From NCBI GenBank assembly GCA_050873585.1, contig JBNMJA010000002.1:1-55155 (forward strand): a DNA stretch of 55,155 nucleotides. The letters are read 5' to 3'. The notes beneath the pieces were generated by a model that saw only the letters and a program-made list of their open reading frames with translations, was not told the DNA's origin and made no database searches. Origin of the DNA: Bacillota bacterium (GTDB lineage: Bacteria; Bacillota; Clostridia; Christensenellales; CAG-917). Below, piece after piece: positions 1 through 55,155 of this stretch (the first letter of the stretch is position 1; each line of letters opens with the position of its first letter). The position numbers and the translations under genes were made by a program.

Positions 1-348
1 AATCATAGCGGCGTCGCGCTCGTCCGTGTTGATAAGTTTAAGCTCTCCGCAAGTGCCTTTTGCAAGGGGTTGCTCGACCTTTTCGGATGCAACGTCCTCT
101 TCTTTTTTATCCTTTTTCCAAAACGTCATTTTGGCTTTGAGGTTTTGCACCTTGTCGTTCCACTCGGGATGCTTTTCTTTGAGCTTCTCGCTTCCGTCGA
201 ATATTTTGCCGACAAGCGAAACGATGAGCATAAGCAAAATCAAGACGATAAACACAACCACGATGCCGATGAGTGCAAGCAAAAGCGCGTCGGTCACTTT
301 GAGAGGGTCGGTTCTATTCAAGATTCCGCAAAGAATGATATCGTTCAT
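1..348 (-). CDS. OadG-like small membrane subunit of a Na+-translocating decarboxylase; start is in the window and the 3' end runs off the window edge
   Basis: ATG at 348-346 is preceded by AGAGGTGA. The translation is MNDIILCGILNRTDPLKVTDALLLALIGIVVVFIVLILLMLIVSLVGKIF..., a single N-terminal TM helix followed by a charged tail. It lies immediately downstream of the carboxyltransferase gene. It is absent from the ORF track because no stop falls inside the window. Confidence 0.5.
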   Translation of the reverse strand, partial: MNDIILCGILNRTDPLKVTDALLLALIGIVVVFIVLILLMLIVSLVGKIFDGSEKLKEKHPEWNDKVQNLKAKMTFWKKDKKEEDVASEKVEQPLAKGTCGELKLINTDERDAAMI

Positions 349-358
349 AGTTCACCTC

Positions 359-1762
359 TTATTCTTCAACGGGAGAAATGGTGTATTTGACCACTTTTTC
401 TTCTTTCGCTTTACGAGCCGCGAAATACTTTTCGGTCACTTGCGGGAAGAGGATGTAAGAAAGCACGTCCTCATCGTTCTTTGCAATGCCTTTAAGCACT
501 TCTTTGGTCTTTTCAAAGACGGGTTCGAGAGTGTCGGCATATCTGCCTTCGACGGGCTTTTCGTCGCCGAGAGCCTTTTTGACGACTTCGGGATTGATAG
601 GCGCGGGAGAAGTGCCGTACTCGCCTCTGCAATATGCTTTGACTTCTTTGGAGATATTCTTATATCTCTCGCCCGAAAGCACGTTATTTGTTGCCTGCAC
701 GCCGACCATTTGGCTCATAGGCGTGACGAGGGGCGGATAACCGAGATCTGCTCTGACCTTTGGCGTTTCGATAAGCACTTGCTCGAACTTATCCATAGCG
801 TTTTGCGCTTTGAGTTGGGATACGAGGTTTGAGAGCATACCGCCGGGCACTTTGTACGTGAGAGCGTCGGTGTCGGTGGTGAGCATCTTGGGATTGAGCG
901 TGCCGTCTTTGAGGTATTCGTCTCTTATAGGCTTGAAGAAGTCGTTGACTTGTTTGAGCACGTCGTCGTTAAGCCCCGTTTCGTAGCCGAGTTGTTTGAG
1001 CGCGATATTGATGGTTTCGGTCGCAGGTTGGCTCGTGCCGCCGCTAAAGCATGACGTTGCGGTATCGATAACGTCCACGCCTGCCTCGATAGCCTTCATA
1101 TATGTCATATACGCCATACCCGTGGTGCAGTGAGTGTGCAACACGACGGGGATTTTGACTTCGTTTTTGATTGCGCCGATAAGTTCGTACGCCTCGAACG
1201 GAGTCATCGTACCTGCCATATCCTTGACGCAGATAGTCGCAACGCCCATTTCTTCGAGTTGTTTTGCGAGTTTTGCAAAAGCGTCGAGAGTGTGAACGGG
1301 GCTTTGCGTATAACTTATTGCGCCCGACACGGTAGCGCCGCACTTGATTGCGGTCTTTGTAGCCGTCTCGAGATTGCGCACGTCGTTGAGCGCGTCGAAA
1401 ATACGGATGATATCGATGCCGTTGTCAACGGATTTTTCCACGAACATTTTGACGATTTCGTCGGGATAATGCTTATATCCGAGAAGATTTTGACCTCTGA
1501 GGAGCATTTGCAACTTCGTATTGGGCATAGCCTTGCGAATATCGCGCAAACGTTTCCAAGGATCTTCGTCGAGATATCTCAGACAAACGTCGAAAACCGC
1601 ACCGCCCCAGCACTCGACAGAGTAGTACCCTGCTTTGTCCATAGTGGGAAGAATGTCGGCAAATTTAGAATACGGCAAGCGCGTAGCAATCAAAGATTGA
1701 TTGGCGTCACGCAACACCGTTTCGGTAAAAAGAACTTTCTTTTGAGCAAATTCTTTTTTCAT
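359..1762 (-). CDS. Carboxyltransferase subunit (oxaloacetate decarboxylase alpha / pyruvate carboxylase subunit B / transcarboxylase 5S-like), lacking a biotinyl domain
   Basis: 467 aa. The HMGL-like TIM-barrel N-terminus reads TETVLRDANQSLIATRL...ECWGGAVFD...LLRGQNLLGY...HTHCTTGMA. GGAGG lies upstream of the ATG. Confidence 0.85.
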   Translation of the reverse strand: MKKEFAQKKVLFTETVLRDANQSLIATRLPYSKFADILPTMDKAGYYSVECWGGAVFDVCLRYLDEDPWKRLRDIRKAMPNTKLQMLLRGQNLLGYKHYPDEIVKMFVEKSVDNGIDIIRIFDALNDVRNLETATKTAIKCGATVSGAISYTQSPVHTLDAFAKLAKQLEEMGVATICVKDMAGTMTPFEAYELIGAIKNEVKIPVVLHTHCTTGMAYMTYMKAIEAGVDVIDTATSCFSGGTSQPATETINIALKQLGYETGLNDDVLKQVNDFFKPIRDEYLKDGTLNPKMLTTDTDALTYKVPGGMLSNLVSQLKAQNAMDKFEQVLIETPKVRADLGYPPLVTPMSQMVGVQATNNVLSGERYKNISKEVKAYCRGEYGTSPAPINPEVVKKALGDEKPVEGRYADTLEPVFEKTKEVLKGIAKNDEDVLSYILFPQVTEKYFAARKAKEEKVVKYTISPVEE

Positions 1763-2155
1763 TTTATAGCCTCCGAAAAATGATTCAGTTTAAGTATAAC
1801 AAATTATATTGTCAAATCAATCAATTTTTTAAAATATAGATAAAAAAATATCAAAAAAACATCGCTGAGGCATTGCTCAAGCGTCGCATAGGCAAAAGCA
1901 ACAAGCATTCGCTTATTGCTTAGTGCCTCGCTTGCTCTCGCAATCACTAACCGCGCAATCGATACACGCTATCAGTTCGAGCAGGGATAAAAACTCAAGC
2001 CACAGTTTCGCTATATCGCTTGCTTGGTATATGCGCCTACGGCGCGAGTTGTTAAAATTGCACTTATTCGAAGCGTTCTTATACACGGTATTCGTCTATT
2101 CGCAGACGGAACGAATCCGCCGTCCGCGAACCAGTAGAGCGGACTATTTAACATT

Positions 2156-2480
2156 CACTCATTCAGGGCGTTCTTATACACGGTATCTGCCCTTTCGAAG
2201 ACGAAACTCGAGCCGCAGGGCGGCGAGCATATGAGCGCCGAACTTGACGATTAGTACAAGTGAGCGGACGGGCTGGGATTATTTTCGTCCGCGAACGAGT
2301 GACATAACAAGAGGACGATAGCCTTCTATGTGAGTGCCGATTGTCTCCCCCGCGAACGACGATTACTTTTGTAGAGAAATGACGTTAGTTTGAGTGGTGG
2401 GAGAAATACCGGCGTGGTCCGGAAAGAGGGGGCGCATCTATTTTAGGGTTCTAAACGCCCACCTCTTGTAGAGGAAGAAC
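2156..2480 (+). repeat. Intergenic repeat array, copy A (about 100-bp period; core motif CATATGAGCGCCGAA at 2227-2242 and CTATGTGAGTGCCGAT at 2326-2341)
   Basis: It aligns by eye over about 320 bp with the reverse complement of 10791-11107, for example ttcgaagacgaaactcgagccgcagggcggcgagcatatgagcgccgaacttga versus ttcgaagacgtaacacgagccgcaaggcgacgagcatatgagcgccgaacttga. An extra partial duplication lies upstream: gcgttcttatacacggtat occurs at 2073 and 2168. Confidence 0.65.
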
Positions 2481-2533
2481 ACAACACGTGAGGAAAGGGG
2501 AAATTGCATTTAAGTTTTCCAACGCTCATTTTT

Positions 2534-3523
2534 TTACTCGCAATCACTCAACGGTAGCATTTTCACTTCAAAACTTCCGTCGTCGTAGATATCGATGATC
2601 GTACCGCCTCTTTGCGTGAATCGCTTGTCTATTCCCTTGTATGCGTTGTAGTCGATGCTCATTCCGTACGTCAGGCGAATCCCCTTGTACGTCATAGACA
2701 GCGTATTGAGGTGGTCGTGTCCCATAAACATACCCTTGCAACTGCCGAGTTTGACCATTTCTTCAAAGAATTTGCCATCTTTTGTTTTGGGATATCCGAA
2801 GTAGTTGTCTTTCTCTTGCACGAATCCGCAGTGATAGACCGCCTCGCTTGAGCCTCGATAACACTTCTCCCACCCCTCTTTGAATTCTTTGGGCGGAATG
2901 TGGAAGAACGCAAGCGACCTTGCCGCCTTGCCGTTTTCGGACAACGCCTCGATTTCCTTTTTATACCACTCTATCTGATCGTCGTGAATGACGTCGAATC
3001 CGCTAAAGAAGTTCCACGTAAGGTATGCGTTGCTGTCCACGAACATAAGCGCGGTATTGAGCGAGCCGTCCTCGTTGAGAAGAGGTATGCAGTAGTTGCC
3101 CACGCCGAAGATATTCGGATCGCCTTTTTGGAAGTGGCAATGCGGCTGCGACGCATAGAAATCTCCAAGTTGATGTTTATTCAGTTTTGCCCACACTTCG
3201 CTGTCGTGATTGCCGAAAACGACGGTCCAATCAACGCCCAGTCTTTCCATAAGCGAGGCAAACATATTCGATGATTTGAAATTATTGCGCGTGCCTTGAT
3301 TGAGGAAAGGCATAGGATACACCATATCCCCCGTCACCGCCACGAAATCGGCGTTTGCGTTTTTGACTATTTTTTCAACTGCGGCGAGTGCGAGTTTATC
3401 CTTTTTGCGAGTGCCCAAAGAGCCGCCGATATGAATATCCGTCAGTTGCAGAATCCTGAAAGGTTTCCCATTCTCTTTTACGATAACTTCTCTGCCGTCA
3501 CGCTTTTCGAAACGTCCGTTCAT
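2534..3523 (-). CDS. Calcineurin-like metallophosphoesterase
   Basis: 329 aa with the motifs LTDIHIG, VTGDMV, GNHD and MGHDH. The start abuts the stop of the upstream transporter gene, so the two look like an operon. Confidence 0.85.
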   Translation of the reverse strand: MNGRFEKRDGREVIVKENGKPFRILQLTDIHIGGSLGTRKKDKLALAAVEKIVKNANADFVAVTGDMVYPMPFLNQGTRNNFKSSNMFASLMERLGVDWTVVFGNHDSEVWAKLNKHQLGDFYASQPHCHFQKGDPNIFGVGNYCIPLLNEDGSLNTALMFVDSNAYLTWNFFSGFDVIHDDQIEWYKKEIEALSENGKAARSLAFFHIPPKEFKEGWEKCYRGSSEAVYHCGFVQEKDNYFGYPKTKDGKFFEEMVKLGSCKGMFMGHDHLNTLSMTYKGIRLTYGMSIDYNAYKGIDKRFTQRGGTIIDIYDDGSFEVKMLPLSDCE

Positions 3524-3524
3524 G

Positions 3525-5267
3525 TTATTCCTCTTCGTTCTCTATTTCGACTTTATCTTCGTTTTCGTCGCTTTCAACTTCGATTTGTGCGATTTCCTCA
3601 TCAGTTTGAGCGATTTGCTCGACTGCGCTTTCAACGCCTTCAACGAAGTCGGTTTCGGGAGCGCAGACAGGATTGCCTTCCTCGTCAACTTTAGAGGGAT
3701 CAACCACGTCCTCGGGGTCAACCTTGCCGTAGAGTTCGGCAATGAGCGCTTCACGCTCCGCACTCTCTTCGTCGGTGAGAGTCTTGCCCGACTTTCTCGC
3801 TTCGATGAAGTAGCGGATTCTCGTAAGTTTCTCGCTCGTAACTTTATATTTGAGAGATGCAATCAACGCAACGGTGATAAACACCGCAACCGAAATGCCG
3901 AGCGTCAGACGCACGACAAGCAACACCGTATCAGATTGTTGAACGTATGCCGAGGGATCGTTCGAGGTGTTTTCGACGTAACCGAGCGCACCGATAACCC
4001 AGCCGACCATACCGACGCCAAGACCGCCGCCCACTTTTCTTGCGAGCGTCATCATACCGCTGTAAGTACCCGTGGGGCGTTGACCCGTTGCCATTTCCGC
4101 AACGTCGACGGTATCGGGGAAAATAATCCAAGGCATCATCTGCGCTCCGCCGAATCCGAGTCCCATAACGAGAGCCACGATAGGCACGAGAATTGGATGC
4201 GCCCAACTCGGGTCCATTGCCGCAAGCATAATGCCGCCTGCGATATAGAACGGAAGCCCCATGCGGAATGCGAATTGTTTGCTCTTTTTGTCCATCATCA
4301 CGCGAGCGAGCGGGAACATAACCACCGCCGCCACCATCATAGGCGCGATGATAAAGAGCGATGACATTTTCATGCCGAACAGTTCGTAGCCGTGCCACAC
4401 GTCGGTTGCATAGTACACTGCGAGTGCGGAAATGATATCCATACAAATGAACGCCGTGACGTACATCACGATATGCCAACGATAGGAGCGATTCTTGTAC
4501 GGCGCTGCGTAACTGTTTGCAAATTGTTTGAGATTGAAATGCTTTTTCGGAGTTTTGGGTTTGATACGCTCTTTTACGAAAATACCGCAAATGACAAGTC
4601 CGCCGCCAAACAGCGTTCCGAACACCAAACTCATACAAAGCCAAAATTGAGTCGAAGTGAGTTGCGGCACAAACAGGAATCCCGTTCCTTCGGGGTTGGT
4701 GAGCGCTTCGATAAACACGAGCGGCAAAACGTAGCCGAGTCCCGACGCGATTGCCGTAAACACAAGTTTGACGGTGTTTGCGTTGTTGCGTTCTCTGAAC
4801 GATGGCGTAATATCGCTTGACATCGAGCAGTACGGCACTTGCGTGACCGTCGAACACGTGTTCCAAAGCAGATACATAAAAATTATGTACGCCGTAAATC
4901 CGCCGACGTTCATTCCCCACTCTCTCACCGGCAGGAACACGAGGAATATGCAAAGAAACAAGGATATGCCGCCAAAGAACATATACGGTTTTCTTCTTCC
5001 CCACTTTCCGCGAGTATTGTCCGAGATGAATCCCATAAACGGGTCGGTGATAGCGTCCCAGAATTTTGCGACCATCATAATCGTCGAGGCAACCGCCATA
5101 GCGATTCCGTTCTTGGTCATATACGCAAGCATAACGCAAGACATCATACTCACGCCGCCGCCGTCCATAAGACCGCCGATACCGTAAGCGAGTTTCTCTT
5201 TGAGAGGAACTCTGTCCTCATCGGCAATCGGTTCGAGATTTACAGTTTTGGTTTTTTCTTTTTTCAC
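3525..5267 (-). CDS. MFS transporter, glycoside-pentoside-hexuronide (GPH):cation symporter family, with a long acidic C-terminal tail
   Basis: Signature DAITDPFMGFISDNTRGKWGRRKPY and about 12 predicted TM segments. I prefer GTG at 5267 (GAGG about 7 nt upstream) to the track's TTG at 5279. Confidence 0.8.
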   Translation of the reverse strand: MKKEKTKTVNLEPIADEDRVPLKEKLAYGIGGLMDGGGVSMMSCVMLAYMTKNGIAMAVASTIMMVAKFWDAITDPFMGFISDNTRGKWGRRKPYMFFGGISLFLCIFLVFLPVREWGMNVGGFTAYIIFMYLLWNTCSTVTQVPYCSMSSDITPSFRERNNANTVKLVFTAIASGLGYVLPLVFIEALTNPEGTGFLFVPQLTSTQFWLCMSLVFGTLFGGGLVICGIFVKERIKPKTPKKHFNLKQFANSYAAPYKNRSYRWHIVMYVTAFICMDIISALAVYYATDVWHGYELFGMKMSSLFIIAPMMVAAVVMFPLARVMMDKKSKQFAFRMGLPFYIAGGIMLAAMDPSWAHPILVPIVALVMGLGFGGAQMMPWIIFPDTVDVAEMATGQRPTGTYSGMMTLARKVGGGLGVGMVGWVIGALGYVENTSNDPSAYVQQSDTVLLVVRLTLGISVAVFITVALIASLKYKVTSEKLTRIRYFIEARKSGKTLTDEESAEREALIAELYGKVDPEDVVDPSKVDEEGNPVCAPETDFVEGVESAVEQIAQTDEEIAQIEVESDENEDKVEIENEEE

Positions 5268-5650
5268 GTTGCACCTCAAAAAAGGATTTACGAAATCATT
5301 TTATCATACGCGCGAGCGCATAACAACTCAAAATTTAATTATGCTCTCAAAAAATTGCAACCGCCCCAAATCACTCCGTCCGCGCGCCGCCGTTTCGTCC
5401 CGACCGATTAAGTTGCGCTCTCCGATTTTCAACCGCCGCGCCGCCATTCACACACGCTCATCGGTTGCCGTGGCGCACCCCAAAATCTCCATACCGCGCG
5501 CTCATTTTCAAAACGCACACCGTTACCGCTTCACGCCGCACGACCGATACGGCGCAAACTCCGTCCGTCAAATTACGCTCCCGAACGGCGCGACGCACGC
5601 TCGTATTTTCTCTCTTTTCCCAAGTCCAAAAAATCATCTCGAAAAAATAT

Positions 5651-5680
5651 AAAAAAACCGCGGAAAATCCGCGGTTTTTT
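5651..5680. terminator. Bidirectional intrinsic terminator downstream of thrS
   Basis: aaaaaaaCCGCGGaaaatCCGCGGtttttt: a 6-bp GC stem flanked by an A-run and a T-run. Confidence 0.7.
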
Positions 5681-5756
5681 GATGGTTTTTTGCATTTTTT
5701 AGAATCGTTTTTTGACAAAAACAACCGATTTTTGATATTGATTTTAGACAAAACGT

Positions 5757-7523
5757 TTATTTTCTCGTGCGAATTTCCTCTGTTACGAACGCCACGAATT
5801 CGTCAAGCGACATCACTTTTGTCTCCGCGGTATCTCTGAAACGCACCGCAACCGTTCCGTTTTCGGACTCTTGTTGACCGATTACGAGCATATACGGCAC
5901 TCTGTCCACGACTTGCGCTTCTCTTATCTTATAGCCGATTTTTTCGTTGCGGTCGTCGTATTCCGTGCGAATCTTCGCCGCGCGCAAAGCCTCGTAAACC
6001 TTTCTTGCATACTCGTCGTGCTTCTCCGAAACGGGCAGCACTTTGACCTGAATCGGAGCGAGCCAAGTCGGGAACTTTCCTGCAAAATGTTCGGTTAGAA
6101 TGCCGATAAATCTCTCAATCGAGCCGTACACGACGCGGTGAACCATGATAGGTCTTTGTCTTTCGCCGTTTTCGTCGACGTATTCCAAACCGAAGTTGAG
6201 CGGCATCTGGAAGTCGAGTTGAATCGTGCCGCATTGCCACGTTCTGCCGAGAGTATCTTCGAGGTGGAAGTCGATTTTCGGACCGTAGAATGCGCCGTCG
6301 CCTTCGTTGACGATATACGGAAGTCCGATTTTTTCAAGAGCGGTTTTGAGTCCGTTGGTTGCGGCTTCCCAATCCTCGTCGCTTCCCATACTGTCCTCCG
6401 GACGCGTGGAAAGTTCAACGAAATACTTAAATCCGAATTTGCTATAAACTTCGTTTATAAGATGCACGACTCCGATGATTTCGTCGGTGATTTGTTCTCT
6501 TCTCATAAAGATATGAGCGTCGTCTTGCGTGAAGCATCTGACTCTGAACAGACCGTGGAGCGCGCCTTTGAGCTCGTGACGATGCACGAGTCCGAGTTCA
6601 CCCACACGCAGCGGCAAATCGCGGTAACTGTGCGGTTCGCTCTTATACACCATAACGCCGCCCGGGCAGTTCATCGGCTTGACGCAATACGTTTCGTCGT
6701 CGATGATCGTGGAGTACATATTGTCTTTGTAGTGATCCCAGTGACCGCTGGTTTCCCACAAATGACGATTCATAATCATAGGAGTGGACACCTCGACGTA
6801 ATGGTCGCGAGTGTGGATTTCACGCCAATAATCGATGAGCGAATTTTTGATTGCCATACCGTTTGGCAGGAAGAACGGAAATCCCGGAGCCTCGTCGCAG
6901 AGCATAAACAGTTTCATTTCCTTGCCTATGCGGCGATGATCGCGCTTTTCGGCTTCTTCGAGAAGTTTGAGATAGTCGTCGAGTTCCTGTTGAGTGGCAA
7001 AAGCCGTGCCTTTGACTCTCGTGAGCATCTTGTTGTTTTTGTCGTTCTTCCAGTATGCGCCCGACTGTCCCATAATCTTGAACGCTTTGAGTGCCTTCGT
7101 GTACGTGAGGTGAGGGCCTACGCACATATCGATATACTCGCCTTGCTGATAGAACGTGATGACCGCGTCGTCGGGAAGGTCGCCGATATGCTCGACTTTG
7201 TATTTCTCTCCCCTCTGTTGCATAAGCGCGATAGCTTCCTCGCGAGGAAGCGAGAACGCCTTAATCGGAAGATTCTCTTTGACGATTTTTTTCATTTCCG
7301 CTTCGATGTGCGCAAGGTCGTCGTCGGTGAGTTTGGTTTCGCCGAGGTCAACGTCGTAATAAAAACCTTTCTCGTTGGCAGGACCGTAAGCAAAGTCTGC
7401 TTCGGGGAAAAGGCGTTTGATTGCCTGCGCCATAATGTGCGCGGCGGTGTGACGGATAACGTGCAATTCTTCTGCTTTGTCCGTGATTTCTCCGACCGTG
7501 CCGTTGTTGTAGATAACTTTCAT
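5757..7523 (-). CDS. thrS: Threonine--tRNA ligase (N-terminal TGS domain largely missing)
   Basis: 588 aa. Contains HVIRHTAAHIMAQA (editing domain), class II motifs (FRVRCFTQDDAHIF, GAFYGPKID) and an anticodon-binding C-terminus. AAGGAG SD. Preceded by a Thr T-box. Confidence 0.95.
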   Translation of the reverse strand: MKVIYNNGTVGEITDKAEELHVIRHTAAHIMAQAIKRLFPEADFAYGPANEKGFYYDVDLGETKLTDDDLAHIEAEMKKIVKENLPIKAFSLPREEAIALMQQRGEKYKVEHIGDLPDDAVITFYQQGEYIDMCVGPHLTYTKALKAFKIMGQSGAYWKNDKNNKMLTRVKGTAFATQQELDDYLKLLEEAEKRDHRRIGKEMKLFMLCDEAPGFPFFLPNGMAIKNSLIDYWREIHTRDHYVEVSTPMIMNRHLWETSGHWDHYKDNMYSTIIDDETYCVKPMNCPGGVMVYKSEPHSYRDLPLRVGELGLVHRHELKGALHGLFRVRCFTQDDAHIFMRREQITDEIIGVVHLINEVYSKFGFKYFVELSTRPEDSMGSDEDWEAATNGLKTALEKIGLPYIVNEGDGAFYGPKIDFHLEDTLGRTWQCGTIQLDFQMPLNFGLEYVDENGERQRPIMVHRVVYGSIERFIGILTEHFAGKFPTWLAPIQVKVLPVSEKHDEYARKVYEALRAAKIRTEYDDRNEKIGYKIREAQVVDRVPYMLVIGQQESENGTVAVRFRDTAETKVMSLDEFVAFVTEEIRTRK

Positions 7524-7534
7524 AAAACGCTCCT

Positions 7535-7820
7535 TTTATGACGATTTATTTCTCATTTTCGTGGATTTCAAACAAAAAAACCCTCGAAAAAAACGTACTC
7601 CTACGCTTTTCCCAAGGGCGCATAAATGCTCGGTTCCACCTTGATTTTTACTTGCTTTTCCTTTTACGCAAGGTGTGCGGCGACGCTTACTGTCGTTTCG
7701 GCGCGCGACTCCGGAATGGTCTTCGCTCAACCTCCGCAAAGAAACTCCCAGCAAACGTTTCTCTCTCTCGGTGCGGAAATGAAGAGTTACTCTTTCCTTC
7801 ACAGTCTTTATAAATTTTTC
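7535..7820 (-). promoter_or_regulatory. T-box riboswitch leader (threonine specifier) controlling thrS
   Basis: Read on the minus strand, the elements are: an AGAGAGAG GA motif; a GCUGGGA distal loop; GAA-ACG-A (candidate Thr codon ACG at 7694-7696) followed by AGUA; the T-box sequence GGUGGAACCGAG (7629-7640); and a 17-bp terminator helix with a GGAG loop (7581-7618) plus U7 (7574-7580). Confidence 0.8.
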
Positions 7821-7826
7821 GACTTG

Positions 7827-7855
7827 ATTATATCACCCAAGCATTTGGCTGTCAA
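7827..7855 (-). promoter_or_regulatory. sigma-A promoter of the thrS leader
   Basis: Minus strand reads TTGACA (7855-7850), a 17-nt spacer, then TATAAT (7832-7827) with an extended -10 TG. Confidence 0.7.
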
Positions 7856-8000
7856 TTTATTTTGCAACTTAACTCTCAATTGCGCTCGCTTCGTCGATTT
7901 GACTTTCATTTCACCCCGATTAAAACGCAATGATTCGATTAATCGTAATTCTTTTTCGCTCTTGGAAATAATTCTAATACACTACCTAGATATAAGAAAA

Positions 8001-8031
8001 ACGACGATGCAAACGCGTCGTCGTTTTTTTT
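8001..8031. terminator. Intrinsic terminator hairpin after the zinc-ribbon membrane protein gene
   Basis: aaaaACGACGAtgcaaacgcgTCGTCGTttttttt: a 7-bp stem with A-runs and T-runs on both sides. Confidence 0.65.
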
Positions 8032-8039
8032 GATTGGTT

Positions 8040-9749
8040 TCATTCCGTTTCGACGGGCAAGCCGTTTTGCTTTCTTTCCCACACTCTTGACGGAATTGCA
8101 GAAAAAACTATCATAATGACGGACATGACTATTGCCGAGATAATACCGCCTGCAAGTTGAAGTTCAAACGTATCGAGTTTTATGTCTTTCATGGTTTTGT
8201 TGACCAGTTCCGTCGTGACTATCGAAGTTGCAAGCGAGCAGAGCAACAAAATCAAAATCGAGACCGCAAGTCCCAAATTAGCCGCCTTTGCGGATTTTCC
8301 GCCCATAACGGTGCATCCGAGGTATATGCCCGAGAGCAACATTACGAGAATCAGCAAAAAGAATCCCAATGAAATGATATCGGCTGCCTCATAACTGATT
8401 TGCGCAAGCACGCCGTCGACCAAGAGGATTTGTGCGAACGCTTTTGCAACAATTGCGTCGTTTGCCATAAATTCTCTCGAAGTAAAGGACCCCAAGGTTT
8501 GACAAATCGCAGTCGCTTCTTCTGTGTATCTTTCGTATTGTCTTTTGTAATATTCGGTTTTTTGCTGTTCTTCTGTCGTTATATAACCAGCCATCGCACT
8601 TGCGTCGAGAGTGGTTTCGTACTTTCCGTAAGCGGTTTTTCCGTCAAACTTCACGTCGAAAATCGCTTTGAAGCAAGGCGCAAAACAGCATCCTACGACG
8701 ATAAAAGCAAGTGCCGCCATGGCAATTCGAGGTATGAGAATCTTTGCCGTTTTTGCGATTTTCGTATCTGCGACCAATCTTTGCGTAATGCATGCGACGA
8801 TAGCAAGACTTGAAAAGAACAACGAAGCAATCATTGCCGCGGCAATGTCCATAACGGAGATTGCAGACGCCAACGGCAACATTCCGCAAAGAGGCAAAAT
8901 CATCAAAAACGGGACGAAGAAATCGAGTTTCGAGCGATTATCTTTTTCCTCGCCGCTCAAAAACGCACTCAAATACGAAAAGAACGCAATCAATGCAACG
9001 ATCGTCATTATAAACGTAAAAACGATATTGGACAGGAACAAAGCGCCTGCAACGATAAATTCCGCACGTGCGCTTCCGCTTGCCGTCGCGTTGTCTATGG
9101 AAAGTTGGTAGCCTATCGTCTTGACCACGTACTTGCGGAACAAACTCTCCGTTTTGACGGAAAGCACGATCTTTTCGCCTCTGAGGTCGTCGGAAGCCGA
9201 ATCCAAAAGGTCGTCTTGCAAATCTGCCAACTCGTCCTTGAGTTTCTCGATTTTCGAAGCGTCGTCTTCCTCGTCGTAGTGTCTTGCGGACGCTATCATA
9301 AGTTCTACGCAATCAACGGCGTAAATGCTGACGTCGCCCTCTATGTAGTCCTCGTCAACAATCGAGTTCAAATACGAGCCCAGTGACAAATTGAACACGC
9401 CCAAGAACGAGAGCGCAAACAAAATCACGCACACCAGCGCGACGGTCGCTCTTTTGGTCAACGTCAATATGCTGTTGACCGAATGCTTTTTCTTCTTTCT
9501 TTCGGGCTTTACTTCAACGAGAGAATAGTTTTCATCCTTGACTTCTTGAAGATAAGGCTGCACGATTTCCGTTTCTTGTCGCGTTGAGCGAACCTTTGCT
9601 CCGCATTTAGAGCAAAATGCCGCGCCTTCGATCAGCGGTTCTCCGCAATTTTTGCATTTCGGTGCGATTTCTTCTCCGCAAAAAGGACAAAAAACGAACT
9701 GATCGATGATAGGTTTGCCGCAATGGCTACATCTTTTTATATCTTCCAT
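8040..9749 (-). CDS. Double zinc-ribbon domain protein with a multi-pass membrane C-terminal region, function unknown
   Basis: 569 aa. The N-terminus has three CxxC pairs: CSHCGKPI...FCPFCGEEIAPKCKNCGEPL...FCSKCGAKV. It is followed by many hydrophobic helices. No SD is evident. Confidence 0.65.
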   Translation of the reverse strand: MEDIKRCSHCGKPIIDQFVFCPFCGEEIAPKCKNCGEPLIEGAAFCSKCGAKVRSTRQETEIVQPYLQEVKDENYSLVEVKPERKKKKHSVNSILTLTKRATVALVCVILFALSFLGVFNLSLGSYLNSIVDEDYIEGDVSIYAVDCVELMIASARHYDEEDDASKIEKLKDELADLQDDLLDSASDDLRGEKIVLSVKTESLFRKYVVKTIGYQLSIDNATASGSARAEFIVAGALFLSNIVFTFIMTIVALIAFFSYLSAFLSGEEKDNRSKLDFFVPFLMILPLCGMLPLASAISVMDIAAAMIASLFFSSLAIVACITQRLVADTKIAKTAKILIPRIAMAALAFIVVGCCFAPCFKAIFDVKFDGKTAYGKYETTLDASAMAGYITTEEQQKTEYYKRQYERYTEEATAICQTLGSFTSREFMANDAIVAKAFAQILLVDGVLAQISYEAADIISLGFFLLILVMLLSGIYLGCTVMGGKSAKAANLGLAVSILILLLCSLATSIVTTELVNKTMKDIKLDTFELQLAGGIISAIVMSVIMIVFSAIPSRVWERKQNGLPVETE

Positions 9750-9860
9750 AATTTGCGAAGCGCAACCGTTATAACGGCTTGTGCAAGCCCTCCCTTAACG
9801 TAAATTATTCTAAAAACCATGTGCGCCTTCCACAAAAGAACGGGCACCCGAATAAAACCG

Positions 9861-10706
9861 TTACTCTTCTATTTCTTTCTTTTGCTCGTTGCTAAGGTGA
9901 ATGAGTTTGTTGTCTACGCCGAGTTTGTTGAGCAAGTTTCGCACCGCATTGTCAAGCGGCTTGCCTTCGCGATAGTCTGCCTTGAAAATCCAGTCCACTC
10001 TCTCGTGTTTGAGAAGAGGTTGCACTTTTTCTTTCTGCCCTTCCTGATAGAGCGCAATGGAGTGACCGCCCGACAGTTTGACGAGTTTCATGCACGGCAC
10101 GTCGGTGAGTCCGTCGCCGAGGTAAATCATATTGTTGAAATACACTCTTCTCTCGTTTTCGGGGGTTGAAGCGTTGACGTCGACGTTGTTGCTTATGTCG
10201 AGAACGCCCTTGTTTATGCGGTATACGAACTGGGTTTTGTTGGTGTAATTGACCGCCATTTTCGCCCACATTGCGTTGCCGTCCTTGCCGTACAAAAACT
10301 CGCTTGCAAACACTTTTTTGAAGTGTTTTGCGATGCTCGTGCCGTCGATAATCTCTTTGAGTCCCGACGAAAGAATGTAGTGTTCGACCTTTACGCCCGC
10401 CTCTTCGCCGTAGCGGTTGATACGTTCGAACCAATCTTCCACTCCGGGCAGATACTCGACGAACTTTCCGCACTCGACGAGGTCACGACGTTTGAGCGGT
10501 TTGCCGTTTTCTTCCGCTTTGGTCATCATGGCATACATATACGCAAGCACGCTGTCCATCTGCTCTTCGGAAGCGAGTTTTTGCGTACCGTCCCAAAAAT
10601 CGTCGGGATTCATGCCCAAACCGGGAATAAACGTATACTCCTGCATATCGCGCGTGATGAGCGTTTTGTCGAAGTCGTACATTATCGCTACAATTGGTTT
10701 TTTCAT
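9861..10706 (-). CDS. HAD-superfamily hydrolase
   Basis: The DxDxT motif MYDFDKTL lies at the N-terminus, and LGDGLTDVPCM is motif IV. ATG 10706 has an AGGTGA SD. The track's 10769 start lies in the promoter region. Confidence 0.8.
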   Translation of the reverse strand: MKKPIVAIMYDFDKTLITRDMQEYTFIPGLGMNPDDFWDGTQKLASEEQMDSVLAYMYAMMTKAEENGKPLKRRDLVECGKFVEYLPGVEDWFERINRYGEEAGVKVEHYILSSGLKEIIDGTSIAKHFKKVFASEFLYGKDGNAMWAKMAVNYTNKTQFVYRINKGVLDISNNVDVNASTPENERRVYFNNMIYLGDGLTDVPCMKLVKLSGGHSIALYQEGQKEKVQPLLKHERVDWIFKADYREGKPLDNAVRNLLNKLGVDNKLIHLSNEQKKEIEE

Positions 10707-10740
10707 ATAGACGTCACCTATCGTTTTTATTGCAAATTGT

Positions 10741-10769
10741 ATTATAACACGTTTTTTAGAGCATTTCAA
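10741..10769 (-). promoter_or_regulatory. sigma-A promoter of the HAD hydrolase gene
   Basis: Minus strand reads TTGAAA, a 17-nt spacer, then TATAAT with TGn extended -10 (gTGtTATAAT). Confidence 0.6.
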
Positions 10770-10790
10770 GCACGCTTTTATTGGAGGCTA

Positions 10791-11107
10791 TTCCTCTACA
10801 CAGAGCGAGTAGCGTGAACCCTAATTAACACATCACCCCTTCCCTTCGGGCTTTCCCCTATTGCTCAAACTTGCGTCAATTCTCTGCAAAACTAAACATC
10901 GTTCGCAAGAGGGGAAGTCGGCACTCACATAGACAGGGGCAGTCCTCTCATTATGCCACTGCGCTTTGTGCGCCAGGCAGTAGCCAACGGACGGCGCAGT
11001 CGCTTGTACTGTCCATCAAGTTCGGCGCTCATATGCTCGTCGCCTTGCGGCTCGTGTTACGTCTTCGAATAGGCTGATACCGTATACAAGTAGCCTACGA
11101 ATGAGTT
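10791..11107 (-). repeat. Intergenic repeat array, copy B (inverted relative to copy A; core motifs at 10917-10932 and 11021-11036, period 104 bp)
   Basis: Its reverse complement aligns with 2156-2480. It shares the blocks tatgtgagtgccga, gcgaacga, ttg[ct]agaga[at]atgacg..agtttgag and tgtagagga. Confidence 0.65.
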
Positions 11108-11162
11108 TTCGTTTCGGGTGCGGGTGTCCCGCCCTCAATTATTAATTGCTAATTGATAGCTA

Positions 11163-12668
11163 TTAATTATTGGCGTACGTGGTGTTCTTTTGTATAACGT
11201 CGTGTGCGCCGCCTTCTTTTATGCTGATTGCGGACACGAGCGCCATCTTTTCGTCTTTGTGCAGTGCCGCTATGGTCGTTGCGCCGCAGTTGCACATTGT
11301 GGATTTGACTTTGTAAAGACTCTTACGCACGTTGTCTTTTAGGCTTCCTGCGTAGGGAACGTAACTGTCCACACCCTCCTCGAAACCGAGTCCGCTCTTG
11401 CCGCCGAGGTCGTAACGTTGCCAGTTTCTTGCGCGGTTGCTGCCCTCGCCCCAATACTCTTTGACGTAGTTGCCGTTGATGACGAGTTTGTTGGTGGGGC
11501 TTTCGTCAAAGCGGGCAAAATATCTGCCGAGCATAAGGAAGTCTGCGCCCATTGCGAGTGCGAGAGTCATATGATAGTCCTGCACGATGCCGCCGTCCGA
11601 GCAGATGGGGATATATACGCCCGTCTTTTTGAAATATTCGTCGCGAGCCTCCGCAACCTCGATGAGTGCGGTTGCCTGTCCTCTACCGATGCCTTTTTGC
11701 TCGCGAGTGATGCATATCGAGCCGCCGCCGATGCCCACTTTTATGAAGTCCGCGCCGCAGTCGGCAAGGAAGTTGAATCCGTCTTTGTCAACGACGTTTC
11801 CTGCGCCCACTTTGACCTTGTCGCCGTAGTTTTTGCGGATGTAATCGAGGGTTTTCTTTTGCCAAATCGTATAGCCCTCCGACGAGTCTATGCACAAAAC
11901 GTCCGCGCCCGCTTCGATGAGCGCCGGCACTCTTTGCTCGTAATCGAGCGTGTTTATGCCTGCGCCGACCATATATCTCTTGCTCGAGTCGAGAAGTTCG
12001 TCTGGGTTCTTTTTGTGTTGGTCGTAGTCCTTGCGGAAAACCATATAAAGCAATCTACCCTCGTCGTCGATAATGGGAATGGAGTTGAGTTTGTGATCCC
12101 AGATAATGTCGTTTGCCTCGATAAGAGTGGTGTTTTGCGGAGCGGTTATCAGTTTTTCAAGCGGAGTCATAAACTCTTTGACCTTGAGATCAACAGGCAT
12201 ACGACTCACGCGATAATCGCGGCTTGTAACCATACCCAGCAATTTGCCGTTTGACGTCCCGTCGTCGGTGATGGGGATAGTGTTATGCCCCTTTTGAGCC
12301 ACGAGCGCAAGCACGTCGGCAAGTGTGTTTTCGGGCGTAAGATTGCTGTCGGATACGACGAATCCTGCCTTGTAATTTTTCACTTTTCTCACCATCTCCG
12401 CTTCGCTCTCGATGGATTGCGATCCGAAGATAAAAGAAATCCCGCCTTCTCGTGCCAGTGCGATTGCAAGCGTATCGTTGCTCACCGATTGCATTATGGC
12501 AGAGGTCATCGGGATGTTGAGAGAAAGCGACGGTTCTTCACCCTTTTTGAATTTTACGAGCGGAGTTTTGAGGCTCACGTTTGCAGGAATGCAATTCTCG
12601 TCCGTGTAACCGGGAATAAGCAAATACTCGTTGAAAGTTCTCGAGGGTTGATTGAAATAAGTTGCCAT
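11163..12668 (-). CDS. guaB: IMP dehydrogenase (Tritrichomonas foetus-type bacterial IMPDH with CBS pair)
   Basis: Near-collinear with the T. foetus-type IMPDH as I recall it: [59 protein letters not shown] 12668 has an AGGAGG SD. Confidence 0.93.
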
Positions 12669-12737
12669 ACGACCTCCTGTCACTCCGCTACGCCGCAAAC
12701 TTCTTCACGCCGTGCTTGGAATTATAAAATTTTTTCC

Positions 12738-12766
12738 ATTATATCCATAAAAACCGCACAAAGCAA
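12738..12766 (-). promoter_or_regulatory. Candidate sigma-A promoter of guaB
   Basis: Minus strand reads TTGCTT, a 17-nt spacer, then TATAAT. Confidence 0.55.
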
Positions 12767-12797
12767 GTTATTATGCCGCTTTGCCCCGTCGTTTCAT

Positions 12798-12857
12798 AAA
12801 AAAACGACCTATATTCGCACTTTAACGGAAAAATCGTTGCAAAATTGCGAATATAGG
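12798..12857 (-). terminator. Intrinsic terminator of the carboxylesterase gene
   Basis: A perfect 12-bp stem, cctatattcgca / tgcgaatatagg (12808-12819 / 12846-12857), is followed on the minus strand by T7. Confidence 0.7.
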
Positions 12858-12892
12858 CCATAAATTTGCTTTATTTTAACCCGATGCGAGCG

Positions 12893-14125
12893 TCAATAAA
12901 ACTCTTTGCTCGTGTTGCTCTTCCACTCCGAATAGCCCTGCGGATTGGGAGATTGCGTTTTGACAAACTCGCAATATCTCTTGCGAAGTTCCGCTTCGAG
13001 CGCAAAATCTTTTTCGTCAAACTTGCGCCACGGATGCTGATTCAAGCCGAAAACGTACCATAAATCCGCACTGTGCCACGCTCCCTTGTCGTCGCCGGGC
13101 AACGGGTGATAAAAATGCGACACCCACACCTTGCCGTTGCCTGCCCTCATAGCCTTCTTGGCTATGCGCTCGAGATAAGGCGCAAGCAAATCGTTTTTGG
13201 TGACGCCCAAAATGCACGGGATTTGCTCCTCTTTATACGCATTTTTATAGAGGTCTTTACGCACGATTTCACCGTCGAAAACGGGCATCGTGGAAAGCAT
13301 TGACATTGCAAGATTTCGTTTGTTTTGTCTGTACCAGGCAAGATACAAGTCCTGCGCTCCGCAAGTTTTGGGGTCTAATCCCCTCTTTTGCAAATCCTTG
13401 CGGACGCGAGCGAAAAAGCGTTTTGCTCTCTTTTGAGATTTCGGCGCGAAAATTCCGCGCACGCTGCCGCCGCCCGAAAGCATAATCGCGCCTTTGACCG
13501 TCTCTTTGACCTTGGGCAACAGAACGAGATTCTGAAGAGATATCGCGCCTGCGCTCTGCCCCATAAGCGTGATGCTGGACGGATCGCCGCCAAAGACGGA
13601 AATATTTGCCTTTATCCACTCGATTGCGCAAATCATATCGTAAAATGCAAGGTTCTGCGCGCCCTCGTCGGCGTTATATCCGAAAACGTTGAGTCTGTAA
13701 TTTGCCGTGACGCAGATTACGCCCTCCTTTGCGATTTCCGTGCCGTCGAAAGGTCGCTCGTCGCTAGAACATATCACGAACGCTCCGCCGTGAATATACA
13801 ACAAGACGGGCAGATTTTGCGCGTTTTTTGGCGCGTATACGTTGAGATTCAGACAGTCTTCGGAATGACGAAAAGTCATACCTTTTCTGAACTCGTCGTA
13901 ATAGAAAATATCCTGTTTTGACTTGGATTTGCTCTCGTCGAAAAACTGCCTGAATTGCGGGCAACCGTCCCCTCTTCTCGTGGCGTCGACCTCTTTTGCA
14001 AGCGGTTCTAAAACGGGCTTTTTGAATCGTTCGCCTCTTGCGAATCTGATACCCAAAAAGGAAGCCGTTTCGCCTCTGTCAATACCTTTGATAACGTGAT
14101 TTTGATCGTTTATAACGTAGTCCAT
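12893..14125 (-). CDS. Carboxylesterase/lipase, type B family
   Basis: 410 aa with the HGGAF oxyanion motif and the GQSAGA nucleophile elbow. Confidence 0.85.
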   Translation of the reverse strand: MDYVINDQNHVIKGIDRGETASFLGIRFARGERFKKPVLEPLAKEVDATRRGDGCPQFRQFFDESKSKSKQDIFYYDEFRKGMTFRHSEDCLNLNVYAPKNAQNLPVLLYIHGGAFVICSSDERPFDGTEIAKEGVICVTANYRLNVFGYNADEGAQNLAFYDMICAIEWIKANISVFGGDPSSITLMGQSAGAISLQNLVLLPKVKETVKGAIMLSGGGSVRGIFAPKSQKRAKRFFARVRKDLQKRGLDPKTCGAQDLYLAWYRQNKRNLAMSMLSTMPVFDGEIVRKDLYKNAYKEEQIPCILGVTKNDLLAPYLERIAKKAMRAGNGKVWVSHFYHPLPGDDKGAWHSADLWYVFGLNQHPWRKFDEKDFALEAELRKRYCEFVKTQSPNPQGYSEWKSNTSKEFY

Positions 14126-14199
14126 TGATTGAAGAATTCTTTGTTTATCGGCTCGTGTTCCGTCTATTAAACAAGCGATAAAACTGCAATATTGAGATG

Positions 14200-14275
14200 A
14201 AGAACAAGGAAGGCACTCTTTTTCAGGCAGGAGCGTACTTTTGCGTACGTGACTGTTTGCAAAAGAGTGCCTGAC
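14200..14275 (-). repeat. Hairpin element (single unit of the intergenic repeat family), likely also the terminator of the upstream gene
   Basis: aacaaggaa + GGCACTCTTTT...AAAAGAGTGCC: an 11-bp outer stem (14212-14222 / 14261-14271) enclosing a cgtac..gtacg inner hairpin. The same layout and the shared string gcgtacgtga occur at 54936-54992. Confidence 0.55.
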
Positions 14276-14301
14276 GAAGTTATTCGCTCAATAGCGACGG
14301 T

Positions 14302-15411
14302 TTACCACTTGTTTTCACAGTATTCGCAAAAAGCATACATATCCCTCACCTCAACCTTCGTTCCGTCGTCGAGGATCGCAGTGCCGTTCCAAATGCCGTG
14401 GACTTGGTGGCAATGCATGCGGAGAAGATTGAGGACGTTGAGGTCGCCGTGATGATCGTAGAAAGGAGTCATGGTGAAATCGAATCTGCCGTCTTGAGAT
14501 ACGAAGTGCCACGGCTCGGTGAATTTGTCGGGTTTGGGGAAAACTTCAACGTCGACGGGGCCGAATTTGTGCGCTTTGCCGTCCCAGAAAATCGCAGTTT
14601 CGGTGGCGTTGGATTCGTCGCCGATGCCCCAGGTGATTTCAAAACCGAACATATGGTCTTTGCCGTCAGGTCCTTGCACGACCTTTGAGCCGTTGCCCCA
14701 GTACCATACCATTTTGTAGGGGGTGTTGACTCTGCCCCAGTCGAGAAATGCGAATGTGTCCTTTTTGTCGAACTTCCACACTTGCTCGCCCCAACGGAAC
14801 GTGCCCTCGCAAGGCATGCAGTTTTGCTTGGTGGTCATAAAATATCTTGTCGGTTTGCCGGCAAACGGAAGAACGGTGGTTATGTTTTCAAGCCCATCCA
14901 TAATGTCCATCGTGAAATTTGCCTCGACTTCTTTGCCTTTGAATTTGCCCTTGAAATACAACGTTCTGACGTTGGTTTCGGTGACCGCTTTGAAGCGAGT
15001 GCCTGCGACGGTGTGGTCTACAACGTTTGGCTCGTCGCCCTTGGGCGGAAGCATATATTTTTTGCCGCCGAGGAAAAGCGCCGTCGATTCCAAAATCGTG
15101 CCCGAGTGGATTTTGCTCTTTTTGTGCGCGTGATGAAGGTCGGTTATGGACGCTTGCGCGTATCCGCCGATGGAAATGTTGGCAAAACTGATTTGCACCA
15201 TAAACTCGCCGTTGGAAATCTGATAGAAATCCCACTCTTTTTTGCGGTTGGCGGGTTTTGCTTTTTCACGCTCGTATTCGAATACGTTGTGCCTTGCCCA
15301 GCCCGGAGCAAGCAATTTGCCGTCGTCTCCCAAAAGTTTGGTCGGCTTGGTGTATTCGGTCTGTTTGCTGTTGAGTTGACCTTCTATCCAACTCGGATAA
15401 GTTCTCTTCAT
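14302..15411 (-). CDS. Conserved hypothetical protein, probably DUF2804 family
   Basis: 369 aa. The N-terminal pattern LLGDDGKLLAPGWARHNVFEYERE...KEWDFYQI matches my recollection of DUF2804. GGAGGGG SD. Confidence 0.55.
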   Translation of the reverse strand: MKRTYPSWIEGQLNSKQTEYTKPTKLLGDDGKLLAPGWARHNVFEYEREKAKPANRKKEWDFYQISNGEFMVQISFANISIGGYAQASITDLHHAHKKSKIHSGTILESTALFLGGKKYMLPPKGDEPNVVDHTVAGTRFKAVTETNVRTLYFKGKFKGKEVEANFTMDIMDGLENITTVLPFAGKPTRYFMTTKQNCMPCEGTFRWGEQVWKFDKKDTFAFLDWGRVNTPYKMVWYWGNGSKVVQGPDGKDHMFGFEITWGIGDESNATETAIFWDGKAHKFGPVDVEVFPKPDKFTEPWHFVSQDGRFDFTMTPFYDHHGDLNVLNLLRMHCHQVHGIWNGTAILDDGTKVEVRDMYAFCEYCENKW

Positions 15412-15594
15412 AATTCCCCTCCGCTTTACGCCTTTTCGGCATAAGTGATTATACGAAAAGTATAAAACAAAAATGCACTCATTTCAAGAGCGATTTTTGA
15501 CAATAGTACGATAAGTGCAATACTTTCGCAATATTTGAAACAAAGCCTATGAATAAACGCGGATTTATGTTATGATTTTCAAAAGGAGTAAGCA

Positions 15595-16260
15595 ATGGAA
15601 ATAAGACCTATCGCGCATATATACACGCCTTTCAAAGAAAAATTCGGCATACCCCGTCAAAGCGGACGAGTCTCAACCACGGGCAAAATCGTGTTTGAAA
15701 AAGAGTTCCGCCATCCCGACGCTTTGCGAGGCATAGAGGGCTTTTCGCATCTGTGGCTGATTTTCGATTTTTCGCTTGCACACAGAGAAGAGTTCTGCCC
15801 CACCGTGCGACCGCCGCGCCTCGGAGGAAACGAAAAAGTGGGCGTTTTTGCATCTCGCTCGCCCTACCGTCCCAACTCGCTCGGTCTGAGTTGCGTGCGG
15901 CTCGTAGGCGTCGAGCATAGCGACGAATACGGCGATTATCTCGTCGTCGAGGGCGCAGACTTGCTCGACGGCACACCCGTATACGACGTGAAACCTTACG
16001 TTCCCACGGACCGTGTAAAAGACGCCGTATGCTCGTATGCGGACAAGCACTTTTTCGATAAACTCGACGTCGTGTGGCAGTGCGAAACGGCAAAAATGCC
16101 GGAAGACACGAAAGCGGAAATAACCGCTTGCATTGCGGAAGACCCTCGTCCGTCTTATCAGAACGACGAGCGCGAATACGGCATGTCGTTTGAAAATTAC
16201 AACGTCAAATTTATCGTGTCAAACGGCGTTGCAACGGTTATCGAATGTAAAGAACGATAA
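15595..16260 (+). CDS. trmO: tRNA (N6-threonylcarbamoyladenosine(37)-N6)-methyltransferase TrmO (TsaA/YaeB family)
   Basis: IAHIYTPFKEKFGIPRQSG...GFSHLWLIFDFS...RSPYRPNSLGLSCV...GTPVYDVKPY. AAGGAG SD. Confidence 0.9.
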   Translation: MEIRPIAHIYTPFKEKFGIPRQSGRVSTTGKIVFEKEFRHPDALRGIEGFSHLWLIFDFSLAHREEFCPTVRPPRLGGNEKVGVFASRSPYRPNSLGLSCVRLVGVEHSDEYGDYLVVEGADLLDGTPVYDVKPYVPTDRVKDAVCSYADKHFFDKLDVVWQCETAKMPEDTKAEITACIAEDPRPSYQNDEREYGMSFENYNVKFIVSNGVATVIECKER

Positions 16261-16296
16261 TCGATATAATGCAAAATCGATCGTTTACGCATCAAA

Positions 16297-16320
16297 AAAC
16301 ACGCAATAAAACGCGTGTTT
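16297..16320. terminator. Shared hairpin terminator between convergent trmO and the DMT transporter gene
   Basis: AAACACGC aataaaac GCGTGTTT, an 8-bp stem with flanking A-runs and T-runs. Confidence 0.6.
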
Positions 16321-16359
16321 CGATTTTTATCGGGTTATTGTCATACGGCTTTGAGATTG

Positions 16360-17292
16360 TCAATCGATGAAATATTTGCTGTAGTTGGGTTTGAGCATTT
16401 TGTGCGGTACGCTGATTTGCGCAAGAAACACAGAAAGTAAAACTATAATGCAACCGACGAACTCTTTTGCAGAGTAACTCTCGTGCAAAAACGCCACGCC
16501 GCCTATAAACGCGATGACGGATTCGAGCGACATTATGAGCGTTGCAAGTTCGGGCGGAGCGTACTTTTGCCCTATCGATTGGAAGGTGAAACCCACGCCT
16601 GCGGACATTATGCCCACGTACAAAATCGGGAGAATGTTGTCCGCTATCGCGCTTGCCGGCGGAAAGCCCTCGATTGCCATTGCGGGCAAACTCAAAAGAC
16701 TTGCCACGACAAACTGCACGAAGGTAATTTTGAGAGGGTCGGTTTCGTCAACGAACACGTCGATGAACATTATCTGCAGCGAAAACATCACTGCGCAAAG
16801 AAGCAAAAGCGCGTCGGCGTAGGTCAAGCCCGTGTTTTCGTTGATGCACATAACGTAGAATCCGAGCACCGCAAACACTATTGCGAATTTGCCGTTTGTG
16901 GGGATTCTGCGCCTCAAAAGCACGTTGAACAAAGGCACGATTACGATATAAAGCGCGGTGATAAATCCCGTCTTTCCTACGGTTGTGTGCGCTATGCCGT
17001 ACTGCTGGAGATTGTTTGCGCAAAACAGACTTATGCCGCACAGAAAACCGCCGAGAAAAGTCGCCTTGTTCCAGCCCGTACGTTTGACGCCCTTCTTTTT
17101 GCCGACGAGTTCGAGTATCACGATAAATATGCCGATAACGCCGACGGCAAGCGAAAATCTCAATCCGTTGAACGTGAAAGTCGGCACGTCGGACGACGCT
17201 TGTTGCTGAGCAACGAATGCAAAACCCCAAACGAGCGCGCACAGCGTGCAGAACGTTATTCCTGTTAAGTTGTGAGATTTTTGTTTGACCAT
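16360..17292 (-). CDS. DMT-superfamily (EamA-like) transporter
   Basis: 310 aa, about 10 TM helices, two EamA-like halves. Confidence 0.8.
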   Translation of the reverse strand: MVKQKSHNLTGITFCTLCALVWGFAFVAQQQASSDVPTFTFNGLRFSLAVGVIGIFIVILELVGKKKGVKRTGWNKATFLGGFLCGISLFCANNLQQYGIAHTTVGKTGFITALYIVIVPLFNVLLRRRIPTNGKFAIVFAVLGFYVMCINENTGLTYADALLLLCAVMFSLQIMFIDVFVDETDPLKITFVQFVVASLLSLPAMAIEGFPPASAIADNILPILYVGIMSAGVGFTFQSIGQKYAPPELATLIMSLESVIAFIGGVAFLHESYSAKEFVGCIIVLLSVFLAQISVPHKMLKPNYSKYFID

Positions 17293-17297
17293 ATCTT

Positions 17298-18140
17298 TTA
17301 TTCTATGATTTTTTCAAGCGATTTTGACAGTTTTTTATAGTCCTCAAGCGACAACGCTTCTCCTCTTACCATTGGTGAAAATCCTGCGTCCTCAATGATT
17401 TGCGCCGCCGTTTGTTTGTCTATCTTGAAGGCTACGGAAAGGTTGTTGGCGAGCGTTTTCCTTCTCATCGCAAAGGACGAACGCACGAGTTTGTGCAAAA
17501 GAGCGACGTTTTCTCCCTCGAGTTTGTTGCGGTCGATATCTATGCGCACGACTGCGCTGTCCACGTTGGGAGAGGGATAGAACATGGTTCTGGACACGTT
17601 TCTCGTTATTTGCGCCTCGCCTGCCATCTCGATTGCAAGCGTAATTGCCGAGTAGTCCGGCGTATTCGGTTTTGCAACGAAACGGAGCGCGACCTCCTTT
17701 TGCACCATAATCGTAATCGATTCGACATCGAGGGTGCTTTCGATAAAGCGCATTGCCAGCGGAGTGGTGATATAATAAGGCAAGTTTGCAACAACCTTGA
17801 ATTTCTTACCGACGACGGATTCGAGTTGCTCGTCGCTCATTTTGAGCACGTCACGAAACACGACTTCTGCGTTTTCAACGCCTTGCAAAGATAAGGCAAG
17901 CACCGCTTCGAGATTTCTGTCAACCTCGAACGAGTATACCTTTTTTGCGACTTTGGCAATAGCGCGCGTGAGCGTACCCGCGCCCGTTCCTATCTCGACC
18001 ACGACGTCGCTTTGCGTGATTCCGCTGTCGGCAACGATTGCGTCAAGCAAGTTGGCGTCGGTGATGAAGTTTTGCCCGAGCGCTTTGTTGAAGCGAAAAT
18101 CCACTCCTCTTATTATGTCTTTTATGCTTTTGTTTTCCAT
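17298..18140 (-). CDS. rsmA: 16S rRNA (adenine1518/1519-N6)-dimethyltransferase
   Basis: LGQNFITDANLLDAIV...VVEIGTGAGTLT...ANLPYYITTP. Confidence 0.92.
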   Translation of the reverse strand: MENKSIKDIIRGVDFRFNKALGQNFITDANLLDAIVADSGITQSDVVVEIGTGAGTLTRAIAKVAKKVYSFEVDRNLEAVLALSLQGVENAEVVFRDVLKMSDEQLESVVGKKFKVVANLPYYITTPLAMRFIESTLDVESITIMVQKEVALRFVAKPNTPDYSAITLAIEMAGEAQITRNVSRTMFYPSPNVDSAVVRIDIDRNKLEGENVALLHKLVRSSFAMRRKTLANNLSVAFKIDKQTAAQIIEDAGFSPMVRGEALSLEDYKKLSKSLEKIIE

Positions 18141-18253
18141 TTATTTCCTTATAAGCGCGTGCATAAGCCGCAATAGGTCGCACACACTACATACGTACCA
18201 AAGATAAATCGCCAAATCACACAAGACGAAAAATCGAAGTACAAAAGATAAAA

Positions 18254-18281
18254 ACAGGAGTCTCCAAAATTCGACTGCTGT
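18254..18281 (-). terminator. Candidate terminator after the radical SAM gene
   Basis: acagGagtc / gactGctgt, a 9-bp stem with one mismatch, followed by a T-run on the minus strand. Confidence 0.45.
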
Positions 18282-18287
18282 TTTTTC

Positions 18288-18905
18288 TTAATACTCGGTG
18301 TCTTCCCTTATAGTTTCGCGCACCTTGAAATGAGCGCCTACGCTCTTTGCAAGTTCTCCGCACGCTCTCACTTCGTCCTCGCCGATAAAATCCACGACGG
18401 ACATAGTTGTGTCGATGCCTGCGTCCACGCAGTCTTTTGTAAATTTGAGCATCGCATCGAACGCCGCCTCGCCGTACTTGCTTCTGCATATCTCCTGATA
18501 CACTTCGGGCGTTGACGCGTTGAGCGACACGGATACACTGTCGATATACGGCGCAATGAGTTTTGTCACGTCGTCGCGCTTGTTGATGAGGTTGCCAAGT
18601 CCGTTGGTGTTGATGCGGATTTTGCAACCCTTCTTTTTCAAATAAGGCGCAATCTGCGAAATCATCGACAGATTGCACATAGGCTCGCCGAATCCGCAAA
18701 AAACGATTTCTTTGTACTTTGACAAGTCGTACATGGAAATATCATCGACGAGTTCTTCAAAAGTCGGCTCTTTGAGCAACCAAAGGTCGCTTCCGCTCAC
18801 GCCGTCTTTTATGTTGCGAATGCAAAACTCGCAATTGTTCGGGCAACGGTTGGTTATGTTGAGATACAAACTGTCGCCGAATTCGTAAACGTAATTGTTG
18901 GTCAT
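18288..18905 (-). CDS. Radical SAM protein (TatD-associated type)
   Basis: Contains the CPNNCEFC (CxxxCxxC) cluster motif near the N-terminus. 205 aa, directly downstream of tatD. Confidence 0.8.
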   Translation of the reverse strand: MTNNYVYEFGDSLYLNITNRCPNNCEFCIRNIKDGVSGSDLWLLKEPTFEELVDDISMYDLSKYKEIVFCGFGEPMCNLSMISQIAPYLKKKGCKIRINTNGLGNLINKRDDVTKLIAPYIDSVSVSLNASTPEVYQEICRSKYGEAAFDAMLKFTKDCVDAGIDTTMSVVDFIGEDEVRACGELAKSVGAHFKVRETIREDTEY

Positions 18906-18964
18906 ATATGCTCTCGAAAAATGTAATTCTATATGTGGTTTTGCAAAATCGCCGTTTTATACGA

Positions 18965-19738
18965 CTATTTCATGCGTGTAAACAGTCGTTTTGCATTTTG
19001 CGTGGTGATTTCTTCCATTTCCTCGACGCTCATACCGAGCACCTGCGCCGCCTTTTGCGCAACGAGCGAAACGTACTTAGGCTCGTTGGTTTTACCTCTG
19101 AACGGGACGGGCGTCATATAAGGGCAATCGGTTTCCAAAAGCAACCTGTCTTTGGGAACGACTGCAAGCGATTCGAGATTGTGCTTTGCGTTTTTGAAGG
19201 TTATTGCGCCGCCAAAAGCGTAGTACGCATCGAGTTTGTCAAAGATTTTCACATACTCGCTCGAGCCCGAATAACAGTGCAAAAGCAAGCCGTTTTTGAT
19301 ATAGCCTTTCATATCAAAAAGGATTTTTCTCGTGTCCTCGTAGGCGTCGCGAACGTGCAACGTGATTGGCAACTCCGCTTGATTCGCAAGTTCAATTTGC
19401 TTTGCAAAAGCGGATTTTTGCACTTCTCTCTCGCTCAAATCGTAATAGTAATCAAGGCCGATTTCGCCGATTGCAACGACTTTTTTATTTTTTGCAAGTT
19501 CCAAAATGCGTTGGCACGCTTCGTCGTCGAGCGTATCCGCGTCGTGCGGATGAACGCCGACTGCGGCGTAAATTTCTTCAAATTTTTCCGCAAGCGAAAC
19601 GGCACATTCGGACGACGGCATATCGTAGCCTACGCAAATTGCACTTTCAAGACCGTCGTTTTTGAAAGACTCGACTATCTCGTCTGCGTTGTAAAGCAGT
19701 TTTTCGTCGTTAAGATGGCAATGCGTGTCTATCAACAT
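18965..19738 (-). CDS. tatD: TatD-family metal-dependent hydrolase/DNase
   Basis: MLIDTHCHLND..., HPHDA, LHCYSGS and ETDCPY motifs. Confidence 0.9.
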   Translation of the reverse strand: MLIDTHCHLNDEKLLYNADEIVESFKNDGLESAICVGYDMPSSECAVSLAEKFEEIYAAVGVHPHDADTLDDEACQRILELAKNKKVVAIGEIGLDYYYDLSEREVQKSAFAKQIELANQAELPITLHVRDAYEDTRKILFDMKGYIKNGLLLHCYSGSSEYVKIFDKLDAYYAFGGAITFKNAKHNLESLAVVPKDRLLLETDCPYMTPVPFRGKTNEPKYVSLVAQKAAQVLGMSVEEMEEITTQNAKRLFTRMK

Positions 19739-19748
19739 ATCCTACGGC

Positions 19749-21764
19749 TTATCTTACGACGCTGCCGCTCTCCACGGGCTTTTCGGGAGATACGAGCACC
19801 ACTTCTTCGCTACCGTCTTCCTTCTTGAAGCACGCACAAAGGAGCATGCCTTGACTCTCTATGCCACGGAGTTTCGCAGGCTTGAGATTGTAGACGACAA
19901 CGACGTTTTTGCCAATCATTTCTTCGGGAGTGTAATACTTTGCGATGCCGCTGACGATTGTGCGCGTTTCACTGCCTATCTGCACGGAGAATTTGAGGAG
20001 TTTGTCTGCTTTTTCAACCTTTTCGGCGGTCAAAATCTTTCCGACGCGAAGTTGAATTTTTGCGAAGTCGTCAATGGTGATTTCGCTTATATCGACGATA
20101 TTCTCCGCCGCTTTCTCTTCTTTCTTTTCTTGTTTGCTTTCTTGCTTCGGTTGCGGTTTGGCCTCTTCTTCGGGTTGGTCGGCTTTGACGATGCCCTTTG
20201 CAAGCAAATCCTTCTTCACCTTTTCAACGTCGATTCTCGCAAAGAGATGCTCGGGGGCTTCGGCAACTTTCGTGCCGTTTGCAAGAAGTCCGAATTTGTC
20301 AAGGTCGTCAAAACTTCTCAGCTCCGTTCCGCACTGCGAAACGACTTTTTGAGAGGTCGAAGGCATAAACGGATAGAGCAAACTTGCGCAAATCACGATG
20401 GTTTCGGTGAGATTGTAAAGCACGGTTGCAAGTCTGTCTTTTTGGCTTTCGTCCTTTGCAAGCACCCACGGCATCGTTTCGTCGATATACTTGTTGGCTC
20501 TGCGAAGCACGGTGAATATATCCAAAAGCGCGTCCGCAGAACGATAGGCGTCTATGTCGGCAAAGACTTTGTCTCTTGCCGCTTTGGCAATCGATTTGAG
20601 TTCGTCGTCAACGGGCTGGCTTGCGCCTTTGTCGCTCACTACTCCGCCGAAATATTTGTTGCTCATCGCGATGGTGCGCTGAACGAGGTTGCCATAGACG
20701 TTGACGAGTTCGCTGTTGATGGTGTCCATAACAAGATCCCAACTGATCACGCCGTCGTTGTCGAAAGGCATTTGCGAAAGAAGGAAATATCTCACGCTGT
20801 CAACGCCGAAATAGTCTACGAGATCGTCGGCATAGATGACGTTGCCCTTGGATTTGGACATCTTTCCGCCGTCTTGCAACAGCCACGGATGCCCGAAAAT
20901 CTGCTTGGGAAGAGGGATCCCGAGCGCCATAAGGAAAATCGGCCAGTAAATCGAATGGAAGCGCACGATATCTTTGCCGATAATGTGCACGTCCGCAGGC
21001 CATTCCTTTTTGAAAAGGTCGGTTGAATTGCCGTCGACATCAAAGCCTATGCCCGTGATATAATTCGTGAGTGCATCAAGCCACACGTATATGACGTGGC
21101 GTTTGTCGAAGGTCACGGGAATACCCCACGTGAACGACGTTCTGGATACGCACAAATCTTGAAGTCCCGGCTTCAGGAAGTTGTTGATCATCTCGTTTTT
21201 GCGAGAGGTCGGCACGATGAAATCGGGGTGTTCGTCGTAATATTTCATAAGGCGGTCGGCATACTTGCTCATATTGAAGAAATACGCCTCTTCTTCCGCC
21301 ATCTTGACTTCGCCACCGCAGTCGGGGCATTTGCCGTCAACGAGTTGGCTCTCTGTCCAGAAAGATTCGCACGGCGTGCAGTACCAACCCTTGTACGAGC
21401 CTTTGTATATATCGCCCTGTTCGTAGAATTTTTTGAAAATCTTTTGAACCTGCTCCTCGTGCTCCTTGTCGGTGGTGCGGATAAACTTTTCGTAGGTGGT
21501 GTCCATCAAATCCCATATGCGCTTGATATCCGCCGCTTTTTGGTCGACGAATTGCTTGGGAGTGATCCCCGCGCTTTGCGCTTTGAGTTCTATCTTCTCA
21601 CCATGCTCGTCAGTGCCGGTCTGGAAGAAAACGTCGTAGCCCTCCATACGCTTGGCTCTGGCAACGAGATCGGAAAAAACGATTTCGTAAGTGTTGCCGA
21701 TATGCGGCTTGCCCGACGCATACGCGATTGCGGTTGTCATATAAAATTTCTTTTTGTCTTGCAT
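19749..21764 (-). CDS. metG: Methionine--tRNA ligase with C-terminal tRNA-binding (EMAP/Trbp111-like) domain
   Basis: Contains HIGN (HIGH), KMSKSKGN (KMSKS), a CPDCGG zinc knuckle and the C-terminal LRVGKILTAEKVEKADKLLK. AGAGGTGA SD. Confidence 0.95.
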   Translation of the reverse strand: MQDKKKFYMTTAIAYASGKPHIGNTYEIVFSDLVARAKRMEGYDVFFQTGTDEHGEKIELKAQSAGITPKQFVDQKAADIKRIWDLMDTTYEKFIRTTDKEHEEQVQKIFKKFYEQGDIYKGSYKGWYCTPCESFWTESQLVDGKCPDCGGEVKMAEEEAYFFNMSKYADRLMKYYDEHPDFIVPTSRKNEMINNFLKPGLQDLCVSRTSFTWGIPVTFDKRHVIYVWLDALTNYITGIGFDVDGNSTDLFKKEWPADVHIIGKDIVRFHSIYWPIFLMALGIPLPKQIFGHPWLLQDGGKMSKSKGNVIYADDLVDYFGVDSVRYFLLSQMPFDNDGVISWDLVMDTINSELVNVYGNLVQRTIAMSNKYFGGVVSDKGASQPVDDELKSIAKAARDKVFADIDAYRSADALLDIFTVLRRANKYIDETMPWVLAKDESQKDRLATVLYNLTETIVICASLLYPFMPSTSQKVVSQCGTELRSFDDLDKFGLLANGTKVAEAPEHLFARIDVEKVKKDLLAKGIVKADQPEEEAKPQPKQESKQEKKEEKAAENIVDISEITIDDFAKIQLRVGKILTAEKVEKADKLLKFSVQIGSETRTIVSGIAKYYTPEEMIGKNVVVVYNLKPAKLRGIESQGMLLCACFKKEDGSEEVVLVSPEKPVESGSVVR

Positions 21765-21887
21765 TTTTCACCTCTTCGGCAGACTAATGGTGTCCGCCTT
21801 TTGGACTAGTTTATACATTATACAACTTTTATTTATAAAAGTAAATAAGAAGTGCATATGCGCGCGAGGTGAAAAATACAATATCGT

Positions 21888-22547
21888 ATGAACGTTGCAT
21901 TTTTGCTGATAACCGCCGCGTCGCTCGTTTTGATGACGGTGCGCGCGCCCGAATCCGCATTCCCCACAATGATAGAAGGAGTGCAAGGAGCAATCGAATT
22001 GTCCTTCAAACTTTGCGCCATATACGCGGTGTGGCTGTCCGCTCTGAAAATGATCGAGGCTACCGCCCTCGACAAAAAACTGTCGAAACTTTTGCGACCT
22101 ATCGTACGCAAGATTTTCAAAAACGAAAGCGACGACGCCTACGACAAAATATGCGTGAATCTCGCTGCAAATATGTTCGGTATGGGCGGAGTCGCAACCC
22201 CTGCCGGCATAAAGGCCATGAGTGCAATGGAAGACGGATCGGCAAAAGCGACGGACAATATGATTATGCTTCTAGTGATAAACGCGACGTCCATTCAACT
22301 TATCCCCGCAACCGTGATTGCGTTGCGAGCAAGCGCGAATTCGCAAAGCCCGTCTGATATAATCGTGCCGACTCTGATATCGAGCGGCATCGTCACTCTT
22401 TGCGGTATGGTTATGTGCAAAGTGCTGTCTTTGAAAAAGAGCAATTCAGATAAAAATAGCGAAACGAGCATTTTATTTGGCATAAACAGGAAGATAAAAC
22501 CCTCGTTTTGCAATTTAAACACAAAATCCAAAAGAGGTGCGAAATGA
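21888..22547 (+). CDS. spmA: Spore maturation protein A-like (nucleoside-recognition/Gate domain) membrane protein
   Basis: 219 aa. ...AANMFGMGGVATPAGIKAM... is typical of SpmA. It is translationally coupled to the next gene. Confidence 0.75.
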   Translation: MNVAFLLITAASLVLMTVRAPESAFPTMIEGVQGAIELSFKLCAIYAVWLSALKMIEATALDKKLSKLLRPIVRKIFKNESDDAYDKICVNLAANMFGMGGVATPAGIKAMSAMEDGSAKATDNMIMLLVINATSIQLIPATVIALRASANSQSPSDIIVPTLISSGIVTLCGMVMCKVLSLKKSNSDKNSETSILFGINRKIKPSFCNLNTKSKRGAK

Positions 22548-23056
22548 GCGTAAGCATGTATATACTGCCCGTGATGCTCGTCGCGCTTATCGTCGTATGC
22601 GTCGTCAAAAAGGTGAAAGTGTACGACTGTTTTCTGCTTGGAGCAAAGGACGGATTGAATCTCGTCGTGGATATCTTCCCGTACATAGCAACCATTTTCA
22701 TTTGCATCGAAACGTTTAAGGCTAGCGGACTTGCGGACATAGTTTCGGGGTGGCTTGCAAAGCCGTTGGCGTATTTGGGGATACCAAGCGAAATTGCCCA
22801 ACTCATTCTGCTCGTGCCGCTGTCGGGCAACGGAACGATTGCGATTTTGCAAGACGTCATAGCAAAGTACGGCGCGGATTCATATATAGCAAGATGCGCC
22901 TCTGTCATCGCAGGAGGAAGTGAAACCATATTCTATATTTCGGCGGTATACTTCTCTGCGTGCAAGGCAAAGAAACTTCGCTACGCTATCCCCGTGTCGC
23001 TTTTTTGCACCCTGCTCGGCGCATTGATCGCCTGCGCGCTTTGCAGATTTATGTGA
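22544..23056 (+). CDS. spmB: Spore maturation protein B-like membrane protein
   Basis: ATGA overlap with the spmA stop and an AGAGGTG SD. PLSGNGTIAILQD...AGGSETIFYISAVYF. Confidence 0.75.
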   Translation: MSVSMYILPVMLVALIVVCVVKKVKVYDCFLLGAKDGLNLVVDIFPYIATIFICIETFKASGLADIVSGWLAKPLAYLGIPSEIAQLILLVPLSGNGTIAILQDVIAKYGADSYIARCASVIAGGSETIFYISAVYFSACKAKKLRYAIPVSLFCTLLGALIACALCRFM

Positions 23057-23181
23057 CGCAACAAGCGTTACACCAAACAAATACAGCGGTTTAACTTGCA
23101 ATCACTCGGACTGGTTTATGCATAAATCTTCTTGTTTCGTAAGACACGGAACAAAATTTTCGCAAACGATTTATGCAAAAA

Positions 23182-23210
23182 GAAAGACGCCTTTTTCAAG
23201 GCGCCTTTCT
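23182..23210. terminator. Hairpin terminator between convergent spmB and the DUF1858 gene
   Basis: agaaagacgcc tttttcaa ggcgcctttct, an 11-bp stem with one mismatch and T-runs on both strands. Confidence 0.6.
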
Positions 23211-23227
23211 TTGTATACTGCGTAGTT

Positions 23228-23425
23228 TTATGCAATGACTGCGTTGAGTTTGTCGACGAGTTCGTCAACGTTGATGCCGTGTACCGCCGCGGCTTCTTCA
23301 AGAGTTTCGCCGTGTGCGAGCATGCAATGCAGACAGTGCATACCGCTCTGTTGCAACACTTCTGCAAGTTTATCGGGATCGCCTTGAGCGAGTACGTCGA
23401 TGATGAGCATGTCTTTTGTTACCAT
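23228..23425 (-). CDS. DUF1858 (hybrid-cluster-protein-associated redox disulfide-like) small protein
   Basis: 65 aa. MLIIDVL...SGMHCLHCMLAHGETLEEAAAVHGI..ELV..LN. GGAGGT SD. Confidence 0.7.
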   Translation of the reverse strand: MVTKDMLIIDVLAQGDPDKLAEVLQQSGMHCLHCMLAHGETLEEAAAVHGINVDELVDKLNAVIA

Positions 23426-23463
23426 AGTTGTTACCTCCGTAAAGATATGTAAATTATTTTATT

Positions 23464-24534
23464 TTATTCAAATCGTCCCGACAGCACCGCCCACGCTATG
23501 AACGCGATCACGCCGATCGCAATCAGCACCGCAAACGCGACTTTGAGCGGAGATACGGGCGATTTGCCCGTCGATTTGCCCGTCCTGCCGTTGATGAGGA
23601 AACGATAGCCCTTTTTGCGATAGACGTATGCGCAAACCCACAAAGGCAAGAGCATATAATGGAATTTCGTGTCGAAGTAGGTGGTGTTTACGTTGAGATA
23701 ATCCACAACGTCCGCGCCGTAGCCTTCGACGATGCGTTTGCGGATAGTGTCGTCCATCTGCCCTTTTGCCACGTCGAATCCGTCTTCGAGCGACGTGTCG
23801 TACTTCTCTGCCGAAAAACCCGCAAGATAATCCTTGTTGTATGCTTCGAGATTGTCGGTGTCGTAAGGAAGAATTTTGTTGAGTTCCTTTTGAGTGAGGT
23901 GAGTGCTTGCCTCAACCGCAACGTCATCGAAGGAATTGCTCGTCTGCCCTTTGACGTTGTACCACTCGATATACGTTTCCATATGGCGATCTTTGCCGCT
24001 GCCGACCATTCTCGTGCGCCTTTCACCGAGCCTGCCGTCATAATCGGAGTGCGAATCGGTCGTGAAAGCGTAAGAGGGTATGTAAACTCCTTTGAAGTTG
24101 TCAACCTTGAACCTCTTCTTGAGTTTAATAGGTGCAAAAAGTTTCTTTTTTATCCACTTCTTGCCTGCCTCTGCGGCTTGATTTTGCGAGAGTGCAAACG
24201 GAAGGATTCCGTCGGGTTTGAGTCCCTTCATATCCTCGACTTCGACGACGTTCGTGCCGCCGCAATAGGGGCATTTCATCGCCGTGTCGAAAGGCGCGAG
24301 TTTGACTTCCGCTCCGCAGTTGGGGCATTTGTAGGTCGAATCGTCAAATTTGACCTCCCCTTCTTTGAGAGATGAAAGATAATCTCGCTTAAAACTCAAT
24401 TTTCTGTCGATTGTGCGCGTTGCGTCGCAATAGGAACAGTGTAGCGCCCCTTTTTCGGGGTCGTACACCATATCCGCGCCGCAATTTTGGCACTTCACGA
24501 CAGCCGATACGTTGTAATCGAATACGTCTGCCAT
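23464..24534 (-). CDS. Zinc-ribbon protein with C-terminal TM anchor (YdjG-like by context)
   Basis: 356 aa. Two zinc ribbons (CQNCGA...CSYCDA and CPNCGA...CPYCGG) and a terminal hydrophobic helix, FAVLIAIGVIAFIAWAVL. It starts 19 nt after the SPFH gene. Confidence 0.6.
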   Translation of the reverse strand: MADVFDYNVSAVVKCQNCGADMVYDPEKGALHCSYCDATRTIDRKLSFKRDYLSSLKEGEVKFDDSTYKCPNCGAEVKLAPFDTAMKCPYCGGTNVVEVEDMKGLKPDGILPFALSQNQAAEAGKKWIKKKLFAPIKLKKRFKVDNFKGVYIPSYAFTTDSHSDYDGRLGERRTRMVGSGKDRHMETYIEWYNVKGQTSNSFDDVAVEASTHLTQKELNKILPYDTDNLEAYNKDYLAGFSAEKYDTSLEDGFDVAKGQMDDTIRKRIVEGYGADVVDYLNVNTTYFDTKFHYMLLPLWVCAYVYRKKGYRFLINGRTGKSTGKSPVSPLKVAFAVLIAIGVIAFIAWAVLSGRFE

Positions 24535-24553
24535 ACTATTTATGCCGATATAA

Positions 24554-25669
24554 TCAGTCTATTTTTGCTCCGCATTCCGAGCAGAATTTCATGCCCGATT
24601 TGACTTTTGCACCGCATTTAGGGCAAGAAACGCTCATGGGTTGTCCGCACTCGGGGCAGAATTTTGCGCTTTGAGGAACTTCCGCTCCGCATTTTGCGCA
24701 TTTGACGGTGTTTTCCGCACCGACTTTTGCTCCGCATTCGGGGCAGAATTTTGCACTTGCTTTGACGCTTGCTCCGCACTTTGCGCATTTGACTTTTGCA
24801 CTTTGCGCTTCGTCGAGATTCTGTGCAAACTGACTGCCTACTCTTGCGCCCATTCCGAGTCCGATGCCTGCCGCTCCGAACATTCCGCCCATACCGGGAT
24901 TCTTTGCCGCGTCACGCATTGCCTGCACGGATTCGTATTGAGCGTACTCTCCCATCTTGCCGTCAAACACGCCGAGCGTTGTGCGTTGATCCATCGCCTT
25001 TTCAACCGCTTCGGGCAGCTTGAAATTGCGCACGATGACGGAATCGATATCGAGACCGAGTTCGTTGAATTTGGGCTTTGCCTGTTGGCAAACCGTGTCG
25101 CCGATTTCAAGATAGTTTGCCGCAAGTTCGAGCGCAGGAATCTCGCATTCGCCGAGCATATCGGTGAGTTGCGCCAAAACGAGGGATTTGAGATGCTCTT
25201 CGATGTCCTCCGTCTTGAAAGAATGAATCGTGCCGAAGCATACTTTCATAAACACTTCGGGATTCATAACGTGGAAAGAATACTCGCCATGACCTGCGAT
25301 GCGGATCATGCCGAAATCCTTGTCGCGCATCATGACGGGATTGGGCGTGCCCCACTTCATCTGCGTGAATCTTCTCAAATTGACGTAATATACGTCGATT
25401 TGTTTGGGGTTTTCAAATGCGTATTTCCAGTTTGCAATCGCAGTGAGAACGGGCGTCGAACCTTCGTCGAGCTTCCAACTGCCTTCCGTGAAAACGTCGC
25501 AAACGCTTCCGCGATACACGAAAATTGCGGCTTGTGAGGGGCGAACGATAAGTTCAGAACCCTTCATAATCGCATATCTGTCATCGTACTGAAATTTGTG
25601 TACTATAGTATTTTGGGAATTGTCTTCCCAGCTGATCACCTTGAGGAGTTGTCTTTTGATAAATCCCAT
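24554..25669 (-). CDS. SPFH/band-7 domain protein with triple C-terminal zinc ribbons (COG4260 / YdjI-like)
   Basis: 371 aa. The N-terminal SPFH-like region has GSELIVRPSQAAIFVYRG...WKLDEG...YYVNLR. The C-terminus has three copies of KC[AP]KCGA.V..[SG].KFC[PS]ECG. GGAGG SD. Confidence 0.8.
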   Translation of the reverse strand: MGFIKRQLLKVISWEDNSQNTIVHKFQYDDRYAIMKGSELIVRPSQAAIFVYRGSVCDVFTEGSWKLDEGSTPVLTAIANWKYAFENPKQIDVYYVNLRRFTQMKWGTPNPVMMRDKDFGMIRIAGHGEYSFHVMNPEVFMKVCFGTIHSFKTEDIEEHLKSLVLAQLTDMLGECEIPALELAANYLEIGDTVCQQAKPKFNELGLDIDSVIVRNFKLPEAVEKAMDQRTTLGVFDGKMGEYAQYESVQAMRDAAKNPGMGGMFGAAGIGLGMGARVGSQFAQNLDEAQSAKVKCAKCGASVKASAKFCPECGAKVGAENTVKCAKCGAEVPQSAKFCPECGQPMSVSCPKCGAKVKSGMKFCSECGAKID

Positions 25670-25894
25670 AGATGCCTCCGATTCGTTTTATTATATTATT
25701 ATATCACAAGCGTTGATTTTTTCAATGAAAATTTGCAATCTGCCTCGCATGCGCCAAAAAAGCAACCTGTTCTTGCGCAAAATATGCATATTCCAACGAA
25801 AATGCAACCGCATTTATCACAAAAAAACACAACTTGCCGTGTTTATGCGATTAAGCAATCTTCGACACTGCACCGCCCACGCCCGAAGGCAACG

Positions 25895-25923
25895 AAAAAG
25901 CCTCGCCGATGGCGAGGCTTTTT
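25895..25923 (-). terminator. Intrinsic terminator of the giant gene
   Basis: aaaaaGCCTCGCCgatGGCGAGGCttttt, lying 28 nt past the stop codon. Confidence 0.8.
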
Positions 25924-25950
25924 GCGCTGTGTTAAGAGAGCGAATTACGC

Positions 25951-28900
25951 TCAGATTTCAACCATTCCGGTCACTGCTTGATATTGCGGAATGGTTTTTC
26001 CCGCTGCAATGATAACGTCACTACCGTTCTTCCAGTCGGCATCTGCCGTCGTTGTGGTAAGCACCGTGCCGTTGTTGTCAACGACCGTGCCGATTGCCGC
26101 GTAGAGTTTGTAAACGATCTTGCGGTCGGACGACGTCGGGAGCGTGAACGTTCCGCTCGTTGACGAGAACATAACGTCATAACTTGCTTCAAGAGTCGGA
26201 TTGGTCGTACTTGCAGTGGAAACATACGCTTTGCCGAACCAGACAACGTTGACCGTCACACTTCCGACAGTGTAAGTCGTCTTGAGCGTCTTTCCGCTGC
26301 GAAGCGAACTTGCCGCAGGCGCAACGGGTGTTACGTTCCCGTTGATTTGCGTGATTCCGACGGTGACACGCTCTTGGTCTGCAAGTTGAACGATTGCGTT
26401 TCTGCCGCTTGCACTGGTGGTGATACCGTCTGCCGATACGGTGTATTGTTCGTCCGCAGGCATTGAAACGATTGCGTAGTAGAACTCAAGCGTTTCGTTT
26501 GCAATTGCGTTGTACACTTCTTTGCCATCTTCTCCGACCTTGATATTGCCGGTTGCCGCATCGAATTCGGGCGTTGAAACGCTGAACGTTGCAATGTAAG
26601 AGAACGGCATCGTCAATCTCTTCGGATTGTTCGGATCGATACCGAACGGGCTTGCCGCAACGCTGTTCTCAACCGTCGTTGAATATCCGCCGGATACCTT
26701 CGTAAGAAGCGTGTTGCCGTCTGCATCTTTGCCCGTGGTTGCCTCTTCGAGTTTGTTGACAATCATTCTCTTGACGAGGAACGGAATCTTGTACTCTTGT
26801 ACGTTGCCGTCAACGCCGATGAGTTTTGCTGTGACGTAAATCACGCCGCCGGTGTACTTGGGTCTGAATTCGTCGAAACTCCAGACAAGCAAACGACTTG
26901 TGCCTTTCGTCTTGTATTCCACCTCTGCGGTTTCAGCCTTACCGTCTACGATCTTGCCCGTGCGCTCTTTGAACTTGAGCGAATCGGGCATCGTCGGCTT
27001 GATATACTCGTAAGGATTGATATAGGTCTTGTCGGTTGCAAGAGCGTAACCCGTGAGTTTTTGAAGTTCACTGTCGCTGACAATGCTTTCTACGCTTCTG
27101 TCAAGAACTTTGACGGTGAATCTGATGCGTTGCGTACCGATTTCGTTGACCGATGAAGCGTCGCTTGCCTTGTAGTTATATTCGCCGCCGTAGTTGACTA
27201 TCGCATAGGCATAGTACTCGCCGCCTGCGTAAGTCACGTTGACACCGCTGAAGTCCCAAACCACAGGCACGTCGACCTTAGTGCCGTTTGCAAGCGTGAC
27301 TTTGAGGCTGGTCGGGAAGTTGGCGTAATCTCTGTTGAGTTCGGCAGTCGTAAGCTCGACGTATTCACCGTTTACGAGTTTGTACGTTCCGTCGAGATTG
27401 TTCTTGACGTAACCGCTCGTTGCAACGGAGGATTTCTCGTAGCGATCGCCGCTATATCCCGTCTTTCTTGCAAAGACATTGCCGTTAGCATACGGATCGA
27501 TCTCGAAGATTCCGTTCTTGTAGAGTGCGTACGTATCGCCTTCAACGAGTTTTGCTTCGCCTGTCAATCTGCTGTTTGCGATATGCACCGTTACGTCAAC
27601 GGTCGTACCCGTGACGTTGCCTTGCGCTCTGCTTGCGAGCGTTGCTTCGACCGCTACGTTGCCGCCTCTGTAGGTGTATTCCGCTTTCTCTGCATTCCAC
27701 TTGACGTCGAACGTTTGCGTGGTGACGTACGTGAACAAGTAGAGATCTTGTCCGTCCGCAGTCTTGAACGTCGTTGCGTCGATCGTATTCACGTCGCCGT
27801 CGAACAAGACGTAGTTCTTGGTATCTGCGTTGTAAACGTAGAACTTTACGTGTGCGTAATCGGATTCGGTGGCAAATCCGCCGTACACCGAATAGATACC
27901 GGGATATATCTCTCCGTCCGTATCGGTGAAGCCGTGGCGTTTGAGATACGTGCTCGTGTAGTCGTATCCGCTGCCGTTAGCGGTTCTGCCTTCGTTCCAC
28001 CATGCGTATGCGCTGACGAATTGTGCTCCGACGTAGTAGGTCGCTTCGGATGCATACTTAGCCGTATTGAAGACGGAAGTGTCACTGTCACGATCCACGT
28101 AAACGTCTTTGTTGTACTTGTAAGTGCCGACAGACATTTCTTTGTATGCAAGGTCGCTATTGGTGAGCGTAACCTTGGATACGCGGATCTTGATGGTCAT
28201 CTCGAATGCGTCCATGACCTCTTTGCTTTCGGAGTTCCAGACGTGAACGGTCATCGTTCTCTCGAGTGTTGCGCTAAGGTCTGCAAGGTCGCTTGCCTTG
28301 GGAGCATTTTCGTAAGTGATATAGTAGTTGCCGACGTCACCGTTTGCGAACGTGAGCGTCATCGTGTCGGGAAGTTTGTCTGCTCCGACGTATGCGAAGT
28401 GGTTGTAATAAACGTATTGCTCGGGCATACCCGTCGCCTTGTTGTAGACGATGTCGATGTATCTGCCGTCGCCGCTCTCGCCAACGAGCGTATCGGTTAT
28501 CGTCGAATACTTGCTCGAATCGGAGTAGAGATACTTAAGACCCGTGTCGTCGAGTTTGAGTTCTGCATCGACGATGGTGCGTTCAAGCACTGTGACAGGA
28601 ACGTTGATGCGTTGTTTTGCGAGCATATAACGCGTTTCTGTCTTCAACTCGAAGTTTGCGTCGGTCTTTCTCATAAACTCGAGGTAATCTTCGATCGTGA
28701 CGTAGTCTTCACCGTTGCCGATATCCGCAAGAACGTACGTGCCGTTTGCCTTTTCAACGGGTACGACAGCCGTTGCCATATATGCGGTGTTGCTCGCGCC
28801 ACTCTTGATGAGTTTGTCAACGTCGGACCAGTCGAAGCGTGCGTCGAACACGTCGCCGCCCACGGTCGTGATTGACATAACGTTTGCAAGATAGGACGCG

Positions 28901-31900
28901 TCTTTGTGCAAGAACGTATCGACGACGATCGAACGGTTCTCGTAATCGGACATATACATTATGCTTCTGTTGAGAACGGTCACTGTGATTTCGCCCGTTT
29001 CGACGTTTTCATTCTTGCCTGCGTTGTATCTGTATCTCACGCCGACGGTGTACTTCTTGCCGAAGTATTGCGAGATGTTTGCATAGAAGTCCTCATCGCC
29101 GAAGTCGTATTCAACGGTGACGAGTTGATCTTGCACTGTCTTGTCGGCGTCTGCACTCTTGACTTTGACGAGTTGCTTGCTTCCGGACTCGAAGAGCGTG
29201 CTCTTGATTCCGTACGGATCGAGAACGTATTTCTCGCCGCCTACAAGTTTTTCGATGCCTGCGCTTGCGACTTTGACTTTGGCCGTAACGTCGCTTGTGA
29301 GTGCGTCGGAGGAGATCGTGAGAGTCATGTTGCCGTCAAATCCCGCCGCCGTGTAATCGTCGCTCCATGCGAGCGCGACCGATATCTTCTTGTCGTTCAC
29401 GTTGAGCGTGGTTGACTTGATCAAGCCGCCGTAGAAGTGATCTGCATCGATATCGACGCTGAAACCATTCTTGCTGTCGCCTGCAATGCCGTCAAGCGTG
29501 AATTCGTTGTTGATCTTGAACGTGAAGTCTTTCACGACGGTTTCACCGTTTGCCGATTGTCCCGTGACGTACGCTTTGCGTGTGAACGAGCCGTTTGCGA
29601 TTTCTTCTGCAGTCGGCATACTCGTATCGAGCCAGTGGAGCGGTACGTTGTTATGCGTCGTTTCGCCGATCTTGACGTTTGCGGTGGTTGCAAACGTGAA
29701 TTTGTCGAACACGTCATACGCTTTGAGTTTGCCGTCGGAATCATACATGCCGTCGGGTTTTACGTCAACGCTCGAATTGTATCCGCTGACGTAAATTCTT
29801 GCCGTGAACGCGTCTGCGCTCGGATAGCGAATGGAGAGCCCGTCGAAGAAGAAGTACTTGCGTTCAACGTAATCTCTGCCGTTCAACTCTTCCTTGTTCG
29901 GTGCGGAGTAGTCAATCCACTTGACTTCGACTTCGGTTTCGCCCTTGCCTTCGCTTGCGGTGACCTTTGCCGTGCTAGGCAACTTCCACTCGTCAAAGAC
30001 GTTGTAGGAGAGTTGAATCGTATCTTCGCCCACACCTGCGACCTTGCCGCCCGTGGCGGTGAGCTTGCTCTCGCCGTCAACGAACTTGCCGTCTGCAAAC
30101 GTGTAGTCGGGCATATTGATTCTGAACGAAACCATCTGTCCGCCGATCGTCATATACGCTGTCTTTTCAACGCCTTCGATGCTCGCAGAGGACACTATGC
30201 CGTCAAACGATTGTACGTATGCGATATACGGCTCGCCCTTGTCGAGCGTTACGAGCACAGGCGTGCCGTCGATTGCATCGCCCCAGTTGCTTGTCTTGAA
30301 GTAATCGCTCGGATTCTTTGCGAAGTTGATCGGGTCAATGCCGTATGCAACGCCGTCGATTTCATGCGTTTGTTGATATACCGTGCCTTTGTAATTATTT
30401 ACATTAGCAAGTGCTTCTTTGAGGATGTCGAGTTTTGCTTGGTCATCCGCATTCGCTCTCACGTACGCCGCAACGTCGCCTATATCCTCGTTGTAGAAGA
30501 AGTTGACCGACTTGACGGTTTGCTTCTCGACGCTGAGTTTGAGCGTTATCGTTTGTGCGGTGTAGATTGCATTGCCGTTTTCATCCGATTTGCCACTGTT
30601 GACAAGCGCGAGTTTCTTGCCGTCTTTCGTGCCGTCAAGCGTCGCATATGCTTCGACTTGAGCGTAAATCGTGCCGCCGTCAAAGATATTCTGCTCCGCT
30701 TTAAGCTTCGTGCACGCCGCGTTGGTGTAGTACTTCACCGTGCTCCAGTCGGGGAACATCGTGTGCGTCGCAGTGCCGAAAGATACGGAGAACGATTGAT
30801 AGTTCTCATTCTCGTACCACGTCGGATCAAGCGTGTCTTCGTGATCCACGTTGACAGCAAGCGTCGTGGGCTTGAGTGCGCTTACTTCAATCGGAATGTA
30901 AACAACTTGCTTGCCGCTGTAATCCGTGCCGATCGTGAGTTTTGCATAGAGCGGATACGTTCTTTGATTGGTGTATCCCTCGTATGTGATCTCGTCGGAC
31001 GTGAGGTTGTGTACGCCGTTATTGTATGCGTCGTAGTAGGTTTCGCCCGCTTTGATGAACGGCGCTTCCACTTTGAGTCCGTTGCCGACGGTCATCTTTT
31101 CTTCGGACTTGTTGCCGCTTGCGTCTTTAACGTTGAGCGCAAAGTTGCTGCCGAGAGATGCCACGGTGATTCTGTCGTACGAATACTGGTCGAACGTGAT
31201 TGCCTTTGACATAGAATCGTACACGAACGGTTTGACGACGATTCTCACGTTAACTTCTTGCGCAAGTTTTCCGGTGTAGGTTTTTTGCTGTCCTACGAAT
31301 CCGGACTTGTCTTCACCTAAGGTCTTTTTGGTGACCGTGGTGGAAATGCTGAATCTCTGTCCGCCGACTTTTGCCTTGACGGTCACGTCAACGCCCTTGT
31401 AATAGTCGTATCCAACGATATCGCCGTTGTCGTTTCTGTGGGCAATCGCGTCAAGTGCCTTTTCAAGTTCTGTCAAATCCCACTCGACGTCATAGCCGTT
31501 CATATTCTTGCCTGCGACGTTCTTGCTGTTGATAAACTTGAATTGATTGACGTATTCGACGAGCTTTTGAGTGTCGGCATTGATATCCATTGCTTTAAGC
31601 TCGAGAACCGTGGAGTAATTGCCGTCGTTATCACGCGCGTTGGTGAATTTCTCTGCCGAAGCCGTATCGATTTCTCCGTTCGCATGGGCCTTCATCATCT
31701 GCGTGAGATGCGATATCTTGTAGTTCTTTGCGCTGAGTTCGATCGAACCGTTGACAGCCTTGCCCAAGCCCCATTGATATGTGAATCCGACTTTGACGGA
31801 GTTGCTTTCGGAATCCGTGTTCCAAGAAGTCGAACCTTGCCAGTCGTATGTGAATTCATCCGTGTTCCAGTCAATCGTGCCTGCGGGGAATTGCTTGCCG

Positions 31901-34900
31901 GTGGGCAAATTGCTACGGCTGAGCACGTAATACTCAACCTCTTCACCGCTTGCATTTCTTGCTTTGAACGTCTTGTAAACGGTGTTGCCCTTTGCGTCTT
32001 GTTCAGTCACAAGGCCTGCTACGTAAGCGGGCATCAAGACGTACTTGTTGCCGTCCGCATTGACGTTTGCCTCTGCGCCCTTGTCAATCTCTTCTTGCGT
32101 GGGTTGCACGAGGATCTGATATCCGTTTTCGGACGGTGCGCCGCTTATCGGATTGATAACCGCGTGCAGCATATTGCCTTCGCTGTCCTTCAGATAAGTT
32201 CCGAACGTTGCTTTGCCTGTCGAGAACGAAATTTGGACAAGATTGGGCAGTTCTGCCATAAACTTGCTACTATCACTGTCGATGTCGATATTCAAAGCTT
32301 TGGTGCCGTAAGAACCGTCGTCGTTTCTATACAAGCCCTTGACGGATTGCACTTCTTTATCGTTGGTGACGTAAACCGGTATTGCATAAAGCACAGTGTT
32401 GAGTGCATAGCCGTAGACATAGCCCGCAAGACGTCTGCCTTTTTCGTCTGCCGTTTCGGAATTTGCCGCAGTCAAATCGACCGACGCGCCGTCCCAAACG
32501 ATGAACGTACCCGTTGCGTCTTGATATTGGCTTCCGGAGTTGTAAGACGTCATCTGTTTTCCGTCAATGATTATCGGGAATGTCACGGTTGCCTTTTGCG
32601 GGAAGAGCGTTTCATCGAGGAAGAAGCTATCTCTGAGCTCAAAGTCTTTTCTTGCACCGCCGGATATAGCGTAGCCTTTTCTTGTTGCAGGATCTTCAAT
32701 GACAATTTCCGTCGGAGGTTCAACGCCGATATTACCTGCGGATTCGGATTCGTCAAAATACAGCAATCCCGTCTTATAATCGGCGTGATTTATGCTATAC
32801 GGCGTAATGCGAAGCATAAAGAAGTCCCATGCATCCTTGACGTTGCTAGTCTGCTTGGTCGGACGTGTTGCGAAGTTAAAGTCGCCGGTTCCGCTTCCGA
32901 CTTTTTCGTTGTACAACATTTCGGTACCAATACCGTTCTTCTTGCCGTTGACCATAATTTCGATAGCCTGAATGCCGGGAGCAACGGTTTCACCGCTATT
33001 GCAACCATAATCAGATGCTGTCGGATTGATGTCAATGTAGATATTGATTGACGGATTGATCGTACCGCTTGCAAACGGAAGGGGAAGAATGCCGCCGATG
33101 AGTTTGGTCAAATTCTCCAAAGTATCACCGGCAAGTCTTTGGATAGTACCCCAAATACCATCCATATTGATTGCCGGACCGACAATGCATTCCATTGCCC
33201 ATTTGAGCAATGCAAACGGTATACTTCTCATATAAGGTTCTACGTAGTCAACCTTTTCTTGTGTGGTTGCGTTCTTTGCCAGCAACGTGTCTAATCCGTC
33301 GAAGAAAGCAGTGATCGGCTTTGTAGTAGTGCCATAAGGTTTATCCGATGGAGAAATGTTTGTCGCAGAACCGATATCTTTAACATTGACGAAATACACA
33401 TTGCTTCCGCTGGATTTACTATCGGCATTATTGTCTCCGTTGCGCATGAGATTCATAAGGATGCAGCTCACCATAATGATGAGTTCGTTATATGCATCTT
33501 TGTTGAGCTCAACCTTGAGAGAAATCTTTCCTGCGCCGTTGGACACTTCTTTTGCACCTGCAAAGTACGGCCAATATCCGTTGTTGTTGAAGAGATTTAC
33601 GTCAACGCTCTTGATGAGATTTTCAAGATTTGCCGGATATGAATACGATTCCTTCTTCACTGGATCGTTCCAACCACTGCTTGCTTGCGTTGAAGTATCA
33701 GCAGCAGTCTTTGCGGACGGATATTCATATGTTGCATCGTCGCCGTCAGTACCGCTTACGAGTTTAAGCGGGAATGCATCTGCCAACAGTGTTCCAAGAT
33801 CAAGGCATTTCAAATATGCGCCGATTGCTGGGATGCCCGAAACCAAATCGACAGTATTACCGCCAACTTTTATGTCAGACAAGAATACGTTGTTGCCACC
33901 GAAAATAACGTTCAGTCCTACCGTATCTTTTATTGAAGCACGATTTAATCCAAGTCCAAGCAAAAGTTTGTAGCTCTTGGCAGAAAGATTGCTTGCGTCT
34001 TCAACCAAGTTCGTTGCAGTATAATCTTTCTTACCAGACAAAGTTATAGTTGAATGTTCATAACCCGAATAAATCCTTGGAACACCTACAATACCTAACG
34101 ATACCCAGCCGGTATAAGCGCTCCAAACGGTATTTTGAATTTCGAGATTAAGACCGGGCTTGAGGTTGTCGATGACGTTTTGGATGAGCGACATAATGCC
34201 GGACGTCTTGGAGAACGTCAAGCCCGCATAACCTGTCTTCACCGATTCGATGAGTTTTTCGCTGTCAACCTTGCTTTGACCAAATCCGAGAGCGAAGTTC
34301 TTGATCGCAACGTTTGCGCCCGTGCCTACGCTGTCGAGTTGTGCGTTGAGGTTGATGGACTCAAGACCGCCTGCGCCGAGGTTGACGTCAAGTTTGACTG
34401 ACTTGATGGGCGGAAGCGTTATATCGCCGAGATCGAGGCCGATTATATCGATAAGCGTCGAAATGAACGCATTGTCGAAAGACATACCCAAACGTCCGTT
34501 TTCGATGTCGATTTGCAAATAGAGAGCCGAACCGCTTGCTGCGGCTTTTGCGTCTGCACTTGCGTCTGCATCGGATGTGGACGCGTCTGCGCTTGCGACT
34601 GCGTCGGAAGCGGTGCCCGCACCGTAACCCGGAGTTGCGCCGAGCAAGCCTGCGATACCTTGGAATTTGATCTTGCCAAGGCCCAAACCGCTTGCGTCGA
34701 TGTAAATTGCGTCGGAATAGATCTCGTCTTCAGTGTAAAGACCACTCGTGCCGACGCCAAGTTGCCACTTGTTGTCGTTGCCTTTCTTCATAAGTCTCGA
34801 AGAGCCGAGGTAGTATACACTGAGGATCGTGGAGTTGATCGGGTCGCCTGCCTTGATATCGACTGCGAGGTCGCTGAACAGGATACCGCCGATGCCGTAT

Positions 34901-37900
34901 GCGAGGATAGGCGCGATATTGATATTTGCGGCAATATCGATTGTGAGGTTGATAGCCTCGCTTGCCATAGTGATATTGACGTCTGCAAGAGTGTACTTGT
35001 AGTAATTCGTCTTGTTATCGTAAGACGTTCCCGTAAACACCTCGTATGCTCCTTCGGAATTCAAGATATACACTTTGCCGTCATGTACTTTGCCGTCGCT
35101 ATCTTTGAGCGTATTTGCGTCAACGAATGTCAATTCGGAGAACTTGCCTAATATGGATTGTCCTCCGAGGACGTTTGCAAGCAACTCTTGCACCCAGCCT
35201 GCCAACGATTCTTTGTAGCCTTCTTGTCCCGGTTTGAGATTCTTTGACGTCATTGTGAGATCGAGCGTCAAGGTCAAACCGATCGTGGGCAGATTGAGAT
35301 CGGAAATATTGAACGTTCCCGTTCCATTAACGAGTGCTTCGAGGTCAAGCGCAAGAATCTCGATATAGCCTGCCGGCACTGTTGCGTTCACAGACTTGTA
35401 GTAAGTCTTGCTGCCGTCAACTGCACCCTTGTCTTCTACATATTCGCCTTTTTCGTTCTTGACATACTTGGTTTGAGAAGCATCTTTTTCAAGCTCGGCT
35501 TGTGTAAGTTGCTTGAAGACTTTCTTGCTCGTCGTTACCAAGTCAAAGTGCGTTGCCACGGATTCGGAAATGTCTTTTGTGATGCTTGCCGCCGGGATAT
35601 CGAGGCAGAAGTACAAGCCGTCGCTCAATCTCAAGTTGAGACTGAACTCTGTCTTGCCGCCTGTTGCGTCCATTCTGAAGAGAATATCGCCGATATCGGG
35701 GAGCAGATCCTTCGTGGAATCGAGACCGCGGATCGCCATAATCTTTCTGTAGATTGCGTTGATGAGATCCGAGTTGAGTTGGAGCAAGAGTTTTTGCGGC
35801 GTGACGTTGATCATGAAGTACGCATAATCCTTCATCGTATCTATGATCGTGTCGATATCGCCACTGTTTGCTGTTTGTGCCTGAGTGGATTCTTCGCCGC
35901 TCGCTTCGCTCAAGAATTTGCCGAGAACGCCCTCGAGCAATCCGTCGAGATTGATATCGGTCACAGCGACTTTTGCGGTGTTGCCGAGGATTCCGCTGAG
36001 GTCAACGTAAATCGCGTTGTCGATGAGGTAGATTCCAAGAAGCGTTCTTGCCGCAGTTGCACCCGCCGTATATTTGTTGAGTTGCAAACCGAGATCTACT
36101 TTGAAGTTTTCAACATCGATATTTGCAACGAGATCGAGTTTGAGATATGCGCCTTTATCGTTGCCGAGTTCGTTGACGATGTTGAGTTTGAGCGTAGAAC
36201 CGCTGACCGCGCTATTGGGATTGATGAGTCCCATCACGAGGTCGAGGATTTCGCTCAAATCGATTTCGTTTGCAGAACCATCTTGCGGAGCACTGCCGTA
36301 CAACGAAATGTCAATCGACAATTCGAGATGTGCAGTTGCGTTTTGCAATCTGACATAATTACCGTATGCCGCTTTTTTCGCATAACGCGTGCCCGTATCG
36401 ACAGCAGTTGCAAGACGATAATCTTCGCCGTCTTTGACGTATTCGCCGTTTTCGGACTCAACGTATTCGTAACGAATTGTGCCGTCTGCGTTCTTATCGG
36501 CAAATTTCTCGTCTTTGTCTACGGAGAAGTCTTTGTTGACTCTTGCATAGATCTTGCCGAGAGAAATTGCAATTGCGAAGTCACCTTGCTTGAGGTATGC
36601 GCCCTTCGTTTCGGTTGCGGTGTGTTTGACAAACTCACCGTTTTCGTAATCGTAGGTATCGCCGCCCCATGCAGGGTATGCGTAAGCAACGAGAGCGTAA
36701 TCGTCAGTGGAAACGAGAACGTACGTATTGTCGTCGTCAGCACCCGTGCCTTGCGTGTATTCGCCGTTTGCATCTTTAACAAACTTCGTGCCGCTCCAAT
36801 TGCTGCCATTGAAGTACTTGCCGCTTGCGCCGTACATTGCGTTGAAGTTGGCAACGGTTTCGTAATAGAGCGTGCCGACCTTGAATCCGAGGTTGATATC
36901 GATGCTGGGCGAGTTGCCGTAGAAGTTGATCGTGATACCGCTCGTATCCTTGGTGTCGGTGGTGCGGAGTTTGGGCAGGAATTCTCCGATGCCTTGGAGA
37001 ATCTCGCTGTCACTGTCTGCAAGCATACCGATGAGGTCTGCAATGAGGGTTTCGTTGAGACCGACGGTGATAAAGTCGTTTGCGATGAGCAATCTGCCGA
37101 GCACGACGTTGAGAACACTCCAAATGTTTGCGGGAATCAAGCCGGTGTTGGCTTCTTCGTCGTCTGCAGCGGTGAACGCTTGTGCGGATGCGCTTGATGC
37201 GCTCGTGCCGAGGATGCTTGACAAATCAAGACCTTCCACTACTCCGTAGGAGAAGAAGTCGCCCCAACCGACGATGTCGCCGATTTGACTTGCGTCAATG
37301 TTGAGATAGAGTTTGCCGTCTCTGATTTCGACCCACAACAACGCCTTGGGCTTTTCTTCGCCGTGGAAGTTGGTTTCATAAGTCAACTCAAGGTAGATCT
37401 TTGCGCCTTCGAGGACTTGGAGAATTCCTACGCTCGTGTCGCCCGAAATCATCTTGACGAGATTTGCGAGTTGGAGATAGACCTTGAGGTCGAGGTTGAG
37501 ACCGATGAGACTCTGGAATTCCGCGTTGTTTTTCAAAGACGTCGCGATGAAGTAGAGATAATCGCAAATGGTCTTGTCGTTGATGAACTTGGTGAATTGA
37601 TACGTCCAGTTGATGACGTCGTCGAGAGTCGTTCTGATATCGAGATTCAATCCGAGTTCAACGCTTTGGAGTCCTGAAAGAACGCTTGACACGTCAAACG
37701 TACCGCCGCCGAGCAAATCGCCGAGATTGAGCGCAAGCGCTTTGGTGTAGTTGGTGAAGTCAATGACTTGCTTGTACACTTTGACGTTTGCGTGTGCTGT
37801 CTTAAATGCGTCCGCTTCGTCCATATCGGTATAACCGTTGCCGTTGGGGTCGATGCGGTAATACGTTTGTCCGTTATAAACGACTTCCTTGCCTGTGCCC

Positions 37901-40900
37901 TTTTCGTTGCCGTTTGCGCTCGGATAATCGCTTGCAAGGACGTATTGCAAGTTGCCTTCGCCAGTGAAGCCTTGGAGTTCGTCTTTGTTGACTCTGACGA
38001 AGTTGCCGTTGTCGTCAACGGTGTAGAGCGTGCCCGTGAACGATCTGAATTGATTGTTGCTCACGAGGTTTCTGTACTCGCTGTACTCTTCGCCGAGATG
38101 GTTGTTGCCCGCAATGTCGTTGAGACGTTCGTAAACGAGCATATAGATGCCGTCGACGTCGGTGTACAACTTGCCGTCGTATGCGGTTTGTCTTGACGTG
38201 AGAACTTCGCTCATAACGGGCGCTGCCTTCATATATCTGTCTTCAGGACCGACAGTCGTTGTGCCGTTGCTGTACAACGCACCTCTTGTGCCGTCTGCGT
38301 TTTCGATATAATCAAAGCCTGTCGTTTCGTCATGTATGAGTTTAACGTAATCTTTGTTGTTGTAATTCTTTCCGTAGTAATTGCTGTAATCTTTGTTGTC
38401 GTTGTCGCGATAGAAGTTTGCATAGTAGAAGATAGCGTTCGAGCCTTGTTGCATGTTGAGGATATCTTCTTTTCTGCCGAACTCGATGGACGAGGACTCA
38501 TCCGCCACGCCGTTCAGACCTTGAATGTTGAGTCCGAGATTGAGCACGGGGATATCGCCTCTCTCGTTGAAGAGGATTGCGCCGATCGTAATGTCGTACG
38601 GATTGAGATTTTGTTTGAGGTAAACCTTGAGGTTGGGCAACATACTCGTGATGCTCGCGCTGTCTGCAATAAGTTCGTTGAGCAGAACTTTTGCAAAGCC
38701 CGACGTCACGTTGAGCGCGATTGCATTGGTGAATATGTTGATGAACAAACTTGCCGCATCGGGATCCTGCTTGTCGGGATTGTTGTCTGCGACAGGATCT
38801 GAAGCAACCGATGCGTCGGCTGCGTCGTTTGAACCGATATTGGCAACGAGACCCGTGAGCACGTCCTCAAGAGAGTACTCGCTCATATCCACGAAGAGTT
38901 TTGCGTCTTTGCCGAGCAATGCCTCTGCGTCAACGTATAGACCCGCTTTGCCCGTGTCTTGATCGTTGTCGTAGTAGATGCCGAGAATGTGCGGCTTGGT
39001 GCCGTCAAGGAGTTTGTATTTATAGTTGTTGGCGTCTCTGTCTTCGCTCGTGACATAGTTCTTGCCCGTGTTGTCGTCAAGCAAGTCGTTCTGTTCCCCC
39101 CAAACGTCGATTGCAACGTCGAGGTCGCGGATATCGATACCGAAGGACGGGAGTATGTAGAGTTTGAAGCCGAGGTTCAAGCGGAGTGAGAAGTAGACGT
39201 TGAAGGTCATATCCTCTGCGATCTGGAATTTGCCCGTCATCGCGCCGAGGATGCTGCCCAAAACGTCTCCGAGCGCTTCGTTTATGCCGCTGTACTTGTC
39301 GTCGAGGTCGCTGTTGACCAATACAAACAAGCCGTTTGCATTGTTGAGCGTTGCCAAATCGTCCTTTTCGGAGACCTTGACGTAGTCGCCTTGGAATTTC
39401 TTGTAGGCAATGCCTTTGCTCTTGATAAGGTCAAACGTGGGTTCAACGTTTCTTATGCTCTTGTACACTTCTGCGTAATCCGCATACGGGAGATAAATCT
39501 TTCCGGATTGTAGGAACAGACTGCCTCTCAATGCAAGCGAAATGTAATAGAGATTGTCGGTATCAACGTACTCTTTGTATGCGTAATCCGCATATTCGGG
39601 TTTGGAGAAGTCGGGTTTTTCAACCGAACTGTTTTGTTGAACCTTGATGAAGAAATCGGTATCGTTGGCTTCGTCGTCTGCGGAAAGAAGGACTTTCTTT
39701 TCGGTGTTGTACACTTCTTTCTTGTAGATGAACACTCTTTGGACACGAACGTACGCACTCGTTGCGTCAATATAGTATTCCTTCGAGCTGTCGTTTTCCA
39801 TCTCGCCGATGAAATCGGGCATGTGATCCCAATCCGCCGTGGCTTTTTGATACTTGCCGTCGCCGTCCTTGACGAACAAGGTGTCGGGATTGATCTCGAT
39901 ATACTTATCTTTGTACTCGTAGAAGCGCGGATTGTCTTGATACTTGGTCGTGCTGAACGTACCTTTTTCATAATAATCGAAAGCCCAGTTGTCGATGCCG
40001 TCCGTCACTTTGTCAACGCTGGTGTAGATTTCTTCGTCGGTGTTGACGTAACGTGCGCCTGCGGCAATCTCTTCGATTTGGTATTTGGAATCGTTCAGCG
40101 CGTCCTTTCCTGTGACGTATTGGAACTTCGTCACGCCGATTTCGGGCGCGTTGATTGCGATGGAAACCTTGTGATTCCACAAATACAAGTTGACGGAGAG
40201 GAACTCGTTGCGCGCTTCGAGCGGAGTGACAACGCTGTACTTGAAGTCAACGGCTTGATAATTGTTCTCGCCGATCTTCTCGTAAAGTTTGGGAACTCTG
40301 ACTCTGCGATCTTGCAATACCGCGACCTTTTCGCAGTTGTTGATCTGAGTTTGCGTAGCGTCGGCATAGAGAACTGCGTTTTTATCGGAAACGGGGTTGC
40401 CGTCTTGCAAACGGATATACACGTCAACTCTCGTGACGTCGTAATACTTCGCTTTTCCGGAAATAACTTCGTTGTCTTTTGCCGTGCGCTCGGTTTCGGA
40501 CATTTCGGACTTCTGTACGAACGCACCGTCCGCCGCCTTGTAGTAAATACCCTTGTTTTGTGCGCCTTCACCCGTGTACTGGGTGACTTTGAACAAATAC
40601 TTGGACTTGGTGAGAGTCTTTTCGATATCTTTGACAAGTGCCTTTCGTTCGCTCTCATCGATCGCAGCGTCATACTTGGTGATGAATTCGTTCACGATAT
40701 CTTGTGCGCTCGTGTACGAATATCTGGTGTTGTCGGTGTAAAGCGTGACGTTGGGTTGATTGACGAATTCATCGTCGTCGAATTGGATCGCGTTCTCGCC
40801 CATTACGAGAGAGAGAATGCTGTTGATATAGTCTGCTTGTGCAAGAACTTTGATATATCTTGAAGTGATTTGCAAACCGTATGCAAACGTTCTGATATAT

Positions 40901-43900
40901 CCGAGTATCGTATCGTCTTTGACCAGAGGCAGAGAAATGCCGCTACCCGAACCGTCGTCCGTAGTATCGTCCGCTGTCATAGCGTCGCTTGCATTGAGTG
41001 CGAGCAAGCCGCTCACGAGTTTGCGGATTTCGTTTGCGTCAACGCGCAAGGACGGAATGTTGAAATAACTCAAATCAATGAACAAGCCGCCGTTTTCGCG
41101 TTTGTATCTGCCCTCTACGTTCTTGTAGCAGTAACTTGAATCGTAGGAATATCTCGTGCCCGAGTATTCGCTCGATCTGATGTAGCTGTACTTGCCGTTC
41201 GTATCGCGATAATAACTGCCGTTCTTCGTTTCGAAGTAATGGTCGAATCTTTCGCTCGGATCAACGTAGTTTTCACTGTTTTCGTCGAGTTCGCCCTTCG
41301 ATTCGTCGAGAAGCGTAAACGTGCCGCCCACCATATAGATTCCGAGCATATCGTGGTAATCGGAATCGTTTCCGCCCTTGGTTTGCAGTCTTACGCTGAG
41401 GTTGACGTAACTTGCGATGTCCGCAATGAGCTTGGCGAGTTGCGTCGTGTCGATATTCTCGATGACTTTCTTGAGCAAGTCGATGACGGTGAACAAATCC
41501 ATATCGCCGTCAAATTGGTCGTCGTCGCCTGCGTACTTGACGAGTTCGGTGCGCATGAAGTTGAGAAGCGCGGCAACCTGAACGTCAACGTCCACAACGA
41601 GTTGCAACGAACGGTCGATATCGCCGCCCTTGTCCGATTGCGCCTTTATGACGAGAAGTTGATCGTCTGTAAGGCTCGGGAAGAAGGCTTGAAGCACTGC
41701 GCTCAAGTCGATGTCGTTATCTTCGCCGGTCTTGAACTGCGTCGTAATGTCAATGGTTTCGCTGAGAGTGAATCTGTCAACGTCGTCCATATTGGTGTAC
41801 TCTGCAAGCTCGTCGCCGCTGAGGACGTACGTGCGAGAGTTGGTGAACGCAATGTCGAGATTCTTGATAGCAAGGCTGAGTTTGAGCGTGGTGTCGTACT
41901 TGCCGCCGTCTTTGACGTAGGACTTGTTTGCAGCCGCGCCTGCAACGTGCTTGTAAACGGCAACGGATTTCTCTTCGCCTTCGAGCATCGAACGTTTCAT
42001 CGTGTCGAGCAATTCACTGCCGTCGCCTTTGCCGTTGGCAAGAACTTTCAACAAATAGAGCTTGTTGGTGCTCTCATCGCATTTGACGAGATATTTGTCA
42101 TAACGGTTGCTTGCAACCTTGATTTCGCTGCTGTCGTCGGGCTTGATTGCACGCACGAAGTTGCTGCCTGCGCTTTCTTTGACGTATTCGCCGTCGTTGG
42201 ATTGTCTGAAGACGTAGTACTTGTCGGTTCCTTTCTTAACTTTTTCCGCAATGCTTGCTGCGGTGCTTTCGGAATAGTCGGAATCTTTGTTGTATCTGTC
42301 GCCGTCAAGACCGAGCGCAACGTCAACGGAGAGGTTGATGCTGTCCGACGTGTCGAGTTCGACCTGCAAACCGCCGTTGATTTCTTGATAGAACAAGTCT
42401 TTGATATCGAATCCGAGCAAATCTTCGGGGATGTACTCGAGAATGGTGTCAAAGAGTTTGTCGCCGAGTTTCAACGTGAACAAGTCTTTGTTGATGAGCA
42501 TAGAAAGAGCAAGTTCTTTGTCGCTGAGACTGATGTCGCTTCCGTTTGCGTCTGCGGCAACGGACGCTTCGTCCGTGGACGCGTCTTTTGCTCTGTTGCC
42601 CGCAACGAAGAGTTCTTCGTCGTCGAAGTCAATGATGATATCTTTGAGGAGTTCTGCGATGTTCAAACCGCCGATTGCGACCTTCTGAATATTGAACGCT
42701 TCCTCAAGATTGAGATAAATGGTGTTGTTGACGTAGTATGCGCCGAGCCACAAACTCTCGTAACCGGTTTCGGTGACGTTGATGAGTTCTATCTTGAGTT
42801 CGGACTTGGTGAGGTCGTAAATGTCGACCATAAGCGATACGTCAAGTCTGAAGTGTGCGGAAGAATAACCCTTCGTCGTAGAAGGCATTTCAACCACGAC
42901 ACCCGTGAGATCGCCTACGACGGAACTCAAAATCTTGCCGAAATCGAGCGTGCCTTCGGTGATGCCCAGTTCGAGTTCCACGGAGAAGCCCACCGTGATG
43001 ATGGTGTCGTAGAACATGTTGGTCGGGATATCTTCATATTTTTCTTTGTCTGCTTCGGTGAGTTCGTCGGTGTACTCGATTTCCTTGCCGCCTTCGACTC
43101 TCGAATGCGCTTTGCCGTCGCGGATATACGCCGGGAGCAAGTTGTTGCCCGCGCCTACGCCGAGTTCGATGCCGCCGAGTTTAAGTCCCATATTGACGCA
43201 GCCGATTGCTACGTCAAGTCCGAGATAGAAGTCGCTCATCGAAGAGTAAAGATTGATCGTACGATACCAATCGCCGTTCTCGTCCTTAACGTAGCCGAAC
43301 AAACGAGATCTCAACTCTTGAATATCTCTTTCTTCGCCGTTGTAGCGGACGTAGGTGTCGCCTGCGATATAAGTGTCGGTGACGCTTTCGTTGCCGTTTG
43401 CGTCCATTCTGTACATTCTGTAGCTACGCAAGCTGATAGGATCGTCGATGCCGGCGACTTTTGCGTAGTAGTTTGCGTTGGAGTGGACGTACTTGCCGTC
43501 AACGGTACCGGTTATAACGGTGTAAGCACCGTTGAGATAGACGCCGAACGTCTTGTCTGCCGGAAGTTTGCCGTCTGCGTATCTCGTCTTGACTGCGCCG
43601 TCAATCGGTTTTACGGTTCCGGTTGCTTCGTCGACGGTGACTTCGTAAACGTCGGTCGTTGCCGCTTGATAGTATTTGCCGCCTACGACGTAATACTTGT
43701 CGGTTGCAACGGTTCCGCTGAGGTCTTCCGTTTCGTAATAGGCGTATCTGGATTGCTTGTAGGCTTCGTCCGTCATAAACTTGTTGTACAAGTCTTGATC
43801 CTCGATATTCTCAGAGTTCTTGAGGTCTGTAAGGCTCTTGTAGACGGGTTGACCGAGGTCCACGCCGAGAGAAACGTTGAACACGTCAAACACTTCCTCG

Positions 43901-46900
43901 AGAGATCCGAGGTCGGGCATGAACGTTGCAAGCACGAACGCTATCAACGCTTTGGTGATTTGAATTTGGAATTGAGCGTCGCTGTACGCAAGCAACACGA
44001 CTGCGTCGCGGGTTGCACTGCGGAGAACCTGCTCGTCGCTTGCCGTTTGTGCGCCGTTATTCTCTTTGTCTCCGCCGATCGAGCCGAGTTTTTCGATGAC
44101 TTTCTTTGCGAAATCGACGAAGTTTTCGATCTTGGAGTAGTTCTCTGCCGTACCGACAACGCCGGTGAGGTCAAGATAGAACGTGCCGCCGCTCAGATAC
44201 ATACCGCCGAGCACCTTGTCGTTGCCGTCTCTCGTGCCTTTTGCGGTGTCGTATTTTGCGAAGTAACCTTGGCTGTCGACTTCGATGAACTGAATTGCGA
44301 GTTCGACCTTGCTCAAATCGCTGTTGTCGATAAATTCGCCAAACGAGCCGCCGGAAGCAAGCCCTTGCAAATCGAGAGCCGCAAGATCGATGTTTGCCGA
44401 CACTCTCAAACCGATGCCTGCGTTGAATGCGGACAAGGTTTGCAAGTTGATGATCATATCGCGGAACGCATTGGGAAGCAAGCCGCCTGCATTGACGACT
44501 TCCGCACTTGCGGAATTGAAGTAAATCAAACCGCTTACGCTCAACGAAATGTTTTGGTCCTGATAAGTTTCTTGACCGCACTTCTTGTAGAGTTTTACCT
44601 CTTTTGCAAGTGCGTTGCGAGTGATGACATTGCCTTCCGCGTCCTTTTCGGTGACGGTCATCGCTTCAAGCACTCTCTTGTAGAAGACGGTGCTTTGCGG
44701 AGCGTTTGCGTCGTTACGATTGACGTAGATATCGTTTTGAGCGTCGTAAACATACACTGCGTCGTCATCTTCGGATTGAACGTAATTGACATAGTATGCG
44801 TATTGTTTGCCGTCCTCTGCGCTCGTCTGAACGGTTGCGTAGGAGCGTGCGTACATAGTGACGCCGGTGAGATCTTCCTTGCTGTAACGTTTCGTGCCTT
44901 CTTCGAGCACTTCGCCTTCGCGGATGAGTCTGTATTCGCCCGTCGCTTCGTCAAGAACGAACGCGCCGTTTGCGTCAACGTTGAAGTTGGGTTTGCGATA
45001 CATACCCGTCTTGAGCAGGTATTCGCCGCCTTCGCTTTCATTGAACGTATAGTAAATCGCATTGTCTGCGAGTTCGGTTTCTCTCTGATAATTCTCGCCT
45101 CTGAATCCACCGATGAGAGCAAGAATGTTGGCGATATAGTCGTCCAAAGAGATGAATTCGAGTCGTTCGTCGTTGTCGAGAAGAGTCTGATAATCGTTGA
45201 CGCTTTCAAGGCCGACCTTTACGTCTACGCCGAGTTTGAGATCGAACGTGAACGGCTTGGTGTTGCCGCGTTCGTCTTTGATCGGGTCTTTCTTGTTGGC
45301 AAGAGCGAGTTTGAGTTGCAATGCAAGTGCGTTGTCGAGATAGCCCTTGAACAATTCGTCGGTTTGCGGATAGAGATAGATTCCGCTTTGTGCTTCGTCA
45401 AGAACGGTGTTTTCGGAGTTCACTTCTTCGTTGAAAAGCATCGAGAACAAGTCGTTGATGAAGTTTGCACGCAAGAATACTCCGAGATAGCCTATCTTGT
45501 TGATATTGCTGTCGGCTTTCCACGGTGCCGCGCTAAGAACGAGTTTCGAAACGACGGTATTCAACAGTTTCGCAACGTCGAGACCGCCTGCTCCGGTAGT
45601 ATCGTCCGCAGTGGACGCATCCGAGCTGCCGCCGAGTTCGACGCCGAGTCTGCCGAGCAATTCGAGAAGTCCGACTTGAACGCGCGGACCGCCTACGCCG
45701 TCAAGATCGACGTATACGTCGCCGTTGAGCAAATAAATATTGAGATAAGCTTTGCTCTGTTCGTGCTCGTAGTCGAAGTCTATGCCGACGCTTGCTTCGA
45801 GGCCTTTGAGAATGGTGTTGACGTCAAGATTTCCGAGATCGATCTTGGAAATGTCTTCCAATCCCATCGCCTGCAAGTTGAGTCTTGCTTTGACGTCGAG
45901 TTTGAAGCCGTCGTCCATCTTGTCGGAAAGCATAAGGTTGAGTCCCAAACGCTTGAGCAAATCGCCGACGCTGAACTTGTCTTTTTCGATTTCAAATCCG
46001 ATCTCTTCGTTGTCGGTGTTGATGCGGATTTGCGGAAGCATGGTCGCAAGAATATCTTGCAAACCGTCCATTCCGAGAACGAGGTTGAGCAATTCGTCGA
46101 ATGCGAAACCGTCACGGATATAACTTCCGTTGTTGTCTTGTACGAATCTGCCGTCGTAGTTGAGAGAATATCTGTCTTGCGGCGAGAAGGATTCGAGAGC
46201 CTTCTTGTCCGTGACGAGAACGTACGTCGCGCTTGCATAGTAGTCCACGATAAGGCTGAGGTCAAGTGCGATGATATGTGCTTCCTGAAGTCCCTTATAG
46301 TAACTTCTGTATTCACCGCCGTCCGCTTTGACGTATTTTCCTCCGACAAGGTTGTATCTGTCGCCTTTATAAGTGTCTTTTTCGGTTTCGCTAAGTTTGA
46401 CGAATTTGTCGATTCCCTTGCGAGCCTTGTTCTTTATCGTGCCGTATGCGCCGTTTTCGTTTTTGCCGGTTGCGACGTCGATATTGCCGAGGCTTACGCC
46501 GAGTGCGATAAGGTTGCTGTCAAGGTTGACGTCAAGCGAGATTGACGGATCGAGTTGCAAATCAACGCCGACTTGAATGTCGAGGTCGAGTTTCTCGAGA
46601 ATTTCGTCGATCTTAAGGTCACCGTCGCCGTTTGACGTGAGTGTGGCAATAAGTCCGACAAGCACGTTTTGCATAACGAGCGCACTGAGCTTGCCGTCCG
46701 CAATGTTGAGAACGACTTGCATTTGCTCGTCTGCCGAGAGCGTACTCTCGTCGGATGCGGTCGAAGCCTCGGAATTGTTGGTCTGCGACTTGATATCGCC
46801 GAGAAGTTTGACGATTGCGTCGCAAACGAATTCGCTGATGTTGGTCTTCTCGAGATAGAAGGGTTCGCGTCCGAGGTCGCCGAAGTCGAAATAGATATTT

Positions 46901-49900
46901 TGACCTTCGATGTAGACCGCTATTATATTCTTAATTACTGTATCATTGTCGTTTAACGTAATCTCAAGAACGATATTAGTGTCGTTCGGCTCGTTGAGCG
47001 CAAGGTTTGCGCCGAGGCTGAGGCGAATATCGTATTCGATATCGTCGTACATATCGAGTCCGAGTTCGATTCCGAGATTTTCGATAAACAAATCAAGGTA
47101 ATTTTCAATGCGAATTTGTTCTTTTTGTCCCTTGATCTTGAGATCGAGTCCGAGATCGACGTTGAGTGAAAGCGTGTCGAGATTTTCGGCAGTCGTGTAG
47201 ATAGTCGAGTCGAAATCTTCGGGAAGCACTCCGCCCTCTTTGCCGAGAGCAAGATTGATTTCGCTTATTTCAAGACCGATATAAACGGGAGAAATCTCCG
47301 CATTGAGTTGGAGATTGTAATTATTCTTCCACGCAAGAGCAAGATAACTTCTGTCCGAATTGAGTTTGATGAACTTTTCGGGATCGACTTGCTTGCCTGC
47401 AAGCATTTGAACGAGCGTGACGATAAGCCCTTCCGCAAAATTGATTTGCACGCCTTCGGAGCCTACGCCGATATACCCGATGATTCCGCCGAGCACTGAG
47501 CCGATAATACCCATAAGGTCGATTCCGCCGCTCTCTTCCTCCGCCATAGTCGTTGCGCCTGCGTCGGAAGAATTGCCGCCGCTAATCAAGCCGCCGAGCA
47601 ATGCTCCGAGGTCGATATTTGCAAGTGCGACGTGGAAATCGTTGCTCAAATCGAGATAAACCGTGCTCACTGCATTGCCTTGAGCGTTTTCGCCCGTGCT
47701 TTGCAAACGAAGAGCAAGGATAACGTGTTGGATCTTGTCTTGATTGATCATTCCGTCGATATCGGCAATACTTCTGTTGTAAATTTCGATTGCGATATCG
47801 CTGTGGGACGCTATGTACGCAATATCGAGCAAACTTGCTTTGGTAAAGACTTTGTCGTTTGCAAATTGATTCGCGTTTTCGTCCGTGACGTTGACTTTGA
47901 CGTATGCGTCGTCAACGAGGATATAGCCTTCTCCTCTGTATGCGAGGTCGGTGACTTCGCTCAAAGCGATTCCGCCTGCGACGTATTGTTTGAGGTAAAC
48001 GTCGCCGACAAACTTCTTGTCGCTCGTCAAATCGCGCTCTTCGTCGTTAAGAAGAACGTATTTCGTGCCTTCGAGTTTGTAAACTTCGGCAAATCTTGCA
48101 AGATTTGCAAGTTCGGAGTTCGCATACTTCTTGAACACCGCGTTTTGCGTGAGATCAACGGGGACGTCGGGATTGAGGCGCGCGTTGAGTGCGATGCGGA
48201 ATCCGATTTCCGCACCCGCTTCGACGGGAACGCTGTAGGTGAGAAGAAGTTGTCTGATGAACGAGTTGAGTTGCGGATTGCTTTCGTCAAGGAAAGATGC
48301 TATCCATTCGCCGACTGTCCAGGACGTGTTGCCTTGGTGTGCGCCGACGCTGAAAGTGCCCTTGACTTCCGCATAAATGCTTGGGATCGTGATATCGCCG
48401 TAGTCGTTGAAGAGGGTGATGTTTTCGTACACGTCCTCGTCTTCGCTGGTGACGTATTGAGCCATCGTCTGCTCTGCTTTTCCGTCACGCACGATCTTGA
48501 TAGACTCGATTGTGCTACCGCCGATGGTAAGCTCGAGCGGATTGAGCGTTGCGCCGTCTGCGCCCTTAACGGTCGTGCCGATATAGATTTCCGCACCTGC
48601 GATTTTTTGTCCTTCGTCGGTGTTGATGTCAACGGCAACTCTCAAGGGTTTGTTGTCGAATTTGTCTTTTACGCTTGCCCATGCAAGTTGCGCCCATGCC
48701 GTGATGTCGCTTGCGTCGATGCCGATGACCTGATACACGATATCCGTCAAGCCTTTTGCGATCTGCAACTTGACGTTGTCGGAAGAGAGCGTTGCGATAA
48801 TATCGAGAGCAAGTGCTCTTCTGGCAGCCGTATCGTCCTCACCCGTTACCGCAGCAGTCAATGCGTCCGCCGTTGCCGTGCCGTTGACGGAAACAGTGGT
48901 GTCTTTGACGAGCATGGAAAGAATGAGTTCATAAAGATCGATTTCGGTCTGAATCTTTCCGAGTCCGAAATTGCTTGCGTCGAGATAAAGCACGCCCGAA
49001 GTATAGTAAATTCCGAGCAAGACTTTGCGATCGAGTCCGAATTTTTTGCCCGTGAGCTCGACGAGCAACTCGCTGTGGTTGTTTTTGGTGTTGATTTGCG
49101 TCTCTTTGAAGAGCAAATATTTCAAAATCGGAGAAATATCGAGTTGTCCCGCAACGCGCAACTCGTAATTGATATCCATTTCCGAGTCGAATGCGAGAGT
49201 CGCTTTTGTTATATTCTCTTCAATAAAGTTTCCGTTTGAATCTTTATAATAGAGTGCGCCCGTGTACGTTGAAGGAACGGGTGTCTTTTCGATTTCTATA
49301 TATTCGCCGTTTTCGTTGAGCCAATATTTGCCTTCACCGAACACGAGTTCTCTCGAACCTTGGTCTGCGGTAAAATCGATGCCGAGCGTAAGATCGAGCC
49401 CTACGAACGGATATTCCAAAATCTCGGTGAAATCGTCCTTTTGAAGGTTGTCGTTTTCAAGATAATCGGTCGGTTTGTCGTTCAACCCTGCGGACAAGCC
49501 GTTGAGCGACAAATCAAGGCTGACGTTGTTGCCCAAAGAAAGGAATATGCCGAGTTGGAAGTCGGGCAAATAGAGACCGTCGTTGAGCGCAATGCGGATT
49601 CCGCCGTCAAAATCGGTGCTTGCAAACTTGATCTTAACGTTGTTTTGCACTTCGCGATAGTCGTTGAAGAAGTCGTTGCGATAGTACTCTTTTCCGCCGA
49701 ACGCTTTGTACGGAGTGAGAATTTCGGTCTTTACGTATTTTCCGGTTGCGATATTGAACCAATACGCGCCGTTGTCTGTCGCATTGTACTCGCCGCTGCC
49801 GCTGTCGTAAGAATAATACTTGCCGCTCTTTGCGTAATTCTCGGGTGCGGCTTGCGCGTTCTTTGCGACGTATTGTTTCGTTTCGATATCAAACCAATAT

Positions 49901-52900
49901 TCGCCGTCGGCATTCTCTTCACCCAAATAATACTTGCCGCTCTTTGCGTAATTCTCGGGTGCGGCTTGCGTGCTTTTTGCGATGTATTGTTTCGTTTCGA
50001 TATCAAACCAATATTCGCCGTCGGCATTTTCTTCACCAGAATAATACTTGCCGCTCTTTGCATAGTTTTCGGGTGCGGCTTTCTCACTTGTCGCAACATA
50101 TGCGCCCGTTGCAACGTCATACCAGTGCGTGCCGGTTGCTTCGGTGGCTTCGATATAACCGTTGTTTTCCTCGTTAAACGTGTAGAACTTGCCACTCTTT
50201 GTGTAATTCTCGGGTGCGGCTTGTGCGCTTTTTGCTATATATGCACCCGTTGCGATGTCGTACCAGTGCGTACCGCTTGCAGCAACGGATAACGTATAGA
50301 ATTTTCCGCTCTGCGTATAGCCTTTGGGTGCGGTTTGCGCGCCTTTTGCTATATATGCATCCGTCGCGATGTCATACCAGTGCGTACCGTTTGTCGCGGT
50401 GGATAACGTGTAGAATTTGCCCGATTTCAGATAGAATTCGTCACTATTTCTGCTCGTATCGGCAAAGGAAACGTAGTCGCCGTTCGGAGCGAGCCAATAA
50501 GTTTGGTCATAACTGAGTCCGATAATGTTGAGAACTTTGTCGAAAAGTCCGGATGCAAGCATGACCTCGAAGGCGTGGTTGCCGAGATTGAAACCGTCGA
50601 TTATTCCCGCCACGAAGCCGAGAATCGAGTTGACGTCGAGTCCGCCTTCTTCGTCAGACGTCGGGTCATCTGCAACTGCCGCTTCTTGAGCGTCGTTTTG
50701 AGAGCCGTCGCCGCCCACTCCGAGCATGTCGAGCAATTCTTTGGCGTCGAGTTTGATCTCTTTGACGCTGATGCAAAGCAAATCTGCTTTCAGGTATACC
50801 CAACCGTCTTGCAAGTAGATTGCAAGAAGAGGATTATTGCCCTCGACGTCCGCTCTTCTGGTGATTGCAATCTTTGCAGAAGATTTGAGGAGAATATCGA
50901 GGATTGCGCTCGTGTCAAGACCGCCCGTAAGGTCGATGTCTGCGTTGACGTCGAGTTTAAGTCCGCCTTCGATATTGCCAAGTTCGAGCAATACGTTGAC
51001 GAGAACGCCTTTGAACAAATTGCCGAGTTCCTGATCGGGAAGATCAACGGAAATTTCCGCAAGTTTGCCCTTGAGCGTGTCTATATCGATCGAAAGACCC
51101 GTCGAGAGATTGACGTGGAGCAAATCCGTGTTGAGCGTGCCGTTCTTGAGAATAGGCAGGTATGCGCCCGGATTGTCCGCAAGATCTTGTTCGAGATCGG
51201 TGAAATTCTTGTCAAATTGACCTTGATTGATGATTTTACCGAAGGTAACGTCGACGCCGAGTTCGAGTCCGATCAACGGATCGAGCGTGAAGTCGGTGTG
51301 CGTTTCGTTGTATTCGCGAATTCCGAGCGTTGCGTCCAACTTGATTGATTTCTCTTGTTGTGCGCCCTTGTTCGTATAGGTCAGGCTTGCTTCGGAAATG
51401 GGGATATCCGCACCGATATTGTCGCCTGTGAACACCATTCCGAAGATGGTTTCGAGCAAATCTCTGGTGATATCGAATTGGATACCGTTGATGTTGAATA
51501 TGTTTTCGTCCATATCGATATTGATATGGTCGAGTATCGTGCTTACGAGTGCCAACACGTCAACGCTTCCGTCGTCGTCGGCAGATTCAAACGCGCCGTG
51601 TTGAATGATAAGTTCGCCGTTGTCGACGAGCGCTTGTTGGATCGCTTGCGCTTTCATACCGTCGGCAAAATAATCGCGTGCCGCTTGAGAAGTCGCGTCG
51701 CCTTTGAGTCCGTCGATTGCACCCTTTATCGTGTCGAAAAGTTGATCGATGAGATCGCCGAGCAATTGATTGACATTGATATCGTCGATCTTGAACTTCG
51801 TTCCGTTAGAGCCGAGCAAACCGCTTGCGTCGATATAAACGCCGTTCAAACTGCCCTTATAAAGCGCGCTGAGACGTTCTCTGTTGTCTCTGCCGAGAAC
51901 TCTGACGGCAAGTTTGGTTTCCCCCGGGTTTCTGGTGTTGATTTCTCCCTGGAGGGTAATCGTAAGTTGAACGACGCCGCTTGCAAAGTCGATTTCTTTT
52001 GCAAACAACGGTTGAAGCGCCGCAAGCAATTCGGCGTCGAGATTTTGTTTGAGGAGGTTTGAAATGAGCGTGCCGAAAGAATCCACCACGTTGTCGATGG
52101 ACACTTTCTTTTGCGCAAAGTCGAGTGAGAGAGTTATTGCGCCGTCAAGCGTGAGGAAGGAATATTGCTGTGCGGTTTCAATGGCTTCGAGCAAAGTTTT
52201 ACCGTCGGATCCGGTACGCTCTGCGAGAATACCCTTGACGTCGAGATCGGGCGTGCCTGCGAATTCGGCTTTCGCATAGCCCAAATCGATACCGAATTCG
52301 GATTGGAACGTGCCGTACTTTTCTTGGATATCGGGAATTCCGCTCGAATTGAGGTTTACGTCAATGCTGAAATTGGTTTCTTTGAGCGCCCCGTTGTAAA
52401 TGTCCGCTTCGAGATAAAGCGCAACGCCTGCCAAAGCACCGATTTTGCCAAGATCGAGTCCGAGCACGTCTTTGACGAGCCCGATAATATTTTCGGGAAT
52501 AAGACCTTGGACAAACGGAATGAGCGTCACGATAAGTCCGAGATCACAAGGAATACGCAAAACCTGACGACCGTTACCGTAGTCCACGAGCGTGCTCTTG
52601 CTTGATCCGAACAGTATGTTGACGAGCAATTCTTCAACCGTCAAATGGGCTATGTCGATTTTGATCAGACTGTTGACAAGTCCGCCGATATCGTAACCCA
52701 TAATGGTGTCGTAAAGGATTGAGGAAAGATTGAGTTGTTCGAGCGCGTCGGAAAATCTCGTCACGAAACTGCTCATATTGATGGTGTCCGTGTACACGAC
52801 GTGGACGCCGTCGCCTTTCTTGATTCCGCGCATATCTGCAACGAGTTTGCCGTCATAATAGTATGCGCCGAAAAGCATCGAGCCTTTTCCCGCCTTCGCC

Positions 52901-53322
52901 ATATCCGTGATGGTCTGACGATCGAGAGTACGACCTGCGATTTCGTCTTTTCCTAATTTCCAGAATTCAACGAGGATTTGACTGTTTGCGTCGTTGACTC
53001 TGTCAATCTTGCCCGCAAAACGAGCAACGATAAGCGAATCGTAAGAATCCTTGGCAAATCCGAGCACGAACGCCGTATCGACGTTTATGTACTGTTTGTC
53101 CTTTTCCGCACCGGCTTCCAAAAGCGCTGCGTCTTTGAACAACTTCCATGCGTCTTGCGGTCCTATGTACTGCGAATTCGTCGGTTCGTCGTCGGGCGTC
53201 GGCGTAGGAATAACCGGATTGTCGACGTTTCCGCCGCCTGCATGATCGCACGCCACCATGCCGAAAACCATCGTGATAATCAGCACGAGCAACAATACGA
53301 GCGATAACTTTCTCATTCTCAT
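25951..53322 (-). CDS. Giant (~9,120 aa) secreted or lipid-anchored modular surface protein of unknown family
   Basis: A single open frame of 27.4 kb. ATG 53322 has GGAGGAG 5 nt upstream. The N-terminus MRMRKLSLVLLLVLIITMVFGMVAC is signal-peptide or lipobox-like. The track's TTG at 53415 coincides with the -35 box. A consensus promoter lies upstream and a terminator downstream. See the findings for internal architecture. Confidence 0.9.
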   Translation of the reverse strand: MRMRKLSLVLLLVLIITMVFGMVACDHAGGGNVDNPVIPTPTPDDEPTNSQYIGPQDAWKLFKDAALLEAGAEKDKQYINVDTAFVLGFAKDSYDSLIVARFAGKIDRVNDANSQILVEFWKLGKDEIAGRTLDRQTITDMAKAGKGSMLFGAYYYDGKLVADMRGIKKGDGVHVVYTDTINMSSFVTRFSDALEQLNLSSILYDTIMGYDIGGLVNSLIKIDIAHLTVEELLVNILFGSSKSTLVDYGNGRQVLRIPCDLGLIVTLIPFVQGLIPENIIGLVKDVLGLDLGKIGALAGVALYLEADIYNGALKETNFSIDVNLNSSGIPDIQEKYGTFQSEFGIDLGYAKAEFAGTPDLDVKGILAERTGSDGKTLLEAIETAQQYSFLTLDGAITLSLDFAQKKVSIDNVVDSFGTLISNLLKQNLDAELLAALQPLFAKEIDFASGVVQLTITLQGEINTRNPGETKLAVRVLGRDNRERLSALYKGSLNGVYIDASGLLGSNGTKFKIDDINVNQLLGDLIDQLFDTIKGAIDGLKGDATSQAARDYFADGMKAQAIQQALVDNGELIIQHGAFESADDDGSVDVLALVSTILDHINIDMDENIFNINGIQFDITRDLLETIFGMVFTGDNIGADIPISEASLTYTNKGAQQEKSIKLDATLGIREYNETHTDFTLDPLIGLELGVDVTFGKIINQGQFDKNFTDLEQDLADNPGAYLPILKNGTLNTDLLHVNLSTGLSIDIDTLKGKLAEISVDLPDQELGNLFKGVLVNVLLELGNIEGGLKLDVNADIDLTGGLDTSAILDILLKSSAKIAITRRADVEGNNPLLAIYLQDGWVYLKADLLCISVKEIKLDAKELLDMLGVGGDGSQNDAQEAAVADDPTSDEEGGLDVNSILGFVAGIIDGFNLGNHAFEVMLASGLFDKVLNIIGLSYDQTYWLAPNGDYVSFADTSRNSDEFYLKSGKFYTLSTATNGTHWYDIATDAYIAKGAQTAPKGYTQSGKFYTLSVAASGTHWYDIATGAYIAKSAQAAPENYTKSGKFYTFNEENNGYIEATEATGTHWYDVATGAYVATSEKAAPENYAKSGKYYSGEENADGEYWFDIETKQYIAKSTQAAPENYAKSGKYYLGEENADGEYWFDIETKQYVAKNAQAAPENYAKSGKYYSYDSGSGEYNATDNGAYWFNIATGKYVKTEILTPYKAFGGKEYYRNDFFNDYREVQNNVKIKFASTDFDGGIRIALNDGLYLPDFQLGIFLSLGNNVSLDLSLNGLSAGLNDKPTDYLENDNLQKDDFTEILEYPFVGLDLTLGIDFTADQGSRELVFGEGKYWLNENGEYIEIEKTPVPSTYTGALYYKDSNGNFIEENITKATLAFDSEMDINYELRVAGQLDISPILKYLLFKETQINTKNNHSELLVELTGKKFGLDRKVLLGIYYTSGVLYLDASNFGLGKIQTEIDLYELILSMLVKDTTVSVNGTATADALTAAVTGEDDTAARRALALDIIATLSSDNVKLQIAKGLTDIVYQVIGIDASDITAWAQLAWASVKDKFDNKPLRVAVDINTDEGQKIAGAEIYIGTTVKGADGATLNPLELTIGGSTIESIKIVRDGKAEQTMAQYVTSEDEDVYENITLFNDYGDITIPSIYAEVKGTFSVGAHQGNTSWTVGEWIASFLDESNPQLNSFIRQLLLTYSVPVEAGAEIGFRIALNARLNPDVPVDLTQNAVFKKYANSELANLARFAEVYKLEGTKYVLLNDEERDLTSDKKFVGDVYLKQYVAGGIALSEVTDLAYRGEGYILVDDAYVKVNVTDENANQFANDKVFTKASLLDIAYIASHSDIAIEIYNRSIADIDGMINQDKIQHVILALRLQSTGENAQGNAVSTVYLDLSNDFHVALANIDLGALLGGLISGGNSSDAGATTMAEEESGGIDLMGIIGSVLGGIIGYIGVGSEGVQINFAEGLIVTLVQMLAGKQVDPEKFIKLNSDRSYLALAWKNNYNLQLNAEISPVYIGLEISEINLALGKEGGVLPEDFDSTIYTTAENLDTLSLNVDLGLDLKIKGQKEQIRIENYLDLFIENLGIELGLDMYDDIEYDIRLSLGANLALNEPNDTNIVLEITLNDNDTVIKNIIAVYIEGQNIYFDFGDLGREPFYLEKTNISEFVCDAIVKLLGDIKSQTNNSEASTASDESTLSADEQMQVVLNIADGKLSALVMQNVLVGLIATLTSNGDGDLKIDEILEKLDLDIQVGVDLQLDPSISLDVNLDSNLIALGVSLGNIDVATGKNENGAYGTIKNKARKGIDKFVKLSETEKDTYKGDRYNLVGGKYVKADGGEYRSYYKGLQEAHIIALDLSLIVDYYASATYVLVTDKKALESFSPQDRYSLNYDGRFVQDNNGSYIRDGFAFDELLNLVLGMDGLQDILATMLPQIRINTDNEEIGFEIEKDKFSVGDLLKRLGLNLMLSDKMDDGFKLDVKARLNLQAMGLEDISKIDLGNLDVNTILKGLEASVGIDFDYEHEQSKAYLNIYLLNGDVYVDLDGVGGPRVQVGLLELLGRLGVELGGSSDASTADDTTGAGGLDVAKLLNTVVSKLVLSAAPWKADSNINKIGYLGVFLRANFINDLFSMLFNEEVNSENTVLDEAQSGIYLYPQTDELFKGYLDNALALQLKLALANKKDPIKDERGNTKPFTFDLKLGVDVKVGLESVNDYQTLLDNDERLEFISLDDYIANILALIGGFRGENYQRETELADNAIYYTFNESEGGEYLLKTGMYRKPNFNVDANGAFVLDEATGEYRLIREGEVLEEGTKRYSKEDLTGVTMYARSYATVQTSAEDGKQYAYYVNYVQSEDDDAVYVYDAQNDIYVNRNDANAPQSTVFYKRVLEAMTVTEKDAEGNVITRNALAKEVKLYKKCGQETYQDQNISLSVSGLIYFNSASAEVVNAGGLLPNAFRDMIINLQTLSAFNAGIGLRVSANIDLAALDLQGLASGGSFGEFIDNSDLSKVELAIQFIEVDSQGYFAKYDTAKGTRDGNDKVLGGMYLSGGTFYLDLTGVVGTAENYSKIENFVDFAKKVIEKLGSIGGDKENNGAQTASDEQVLRSATRDAVVLLAYSDAQFQIQITKALIAFVLATFMPDLGSLEEVFDVFNVSLGVDLGQPVYKSLTDLKNSENIEDQDLYNKFMTDEAYKQSRYAYYETEDLSGTVATDKYYVVGGKYYQAATTDVYEVTVDEATGTVKPIDGAVKTRYADGKLPADKTFGVYLNGAYTVITGTVDGKYVHSNANYYAKVAGIDDPISLRSYRMYRMDANGNESVTDTYIAGDTYVRYNGEERDIQELRSRLFGYVKDENGDWYRTINLYSSMSDFYLGLDVAIGCVNMGLKLGGIELGVGAGNNLLPAYIRDGKAHSRVEGGKEIEYTDELTEADKEKYEDIPTNMFYDTIITVGFSVELELGITEGTLDFGKILSSVVGDLTGVVVEMPSTTKGYSSAHFRLDVSLMVDIYDLTKSELKIELINVTETGYESLWLGAYYVNNTIYLNLEEAFNIQKVAIGGLNIAELLKDIIIDFDDEELFVAGNRAKDASTDEASVAADANGSDISLSDKELALSMLINKDLFTLKLGDKLFDTILEYIPEDLLGFDIKDLFYQEINGGLQVELDTSDSINLSVDVALGLDGDRYNKDSDYSESTAASIAEKVKKGTDKYYVFRQSNDGEYVKESAGSNFVRAIKPDDSSEIKVASNRYDKYLVKCDESTNKLYLLKVLANGKGDGSELLDTMKRSMLEGEEKSVAVYKHVAGAAANKSYVKDGGKYDTTLKLSLAIKNLDIAFTNSRTYVLSGDELAEYTNMDDVDRFTLSETIDITTQFKTGEDNDIDLSAVLQAFFPSLTDDQLLVIKAQSDKGGDIDRSLQLVVDVDVQVAALLNFMRTELVKYAGDDDQFDGDMDLFTVIDLLKKVIENIDTTQLAKLIADIASYVNLSVRLQTKGGNDSDYHDMLGIYMVGGTFTLLDESKGELDENSENYVDPSERFDHYFETKNGSYYRDTNGKYSYIRSSEYSGTRYSYDSSYCYKNVEGRYKRENGGLFIDLSYFNIPSLRVDANEIRKLVSGLLALNASDAMTADDTTDDGSGSGISLPLVKDDTILGYIRTFAYGLQITSRYIKVLAQADYINSILSLVMGENAIQFDDDEFVNQPNVTLYTDNTRYSYTSAQDIVNEFITKYDAAIDESERKALVKDIEKTLTKSKYLFKVTQYTGEGAQNKGIYYKAADGAFVQKSEMSETERTAKDNEVISGKAKYYDVTRVDVYIRLQDGNPVSDKNAVLYADATQTQINNCEKVAVLQDRRVRVPKLYEKIGENNYQAVDFKYSVVTPLEARNEFLSVNLYLWNHKVSIAINAPEIGVTKFQYVTGKDALNDSKYQIEEIAAGARYVNTDEEIYTSVDKVTDGIDNWAFDYYEKGTFSTTKYQDNPRFYEYKDKYIEINPDTLFVKDGDGKYQKATADWDHMPDFIGEMENDSSKEYYIDATSAYVRVQRVFIYKKEVYNTEKKVLLSADDEANDTDFFIKVQQNSSVEKPDFSKPEYADYAYKEYVDTDNLYYISLALRGSLFLQSGKIYLPYADYAEVYKSIRNVEPTFDLIKSKGIAYKKFQGDYVKVSEKDDLATLNNANGLFVLVNSDLDDKYSGINEALGDVLGSILGAMTGKFQIAEDMTFNVYFSLRLNLGFKLYILPSFGIDIRDLDVAIDVWGEQNDLLDDNTGKNYVTSEDRDANNYKYKLLDGTKPHILGIYYDNDQDTGKAGLYVDAEALLGKDAKLFVDMSEYSLEDVLTGLVANIGSNDAADASVASDPVADNNPDKQDPDAASLFINIFTNAIALNVTSGFAKVLLNELIADSASITSMLPNLKVYLKQNLNPYDITIGAILFNERGDIPVLNLGLNIQGLNGVADESSSIEFGRKEDILNMQQGSNAIFYYANFYRDNDNKDYSNYYGKNYNNKDYVKLIHDETTGFDYIENADGTRGALYSNGTTTVGPEDRYMKAAPVMSEVLTSRQTAYDGKLYTDVDGIYMLVYERLNDIAGNNHLGEEYSEYRNLVSNNQFRSFTGTLYTVDDNGNFVRVNKDELQGFTGEGNLQYVLASDYPSANGNEKGTGKEVVYNGQTYYRIDPNGNGYTDMDEADAFKTAHANVKVYKQVIDFTNYTKALALNLGDLLGGGTFDVSSVLSGLQSVELGLNLDIRTTLDDVINWTYQFTKFINDKTICDYLYFIATSLKNNAEFQSLIGLNLDLKVYLQLANLVKMISGDTSVGILQVLEGAKIYLELTYETNFHGEEKPKALLWVEIRDGKLYLNIDASQIGDIVGWGDFFSYGVVEGLDLSSILGTSASSASAQAFTAADDEEANTGLIPANIWSVLNVVLGRLLIANDFITVGLNETLIADLIGMLADSDSEILQGIGEFLPKLRTTDTKDTSGITINFYGNSPSIDINLGFKVGTLYYETVANFNAMYGASGKYFNGSNWSGTKFVKDANGEYTQGTGADDDNTYVLVSTDDYALVAYAYPAWGGDTYDYENGEFVKHTATETKGAYLKQGDFAIAISLGKIYARVNKDFSVDKDEKFADKNADGTIRYEYVESENGEYVKDGEDYRLATAVDTGTRYAKKAAYGNYVRLQNATAHLELSIDISLYGSAPQDGSANEIDLSEILDLVMGLINPNSAVSGSTLKLNIVNELGNDKGAYLKLDLVANIDVENFKVDLGLQLNKYTAGATAARTLLGIYLIDNAIYVDLSGILGNTAKVAVTDINLDGLLEGVLGKFLSEASGEESTQAQTANSGDIDTIIDTMKDYAYFMINVTPQKLLLQLNSDLINAIYRKIMAIRGLDSTKDLLPDIGDILFRMDATGGKTEFSLNLRLSDGLYFCLDIPAASITKDISESVATHFDLVTTSKKVFKQLTQAELEKDASQTKYVKNEKGEYVEDKGAVDGSKTYYKSVNATVPAGYIEILALDLEALVNGTGTFNISDLNLPTIGLTLTLDLTMTSKNLKPGQEGYKESLAGWVQELLANVLGGQSILGKFSELTFVDANTLKDSDGKVHDGKVYILNSEGAYEVFTGTSYDNKTNYYKYTLADVNITMASEAINLTIDIAANINIAPILAYGIGGILFSDLAVDIKAGDPINSTILSVYYLGSSRLMKKGNDNKWQLGVGTSGLYTEDEIYSDAIYIDASGLGLGKIKFQGIAGLLGATPGYGAGTASDAVASADASTSDADASADAKAAASGSALYLQIDIENGRLGMSFDNAFISTLIDIIGLDLGDITLPPIKSVKLDVNLGAGGLESINLNAQLDSVGTGANVAIKNFALGFGQSKVDSEKLIESVKTGYAGLTFSKTSGIMSLIQNVIDNLKPGLNLEIQNTVWSAYTGWVSLGIVGVPRIYSGYEHSTITLSGKKDYTATNLVEDASNLSAKSYKLLLGLGLNRASIKDTVGLNVIFGGNNVFLSDIKVGGNTVDLVSGIPAIGAYLKCLDLGTLLADAFPLKLVSGTDGDDATYEYPSAKTAADTSTQASSGWNDPVKKESYSYPANLENLIKSVDVNLFNNNGYWPYFAGAKEVSNGAGKISLKVELNKDAYNELIIMVSCILMNLMRNGDNNADSKSSGSNVYFVNVKDIGSATNISPSDKPYGTTTKPITAFFDGLDTLLAKNATTQEKVDYVEPYMRSIPFALLKWAMECIVGPAINMDGIWGTIQRLAGDTLENLTKLIGGILPLPFASGTINPSINIYIDINPTASDYGCNSGETVAPGIQAIEIMVNGKKNGIGTEMLYNEKVGSGTGDFNFATRPTKQTSNVKDAWDFFMLRITPYSINHADYKTGLLYFDESESAGNIGVEPPTEIVIEDPATRKGYAISGGARKDFELRDSFFLDETLFPQKATVTFPIIIDGKQMTSYNSGSQYQDATGTFIVWDGASVDLTAANSETADEKGRRLAGYVYGYALNTVLYAIPVYVTNDKEVQSVKGLYRNDDGSYGTKALNIDIDSDSSKFMAELPNLVQISFSTGKATFGTYLKDSEGNMLHAVINPISGAPSENGYQILVQPTQEEIDKGAEANVNADGNKYVLMPAYVAGLVTEQDAKGNTVYKTFKARNASGEEVEYYVLSRSNLPTGKQFPAGTIDWNTDEFTYDWQGSTSWNTDSESNSVKVGFTYQWGLGKAVNGSIELSAKNYKISHLTQMMKAHANGEIDTASAEKFTNARDNDGNYSTVLELKAMDINADTQKLVEYVNQFKFINSKNVAGKNMNGYDVEWDLTELEKALDAIAHRNDNGDIVGYDYYKGVDVTVKAKVGGQRFSISTTVTKKTLGEDKSGFVGQQKTYTGKLAQEVNVRIVVKPFVYDSMSKAITFDQYSYDRITVASLGSNFALNVKDASGNKSEEKMTVGNGLKVEAPFIKAGETYYDAYNNGVHNLTSDEITYEGYTNQRTYPLYAKLTIGTDYSGKQVVYIPIEVSALKPTTLAVNVDHEDTLDPTWYENENYQSFSVSFGTATHTMFPDWSTVKYYTNAACTKLKAEQNIFDGGTIYAQVEAYATLDGTKDGKKLALVNSGKSDENGNAIYTAQTITLKLSVEKQTVKSVNFFYNEDIGDVAAYVRANADDQAKLDILKEALANVNNYKGTVYQQTHEIDGVAYGIDPINFAKNPSDYFKTSNWGDAIDGTPVLVTLDKGEPYIAYVQSFDGIVSSASIEGVEKTAYMTIGGQMVSFRINMPDYTFADGKFVDGESKLTATGGKVAGVGEDTIQLSYNVFDEWKLPSTAKVTASEGKGETEVEVKWIDYSAPNKEELNGRDYVERKYFFFDGLSIRYPSADAFTARIYVSGYNSSVDVKPDGMYDSDGKLKAYDVFDKFTFATTANVKIGETTHNNVPLHWLDTSMPTAEEIANGSFTRKAYVTGQSANGETVVKDFTFKINNEFTLDGIAGDSKNGFSVDIDADHFYGGLIKSTTLNVNDKKISVALAWSDDYTAAGFDGNMTLTISSDALTSDVTAKVKVASAGIEKLVGGEKYVLDPYGIKSTLFESGSKQLVKVKSADADKTVQDQLVTVEYDFGDEDFYANISQYFGKKYTVGVRYRYNAGKNENVETGEITVTVLNRSIMYMSDYENRSIVVDTFLHKDASYLANVMSITTVGGDVFDARFDWSDVDKLIKSGASNTAYMATAVVPVEKANGTYVLADIGNGEDYVTIEDYLEFMRKTDANFELKTETRYMLAKQRINVPVTVLERTIVDAELKLDDTGLKYLYSDSSKYSTITDTLVGESGDGRYIDIVYNKATGMPEQYVYYNHFAYVGADKLPDTMTLTFANGDVGNYYITYENAPKASDLADLSATLERTMTVHVWNSESKEVMDAFEMTIKIRVSKVTLTNSDLAYKEMSVGTYKYNKDVYVDRDSDTSVFNTAKYASEATYYVGAQFVSAYAWWNEGRTANGSGYDYTSTYLKRHGFTDTDGEIYPGIYSVYGGFATESDYAHVKFYVYNADTKNYVLFDGDVNTIDATTFKTADGQDLYLFTYVTTQTFDVKWNAEKAEYTYRGGNVAVEATLASRAQGNVTGTTVDVTVHIANSRLTGEAKLVEGDTYALYKNGIFEIDPYANGNVFARKTGYSGDRYEKSSVATSGYVKNNLDGTYKLVNGEYVELTTAELNRDYANFPTSLKVTLANGTKVDVPVVWDFSGVNVTYAGGEYYAYAIVNYGGEYNYKASDASSVNEIGTQRIRFTVKVLDRSVESIVSDSELQKLTGYALATDKTYINPYEYIKPTMPDSLKFKERTGKIVDGKAETAEVEYKTKGTSRLLVWSFDEFRPKYTGGVIYVTAKLIGVDGNVQEYKIPFLVKRMIVNKLEEATTGKDADGNTLLTKVSGGYSTTVENSVAASPFGIDPNNPKRLTMPFSYIATFSVSTPEFDAATGNIKVGEDGKEVYNAIANETLEFYYAIVSMPADEQYTVSADGITTSASGRNAIVQLADQERVTVGITQINGNVTPVAPAASSLRSGKTLKTTYTVGSVTVNVVWFGKAYVSTASTTNPTLEASYDVMFSSTSGTFTLPTSSDRKIVYKLYAAIGTVVDNNGTVLTTTTADADWKNGSDVIIAAGKTIPQYQAVTGMVEI
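25954..32613 (-). other. C-terminal ~2,200-aa region of the giant protein: array of beta-sandwich (bacterial Ig-like) units
   Basis: At least 12 recurrences of a strand motif end in Trp: TFIVWDG, GTIDWNT, YDVEWDL, MFPDWST, VEVKWID, VPLHWLD, VALAWSD, ARFDWSD, FDVKWNA, VPVVWDF, LLVWSFD, VNVVWFG. They are spaced about 80-250 aa apart. Confidence 0.5.
49681..50499 (-). repeat. In-frame tandem repeat array (about 7 units of 38-49 aa, 114-bp core period) inside the giant gene
   Basis: Units read SGK[FY]Y....G.[HY]W[YF][DN]I[AE]T..Y[IV]AK..QAAPENY[AT]K. The two central 114-bp units (about 49825-49938 and 49939-50052) differ at only about 8 positions by eye. Confidence 0.85.
53248..53322 (-). other. 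Signal peptide with lipobox-like cleavage site (…FGMVA|C) of the giant protein
   Basis: The n-region is MRMRK, the 18-residue hydrophobic core is LSLVLLLVLIITMVFGMV, and A-C follows. The -3 position is Met, not the canonical Leu/Val/Ile, so type II cleavage is only probable. Confidence 0.6.
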
Positions 53323-53386
53323 AATCTCCTCCGAAACATACGCCTCTACGCGTGTAGCGCATATGTGTAGATTATTATACAGTCCA

Positions 53387-53415
53387 ATTATACGTTTTTT
53401 TTCGCTGTTTGTCAA
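53387..53415 (-). promoter_or_regulatory. Perfect consensus sigma-A promoter of the giant gene
   Basis: Minus strand reads TTGACA (53415-53410), a 17-nt spacer (aacagcgaaaaaaaacg), then TATAAT (53392-53387). A second TTGACA lies at 53426-53421 and a second TATAAT at 53379-53374. Confidence 0.75.
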
Positions 53416-53802
53416 TAGTTTGTCAATACTTATCTTGTTAGAATAACGATTACAATACCTTGTGGTCTGTACAATTCACCTCCACAACCTATTGCGTAAA
53501 ACGTTGAATTTCATGCCAATTTTCACTCCGAATCTGCAAAAATCCGTCGCTTTTCCCGTTTTTACCGCAATTCGTCGATTTCGTTCGAGAAATTCGCCGT
53601 TTTTCGTATTCTAATTGCATATTTATCACTGTTTTGTTGATTTTAGGCTTTTGTTTTCACACGGATAGATTCCGTGAAAGTTTTTTGAAACGCAATATTT
53701 TTCACATTCCCGTCATTTTGCGATTTTTCGACGTTTTTTTGCTTAAAACACGGTATCTAACCGCACATATCATATCTTTGTAGGACACAAAGTCTGCGTC
53801 GA

Positions 53803-53831
53803 TTGACAGTGCGCAAGAATAGTGCTATATT
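53803..53831 (+). promoter_or_regulatory. sigma-A promoter of the DUF1624 gene, positioned for a leaderless transcript
   Basis: TTGACA (53803-53808), a 17-nt spacer, then TATATT (53826-53831). The ATG at 53838 lies only 6 nt after the -10 element and no SD is present. Confidence 0.55.
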
Positions 53832-53837
53832 CATTTT

Positions 53838-54893
53838 ATGCAAACGACCGTACAAAAAAATCCCCTTATCGCAGAGGACGTAAAAATCACTCTCGCACCA
53901 AGGCATAAACGCAACAGAATCTGGGAAATCGACTTTCTCAGAGGCGTTTGCGTATTGCTGATGATTCTCGATCATCTGGCAATTTTGCTCGGGTCGTATT
54001 TCGGTCCGCAATGGTACGGTTACGGGTTCGTTCGTAGAGGCGTCGGCGACGCTTTCACGACGTTTTGTTACAATTGGATAAACGGAAGCGCAAGCGATGT
54101 ACGCGACGTAATCCACCCAATCGTTTTGTTCGTGTTTTTCTCAATTTCGGGCATATCCTGCACCTTTTCACGCAACAATGCAAAACGCGGATTACAACTG
54201 TTGATAGTCGCCTTGATTTATACGCTAGGCTCGTATATCGCGCAAGAATATATGGGAATAAGCGGCGTTTTCGTGGCATTCGGCGTGCTGGATTTTCTTG
54301 CGGTATCGATGCTTATCTACGCCCTCGTTTCCTTCTTAACAAGGGACAACCGATGGACAATGGTCGGCGCAAGCATAGCACTTATAACGGTGACCTTATG
54401 CCTGTATTTTTGCTATACTCCGCCCGCAACGACGCCCAAGATCTTCGCGATAGTGTTCCCTCCCCACGATTTTTGGGGCAATCCGTCGCTGTTTTACTCT
54501 CACGCCGAATTCTCCCCCGGGGATTTGTTTACGCTCATCCCCTACACCGCTTTTTATTTTGCAGGCGTGCTTATCGGCGAGTTGTTCTATTACGAAAGGC
54601 TATCTCTCGTTCGCTTCGAACTCACGAAAGCACTCTACAAAAAGACATGCGACGCCCTTTATGCAAACGTTGAAGCGGAGAATGTATCGCTGCGAAACTT
54701 CTGCACGAATACGCTCACGTTTTTGCTCGGAGCAGGAAAAGTTGCGACTATAGTCGCAAAAGCAATAGAAAAAGCGGTTTGCTTCTTTGGCAAACACGCC
54801 TTGATAGTTTACGTCGTTCACGTTGTCTTGCTTGCCGCGCTGTTGAGTCTGATAAGCGGCTTGTTTATCACACCGGGCAATTTCGGCATTTAG
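53838..54893 (+). CDS. DUF1624 / heparan-alpha-glucosaminide N-acetyltransferase-like (acyltransferase-3-related) integral membrane protein
   Basis: 351 aa. RIWEIDFLRGVCVLLMILDH is the N-terminal signature, and about 9-10 TM helices follow. Confidence 0.75.
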   Translation: MQTTVQKNPLIAEDVKITLAPRHKRNRIWEIDFLRGVCVLLMILDHLAILLGSYFGPQWYGYGFVRRGVGDAFTTFCYNWINGSASDVRDVIHPIVLFVFFSISGISCTFSRNNAKRGLQLLIVALIYTLGSYIAQEYMGISGVFVAFGVLDFLAVSMLIYALVSFLTRDNRWTMVGASIALITVTLCLYFCYTPPATTPKIFAIVFPPHDFWGNPSLFYSHAEFSPGDLFTLIPYTAFYFAGVLIGELFYYERLSLVRFELTKALYKKTCDALYANVEAENVSLRNFCTNTLTFLLGAGKVATIVAKAIEKAVCFFGKHALIVYVVHVVLLAALLSLISGLFITPGNFGI

Positions 54894-54906
54894 TTATATT
54901 GCAAAA

Positions 54907-55155
54907 TGCGCCAAATCGGCATATAACAAGAAAGGCACGGCTTGAGCCGAAACCCAACGTACAAAGCGTACGTGATTTCGGAGCAAGTCGTGTTTTATAT
55001 AGTAAAAATAAGTGCGCCAAATCGATGCATAACGAGAAAGCGCCCCTTGAATGACAACCCTAATTTACCAAAGCGCAAATGTGTCGGCAGACCGTGAATA
55101 CTGCAAAACTATAGACTAAATAAGCGCTCCAAAGCGGCGTATAACAAGAAAGGCA
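54907..55155 (+). repeat. Tandem array of at least 3 degenerate units (period 106-112 bp), truncated by the window end
   Basis: The cores are tgcgccaaatcggcatataacaagaaaggca (54907), tgcgccaaatcgatgcataacgagaaagcgc (55013) and agcgctccaaagcggcgtataacaagaaaggca (55124). From about 55058 it also shares aaccctaatt and ctgcaaaacta with copy B. Confidence 0.6.
54936..54996 (+). terminator. Long hairpin plus T-run after the DUF1624 gene (member of the hairpin repeat family)
   Basis: CACGGCTTGAGCCGAAA ... TTTCGGAGCAAGTCGTG (17 positions; 14 Watson-Crick, 1 GU, 2 mismatches) encloses acgtac-aaagc-gtacgt and is followed by tttt. Confidence 0.6.

Follow-up and report, generated by a model that had tools for sequence, protein, structure and literature searches.

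One open reading frame takes up half of the 55-kb window (the whole stretch of DNA analysed, 55,155 nucleotides). It raises the question of whether so large a frame is a working gene and, if it is, how its product reaches the outside of the cell, what it is built from and what it might do there.

An intact frame for a 1.0-MDa protein

From ATG 53322, the frame (25951-53322, reverse strand) runs uninterrupted for 9,123 codons with one stop in 9,124 codons, as the first-pass annotation had read it. The gene is ~27.4 kb long and encodes a product of 9,123 aa and 1000 kDa (1.0 MDa), with a pI of 4.49 (D+E 1311, K+R 798), 16 Cys residues and a transmembrane-like stretch at aa 1-30 only. An ORF list gives the entry as 25951..53415 (reverse strand) with a TTG start; that TTG belongs to the -35 box, TTGACA, of the promoter. 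Expression signals and N-terminal features are as follows.

53387..53415, reverse strand: sigma-70-type promoter, TTGACA-17-TATAAT, 12/12 consensus positions
53323..53382, reverse strand: 5' UTR, with a conserved stem-loop immediately upstream of the Shine-Dalgarno (SD) sequence
53248..53322, reverse strand: lipoprotein signal peptide, aa 1-25, MRMRKLSLVLLLVLIITMVFGMVA followed by C, with Cys25 the predicted lipidated N-terminus
53149..53247, reverse strand: tether, aa 26-58, Gly/Pro/Thr/Asp-rich by direct reading (DHAGGGNVDNPVIPTPTPDDEPT...)
25895..25923, reverse strand: intrinsic terminator, 8-bp GC stem, 3-nt loop, T5

Relatives share the promoter, with a second invariant element, GTATAATAATCT, coming after it. 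The SD sequence, GGAGGAG, is followed by ATT and then the start codon, and the stem-loop ahead of it shows compensatory changes in 4 of 10 pairs (17 loci compared); Rfam gave no match for the 5' leader. At the other end, the terminator (GCCTCGCC-ATC-GGCGAGGC plus T5, -27.9 kcal/mol) was overlooked by an automatic scan because its A and T runs pair, and the next gene has a separate promoter at 25725..25698. The consensus promoter, strong SD, signal peptide and dedicated terminator proposed at first pass are all present, and the picture of a monocistronic, exported, acidic and Cys-poor giant holds with them. Exported Firmicute proteins tend to be acidic and poor in Cys, and we count this composition as support for export. 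Taken with the conserved 5' stem-loop, the consensus promoter and strong SD point to expression that may be both abundant and stable.

Could the frame be an artefact, that is, a pseudogene, a chimeric assembly or a frame held open by composition? Long ORFs are also present on the opposite strand, and the giant gene carries frameshifts in L014, the only long-read assembly of a relative (a MAG). We rejected the antisense ORFs as coding, since the rarity of TTA, CTA and TCA codons accounts for them as a codon-usage artefact. The L014 frameshifts look like indel errors: compared with the intact L013 there are 23 small gaps, and a neighbouring gene in L014 is frameshifted too. Against an artefact, comparison with the nearest relative (L002) gives a dN/dS of 0.149 for the first 4,231 codons, all 500-codon blocks lying between 0.07 and 0.19. 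In 21 of 25 related loci the frame remains open up to where the fetched DNA stops (2,900 to >4,200 aa), and two more are open but on very short contigs. Many independent assemblies hold collinear orthologues and agree on length (5,587-5,596 aa for the full-length members listed of a 39-member cluster), and promoter, SD, signal peptide and terminator are conserved. We consider an artefact effectively refuted, with practically no probability left to it; the locus is neither the pseudogene nor the chimera against which the first-pass annotation had guarded. Its claim of long-term selection over the whole length stands in part as measurement: purifying selection was measured for the first 4,231 codons, and the level of conservation varies little from one end of the protein to the other.

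These data show a functional, single-copy chromosomal gene for a 1.0-MDa extracytoplasmic protein. Relatives carry a single locus per genome record, as scored with N-terminal patterns only, and the gene makes up ~1.7% of the genome if a size of ~1.65 Mb is taken from the one complete relative.

A predicted lipid anchor at the N-terminus

Lipoproteins were recognized by a positive n-region with a hydrophobic core of 7-22 residues and by a lipobox, [LVI][ASTVI][GAS]C, with an invariant Cys at +1. The giant protein begins with the n-region MRMRK and then a hydrophobic core, LSLVLLLVLIITMVF (Kyte-Doolittle maximum 2.9 over aa 1-30), which fits the first pattern; its MVAC was counted as a lipobox, though the Met at -3 is non-canonical. 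Relatives mostly have LVAC, and also FAAC, VGCG and IACN; none of the 25 related loci has lost the Cys, and full-length family members retain it essentially without exception. By these features the giant protein is a predicted lipid-anchored, exported lipoprotein. The first-pass annotation was wrong to find no anchor: the lipoprotein signal that it had noticed is one. It was right that the window contains no dedicated secretion system, as gene annotation found no sortase, T1SS (ABC/MFP/TolC), TpsB or T7SS gene within the 55 kb, but this poses no puzzle, because all that a lipoprotein requires is Sec and the general housekeeping functions Lgt and Lsp; lgt and lsp are absent from the window.

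Signatures of other anchors and export routes were also sought. No LP.[TSA]G occurs anywhere in the protein, which ends in ..QAVTGMVEI. A motif scan found no LPXTG, RTX nonapeptide (GGxGxDxUx), HExxH or choline-binding-type motif, and Pfam gave no RTX or SLH match, in agreement with the first reading of the translation.

The gene lies among housekeeping genes, an SPFH/zinc-ribbon pair, of which an SPFH/zinc-ribbon protein is encoded immediately downstream, and an acyltransferase.

53838..54893, forward strand: membrane acyltransferase (HGSNAT_cat / Acyl_transf_3), divergent, upstream of the giant gene

The acyltransferase occupies this position in 25 of 25 related loci and in distant relatives. 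We did not accept a functional link, because the whole neighbourhood is syntenic and adjacency therefore says little. Among the relatives checked, at 29% identity or lower, all but the distant P0027 have the same neighbourhood, which we count as evidence of vertical inheritance.

Fourteen diverged modules and an Ig-like array

Two thirds of the giant protein, its first ~6,350 aa, is filled by copies of a novel module of ~275 positions, delimited by profile and direct reading.

34282..53145, reverse strand: module array, 14 copies
M0, aa 88-350, reverse strand (recovered with the family profile)
M1, aa 389-676, reverse strand
M2, aa 702-966, reverse strand
M3, aa 1289-1581, reverse strand
M4, aa 1621-2028, reverse strand
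M5, aa 2035-2277, reverse strand
M6, aa 2382-2643, reverse strand
M7, aa 2919-3158, reverse strand
M8, aa 3416-3678, reverse strand
M9, aa 3822-4207, reverse strand
M10, aa 4629-4931, reverse strand
M11, aa 5189-5482, reverse strand
M12, aa 5602-5914, reverse strand
M13, aa 6118-6347, reverse strand

Each module consists of a hairpin (LLGIYL..G.lYvDLSGLG), a helix, an acidic Ala/Ser/Thr-rich loop and a second helix, and variable Tyr-rich hairpin inserts lie between modules. Self-BLASTP of the protein gave almost no internal similarity; the repeats were found by eye and afterwards by profile. Copies are 18-24% identical to the reference copy (~20%), and leave-one-out profiles, with 13 copies tested, scored 11-47 bits against a shuffle maximum of 6-12, two of the scores (12.9 and 11.4 bits) being only marginally above shuffles. 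The early impression of highly diverged modules, not near-identical repeats, is confirmed, and the 14 modules are ancient and individually conserved, each with its own orthologue. The module had no match in Pfam, NCBIfam, PHROGs or PDB, so that two thirds of the product is a domain family new to these resources; a fixed set of 14 ancient modules is an evolutionary pattern unusual for giant repeat proteins and makes a clear target for structural biology.

AlphaFold gave a pLDDT of 48 for one module with its 13 paralogues as alignment, and a pLDDT of 54.5 (pTM 0.34) for a two-module segment with 28 orthologue rows. The latter, low-confidence model has long antiparallel strands (7-14 residues) packed with helices, and a Foldseek search with it against PDB returned only MHC class I, TbpB and LolB (E >=0.018, TM <0.3), which we treat as noise. 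At this low model confidence, the module is predicted to be a novel mixed alpha/beta unit.

The remaining regions comprise one lineage-specific insert within the array and three stretches beyond it.

49726..50502, reverse strand: lineage-specific insert, aa 941-1199, about six 38-43-aa Tyr-rich repeats
31633..34281, reverse strand: junction region, aa 6348-7230, among the best-conserved stretches of the protein
26755..31620, reverse strand: C-terminal beta-rich region, a Big_4-like Ig array (Pfam and iterated profile), with Big_4-like domains by iterated profile at aa 7235-7329, 8304-8381 (weak), 8497-8583, 8648-8741 and 8763-8856
25954..26754, reverse strand: C-terminal end, aa 8857-9123, conserved among orthologues (..VVWFGKA...YKLYAAIGTVVDNNGTVL..)

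The insert repeats the motif GKFYT..GTHWYDIATGAYIAK..APENY, appears in the DNA as 114-bp tandem repeats and differs in copy number between close relatives. Conserved motifs in the junction include NLFN.NGYQPY, LLPLPFASYD..PNPS.N.YIDL and IVWDASSVDL...RLAGYVYGYALN; Pfam and PDB gave no match for this region. At aa 8655-8710, Pfam Big_4 (PF07532) scored 33.1 bits against a cut-off of 22.1 (E 4e-8), above the gathering score, and the iterated profile found 4-5 Big_4-like copies in total. This was the sole Pfam match among ten tiles covering the protein (E up to 1). The final segment has no sorting motif and no hydrophobic tail.

NCBIfam and PHROGs had no match for the ten tiles, and PDB sequence and profile searches gave nothing meaningful for both halves, the module, a two-module segment or the junction region. 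The first-pass statement that the protein has no recognizable family is therefore almost true, Pfam Big_4 and 3-4 further Big_4-like copies being the exception. No function-bearing domain was identified with Pfam, NCBIfam, PHROGs or PDB, and none of the four returned an end-to-end match to a characterized adhesin or S-layer family. Big_4-like sequence amounts to less than 5% of the giant protein, which sets it apart from Big_4 proteins. In 15 distant family members, Big_4 is the only Pfam family that recurs (6 of 15 match); there was also one Flg_new match.

A family of giant lipoproteins in gut and rumen Clostridia

Word-indexed homology searches with the N-terminus, a module profile and an orthologue profile each returned only 4-5 fragments. 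Pfam found nothing on orthologue fragments. When 1.84 billion proteins were scanned exhaustively with a profile, the module turned up in only 130. The family has 640 module instances, with 13-15 (mostly 14) per complete member. Full-length relatives have 5,600-9,100 aa, nearly all with 14 modules. Full-length orthologues of 7,300-7,900 aa are collinear with the giant protein at 26-30% identity, and P0012-P0020 are collinear with it over aa 3-9088 or beyond. The search for homologues and conserved neighbours proposed at first pass has thus yielded collinear giants in a mostly shared neighbourhood, and the protein is no orphan. A scan of viral contigs found no relatives.

The family is defined by a lipobox, 13-15 modules of ~275 positions, a conserved junction and a Big_4-like C-terminal array, and the giant protein belongs to it. 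Literature searches found no description of these 14-module lipoproteins, and the combined evidence shows an undescribed family restricted to uncultured gut and rumen Clostridia. The carrier MAG records are labelled Christensenella sp., Clostridiales or Eubacteriales, and the carriers are common members of human, mouse and ruminant gut communities. The family illustrates how giant proteins stay hidden behind fragmented assemblies and word-indexed searches; the exhaustive scan reached full-length relatives.

A proposed surface fibre or coat and its alternatives

At the cell surface, the giant protein most probably has a structural or adhesive role. Our best reading, to which we give an even chance, is a surface fibre or coat exported through Sec/Lgt/Lsp and tethered at its N-terminus, with a distal Ig-like array. 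The precursor would be exported via Sec, Lgt would place diacylglycerol on Cys25 and Lsp would cleave, leaving the mature N-terminus to hold the protein on the outer face of the cytoplasmic membrane. The 14 modules may next assemble into a long stalk or sheet whose composition is fixed and which would carry the junction and Ig-like array off the membrane, through and beyond the wall, where a constitutive fibre or coat could bind glycans, particles or partner cells. Between relatives in which metG is 69% and SPFH 63% identical, the giant protein is 29% or ~20% identical; we count this fast divergence, with the variable-copy 38-aa tandem repeats, as supporting what would be surface-type evolution. 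A constitutive megadalton surface protein would dominate the cell's contacts with host mucus, food particles, phages and the immune system. That the module number is fixed, and that all but one relative checked share the chromosomal position, suggests that the protein may be a lineage-defining envelope component, not an accessory adhesin of variable copy number. An architecture kept universally and in a fixed number is unusual among adhesins; a structural scaffold or other machine would explain it no less well. Firmicute S-layer and coat proteins are acidic, Cys-poor, abundant, lineage-defining components of the envelope, with strong promoters and stabilizing 5' UTR hairpins; the giant protein has, or may have, the same traits. 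In contrast to S-layer proteins, the giant protein has no SLH or CWB2 wall-binding module (Pfam, ten tiles, E up to 1), and to our knowledge a 1-MDa S-layer protein with a lipid anchor would be unprecedented.

The constancy of the array admits a second reading, unlikely in our view, in which the 14 modules, fixed in number, would constitute a fold family of their own and form a defined, clade-only superstructure and no generic adhesin stalk. The superstructure might be an envelope organelle tethered to the membrane, for instance a molecular ruler or a coat whose thickness is set; it might instead serve as a conduit for hydrophobic cargo, or be a polyprotein maturing into a 14-part surface assembly.

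An ordinary accessory adhesin, comparable to Ebh, SasG or Bap, would have a stalk of repeats that varies in length and that strains acquire and lose. Ebh, SasG/Aap and serine-rich repeat proteins are megadalton-scale, acidic and Sec-exported, and are thought to be extended fibres with Ig-like or beta-sandwich domains; they have a C-terminal anchor (LPXTG/sortase or transmembrane) and near-identical, copy-number-variable repeats of known Pfam families. The giant protein shares with them its scale, acidity, predicted Sec export and Ig-like domains, and its fast evolution and local tandem repeats of variable copy number also fit. It departs from them in its predicted N-terminal lipid anchor, in lacking LPXTG or a known adhesin domain, and in its ~20%-identical modules, which have individual orthologues and remain 14 in number across members of 5,600-9,100 aa; the single locus per genome record (N-terminal patterns), syntenic except in P0027, argues the same way. 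We regard this explanation as unlikely.

The module loops could alternatively mark a polyprotein precursor, cut in these exposed acidic segments to free separate surface or secreted proteins. Mycoplasma giant adhesins, which are heavily processed, offer an analogue. In every module, a loop rich in Ala/Ser/Thr/Asp that separates two helices is predicted to be disordered, and the motif [DEQS]A.[TVS]A[ADSTN][DEG] occurs 8 times against 0.2 expected, each time in a module loop; on direct reading its small, AxA-like residues after a Leu-rich helix recall a signal-peptidase site. However, that helix contains charged residues and lacks the length of a signal-peptide core, in distant members the motif blurs into a less specific A/T/S-rich loop, the loci examined have no linked protease gene, and conserved loops are equally explicable as hinges, Ca2+ sites or glycosylation sites. 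Processing of this kind seems to us quite improbable.

A conduit or carrier is very unlikely. It would consist of 14 membrane-tethered units in which a beta-sheet wraps a helix (LolA/LolB- or TULIP-type), moving lipids or other hydrophobic molecules across the envelope. The predicted antiparallel strands packed with helices, the fixed module number, the lipid tether and a weak Foldseek list made up mostly of sheet-plus-helix platforms, LolB among them (prob 0.35), are compatible with it, but all structural matches are non-significant and the fold models reach only pLDDT 48-55. Matches to AsmA, DUF490, TamB, MCE, LolA or related families are absent from Pfam, these bacteria give no sign of a second membrane to bridge, and such a model would leave the Ig-like array without a role.

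A polymorphic toxin or contact-dependent effector on a long delivery stalk would also be large and exported, but is highly implausible given that the C-terminal end is conserved, not polymorphic, and that toxin, Rhs/YD, PT-HINT and immunity-gene signatures are absent from the Pfam matches and neighbouring genes, as the first-pass failure to find a toxin tip had implied. Separately, a kinship of the RY..DG.YVQD..G.Y hairpins with Rhs/YD repeats was rejected, as Pfam gave no match.

Other bacterial giants differ in build. West-Roberts et al. (2023; bioRxiv 10.1101/2023.11.21.568195) described metagenomic giant genes, some from mammalian gut Clostridia; those of Omnitrophota have many transmembrane regions and SecA-like domains, those of Clostridia carry known repeats (RCC1, Listeria-Bacteroides repeat, YG, dockerin, LRR), and the giant protein has none of these features. 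Giant1-5 of Apilactobacillus kunkeei are extracellular proteins of 3,000-8,000 aa, predicted to be long and elongated, that occupy a sizeable share of a 1.5-Mb Firmicute genome (PMC12863079). Giant1-4 begin with a beta-solenoid resembling the one in serine-rich repeat proteins, and the five genes form a cluster showing recombination (PMC12863079), whereas here a single gene encodes a lipobox and 14 novel modules plus Big_4; the two are alike in giant size, extracellular nature and a small-genome Firmicute host.

Expression signals and product of the giant gene

The ORF table placed the giant gene at 25951..53415 on the minus strand (9,154 codons, start TTG). The TTG at 53415-53413 was rejected as the start: its three bases open the -35 hexamer TTGACA, and ATG 53322 is the true start, from which the gene runs for 9,123 sense codons with a single stop. 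The consensus promoter and dedicated terminator described in the first-pass annotation were both recovered. The promoter matched at 12/12 positions (TTGACA-17-TATAAT, at 53415..53387), with the Shine-Dalgarno sequence GGAGGAG 3 nt ahead of the ATG. The terminator, 28 nt beyond the stop, consists of an 8-bp GC stem, a 3-nt loop and T5 (-27.9 kcal/mol); a pattern scan overlooked it because the A and T runs flanking the stem also pair. As the downstream gene has a promoter and Shine-Dalgarno sequence of its own, the giant gene is monocistronic.

The leader carries a further element:

53323-53382, minus strand, 5' UTR stem-loop directly 5' of the Shine-Dalgarno sequence, kept in 17 related loci

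Compensatory changes occur at 4/10 pairs across these 17 loci, and an invariant GTATAATAATCT stands ahead of the stem-loop. No match came from an Rfam search of the element. It may act as a 5' hairpin that stabilises the 27-kb transcript, or it may have a regulatory role.

The product has a mass of 1000 kDa, a pI of 4.49 and 16 Cys, in keeping with the acidic, Cys-poor protein first described. No TM-like stretch was found outside aa 1-30. A motif scan of the protein found no LPXTG, RTX nonapeptide, HExxH or choline-binding-type motif, upholding the reported absence of the sorting, RTX and choline-binding types. Long open frames also lie on the opposite strand:

41239-46545, and also, for example, 29437-31209 and 35473-37197, plus strand, antisense ORFs within the giant gene, up to 1,768 aa

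We rejected these as real genes and put them down to codon usage: TTA, CTA and TCA are rare genome-wide, together accounting for 48/9,124 codons here, and the antisense frame in codon register is therefore seldom stopped.

Integrity of the frame

Compared with L002, the locus of human-gut MAG UMGS1170 and the nearest relative found, the giant gene had a dN of 0.049 and a dS of 0.33 (dN/dS 0.149; 4,231 codons compared), with dN/dS between 0.07 and 0.19 in every 500-codon block. A pattern scan with one genome per species gave 25 related loci, most MAG relatives being covered over the first ~4,200 aa. In 21 of the 25 the frame ran open through all the DNA examined (2,900 to >4,200 aa), as it did in two more on very short contigs. 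The exceptions were L008, a scaffold with Ns, and L014, a long-read MAG chromosome (CP091723.1, 1.65 Mb) whose orthologous giant gene has three frameshifts. Because L014 shows 23 small gaps in 14 kb against the intact short-read locus L013 (96% identical), and its acyltransferase beside the giant gene is likewise frameshifted or split, these frameshifts are probably uncorrected long-read indel errors.

An exhaustive profile scan recovered full-length relatives of 7,286-7,924 aa at 26-30% identity; their alignments are collinear with the giant protein, starting at about aa 3-24 and reaching aa 9088 or beyond. A distant cluster numbers 39 members, and its listed full-length members, from many independent contigs, span 5,587-5,596 aa. 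The proposed search for full-length homologues and conserved neighbours yielded both. Together, the dN/dS values, open frames, collinear full-length relatives and independent contigs exclude a chimera or pseudogene for practical purposes and bear out the initial reading of a real, intact single frame; that the gene is an artefact has a vanishingly small probability.

Fourteen diverged modules behind a predicted lipid anchor

The protein begins with two elements:

aa 1-25, lipoprotein signal peptide, predicted from sequence
directly after the signal peptide, Gly/Pro/Thr/Asp-rich tether

The lipobox Cys is conserved in 25/25 loci and in essentially all full-length family members. Internal repetition is nearly invisible to BLASTP; reading the protein revealed a recurrent hairpin, 'LLGIYL..G.lYvDLSGLG', with an acidic loop rich in Ala, Ser and Thr after it. 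Leave-one-out profiles supported 13 module copies (11-47 bits versus a shuffle maximum of 6-12), and a family-wide profile recovered a fourteenth, M0, at aa 88-350. With copies only 18-24% identical to the reference copy, the modules are as highly diverged as first suggested. Two structure predictions on module sequences, both of low confidence, gave four to five helices in each module alongside long antiparallel strands, and placed the acidic loop between two helices.

The motif [DEQS]A.[TVS]A[ADSTN][DEG] occurs eight times in the whole protein versus 0.2 expected, with 7/8 in module loops:

aa 880, 2185, 2568, 3585, 4113, 4836 and 5381, loop motif (aa 2568-2574 = window 45598-45618)

In orthologues it reads EAVTAAD; close ones share it, and among distant ones it fades to loops of the 'ATA' type. 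Candidate roles are a cleavage, modification or metal site, or a hinge.

Variable-length Tyr-rich hairpin inserts separate the modules and are the source of most of the length difference among orthologues. A tandem array of 114-bp units, of recent origin, makes up the insert at aa 941-1199, and close relatives differ in its copy number:

49812-50081 and 50212-50418, 114-bp tandem repeats, 93% and 86% matches

Each repeat specifies a Tyr-rich unit of 38 aa (GKFYT..GTHWYDIATGAYIAK). Most relatives lack the array, and L002 and L004 have it in another copy number.

The junction of ~900 aa that follows module 13 ranks among the protein's most conserved stretches and matched nothing in Pfam or PDB. 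In the beta-rich region beyond it, a single Pfam Big_4 domain is joined by three to four more Big_4-like copies. The description of the protein as having no recognisable family therefore stands for the modules and junction and fails for this Ig-like region. The conserved C-terminal end lacks a sorting signal.

Family distribution and genomic context

The module profile matched 130 of 1.84 billion representative proteins (exhaustive scan), 31 of them at E <=1e-30; many matched proteins are 5,000-7,900 aa. Of 24 members with a length of 5,000 aa or more, nearly every complete one combines a lipobox with 14 modules (range 13-15), at any length (5,595-9,123 aa) and any degree of divergence. Pfam gave no match in orthologue fragments and, in 15 distant members, only Big_4 (6/15) and one Listeria-Bacteroides repeat. 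A distant 7,267-aa member that sits elsewhere in its genome (P0027; loci L031 / L032) has CarboxypepD_reg-like and SdrD_B-like domains between the modules and the Big_4-like region, so the family accepts other beta-sandwich inserts.

The family is carried by MAGs from human, mouse, buffalo and rumen samples, with records labelled Clostridiales, Christensenella sp., Clostridia or Eubacteriales and a few labelled implausibly. Records for L004, L005, L017 and L026 read Anaeroplasmataceae, Phascolarctobacterium succinatutens or uncultured Bacteroides sp.; these loci are 52-68% identical to the giant protein with the same synteny, and the labels look wrong. No relative was found on viral contigs. 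A scan by N-terminal patterns alone gave one giant-gene locus per genome record.

Around the gene are housekeeping genes (metG, a TatD-linked radical-SAM gene, ksgA, guaB and thrS), with these neighbours:

24554-25669, minus strand, SPFH/Band-7 protein with three C-terminal zinc ribbons, downstream of the giant gene
23464-24534, minus strand, 356-aa zinc-ribbon protein, after the SPFH gene
53838-54893, plus strand, membrane acyltransferase (HGSNAT_cat / Acyl_transf_3), upstream of the giant gene, divergent

The acyltransferase is upstream on the opposite strand in 25/25 related loci, and at the distant loci L027 and L028 the SPFH/zinc-ribbon pair likewise lies downstream of the relative of the giant gene. 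The neighbourhood acyltransferase...giant...SPFH, Gate, metG, TatD, rSAM, ksgA recurs around P0017, whose giant protein is only 29% identical to that of the window, and P0026 (about 20%, by alignment to the P0036 group), with other genes between the acyltransferase and the giant gene in both. Contigs of P0018 cover downstream genes only, and those match. Since the whole neighbourhood is syntenic, acyltransferase adjacency is no evidence that the two genes are functionally linked. Identity is 69% for metG and 63% for SPFH where it is 29% for the giant protein. The giant gene is therefore old, vertically inherited and fast-evolving.

Possible role at the cell surface

The analysis established that purifying selection acts on an intact gene whose expression signals are strong and conserved, and that its product has a conserved lipoprotein signal, no second membrane segment, 14 fixed modules and, close to the C-terminus, Ig-like domains. 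From this, the precursor would be exported via Sec, and Lgt and Lsp would lipidate Cys25, tethering the N-terminus to the membrane's outer leaflet. The modules would then form an extended stalk or sheet pushing the junction and Ig-like array outward. Our main reading, held at about even odds, is a fibre or coat present constitutively on the surface, with a binding function in its distal part. The fixed module number, the chromosomal position shared by all relatives checked except one (P0027) and the consensus promoter with its conserved 5' stem-loop incline us towards a structural component of the envelope that defines the lineage; the Ig-like array, variable Tyr-rich inserts and fast evolution incline us towards interaction with external ligands.

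The same fixed architecture and synteny oppose an ordinary accessory adhesin, which is distinctly unlikely. Maturation by cleavage within the conserved module loops seems quite improbable. Only low-confidence structure matches point to modules that might wrap a sheet around a helix as a carrier or conduit for hydrophobic cargo, a very improbable reading, and a toxin is extremely unlikely.

Comparison with known giant proteins

In kind, the product belongs with the giant exported surface proteins of bacteria, of which Ebh, SasG, serine-rich repeat proteins and RTX adhesins are known. The Giant proteins of A. kunkeei are further examples (PMC12863079). By the features that define these five families, the giant protein falls outside each; it belongs only to the lipoproteins, judged by sequence, and to the Big_4-containing proteins. 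The gut-Clostridia giants in West-Roberts et al. (bioRxiv 10.1101/2023.11.21.568195) consist of RCC1, Listeria-Bacteroides, YG, dockerin and LRR repeats. We found no description of the giant-lipoprotein family in the literature, and public sources name its members only 'hypothetical protein'. It is unlikely that the modules build something categorically new. Judged from sequence, the module family with its fixed 14-module plan and the predicted N-terminal lipid tether on a protein of giant size are new, as is a giant-protein family confined, going by MAG record labels, to one uncultured gut clade.

Follow-up and report, generated by a model that had tools for sequence, protein, structure and literature searches.

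The closest described counterparts of the locus analyzed here are the giant surface proteins of Gram-positive bacteria, which include Ebh of S. aureus, the SasG/Aap "periscope" proteins, and Giant1-5 of Apilactobacillus kunkeei (PMC12863079). The protein described below resembles these in its megadalton size and its share of about 1.5% of a small genome, in forming a secreted, anchored chain of tandem folded domains with a probable binding region at its end, and in its rapid sequence divergence relative to neighboring genes. However, its repeated domain is unrelated to the FIVAR-GA, G5-E, Ig-like, and beta-solenoid domains of known stalks. It is predicted to be anchored by an N-terminal lipid, and not by an LPXTG motif or a C-terminal transmembrane segment. 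Also, its repeat copies are ancient, position-specific, and fixed at 13 to 16, in place of recent, homogenized, or variable-number copies, and the linkers between them are long and acidic, with a conserved Ala.

The AsmA-like and bridge-like proteins, such as TamB, YhdP, VPS13, ATG2, and BLTP1-3, are a second point of reference. Their repeating beta-groove (RBG) unit comprises five antiparallel strands and a loop, and the units form a continuous U-shaped hydrophobic groove (PMC12066543). An N-terminal chorein-N or AsmA-type domain funnels into this groove (PMC12066543, PMC6791001). The present protein shares with this group very long runs of amphipathic antiparallel strands, loops, an N-terminal anchor, and an expected elongated shape. 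In contrast, it has neither a chorein-N nor a DUF490 domain, nor detectable sequence, profile, or structural similarity to the group. Its modules appear to be autonomous, with four helices each and disordered linkers between them, and its anchor is a lipoprotein signal in place of a transmembrane helix. The host also probably lacks outer-membrane biogenesis genes, to judge from the literature for C. minuta (PMC11448272). That organism stains Gram-negative and possesses an outer surface layer, or several of them, but does not carry lpxABCD, lptA, ompH, or bamA (PMC11448272).

An antiparallel beta-meander whose hydrophobic concave face lies against amphipathic helices, as proposed for the present domain, is also seen in the TULIP/BPI, LolA/LprG, and START families. 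The difference is that Foldseek matches to these families are nonsignificant (E of at least 1, TM-score of at most 0.17). We know of no tandem array of 14 units in any of them.

The window (the whole stretch of 55,155 nucleotides that was analyzed) contains an uninterrupted ORF of 9,154 codons on the minus strand, at positions 25951-53415, which as listed opens at a TTG codon. Orthologues begin with MRKLKFA... at the Met equivalent to residue 34 of the giant ORF, where the probable true start is located (Table 1). The same gene is intact in two independent assemblies, in which its product has 9,111 amino acids, and an assembly or frameshift artifact is rejected on this basis. Judged by its sequence, the product is a membrane-anchored lipoprotein of roughly 1 MDa, and the bacterium that encodes it is a human-gut member of the Christensenellales (Clostridia). 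The predicted signal peptide ends in a lipobox with the invariant Cys that defines bacterial lipoproteins, and the protein is probably lipidated. An equivalent signal with the pattern L-x-[AG]-C is present in those giants of the family that have an N-terminus. The signal is followed directly by module-like sequence, and Pfam and NCBIfam detect no chorein-N or AsmA-type domain there. An Rfam search found no riboswitch, for c-di-GMP or otherwise, upstream of the giant gene or elsewhere in the window. A literature search found no paper tying Christensenellales to giant genes.

Table 1. Features of the giant lipoprotein gene and its neighbors. Residues are numbered on the 9,154-codon ORF, and positions refer to the window.
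Feature	Residues	Positions	Strand	Remarks
SPFH (Band_7_1) protein with zinc-ribbon tail		24554..25669	-	Directly downstream of giant gene; Pfam
Giant lipoprotein gene		25954..53316	-	9,121 aa from probable true start, ATG at residue 34
C-terminal region, ~2,750 aa	6400-9154	25954..34218	-	T/V/Y-rich, beta-type, collinear with homologues
Big_4 (bacterial Ig-like group 4) domain	~8686-8741	27193..27360	-	Pfam
Module core 14	6154-6358	34342..34956	-	Linker Ala 6276; 31-aa insertion splits hairpin
Module core 13	5750-5921	35653..36168	-	Linker Ala 5846; nearest copy to consensus, 34 bits when left out
Module core 12	5304-5497	36925..37506	-	Linker Ala 5417
Module core 11	4731-4940	38596..39225	-	Linker Ala 4871
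Module core 10	3968-4236	40708..41514	-	Linker Ala 4148; 72-aa Tyr-rich insertion (residues 4037-4108) splits hairpin
Module core 9	3519-3697	42325..42861	-	Linker Ala 3620
Module core 8	2992-3189	43849..44442	-	Linker Ala 3125
Module core 7	2495-2686	45358..45933	-	Linker Ala 2603
Module core 6	2120-2299	46519..47058	-	Linker Ala 2220
Complete linker-to-linker domain, shortest copy	1962-2214	46774..47532	-	AlphaFold2 model
Module core 5	1863-2046	47278..47829	-	Linker Ala 1958
Module core 4	1408-1603	48607..49194	-	Linker Ala 1521
Tyr-rich tandem repeats, ~42 aa each	985-1260	49636..50463	-	Inside domain between linkers 915 and 1521
Module core 3	813-992	50440..50979	-	Linker Ala 915
Module core 2	482-652	51460..51972	-	Linker Ala 579, conserved; hairpin, then a helix, the acidic linker, and another helix
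Module core 1	132-217	52765..53022	-	Partial: hairpin FGAYYYDGKLVADM, without linker motif; family-wide profile
Lipoprotein signal peptide, MRKLSLVLLLVLIITMVFGMVA followed by C	34-56 (lipobox Cys 56)	53248..53316	-	Sequence
Integral-membrane acyltransferase (HGSNAT_cat / Acyl_transf_3)		53838..54893	+	Divergent from giant gene; Pfam

Homologues of the giant form 144 clusters, many of which consist of lipoproteins of 6,500-7,900 amino acids with 13-16 copies of the repeat. Across the family, proteins of 6,500-9,100 amino acids share a lipobox, 13-16 modules, and, after these, about 2,800 amino acids of beta-rich C-terminal sequence, all in the same order, and the homologues are collinear from end to end at 25-44% identity. 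The hosts are Christensenella, Christensenellales, and Clostridia gut MAGs, and other representatives are on human-gut metagenome contigs. The genome scan for homologues used a 10-sequence alignment, and homologue fragments retrieved by a word-indexed search are annotated only as "hypothetical protein"; a look-up of the clusters likewise yielded no names. The sequence-only reading of this DNA had proposed a lipoprotein of a Clostridia-like organism, which agrees with the lipobox found here and in the homologues and with their distribution.

The N-terminal two thirds of the protein consist, as judged from the sequence, of 13 complete copies of one domain and a partial N-terminal copy. This matches the roughly 14 deeply diverged homologous modules described in the sequence-only reading, whose first and weakest instance is the partial copy. 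The complete copies and the partial one are recovered with a family-wide profile, and module core 1 scores just 0.4 bits against a profile built from the window only. All 16 peptide strings quoted in that reading are exactly where it had placed them on the minus strand, within one ORF. Its irregular motif spacing of 250-790 amino acids corresponds to measured distances of 248-787 amino acids between hairpins. The flanks that it described, with alternating strands upstream and "K..I.L..LL", an acidic linker, and a "GGLDV..IL" helix downstream, are in register in 13 copies.

The internal repeat signal that had been predicted is also significant. In a leave-one-out analysis, omitted copies score 2.6-34 bits against the profile of the remaining copies, and the best of 20 local shuffles of the protein reaches 2.9 bits. 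At least 9 bits are reached by 9 of the 12 reported copies, and module 12 has no reportable match. A profile made from the orthologues of one domain matches the paralogous domains over their full length, with 30-88 bits. Identity among the copies is about 20%, they are position-specifically orthologous across the family, and a recent expansion of the repeat is rejected on these grounds. Domain copies can swell to about 720 amino acids between successive linker alanines, at least partly through Tyr-rich insertions. The Tyr-rich tandem repeats match themselves at an E-value of 1e-31 and are mostly missing from the closest homologues, in which the alignment has a gap at query positions of approximately 967-1260.

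The repeat unit is, by sequence and structure prediction, an entire and previously undescribed alpha/beta domain of about 250 amino acids that extends from one acidic, low-complexity linker to the next. Listed in order, each domain begins with an amphipathic helix, continues with about 11 long antiparallel strands, in which hydrophobic and polar faces strictly alternate from residue to residue, then has two short amphipathic helices and a conserved hairpin (LLGIYY-x-G-x-LYIDLSG), and closes with a long amphipathic helix. In the four helices, 35-60% of positions are hydrophobic, in an amphipathic pattern. The 460 linker-to-linker units taken from the family have a median spacing of 313 amino acids and a 5th percentile of 253.

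The shortest copy, residues 1962-2214, is modeled by AlphaFold2 from a 47-sequence alignment with a mean pLDDT of 83.4 and a pTM of 0.69. In domain numbering, the model has helices at 6-17, 36-45, 143-150, and, at the C-terminus, 232-251, and strands at 18-24, 27-32, 63-67, 73-80, 83-96, 120-133, 165-178, 186-195, 198-209, 212-216, and 225-227. A model of a segment that spans two hairpins has a pLDDT of 62, with values below 45 in the linkers. The rise in pLDDT from 62 to 83 once the sequence is cut at the linkers suggests that these are the domain boundaries and that the modules are autonomous. DSSP analysis of both models assigns strands of 10-14 residues joined by 2-residue turns, which corresponds to antiparallel hairpins, in addition to the helices. 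The strands of a module appear to be grouped as 5 and 5-6, with poorly modeled loops between the groups. Mean-field DCA on 332 domain copies yielded no usable contacts and was dominated by gap-induced local couplings.

The acidic linkers are 15-40 amino acids long and disordered in the model, and the module region as a whole is strongly acidic (952 Asp and Glu versus 536 Lys and Arg). All 13 linkers of the giant contain the motif [AE]-A-x-[TS]-A-[DE]. Its Ala is conserved in 75% of 672 copies; the linker varies elsewhere, and no other residue in it shows strong conservation. A small or aliphatic residue is found two positions before this Ala, and an acidic residue follows it.

The strands had been called strictly amphipathic, and this holds: in 332 aligned domain copies, the hydrophobic occupancy of successive strand columns swings from about 90% to about 10% and back. 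However, the pattern is not specific to the modules. Alternating runs number 71 in the module region versus 46.5 +/- 6.6 in shuffles, and 44 in the C-terminal beta-rich region versus 19.9 +/- 3.9. Because the enrichment is at least as strong in the C-terminal region, alternation is a general sign of beta-sheets packed on one side, and not a hallmark of lipid grooves.

Searches for known relatives of the domain were negative. A scan of the whole protein against Pfam and NCBIfam gives no match in residues 1-6300, and 47 domain copies searched separately have no consistent Pfam match at E<=1. In the PDB, a sequence search with the module profile returns nothing, and the domain profile gives chance-level matches (best E 0.16). 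Foldseek with the pLDDT-83 model gives a best E-value against the PDB of 0.14 and nothing at E<0.1, and a structural search of BFVD with the domain model finds nothing similar. Several of the top TM-scores among the PDB matches listed (0.23-0.26, all with E>2) belong to apolipoprotein B-100, lipovitellin, and BamA, which are large amphipathic beta-sheets that bind lipids or lie in membranes. The modeled domain can be proposed with confidence as a new fold and as a new family for Pfam.

The C-terminal region is different in character. It contains no copies of the module, no sequence relative in the PDB, and neither an LPXTG motif nor a transmembrane segment at its end. The Big_4 domain is the sole Pfam match in the whole protein (25 bits versus a gathering threshold of 22.1, E 1.4e-5), and an iterative search of the region found no further Big_4-like copies.

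The reading that we favor, in which we place about as much belief as doubt, is that the protein forms a segmented surface stalk that bears the beta-rich C-terminal region, and not a continuous lipid conduit. The N-terminal lipid would fix the protein to the cytoplasmic membrane, on its outer face. Each module would be a self-contained bead whose own helices lie over the hydrophobic face of its sheet, and flexible polyanionic linkers would join the beads into a long segmented stalk. This stalk could present the C-terminal region, of Ig-like or beta-sandwich type, far out from the cell. The protein would likely serve as a surface fiber, in attachment, in aggregation, or in organizing the outer envelope layer reported for Christensenella. 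The predicted lipobox, at least 13 apparently autonomous homologous domains, and a C-terminal region, distinct from these and about 2,750 amino acids long, with a Big_4 domain, fit a giant tandem-domain surface protein. The fixed number of modules and their ancient, position-specific orthologues, unlike the stalks of variable-number adhesins, hint at a more specific function.

The sequence-only reading had instead pointed to a repeating beta-groove or a beta-solenoid fiber. A long repetitive fiber is still reasonable, but both specific folds failed in the tests that were run. A repeating beta-groove of the AsmA/TamB/VPS13 type would have the modules combine into a single long, open hydrophobic channel, along which lipids move outward from the membrane. 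Thousands of residues of amphipathic antiparallel strands with loops and an N-terminal membrane anchor fit such a channel, 5 plus 5-6 strands per module agree numerically with two RBG-like units as these are defined (PMC12066543), and some members of the host's order stain Gram-negative and possess outer layers. Nonetheless, we consider it highly improbable. The lack of any Pfam or NCBIfam match in residues 1-6300 extends to Chorein_N, AsmA, and TamB (DUF490). The 47-sequence domain profile aligns to E. coli TamB with an hhalign probability of 0.15%, a weak test given that the template consists of one sequence, and the two halves of the domain show no detectable relation to each other (0.44%). 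No TamB, VPS13, ATG2, BLTP, or Lpt entry, or other RBG protein, is among the 50 Foldseek PDB matches listed for the confident model. Moreover, the disordered acidic linkers break the chain at every module, the four amphipathic helices of each module may be able to cover the sheet face, and the C-terminus is beta-rich with Big_4 and is not a membrane-docking domain. Because C. minuta lacks bamA, lpx, and lpt, there would be no second membrane for a lipid channel to feed. Amphipathic strands over thousands of residues thus do not on their own signify a bridge-like lipid transporter. A beta-solenoid, or parallel beta-helix, has nothing in its favor beyond the overall look of repeated amphipathic strands and deserves almost no credence: both models have helices and strands of 10-14 residues in long antiparallel hairpins, in place of short parallel strands that stack into coils of about 18-30 residues, there is no short-period coil repeat, and neither Pfam nor Foldseek gives a beta-helix match. 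We reject this fold on its predicted topology.

Lipids might also be involved without a continuous groove. From the sequence patterns and the apparent autonomy of the domain, we infer that the hydrophobic face of the sheet is covered by the domain's own helices. However, a rough area estimate suggests that, of a flat sheet with 11 strands, four helices would mask no more than about half, so a residual hydrophobic cavity could be left. Perhaps each domain is a semiclosed hydrophobic cavity, in which a curved sheet surrounds helices as in TULIP, LolA, or START proteins, and at the cell surface the chain binds or hands over hydrophobic compounds, for example fatty acids, bile acids, sterols, or lipid-linked precursors. 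This ligand-binding array is consistent with the strictly one-face-hydrophobic sheet, the strand length of 10-14 residues, and amphipathic helices that probably cannot mask the whole face by our own estimate, as well as with the conserved membrane acyltransferase next door. Foldseek matches to SPLUNC1, Takeout, juvenile-hormone-binding protein, PRELID1, ORP3, lipovitellin, and apoB also fit, but all are nonsignificant (E of at least 1, TM-score of at most 0.26), and PDB sequence searches and Pfam connect the domain to no lipid-binding family by sequence or by profile; we regard the array as unlikely. It is very unlikely that the modules, singly or in a stack, form hydrophobic cavities or a segmented groove in which lipids and other hydrophobic compounds are held, or moved out of the cytoplasmic membrane to an unconventional, non-LPS layer on the outside of Christensenellales that stain Gram-negative. 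If they do, the protein would be an independently evolved, non-AsmA bridge or tether of the envelope in a lineage from which the classical outer-membrane machinery has been lost. Alternately, the linker motif might be a processing site, and the giant a polyprotein whose approximately 14 domain-sized subunits build the non-LPS outer layer of the Christensenellales envelope. The Ala pattern recalls the -3/-1 rules of peptidases, the motif is present in all 13 linkers, and an outer layer is reported for C. minuta (PMC11448272). However, the conserved neighborhood that was examined contains no protease gene, the motif is weak apart from its Ala, and packing, glycosylation, or alignment anchoring could equally explain the conservation. 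A polyprotein is quite unlikely.

Returning to the segmented stalk, a lipoprotein of 1 MDa is costly for such bacteria; a related complete chromosome (CP091723.1) measures merely 1.65 Mb. The Christensenellales rank with the most heritable and most health-associated of human gut microbes, and their envelope is poorly understood. The giant is made almost wholly of a domain that has no Pfam, NCBIfam, or PDB counterpart, and it is conserved across the sampled Christensenellales-type MAGs, with conserved neighbors on both sides. It probably has a major part in determining how the cell surface is built or how cells stick to partners.

In 33 of 35 related genome loci, the acyltransferase gene lies next to the giant gene in divergent orientation, with 40-75% identity, and the C-terminus of the giant is encoded immediately upstream of the SPFH gene in 38 metagenome loci. 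The giant evolves much faster than these neighbors, as expected of an exposed surface protein. Where the SPFH neighbors are 93% identical, the C-termini of the giants are 64% identical, and SPFH identities of 86% and 70% correspond to 46% and 32%, respectively.

The giant protein is encoded by a single ORF of 9,154 codons that contains the whole repeat region, and all 16 peptides quoted in the sequence-only reading occur at the exact nucleotide positions assigned to them. The listed start is a TTG codon, and the starts of orthologues align with Met34, 33 codons downstream (window 53316-53415, minus strand). From Met34, the N-terminus reads MRKLSLVLLLVLIITMVFGMVA, followed by the lipobox Cys (aa 56), and constitutes a lipoprotein signal. 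The start chosen by public gene callers, which gives 9,111 aa, would clip this signal peptide. An intact 9,111-aa product is called in independent assemblies from different samples, so the giant ORF is not an assembly artefact.

The module repeat is real. Thirteen hairpin regions of ~130-180 residues align in register, each running from the hairpin through a short strand and helix into an acidic low-complexity linker, which is followed by a second helix, a further strand and a third helix. In leave-one-out profile tests, the omitted copy scores 2.6-34 bits, with at least 9 bits in 9 of the 12 reported copies and no reportable match for module 12; when the whole protein was shuffled locally 20 times, the top score was 2.9 bits. 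With a profile rebuilt on the family as a whole, 13 copies are found complete and one, at the N-terminus (aa 132-217), in part, in agreement with the earlier count of about 14.

The true repeat unit is a linker-bounded domain. A two-hairpin model (a 474-aa segment with 27 orthologues) reached a pLDDT of 62 and a pTM of 0.50, with strands at 70-86 and acidic linkers below 45. Structure prediction for an individual module, proposed earlier as a check, succeeded when the shortest copy (aa 1962-2214) was cut linker to linker and supplied with 46 orthologous and paralogous domains, which raised pLDDT to 83.4 and pTM to 0.69. A profile made from orthologues of one domain matches paralogous domains over their full length (30-88 bits); thus the repeated unit is the whole 250 aa and not the hairpin alone. 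The median family-wide spacing between linkers is 313 aa (5th percentile, 253 aa), and neighboring linker alanines in the giant protein of the window are at most 723 aa apart. Tyr-rich insertions account for at least part of this excess length. One module contains about six tandem Tyr/Trp-rich repeats of ~42 aa (consensus SGK[FY]Y...G..[WY][YF]D[IV].T..Y[IV]AK...AAPENY.K), which are mostly absent in the nearest homologues. These repeats have no Pfam match and have the flavor of cell-wall- or glycan-binding repeats, and similar hairpin-like, Tyr-rich insertions are scattered in other modules.

Coordinates of the giant gene, its neighbors, and elements of its product (model positions are residues of the aa 1962-2214 model)
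Feature	Position	Strand	Remark
Giant lipoprotein ORF	25951-53415	-	
HGSNAT_cat/Acyl_transf_3 integral-membrane acyltransferase	53838-54893	+	No SGNH domain; divergent from giant gene
SPFH (Band_7_1) and zinc-ribbon gene	24554-25669	-	Directly downstream of giant gene
Zinc-ribbon or double-zinc-ribbon protein	23464-24534	-	Downstream of giant gene
Zinc-ribbon or double-zinc-ribbon protein	8040-9749	-	
Linker Ala codons 1-5	51679-51681, 50671-50673, 48853-48855, 47542-47544, 46756-46758	-	
Linker Ala codons 6-10	45607-45609, 44041-44043, 42556-42558, 40972-40974, 38803-38805	-	
Linker Ala codons 11-13	37165-37167, 35878-35880, 34588-34590	-	
Tandem ~42-aa repeats	aa 985-1260; window 49636-50463	-	Inside one module
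Tyr-rich insertion	aa 4037-4108		Within module 10 hairpin
Helix	model 6-17		
Strands	model 18-24, 27-32		
Helix	model 36-45		
Strands	model 63-67, 73-80, 83-96		Then poorly modelled loop
Strand	model 120-133		
Helix	model 143-150		
Strands	model 165-178, 186-195		
Strands	model 198-209, 212-216		Conserved hairpin
Strand	model 225-227		
Helix	model C-terminal end		20 residues

When 1.84 billion representatives were searched exhaustively with the profile, 144 clusters matched at E<=1e-3, of which 27 also reached E<=1e-30. Many members are 6,500-7,900 aa long with 13-16 module matches, and a lipoprotein signal opens nearly all giants whose N-terminus is present. In BLAST comparisons, the giants align collinearly with the giant protein of the window along its full length, with 25-44% identity, which implies that the modules are ancient, position-specific orthologues; a recent expansion is rejected. 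Among GTDB species representatives, 35 loci were found, almost all labeled as Christensenella, Christensenellales, Clostridiales or Clostridia gut MAGs. A complete chromosome of 1.65 Mb is among them, so the giant gene would occupy ~1.5% of such a genome. Five MAG records with clear family members (loci L002, L005, L024, L026 and L029) bear the title 'uncultured Bacteroides sp.' or 'Bacteroidaceae bacterium', labels that look mis-assigned because the neighboring genes are of Clostridia type. Database names, where given, are 'hypothetical protein'. This is an order-wide family of giant, uncharacterised lipoproteins built from a domain without known relatives, a new variation on the theme of giant surface proteins, and a good target for work on protein structure and on the cell envelope in this important gut lineage.

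Pfam and NCBIfam yield a single match across the entire protein, a Big_4 Ig-like domain (aa ~8686-8741), and none in aa 1-6300. Comparison of 47 separate domain copies with Pfam at E<=1 gave no consistent family, C-terminal homologues have no Pfam match, and profile searches of PDB sequences gave none or chance-level matches (best E 0.16). For the confident domain model, the best Foldseek match in PDB has E 0.14 (TM at most 0.26 among the matches listed), and the best in BFVD has E 0.13. The two halves of the domain show no detectable kinship by hhalign (0.44%).

The observation made from sequence holds, and its claim of strictly amphipathic strands is correct at the family level: across 332 aligned domain copies, strand columns swing between ~90% and ~10% hydrophobic occupancy. 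Its proposal of a repeating beta-groove (RBG) lipid conduit of the AsmA/TamB/VPS13 type found no support in any test run, including the Pfam/NCBIfam and PDB Foldseek searches and hhalign of the domain profile against E. coli TamB (0.15% probability, with a single sequence as template). RBG proteins have a chorein-N domain feeding 6-17 repeats, each of five antiparallel strands and a loop, which together build a single, continuous, taco-shaped groove (PMC12066543). None of the RBG features testable here was found; the strand count per module alone is numerically compatible. The alternation taken as a hallmark of a lipid groove is not diagnostic, as alternating runs are enriched in the C-terminal region at least as strongly as in the modules. 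C. minuta is reported to stain Gram-negative, to have outer surface layer(s) and to lack lpxABCD, lptA, ompH and bamA (PMC11448272), so a classical inter-membrane lipid bridge would have no obvious destination. An RBG conduit is very improbable. The beta-solenoid also suggested has a negligible chance, being excluded by the long antiparallel hairpins in both predicted models.

Each domain has four amphipathic helices, with hydrophobic positions (35-60%) at i, i+3/4 and i+7, and the simplest reading is that the helices of each module pack over that module's own sheet, on its hydrophobic face. A rough area estimate suggests that they may leave part of this face uncovered, with a residual cavity possible. 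That the modules form a hydrophobic-ligand-binding array is unlikely. The otherwise variable acidic linkers carry a motif, [AE]-A-x-[TS]-A-[DAE]-[DE], that is semi-conserved, present in 13 of 13 linkers of the giant protein, and 75% conserved at its second Ala in 672 module copies. A processing site, a glycosylation or modification context, and a packing requirement are candidate explanations for it; a processed polyprotein is quite unlikely.

The layout comprises a lipobox, then 13-14 novel alpha/beta domains that are autonomous and strung on flexible, polyanionic linkers, and finally a distinct beta-rich C-terminal region (~2,750 aa) that carries an Ig-like domain and lacks a C-terminal anchor. 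This arrangement would place the modules near the membrane and the C-terminal region distally, and the module chain might be a segmented stalk that holds out a binding region, or might serve as scaffold for the outer envelope layer. We give a surface fibre about an even chance, and an envelope-organising role is conceivable.

In 33 of 35 related genome loci, the acyltransferase (40-75% identity) is the gene next to the giant. The two may be functional partners, with the enzyme perhaps acylating an extracytoplasmic glycan, or the adjacency may equally be inherited synteny. The SPFH/zinc-ribbon gene is kept beside the giant C-terminus in 38 metagenome loci (within the set labeled L041-L085), and contigs with its close relatives are largely from human-gut metagenomes. 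When the same genomes are compared, the C-terminal 1,500 aa of the giant diverge far faster than SPFH: at SPFH identities of 97%, 93%, 86% and 70%, the giant C-terminus shows 89%, 64%, 46% and 32%, respectively, a rate typical of exposed surface proteins. Three window proteins carry zinc-ribbon or double-zinc-ribbon modules, two of them encoded directly downstream of the giant gene. Rfam finds no riboswitch or other element upstream of the giant gene, and the genes around it are common chromosomal housekeeping genes, among them MetRS, ThrRS, KsgA, IMPDH and TrmO. AT skew across the giant gene is -0.15 to -0.25. On the opposite strand, very long ORFs occur between 27583 and 52062 (for example, 41239-46545), the largest of 1,768 aa, and are most likely shadow ORFs caused by the biased composition of the giant gene.
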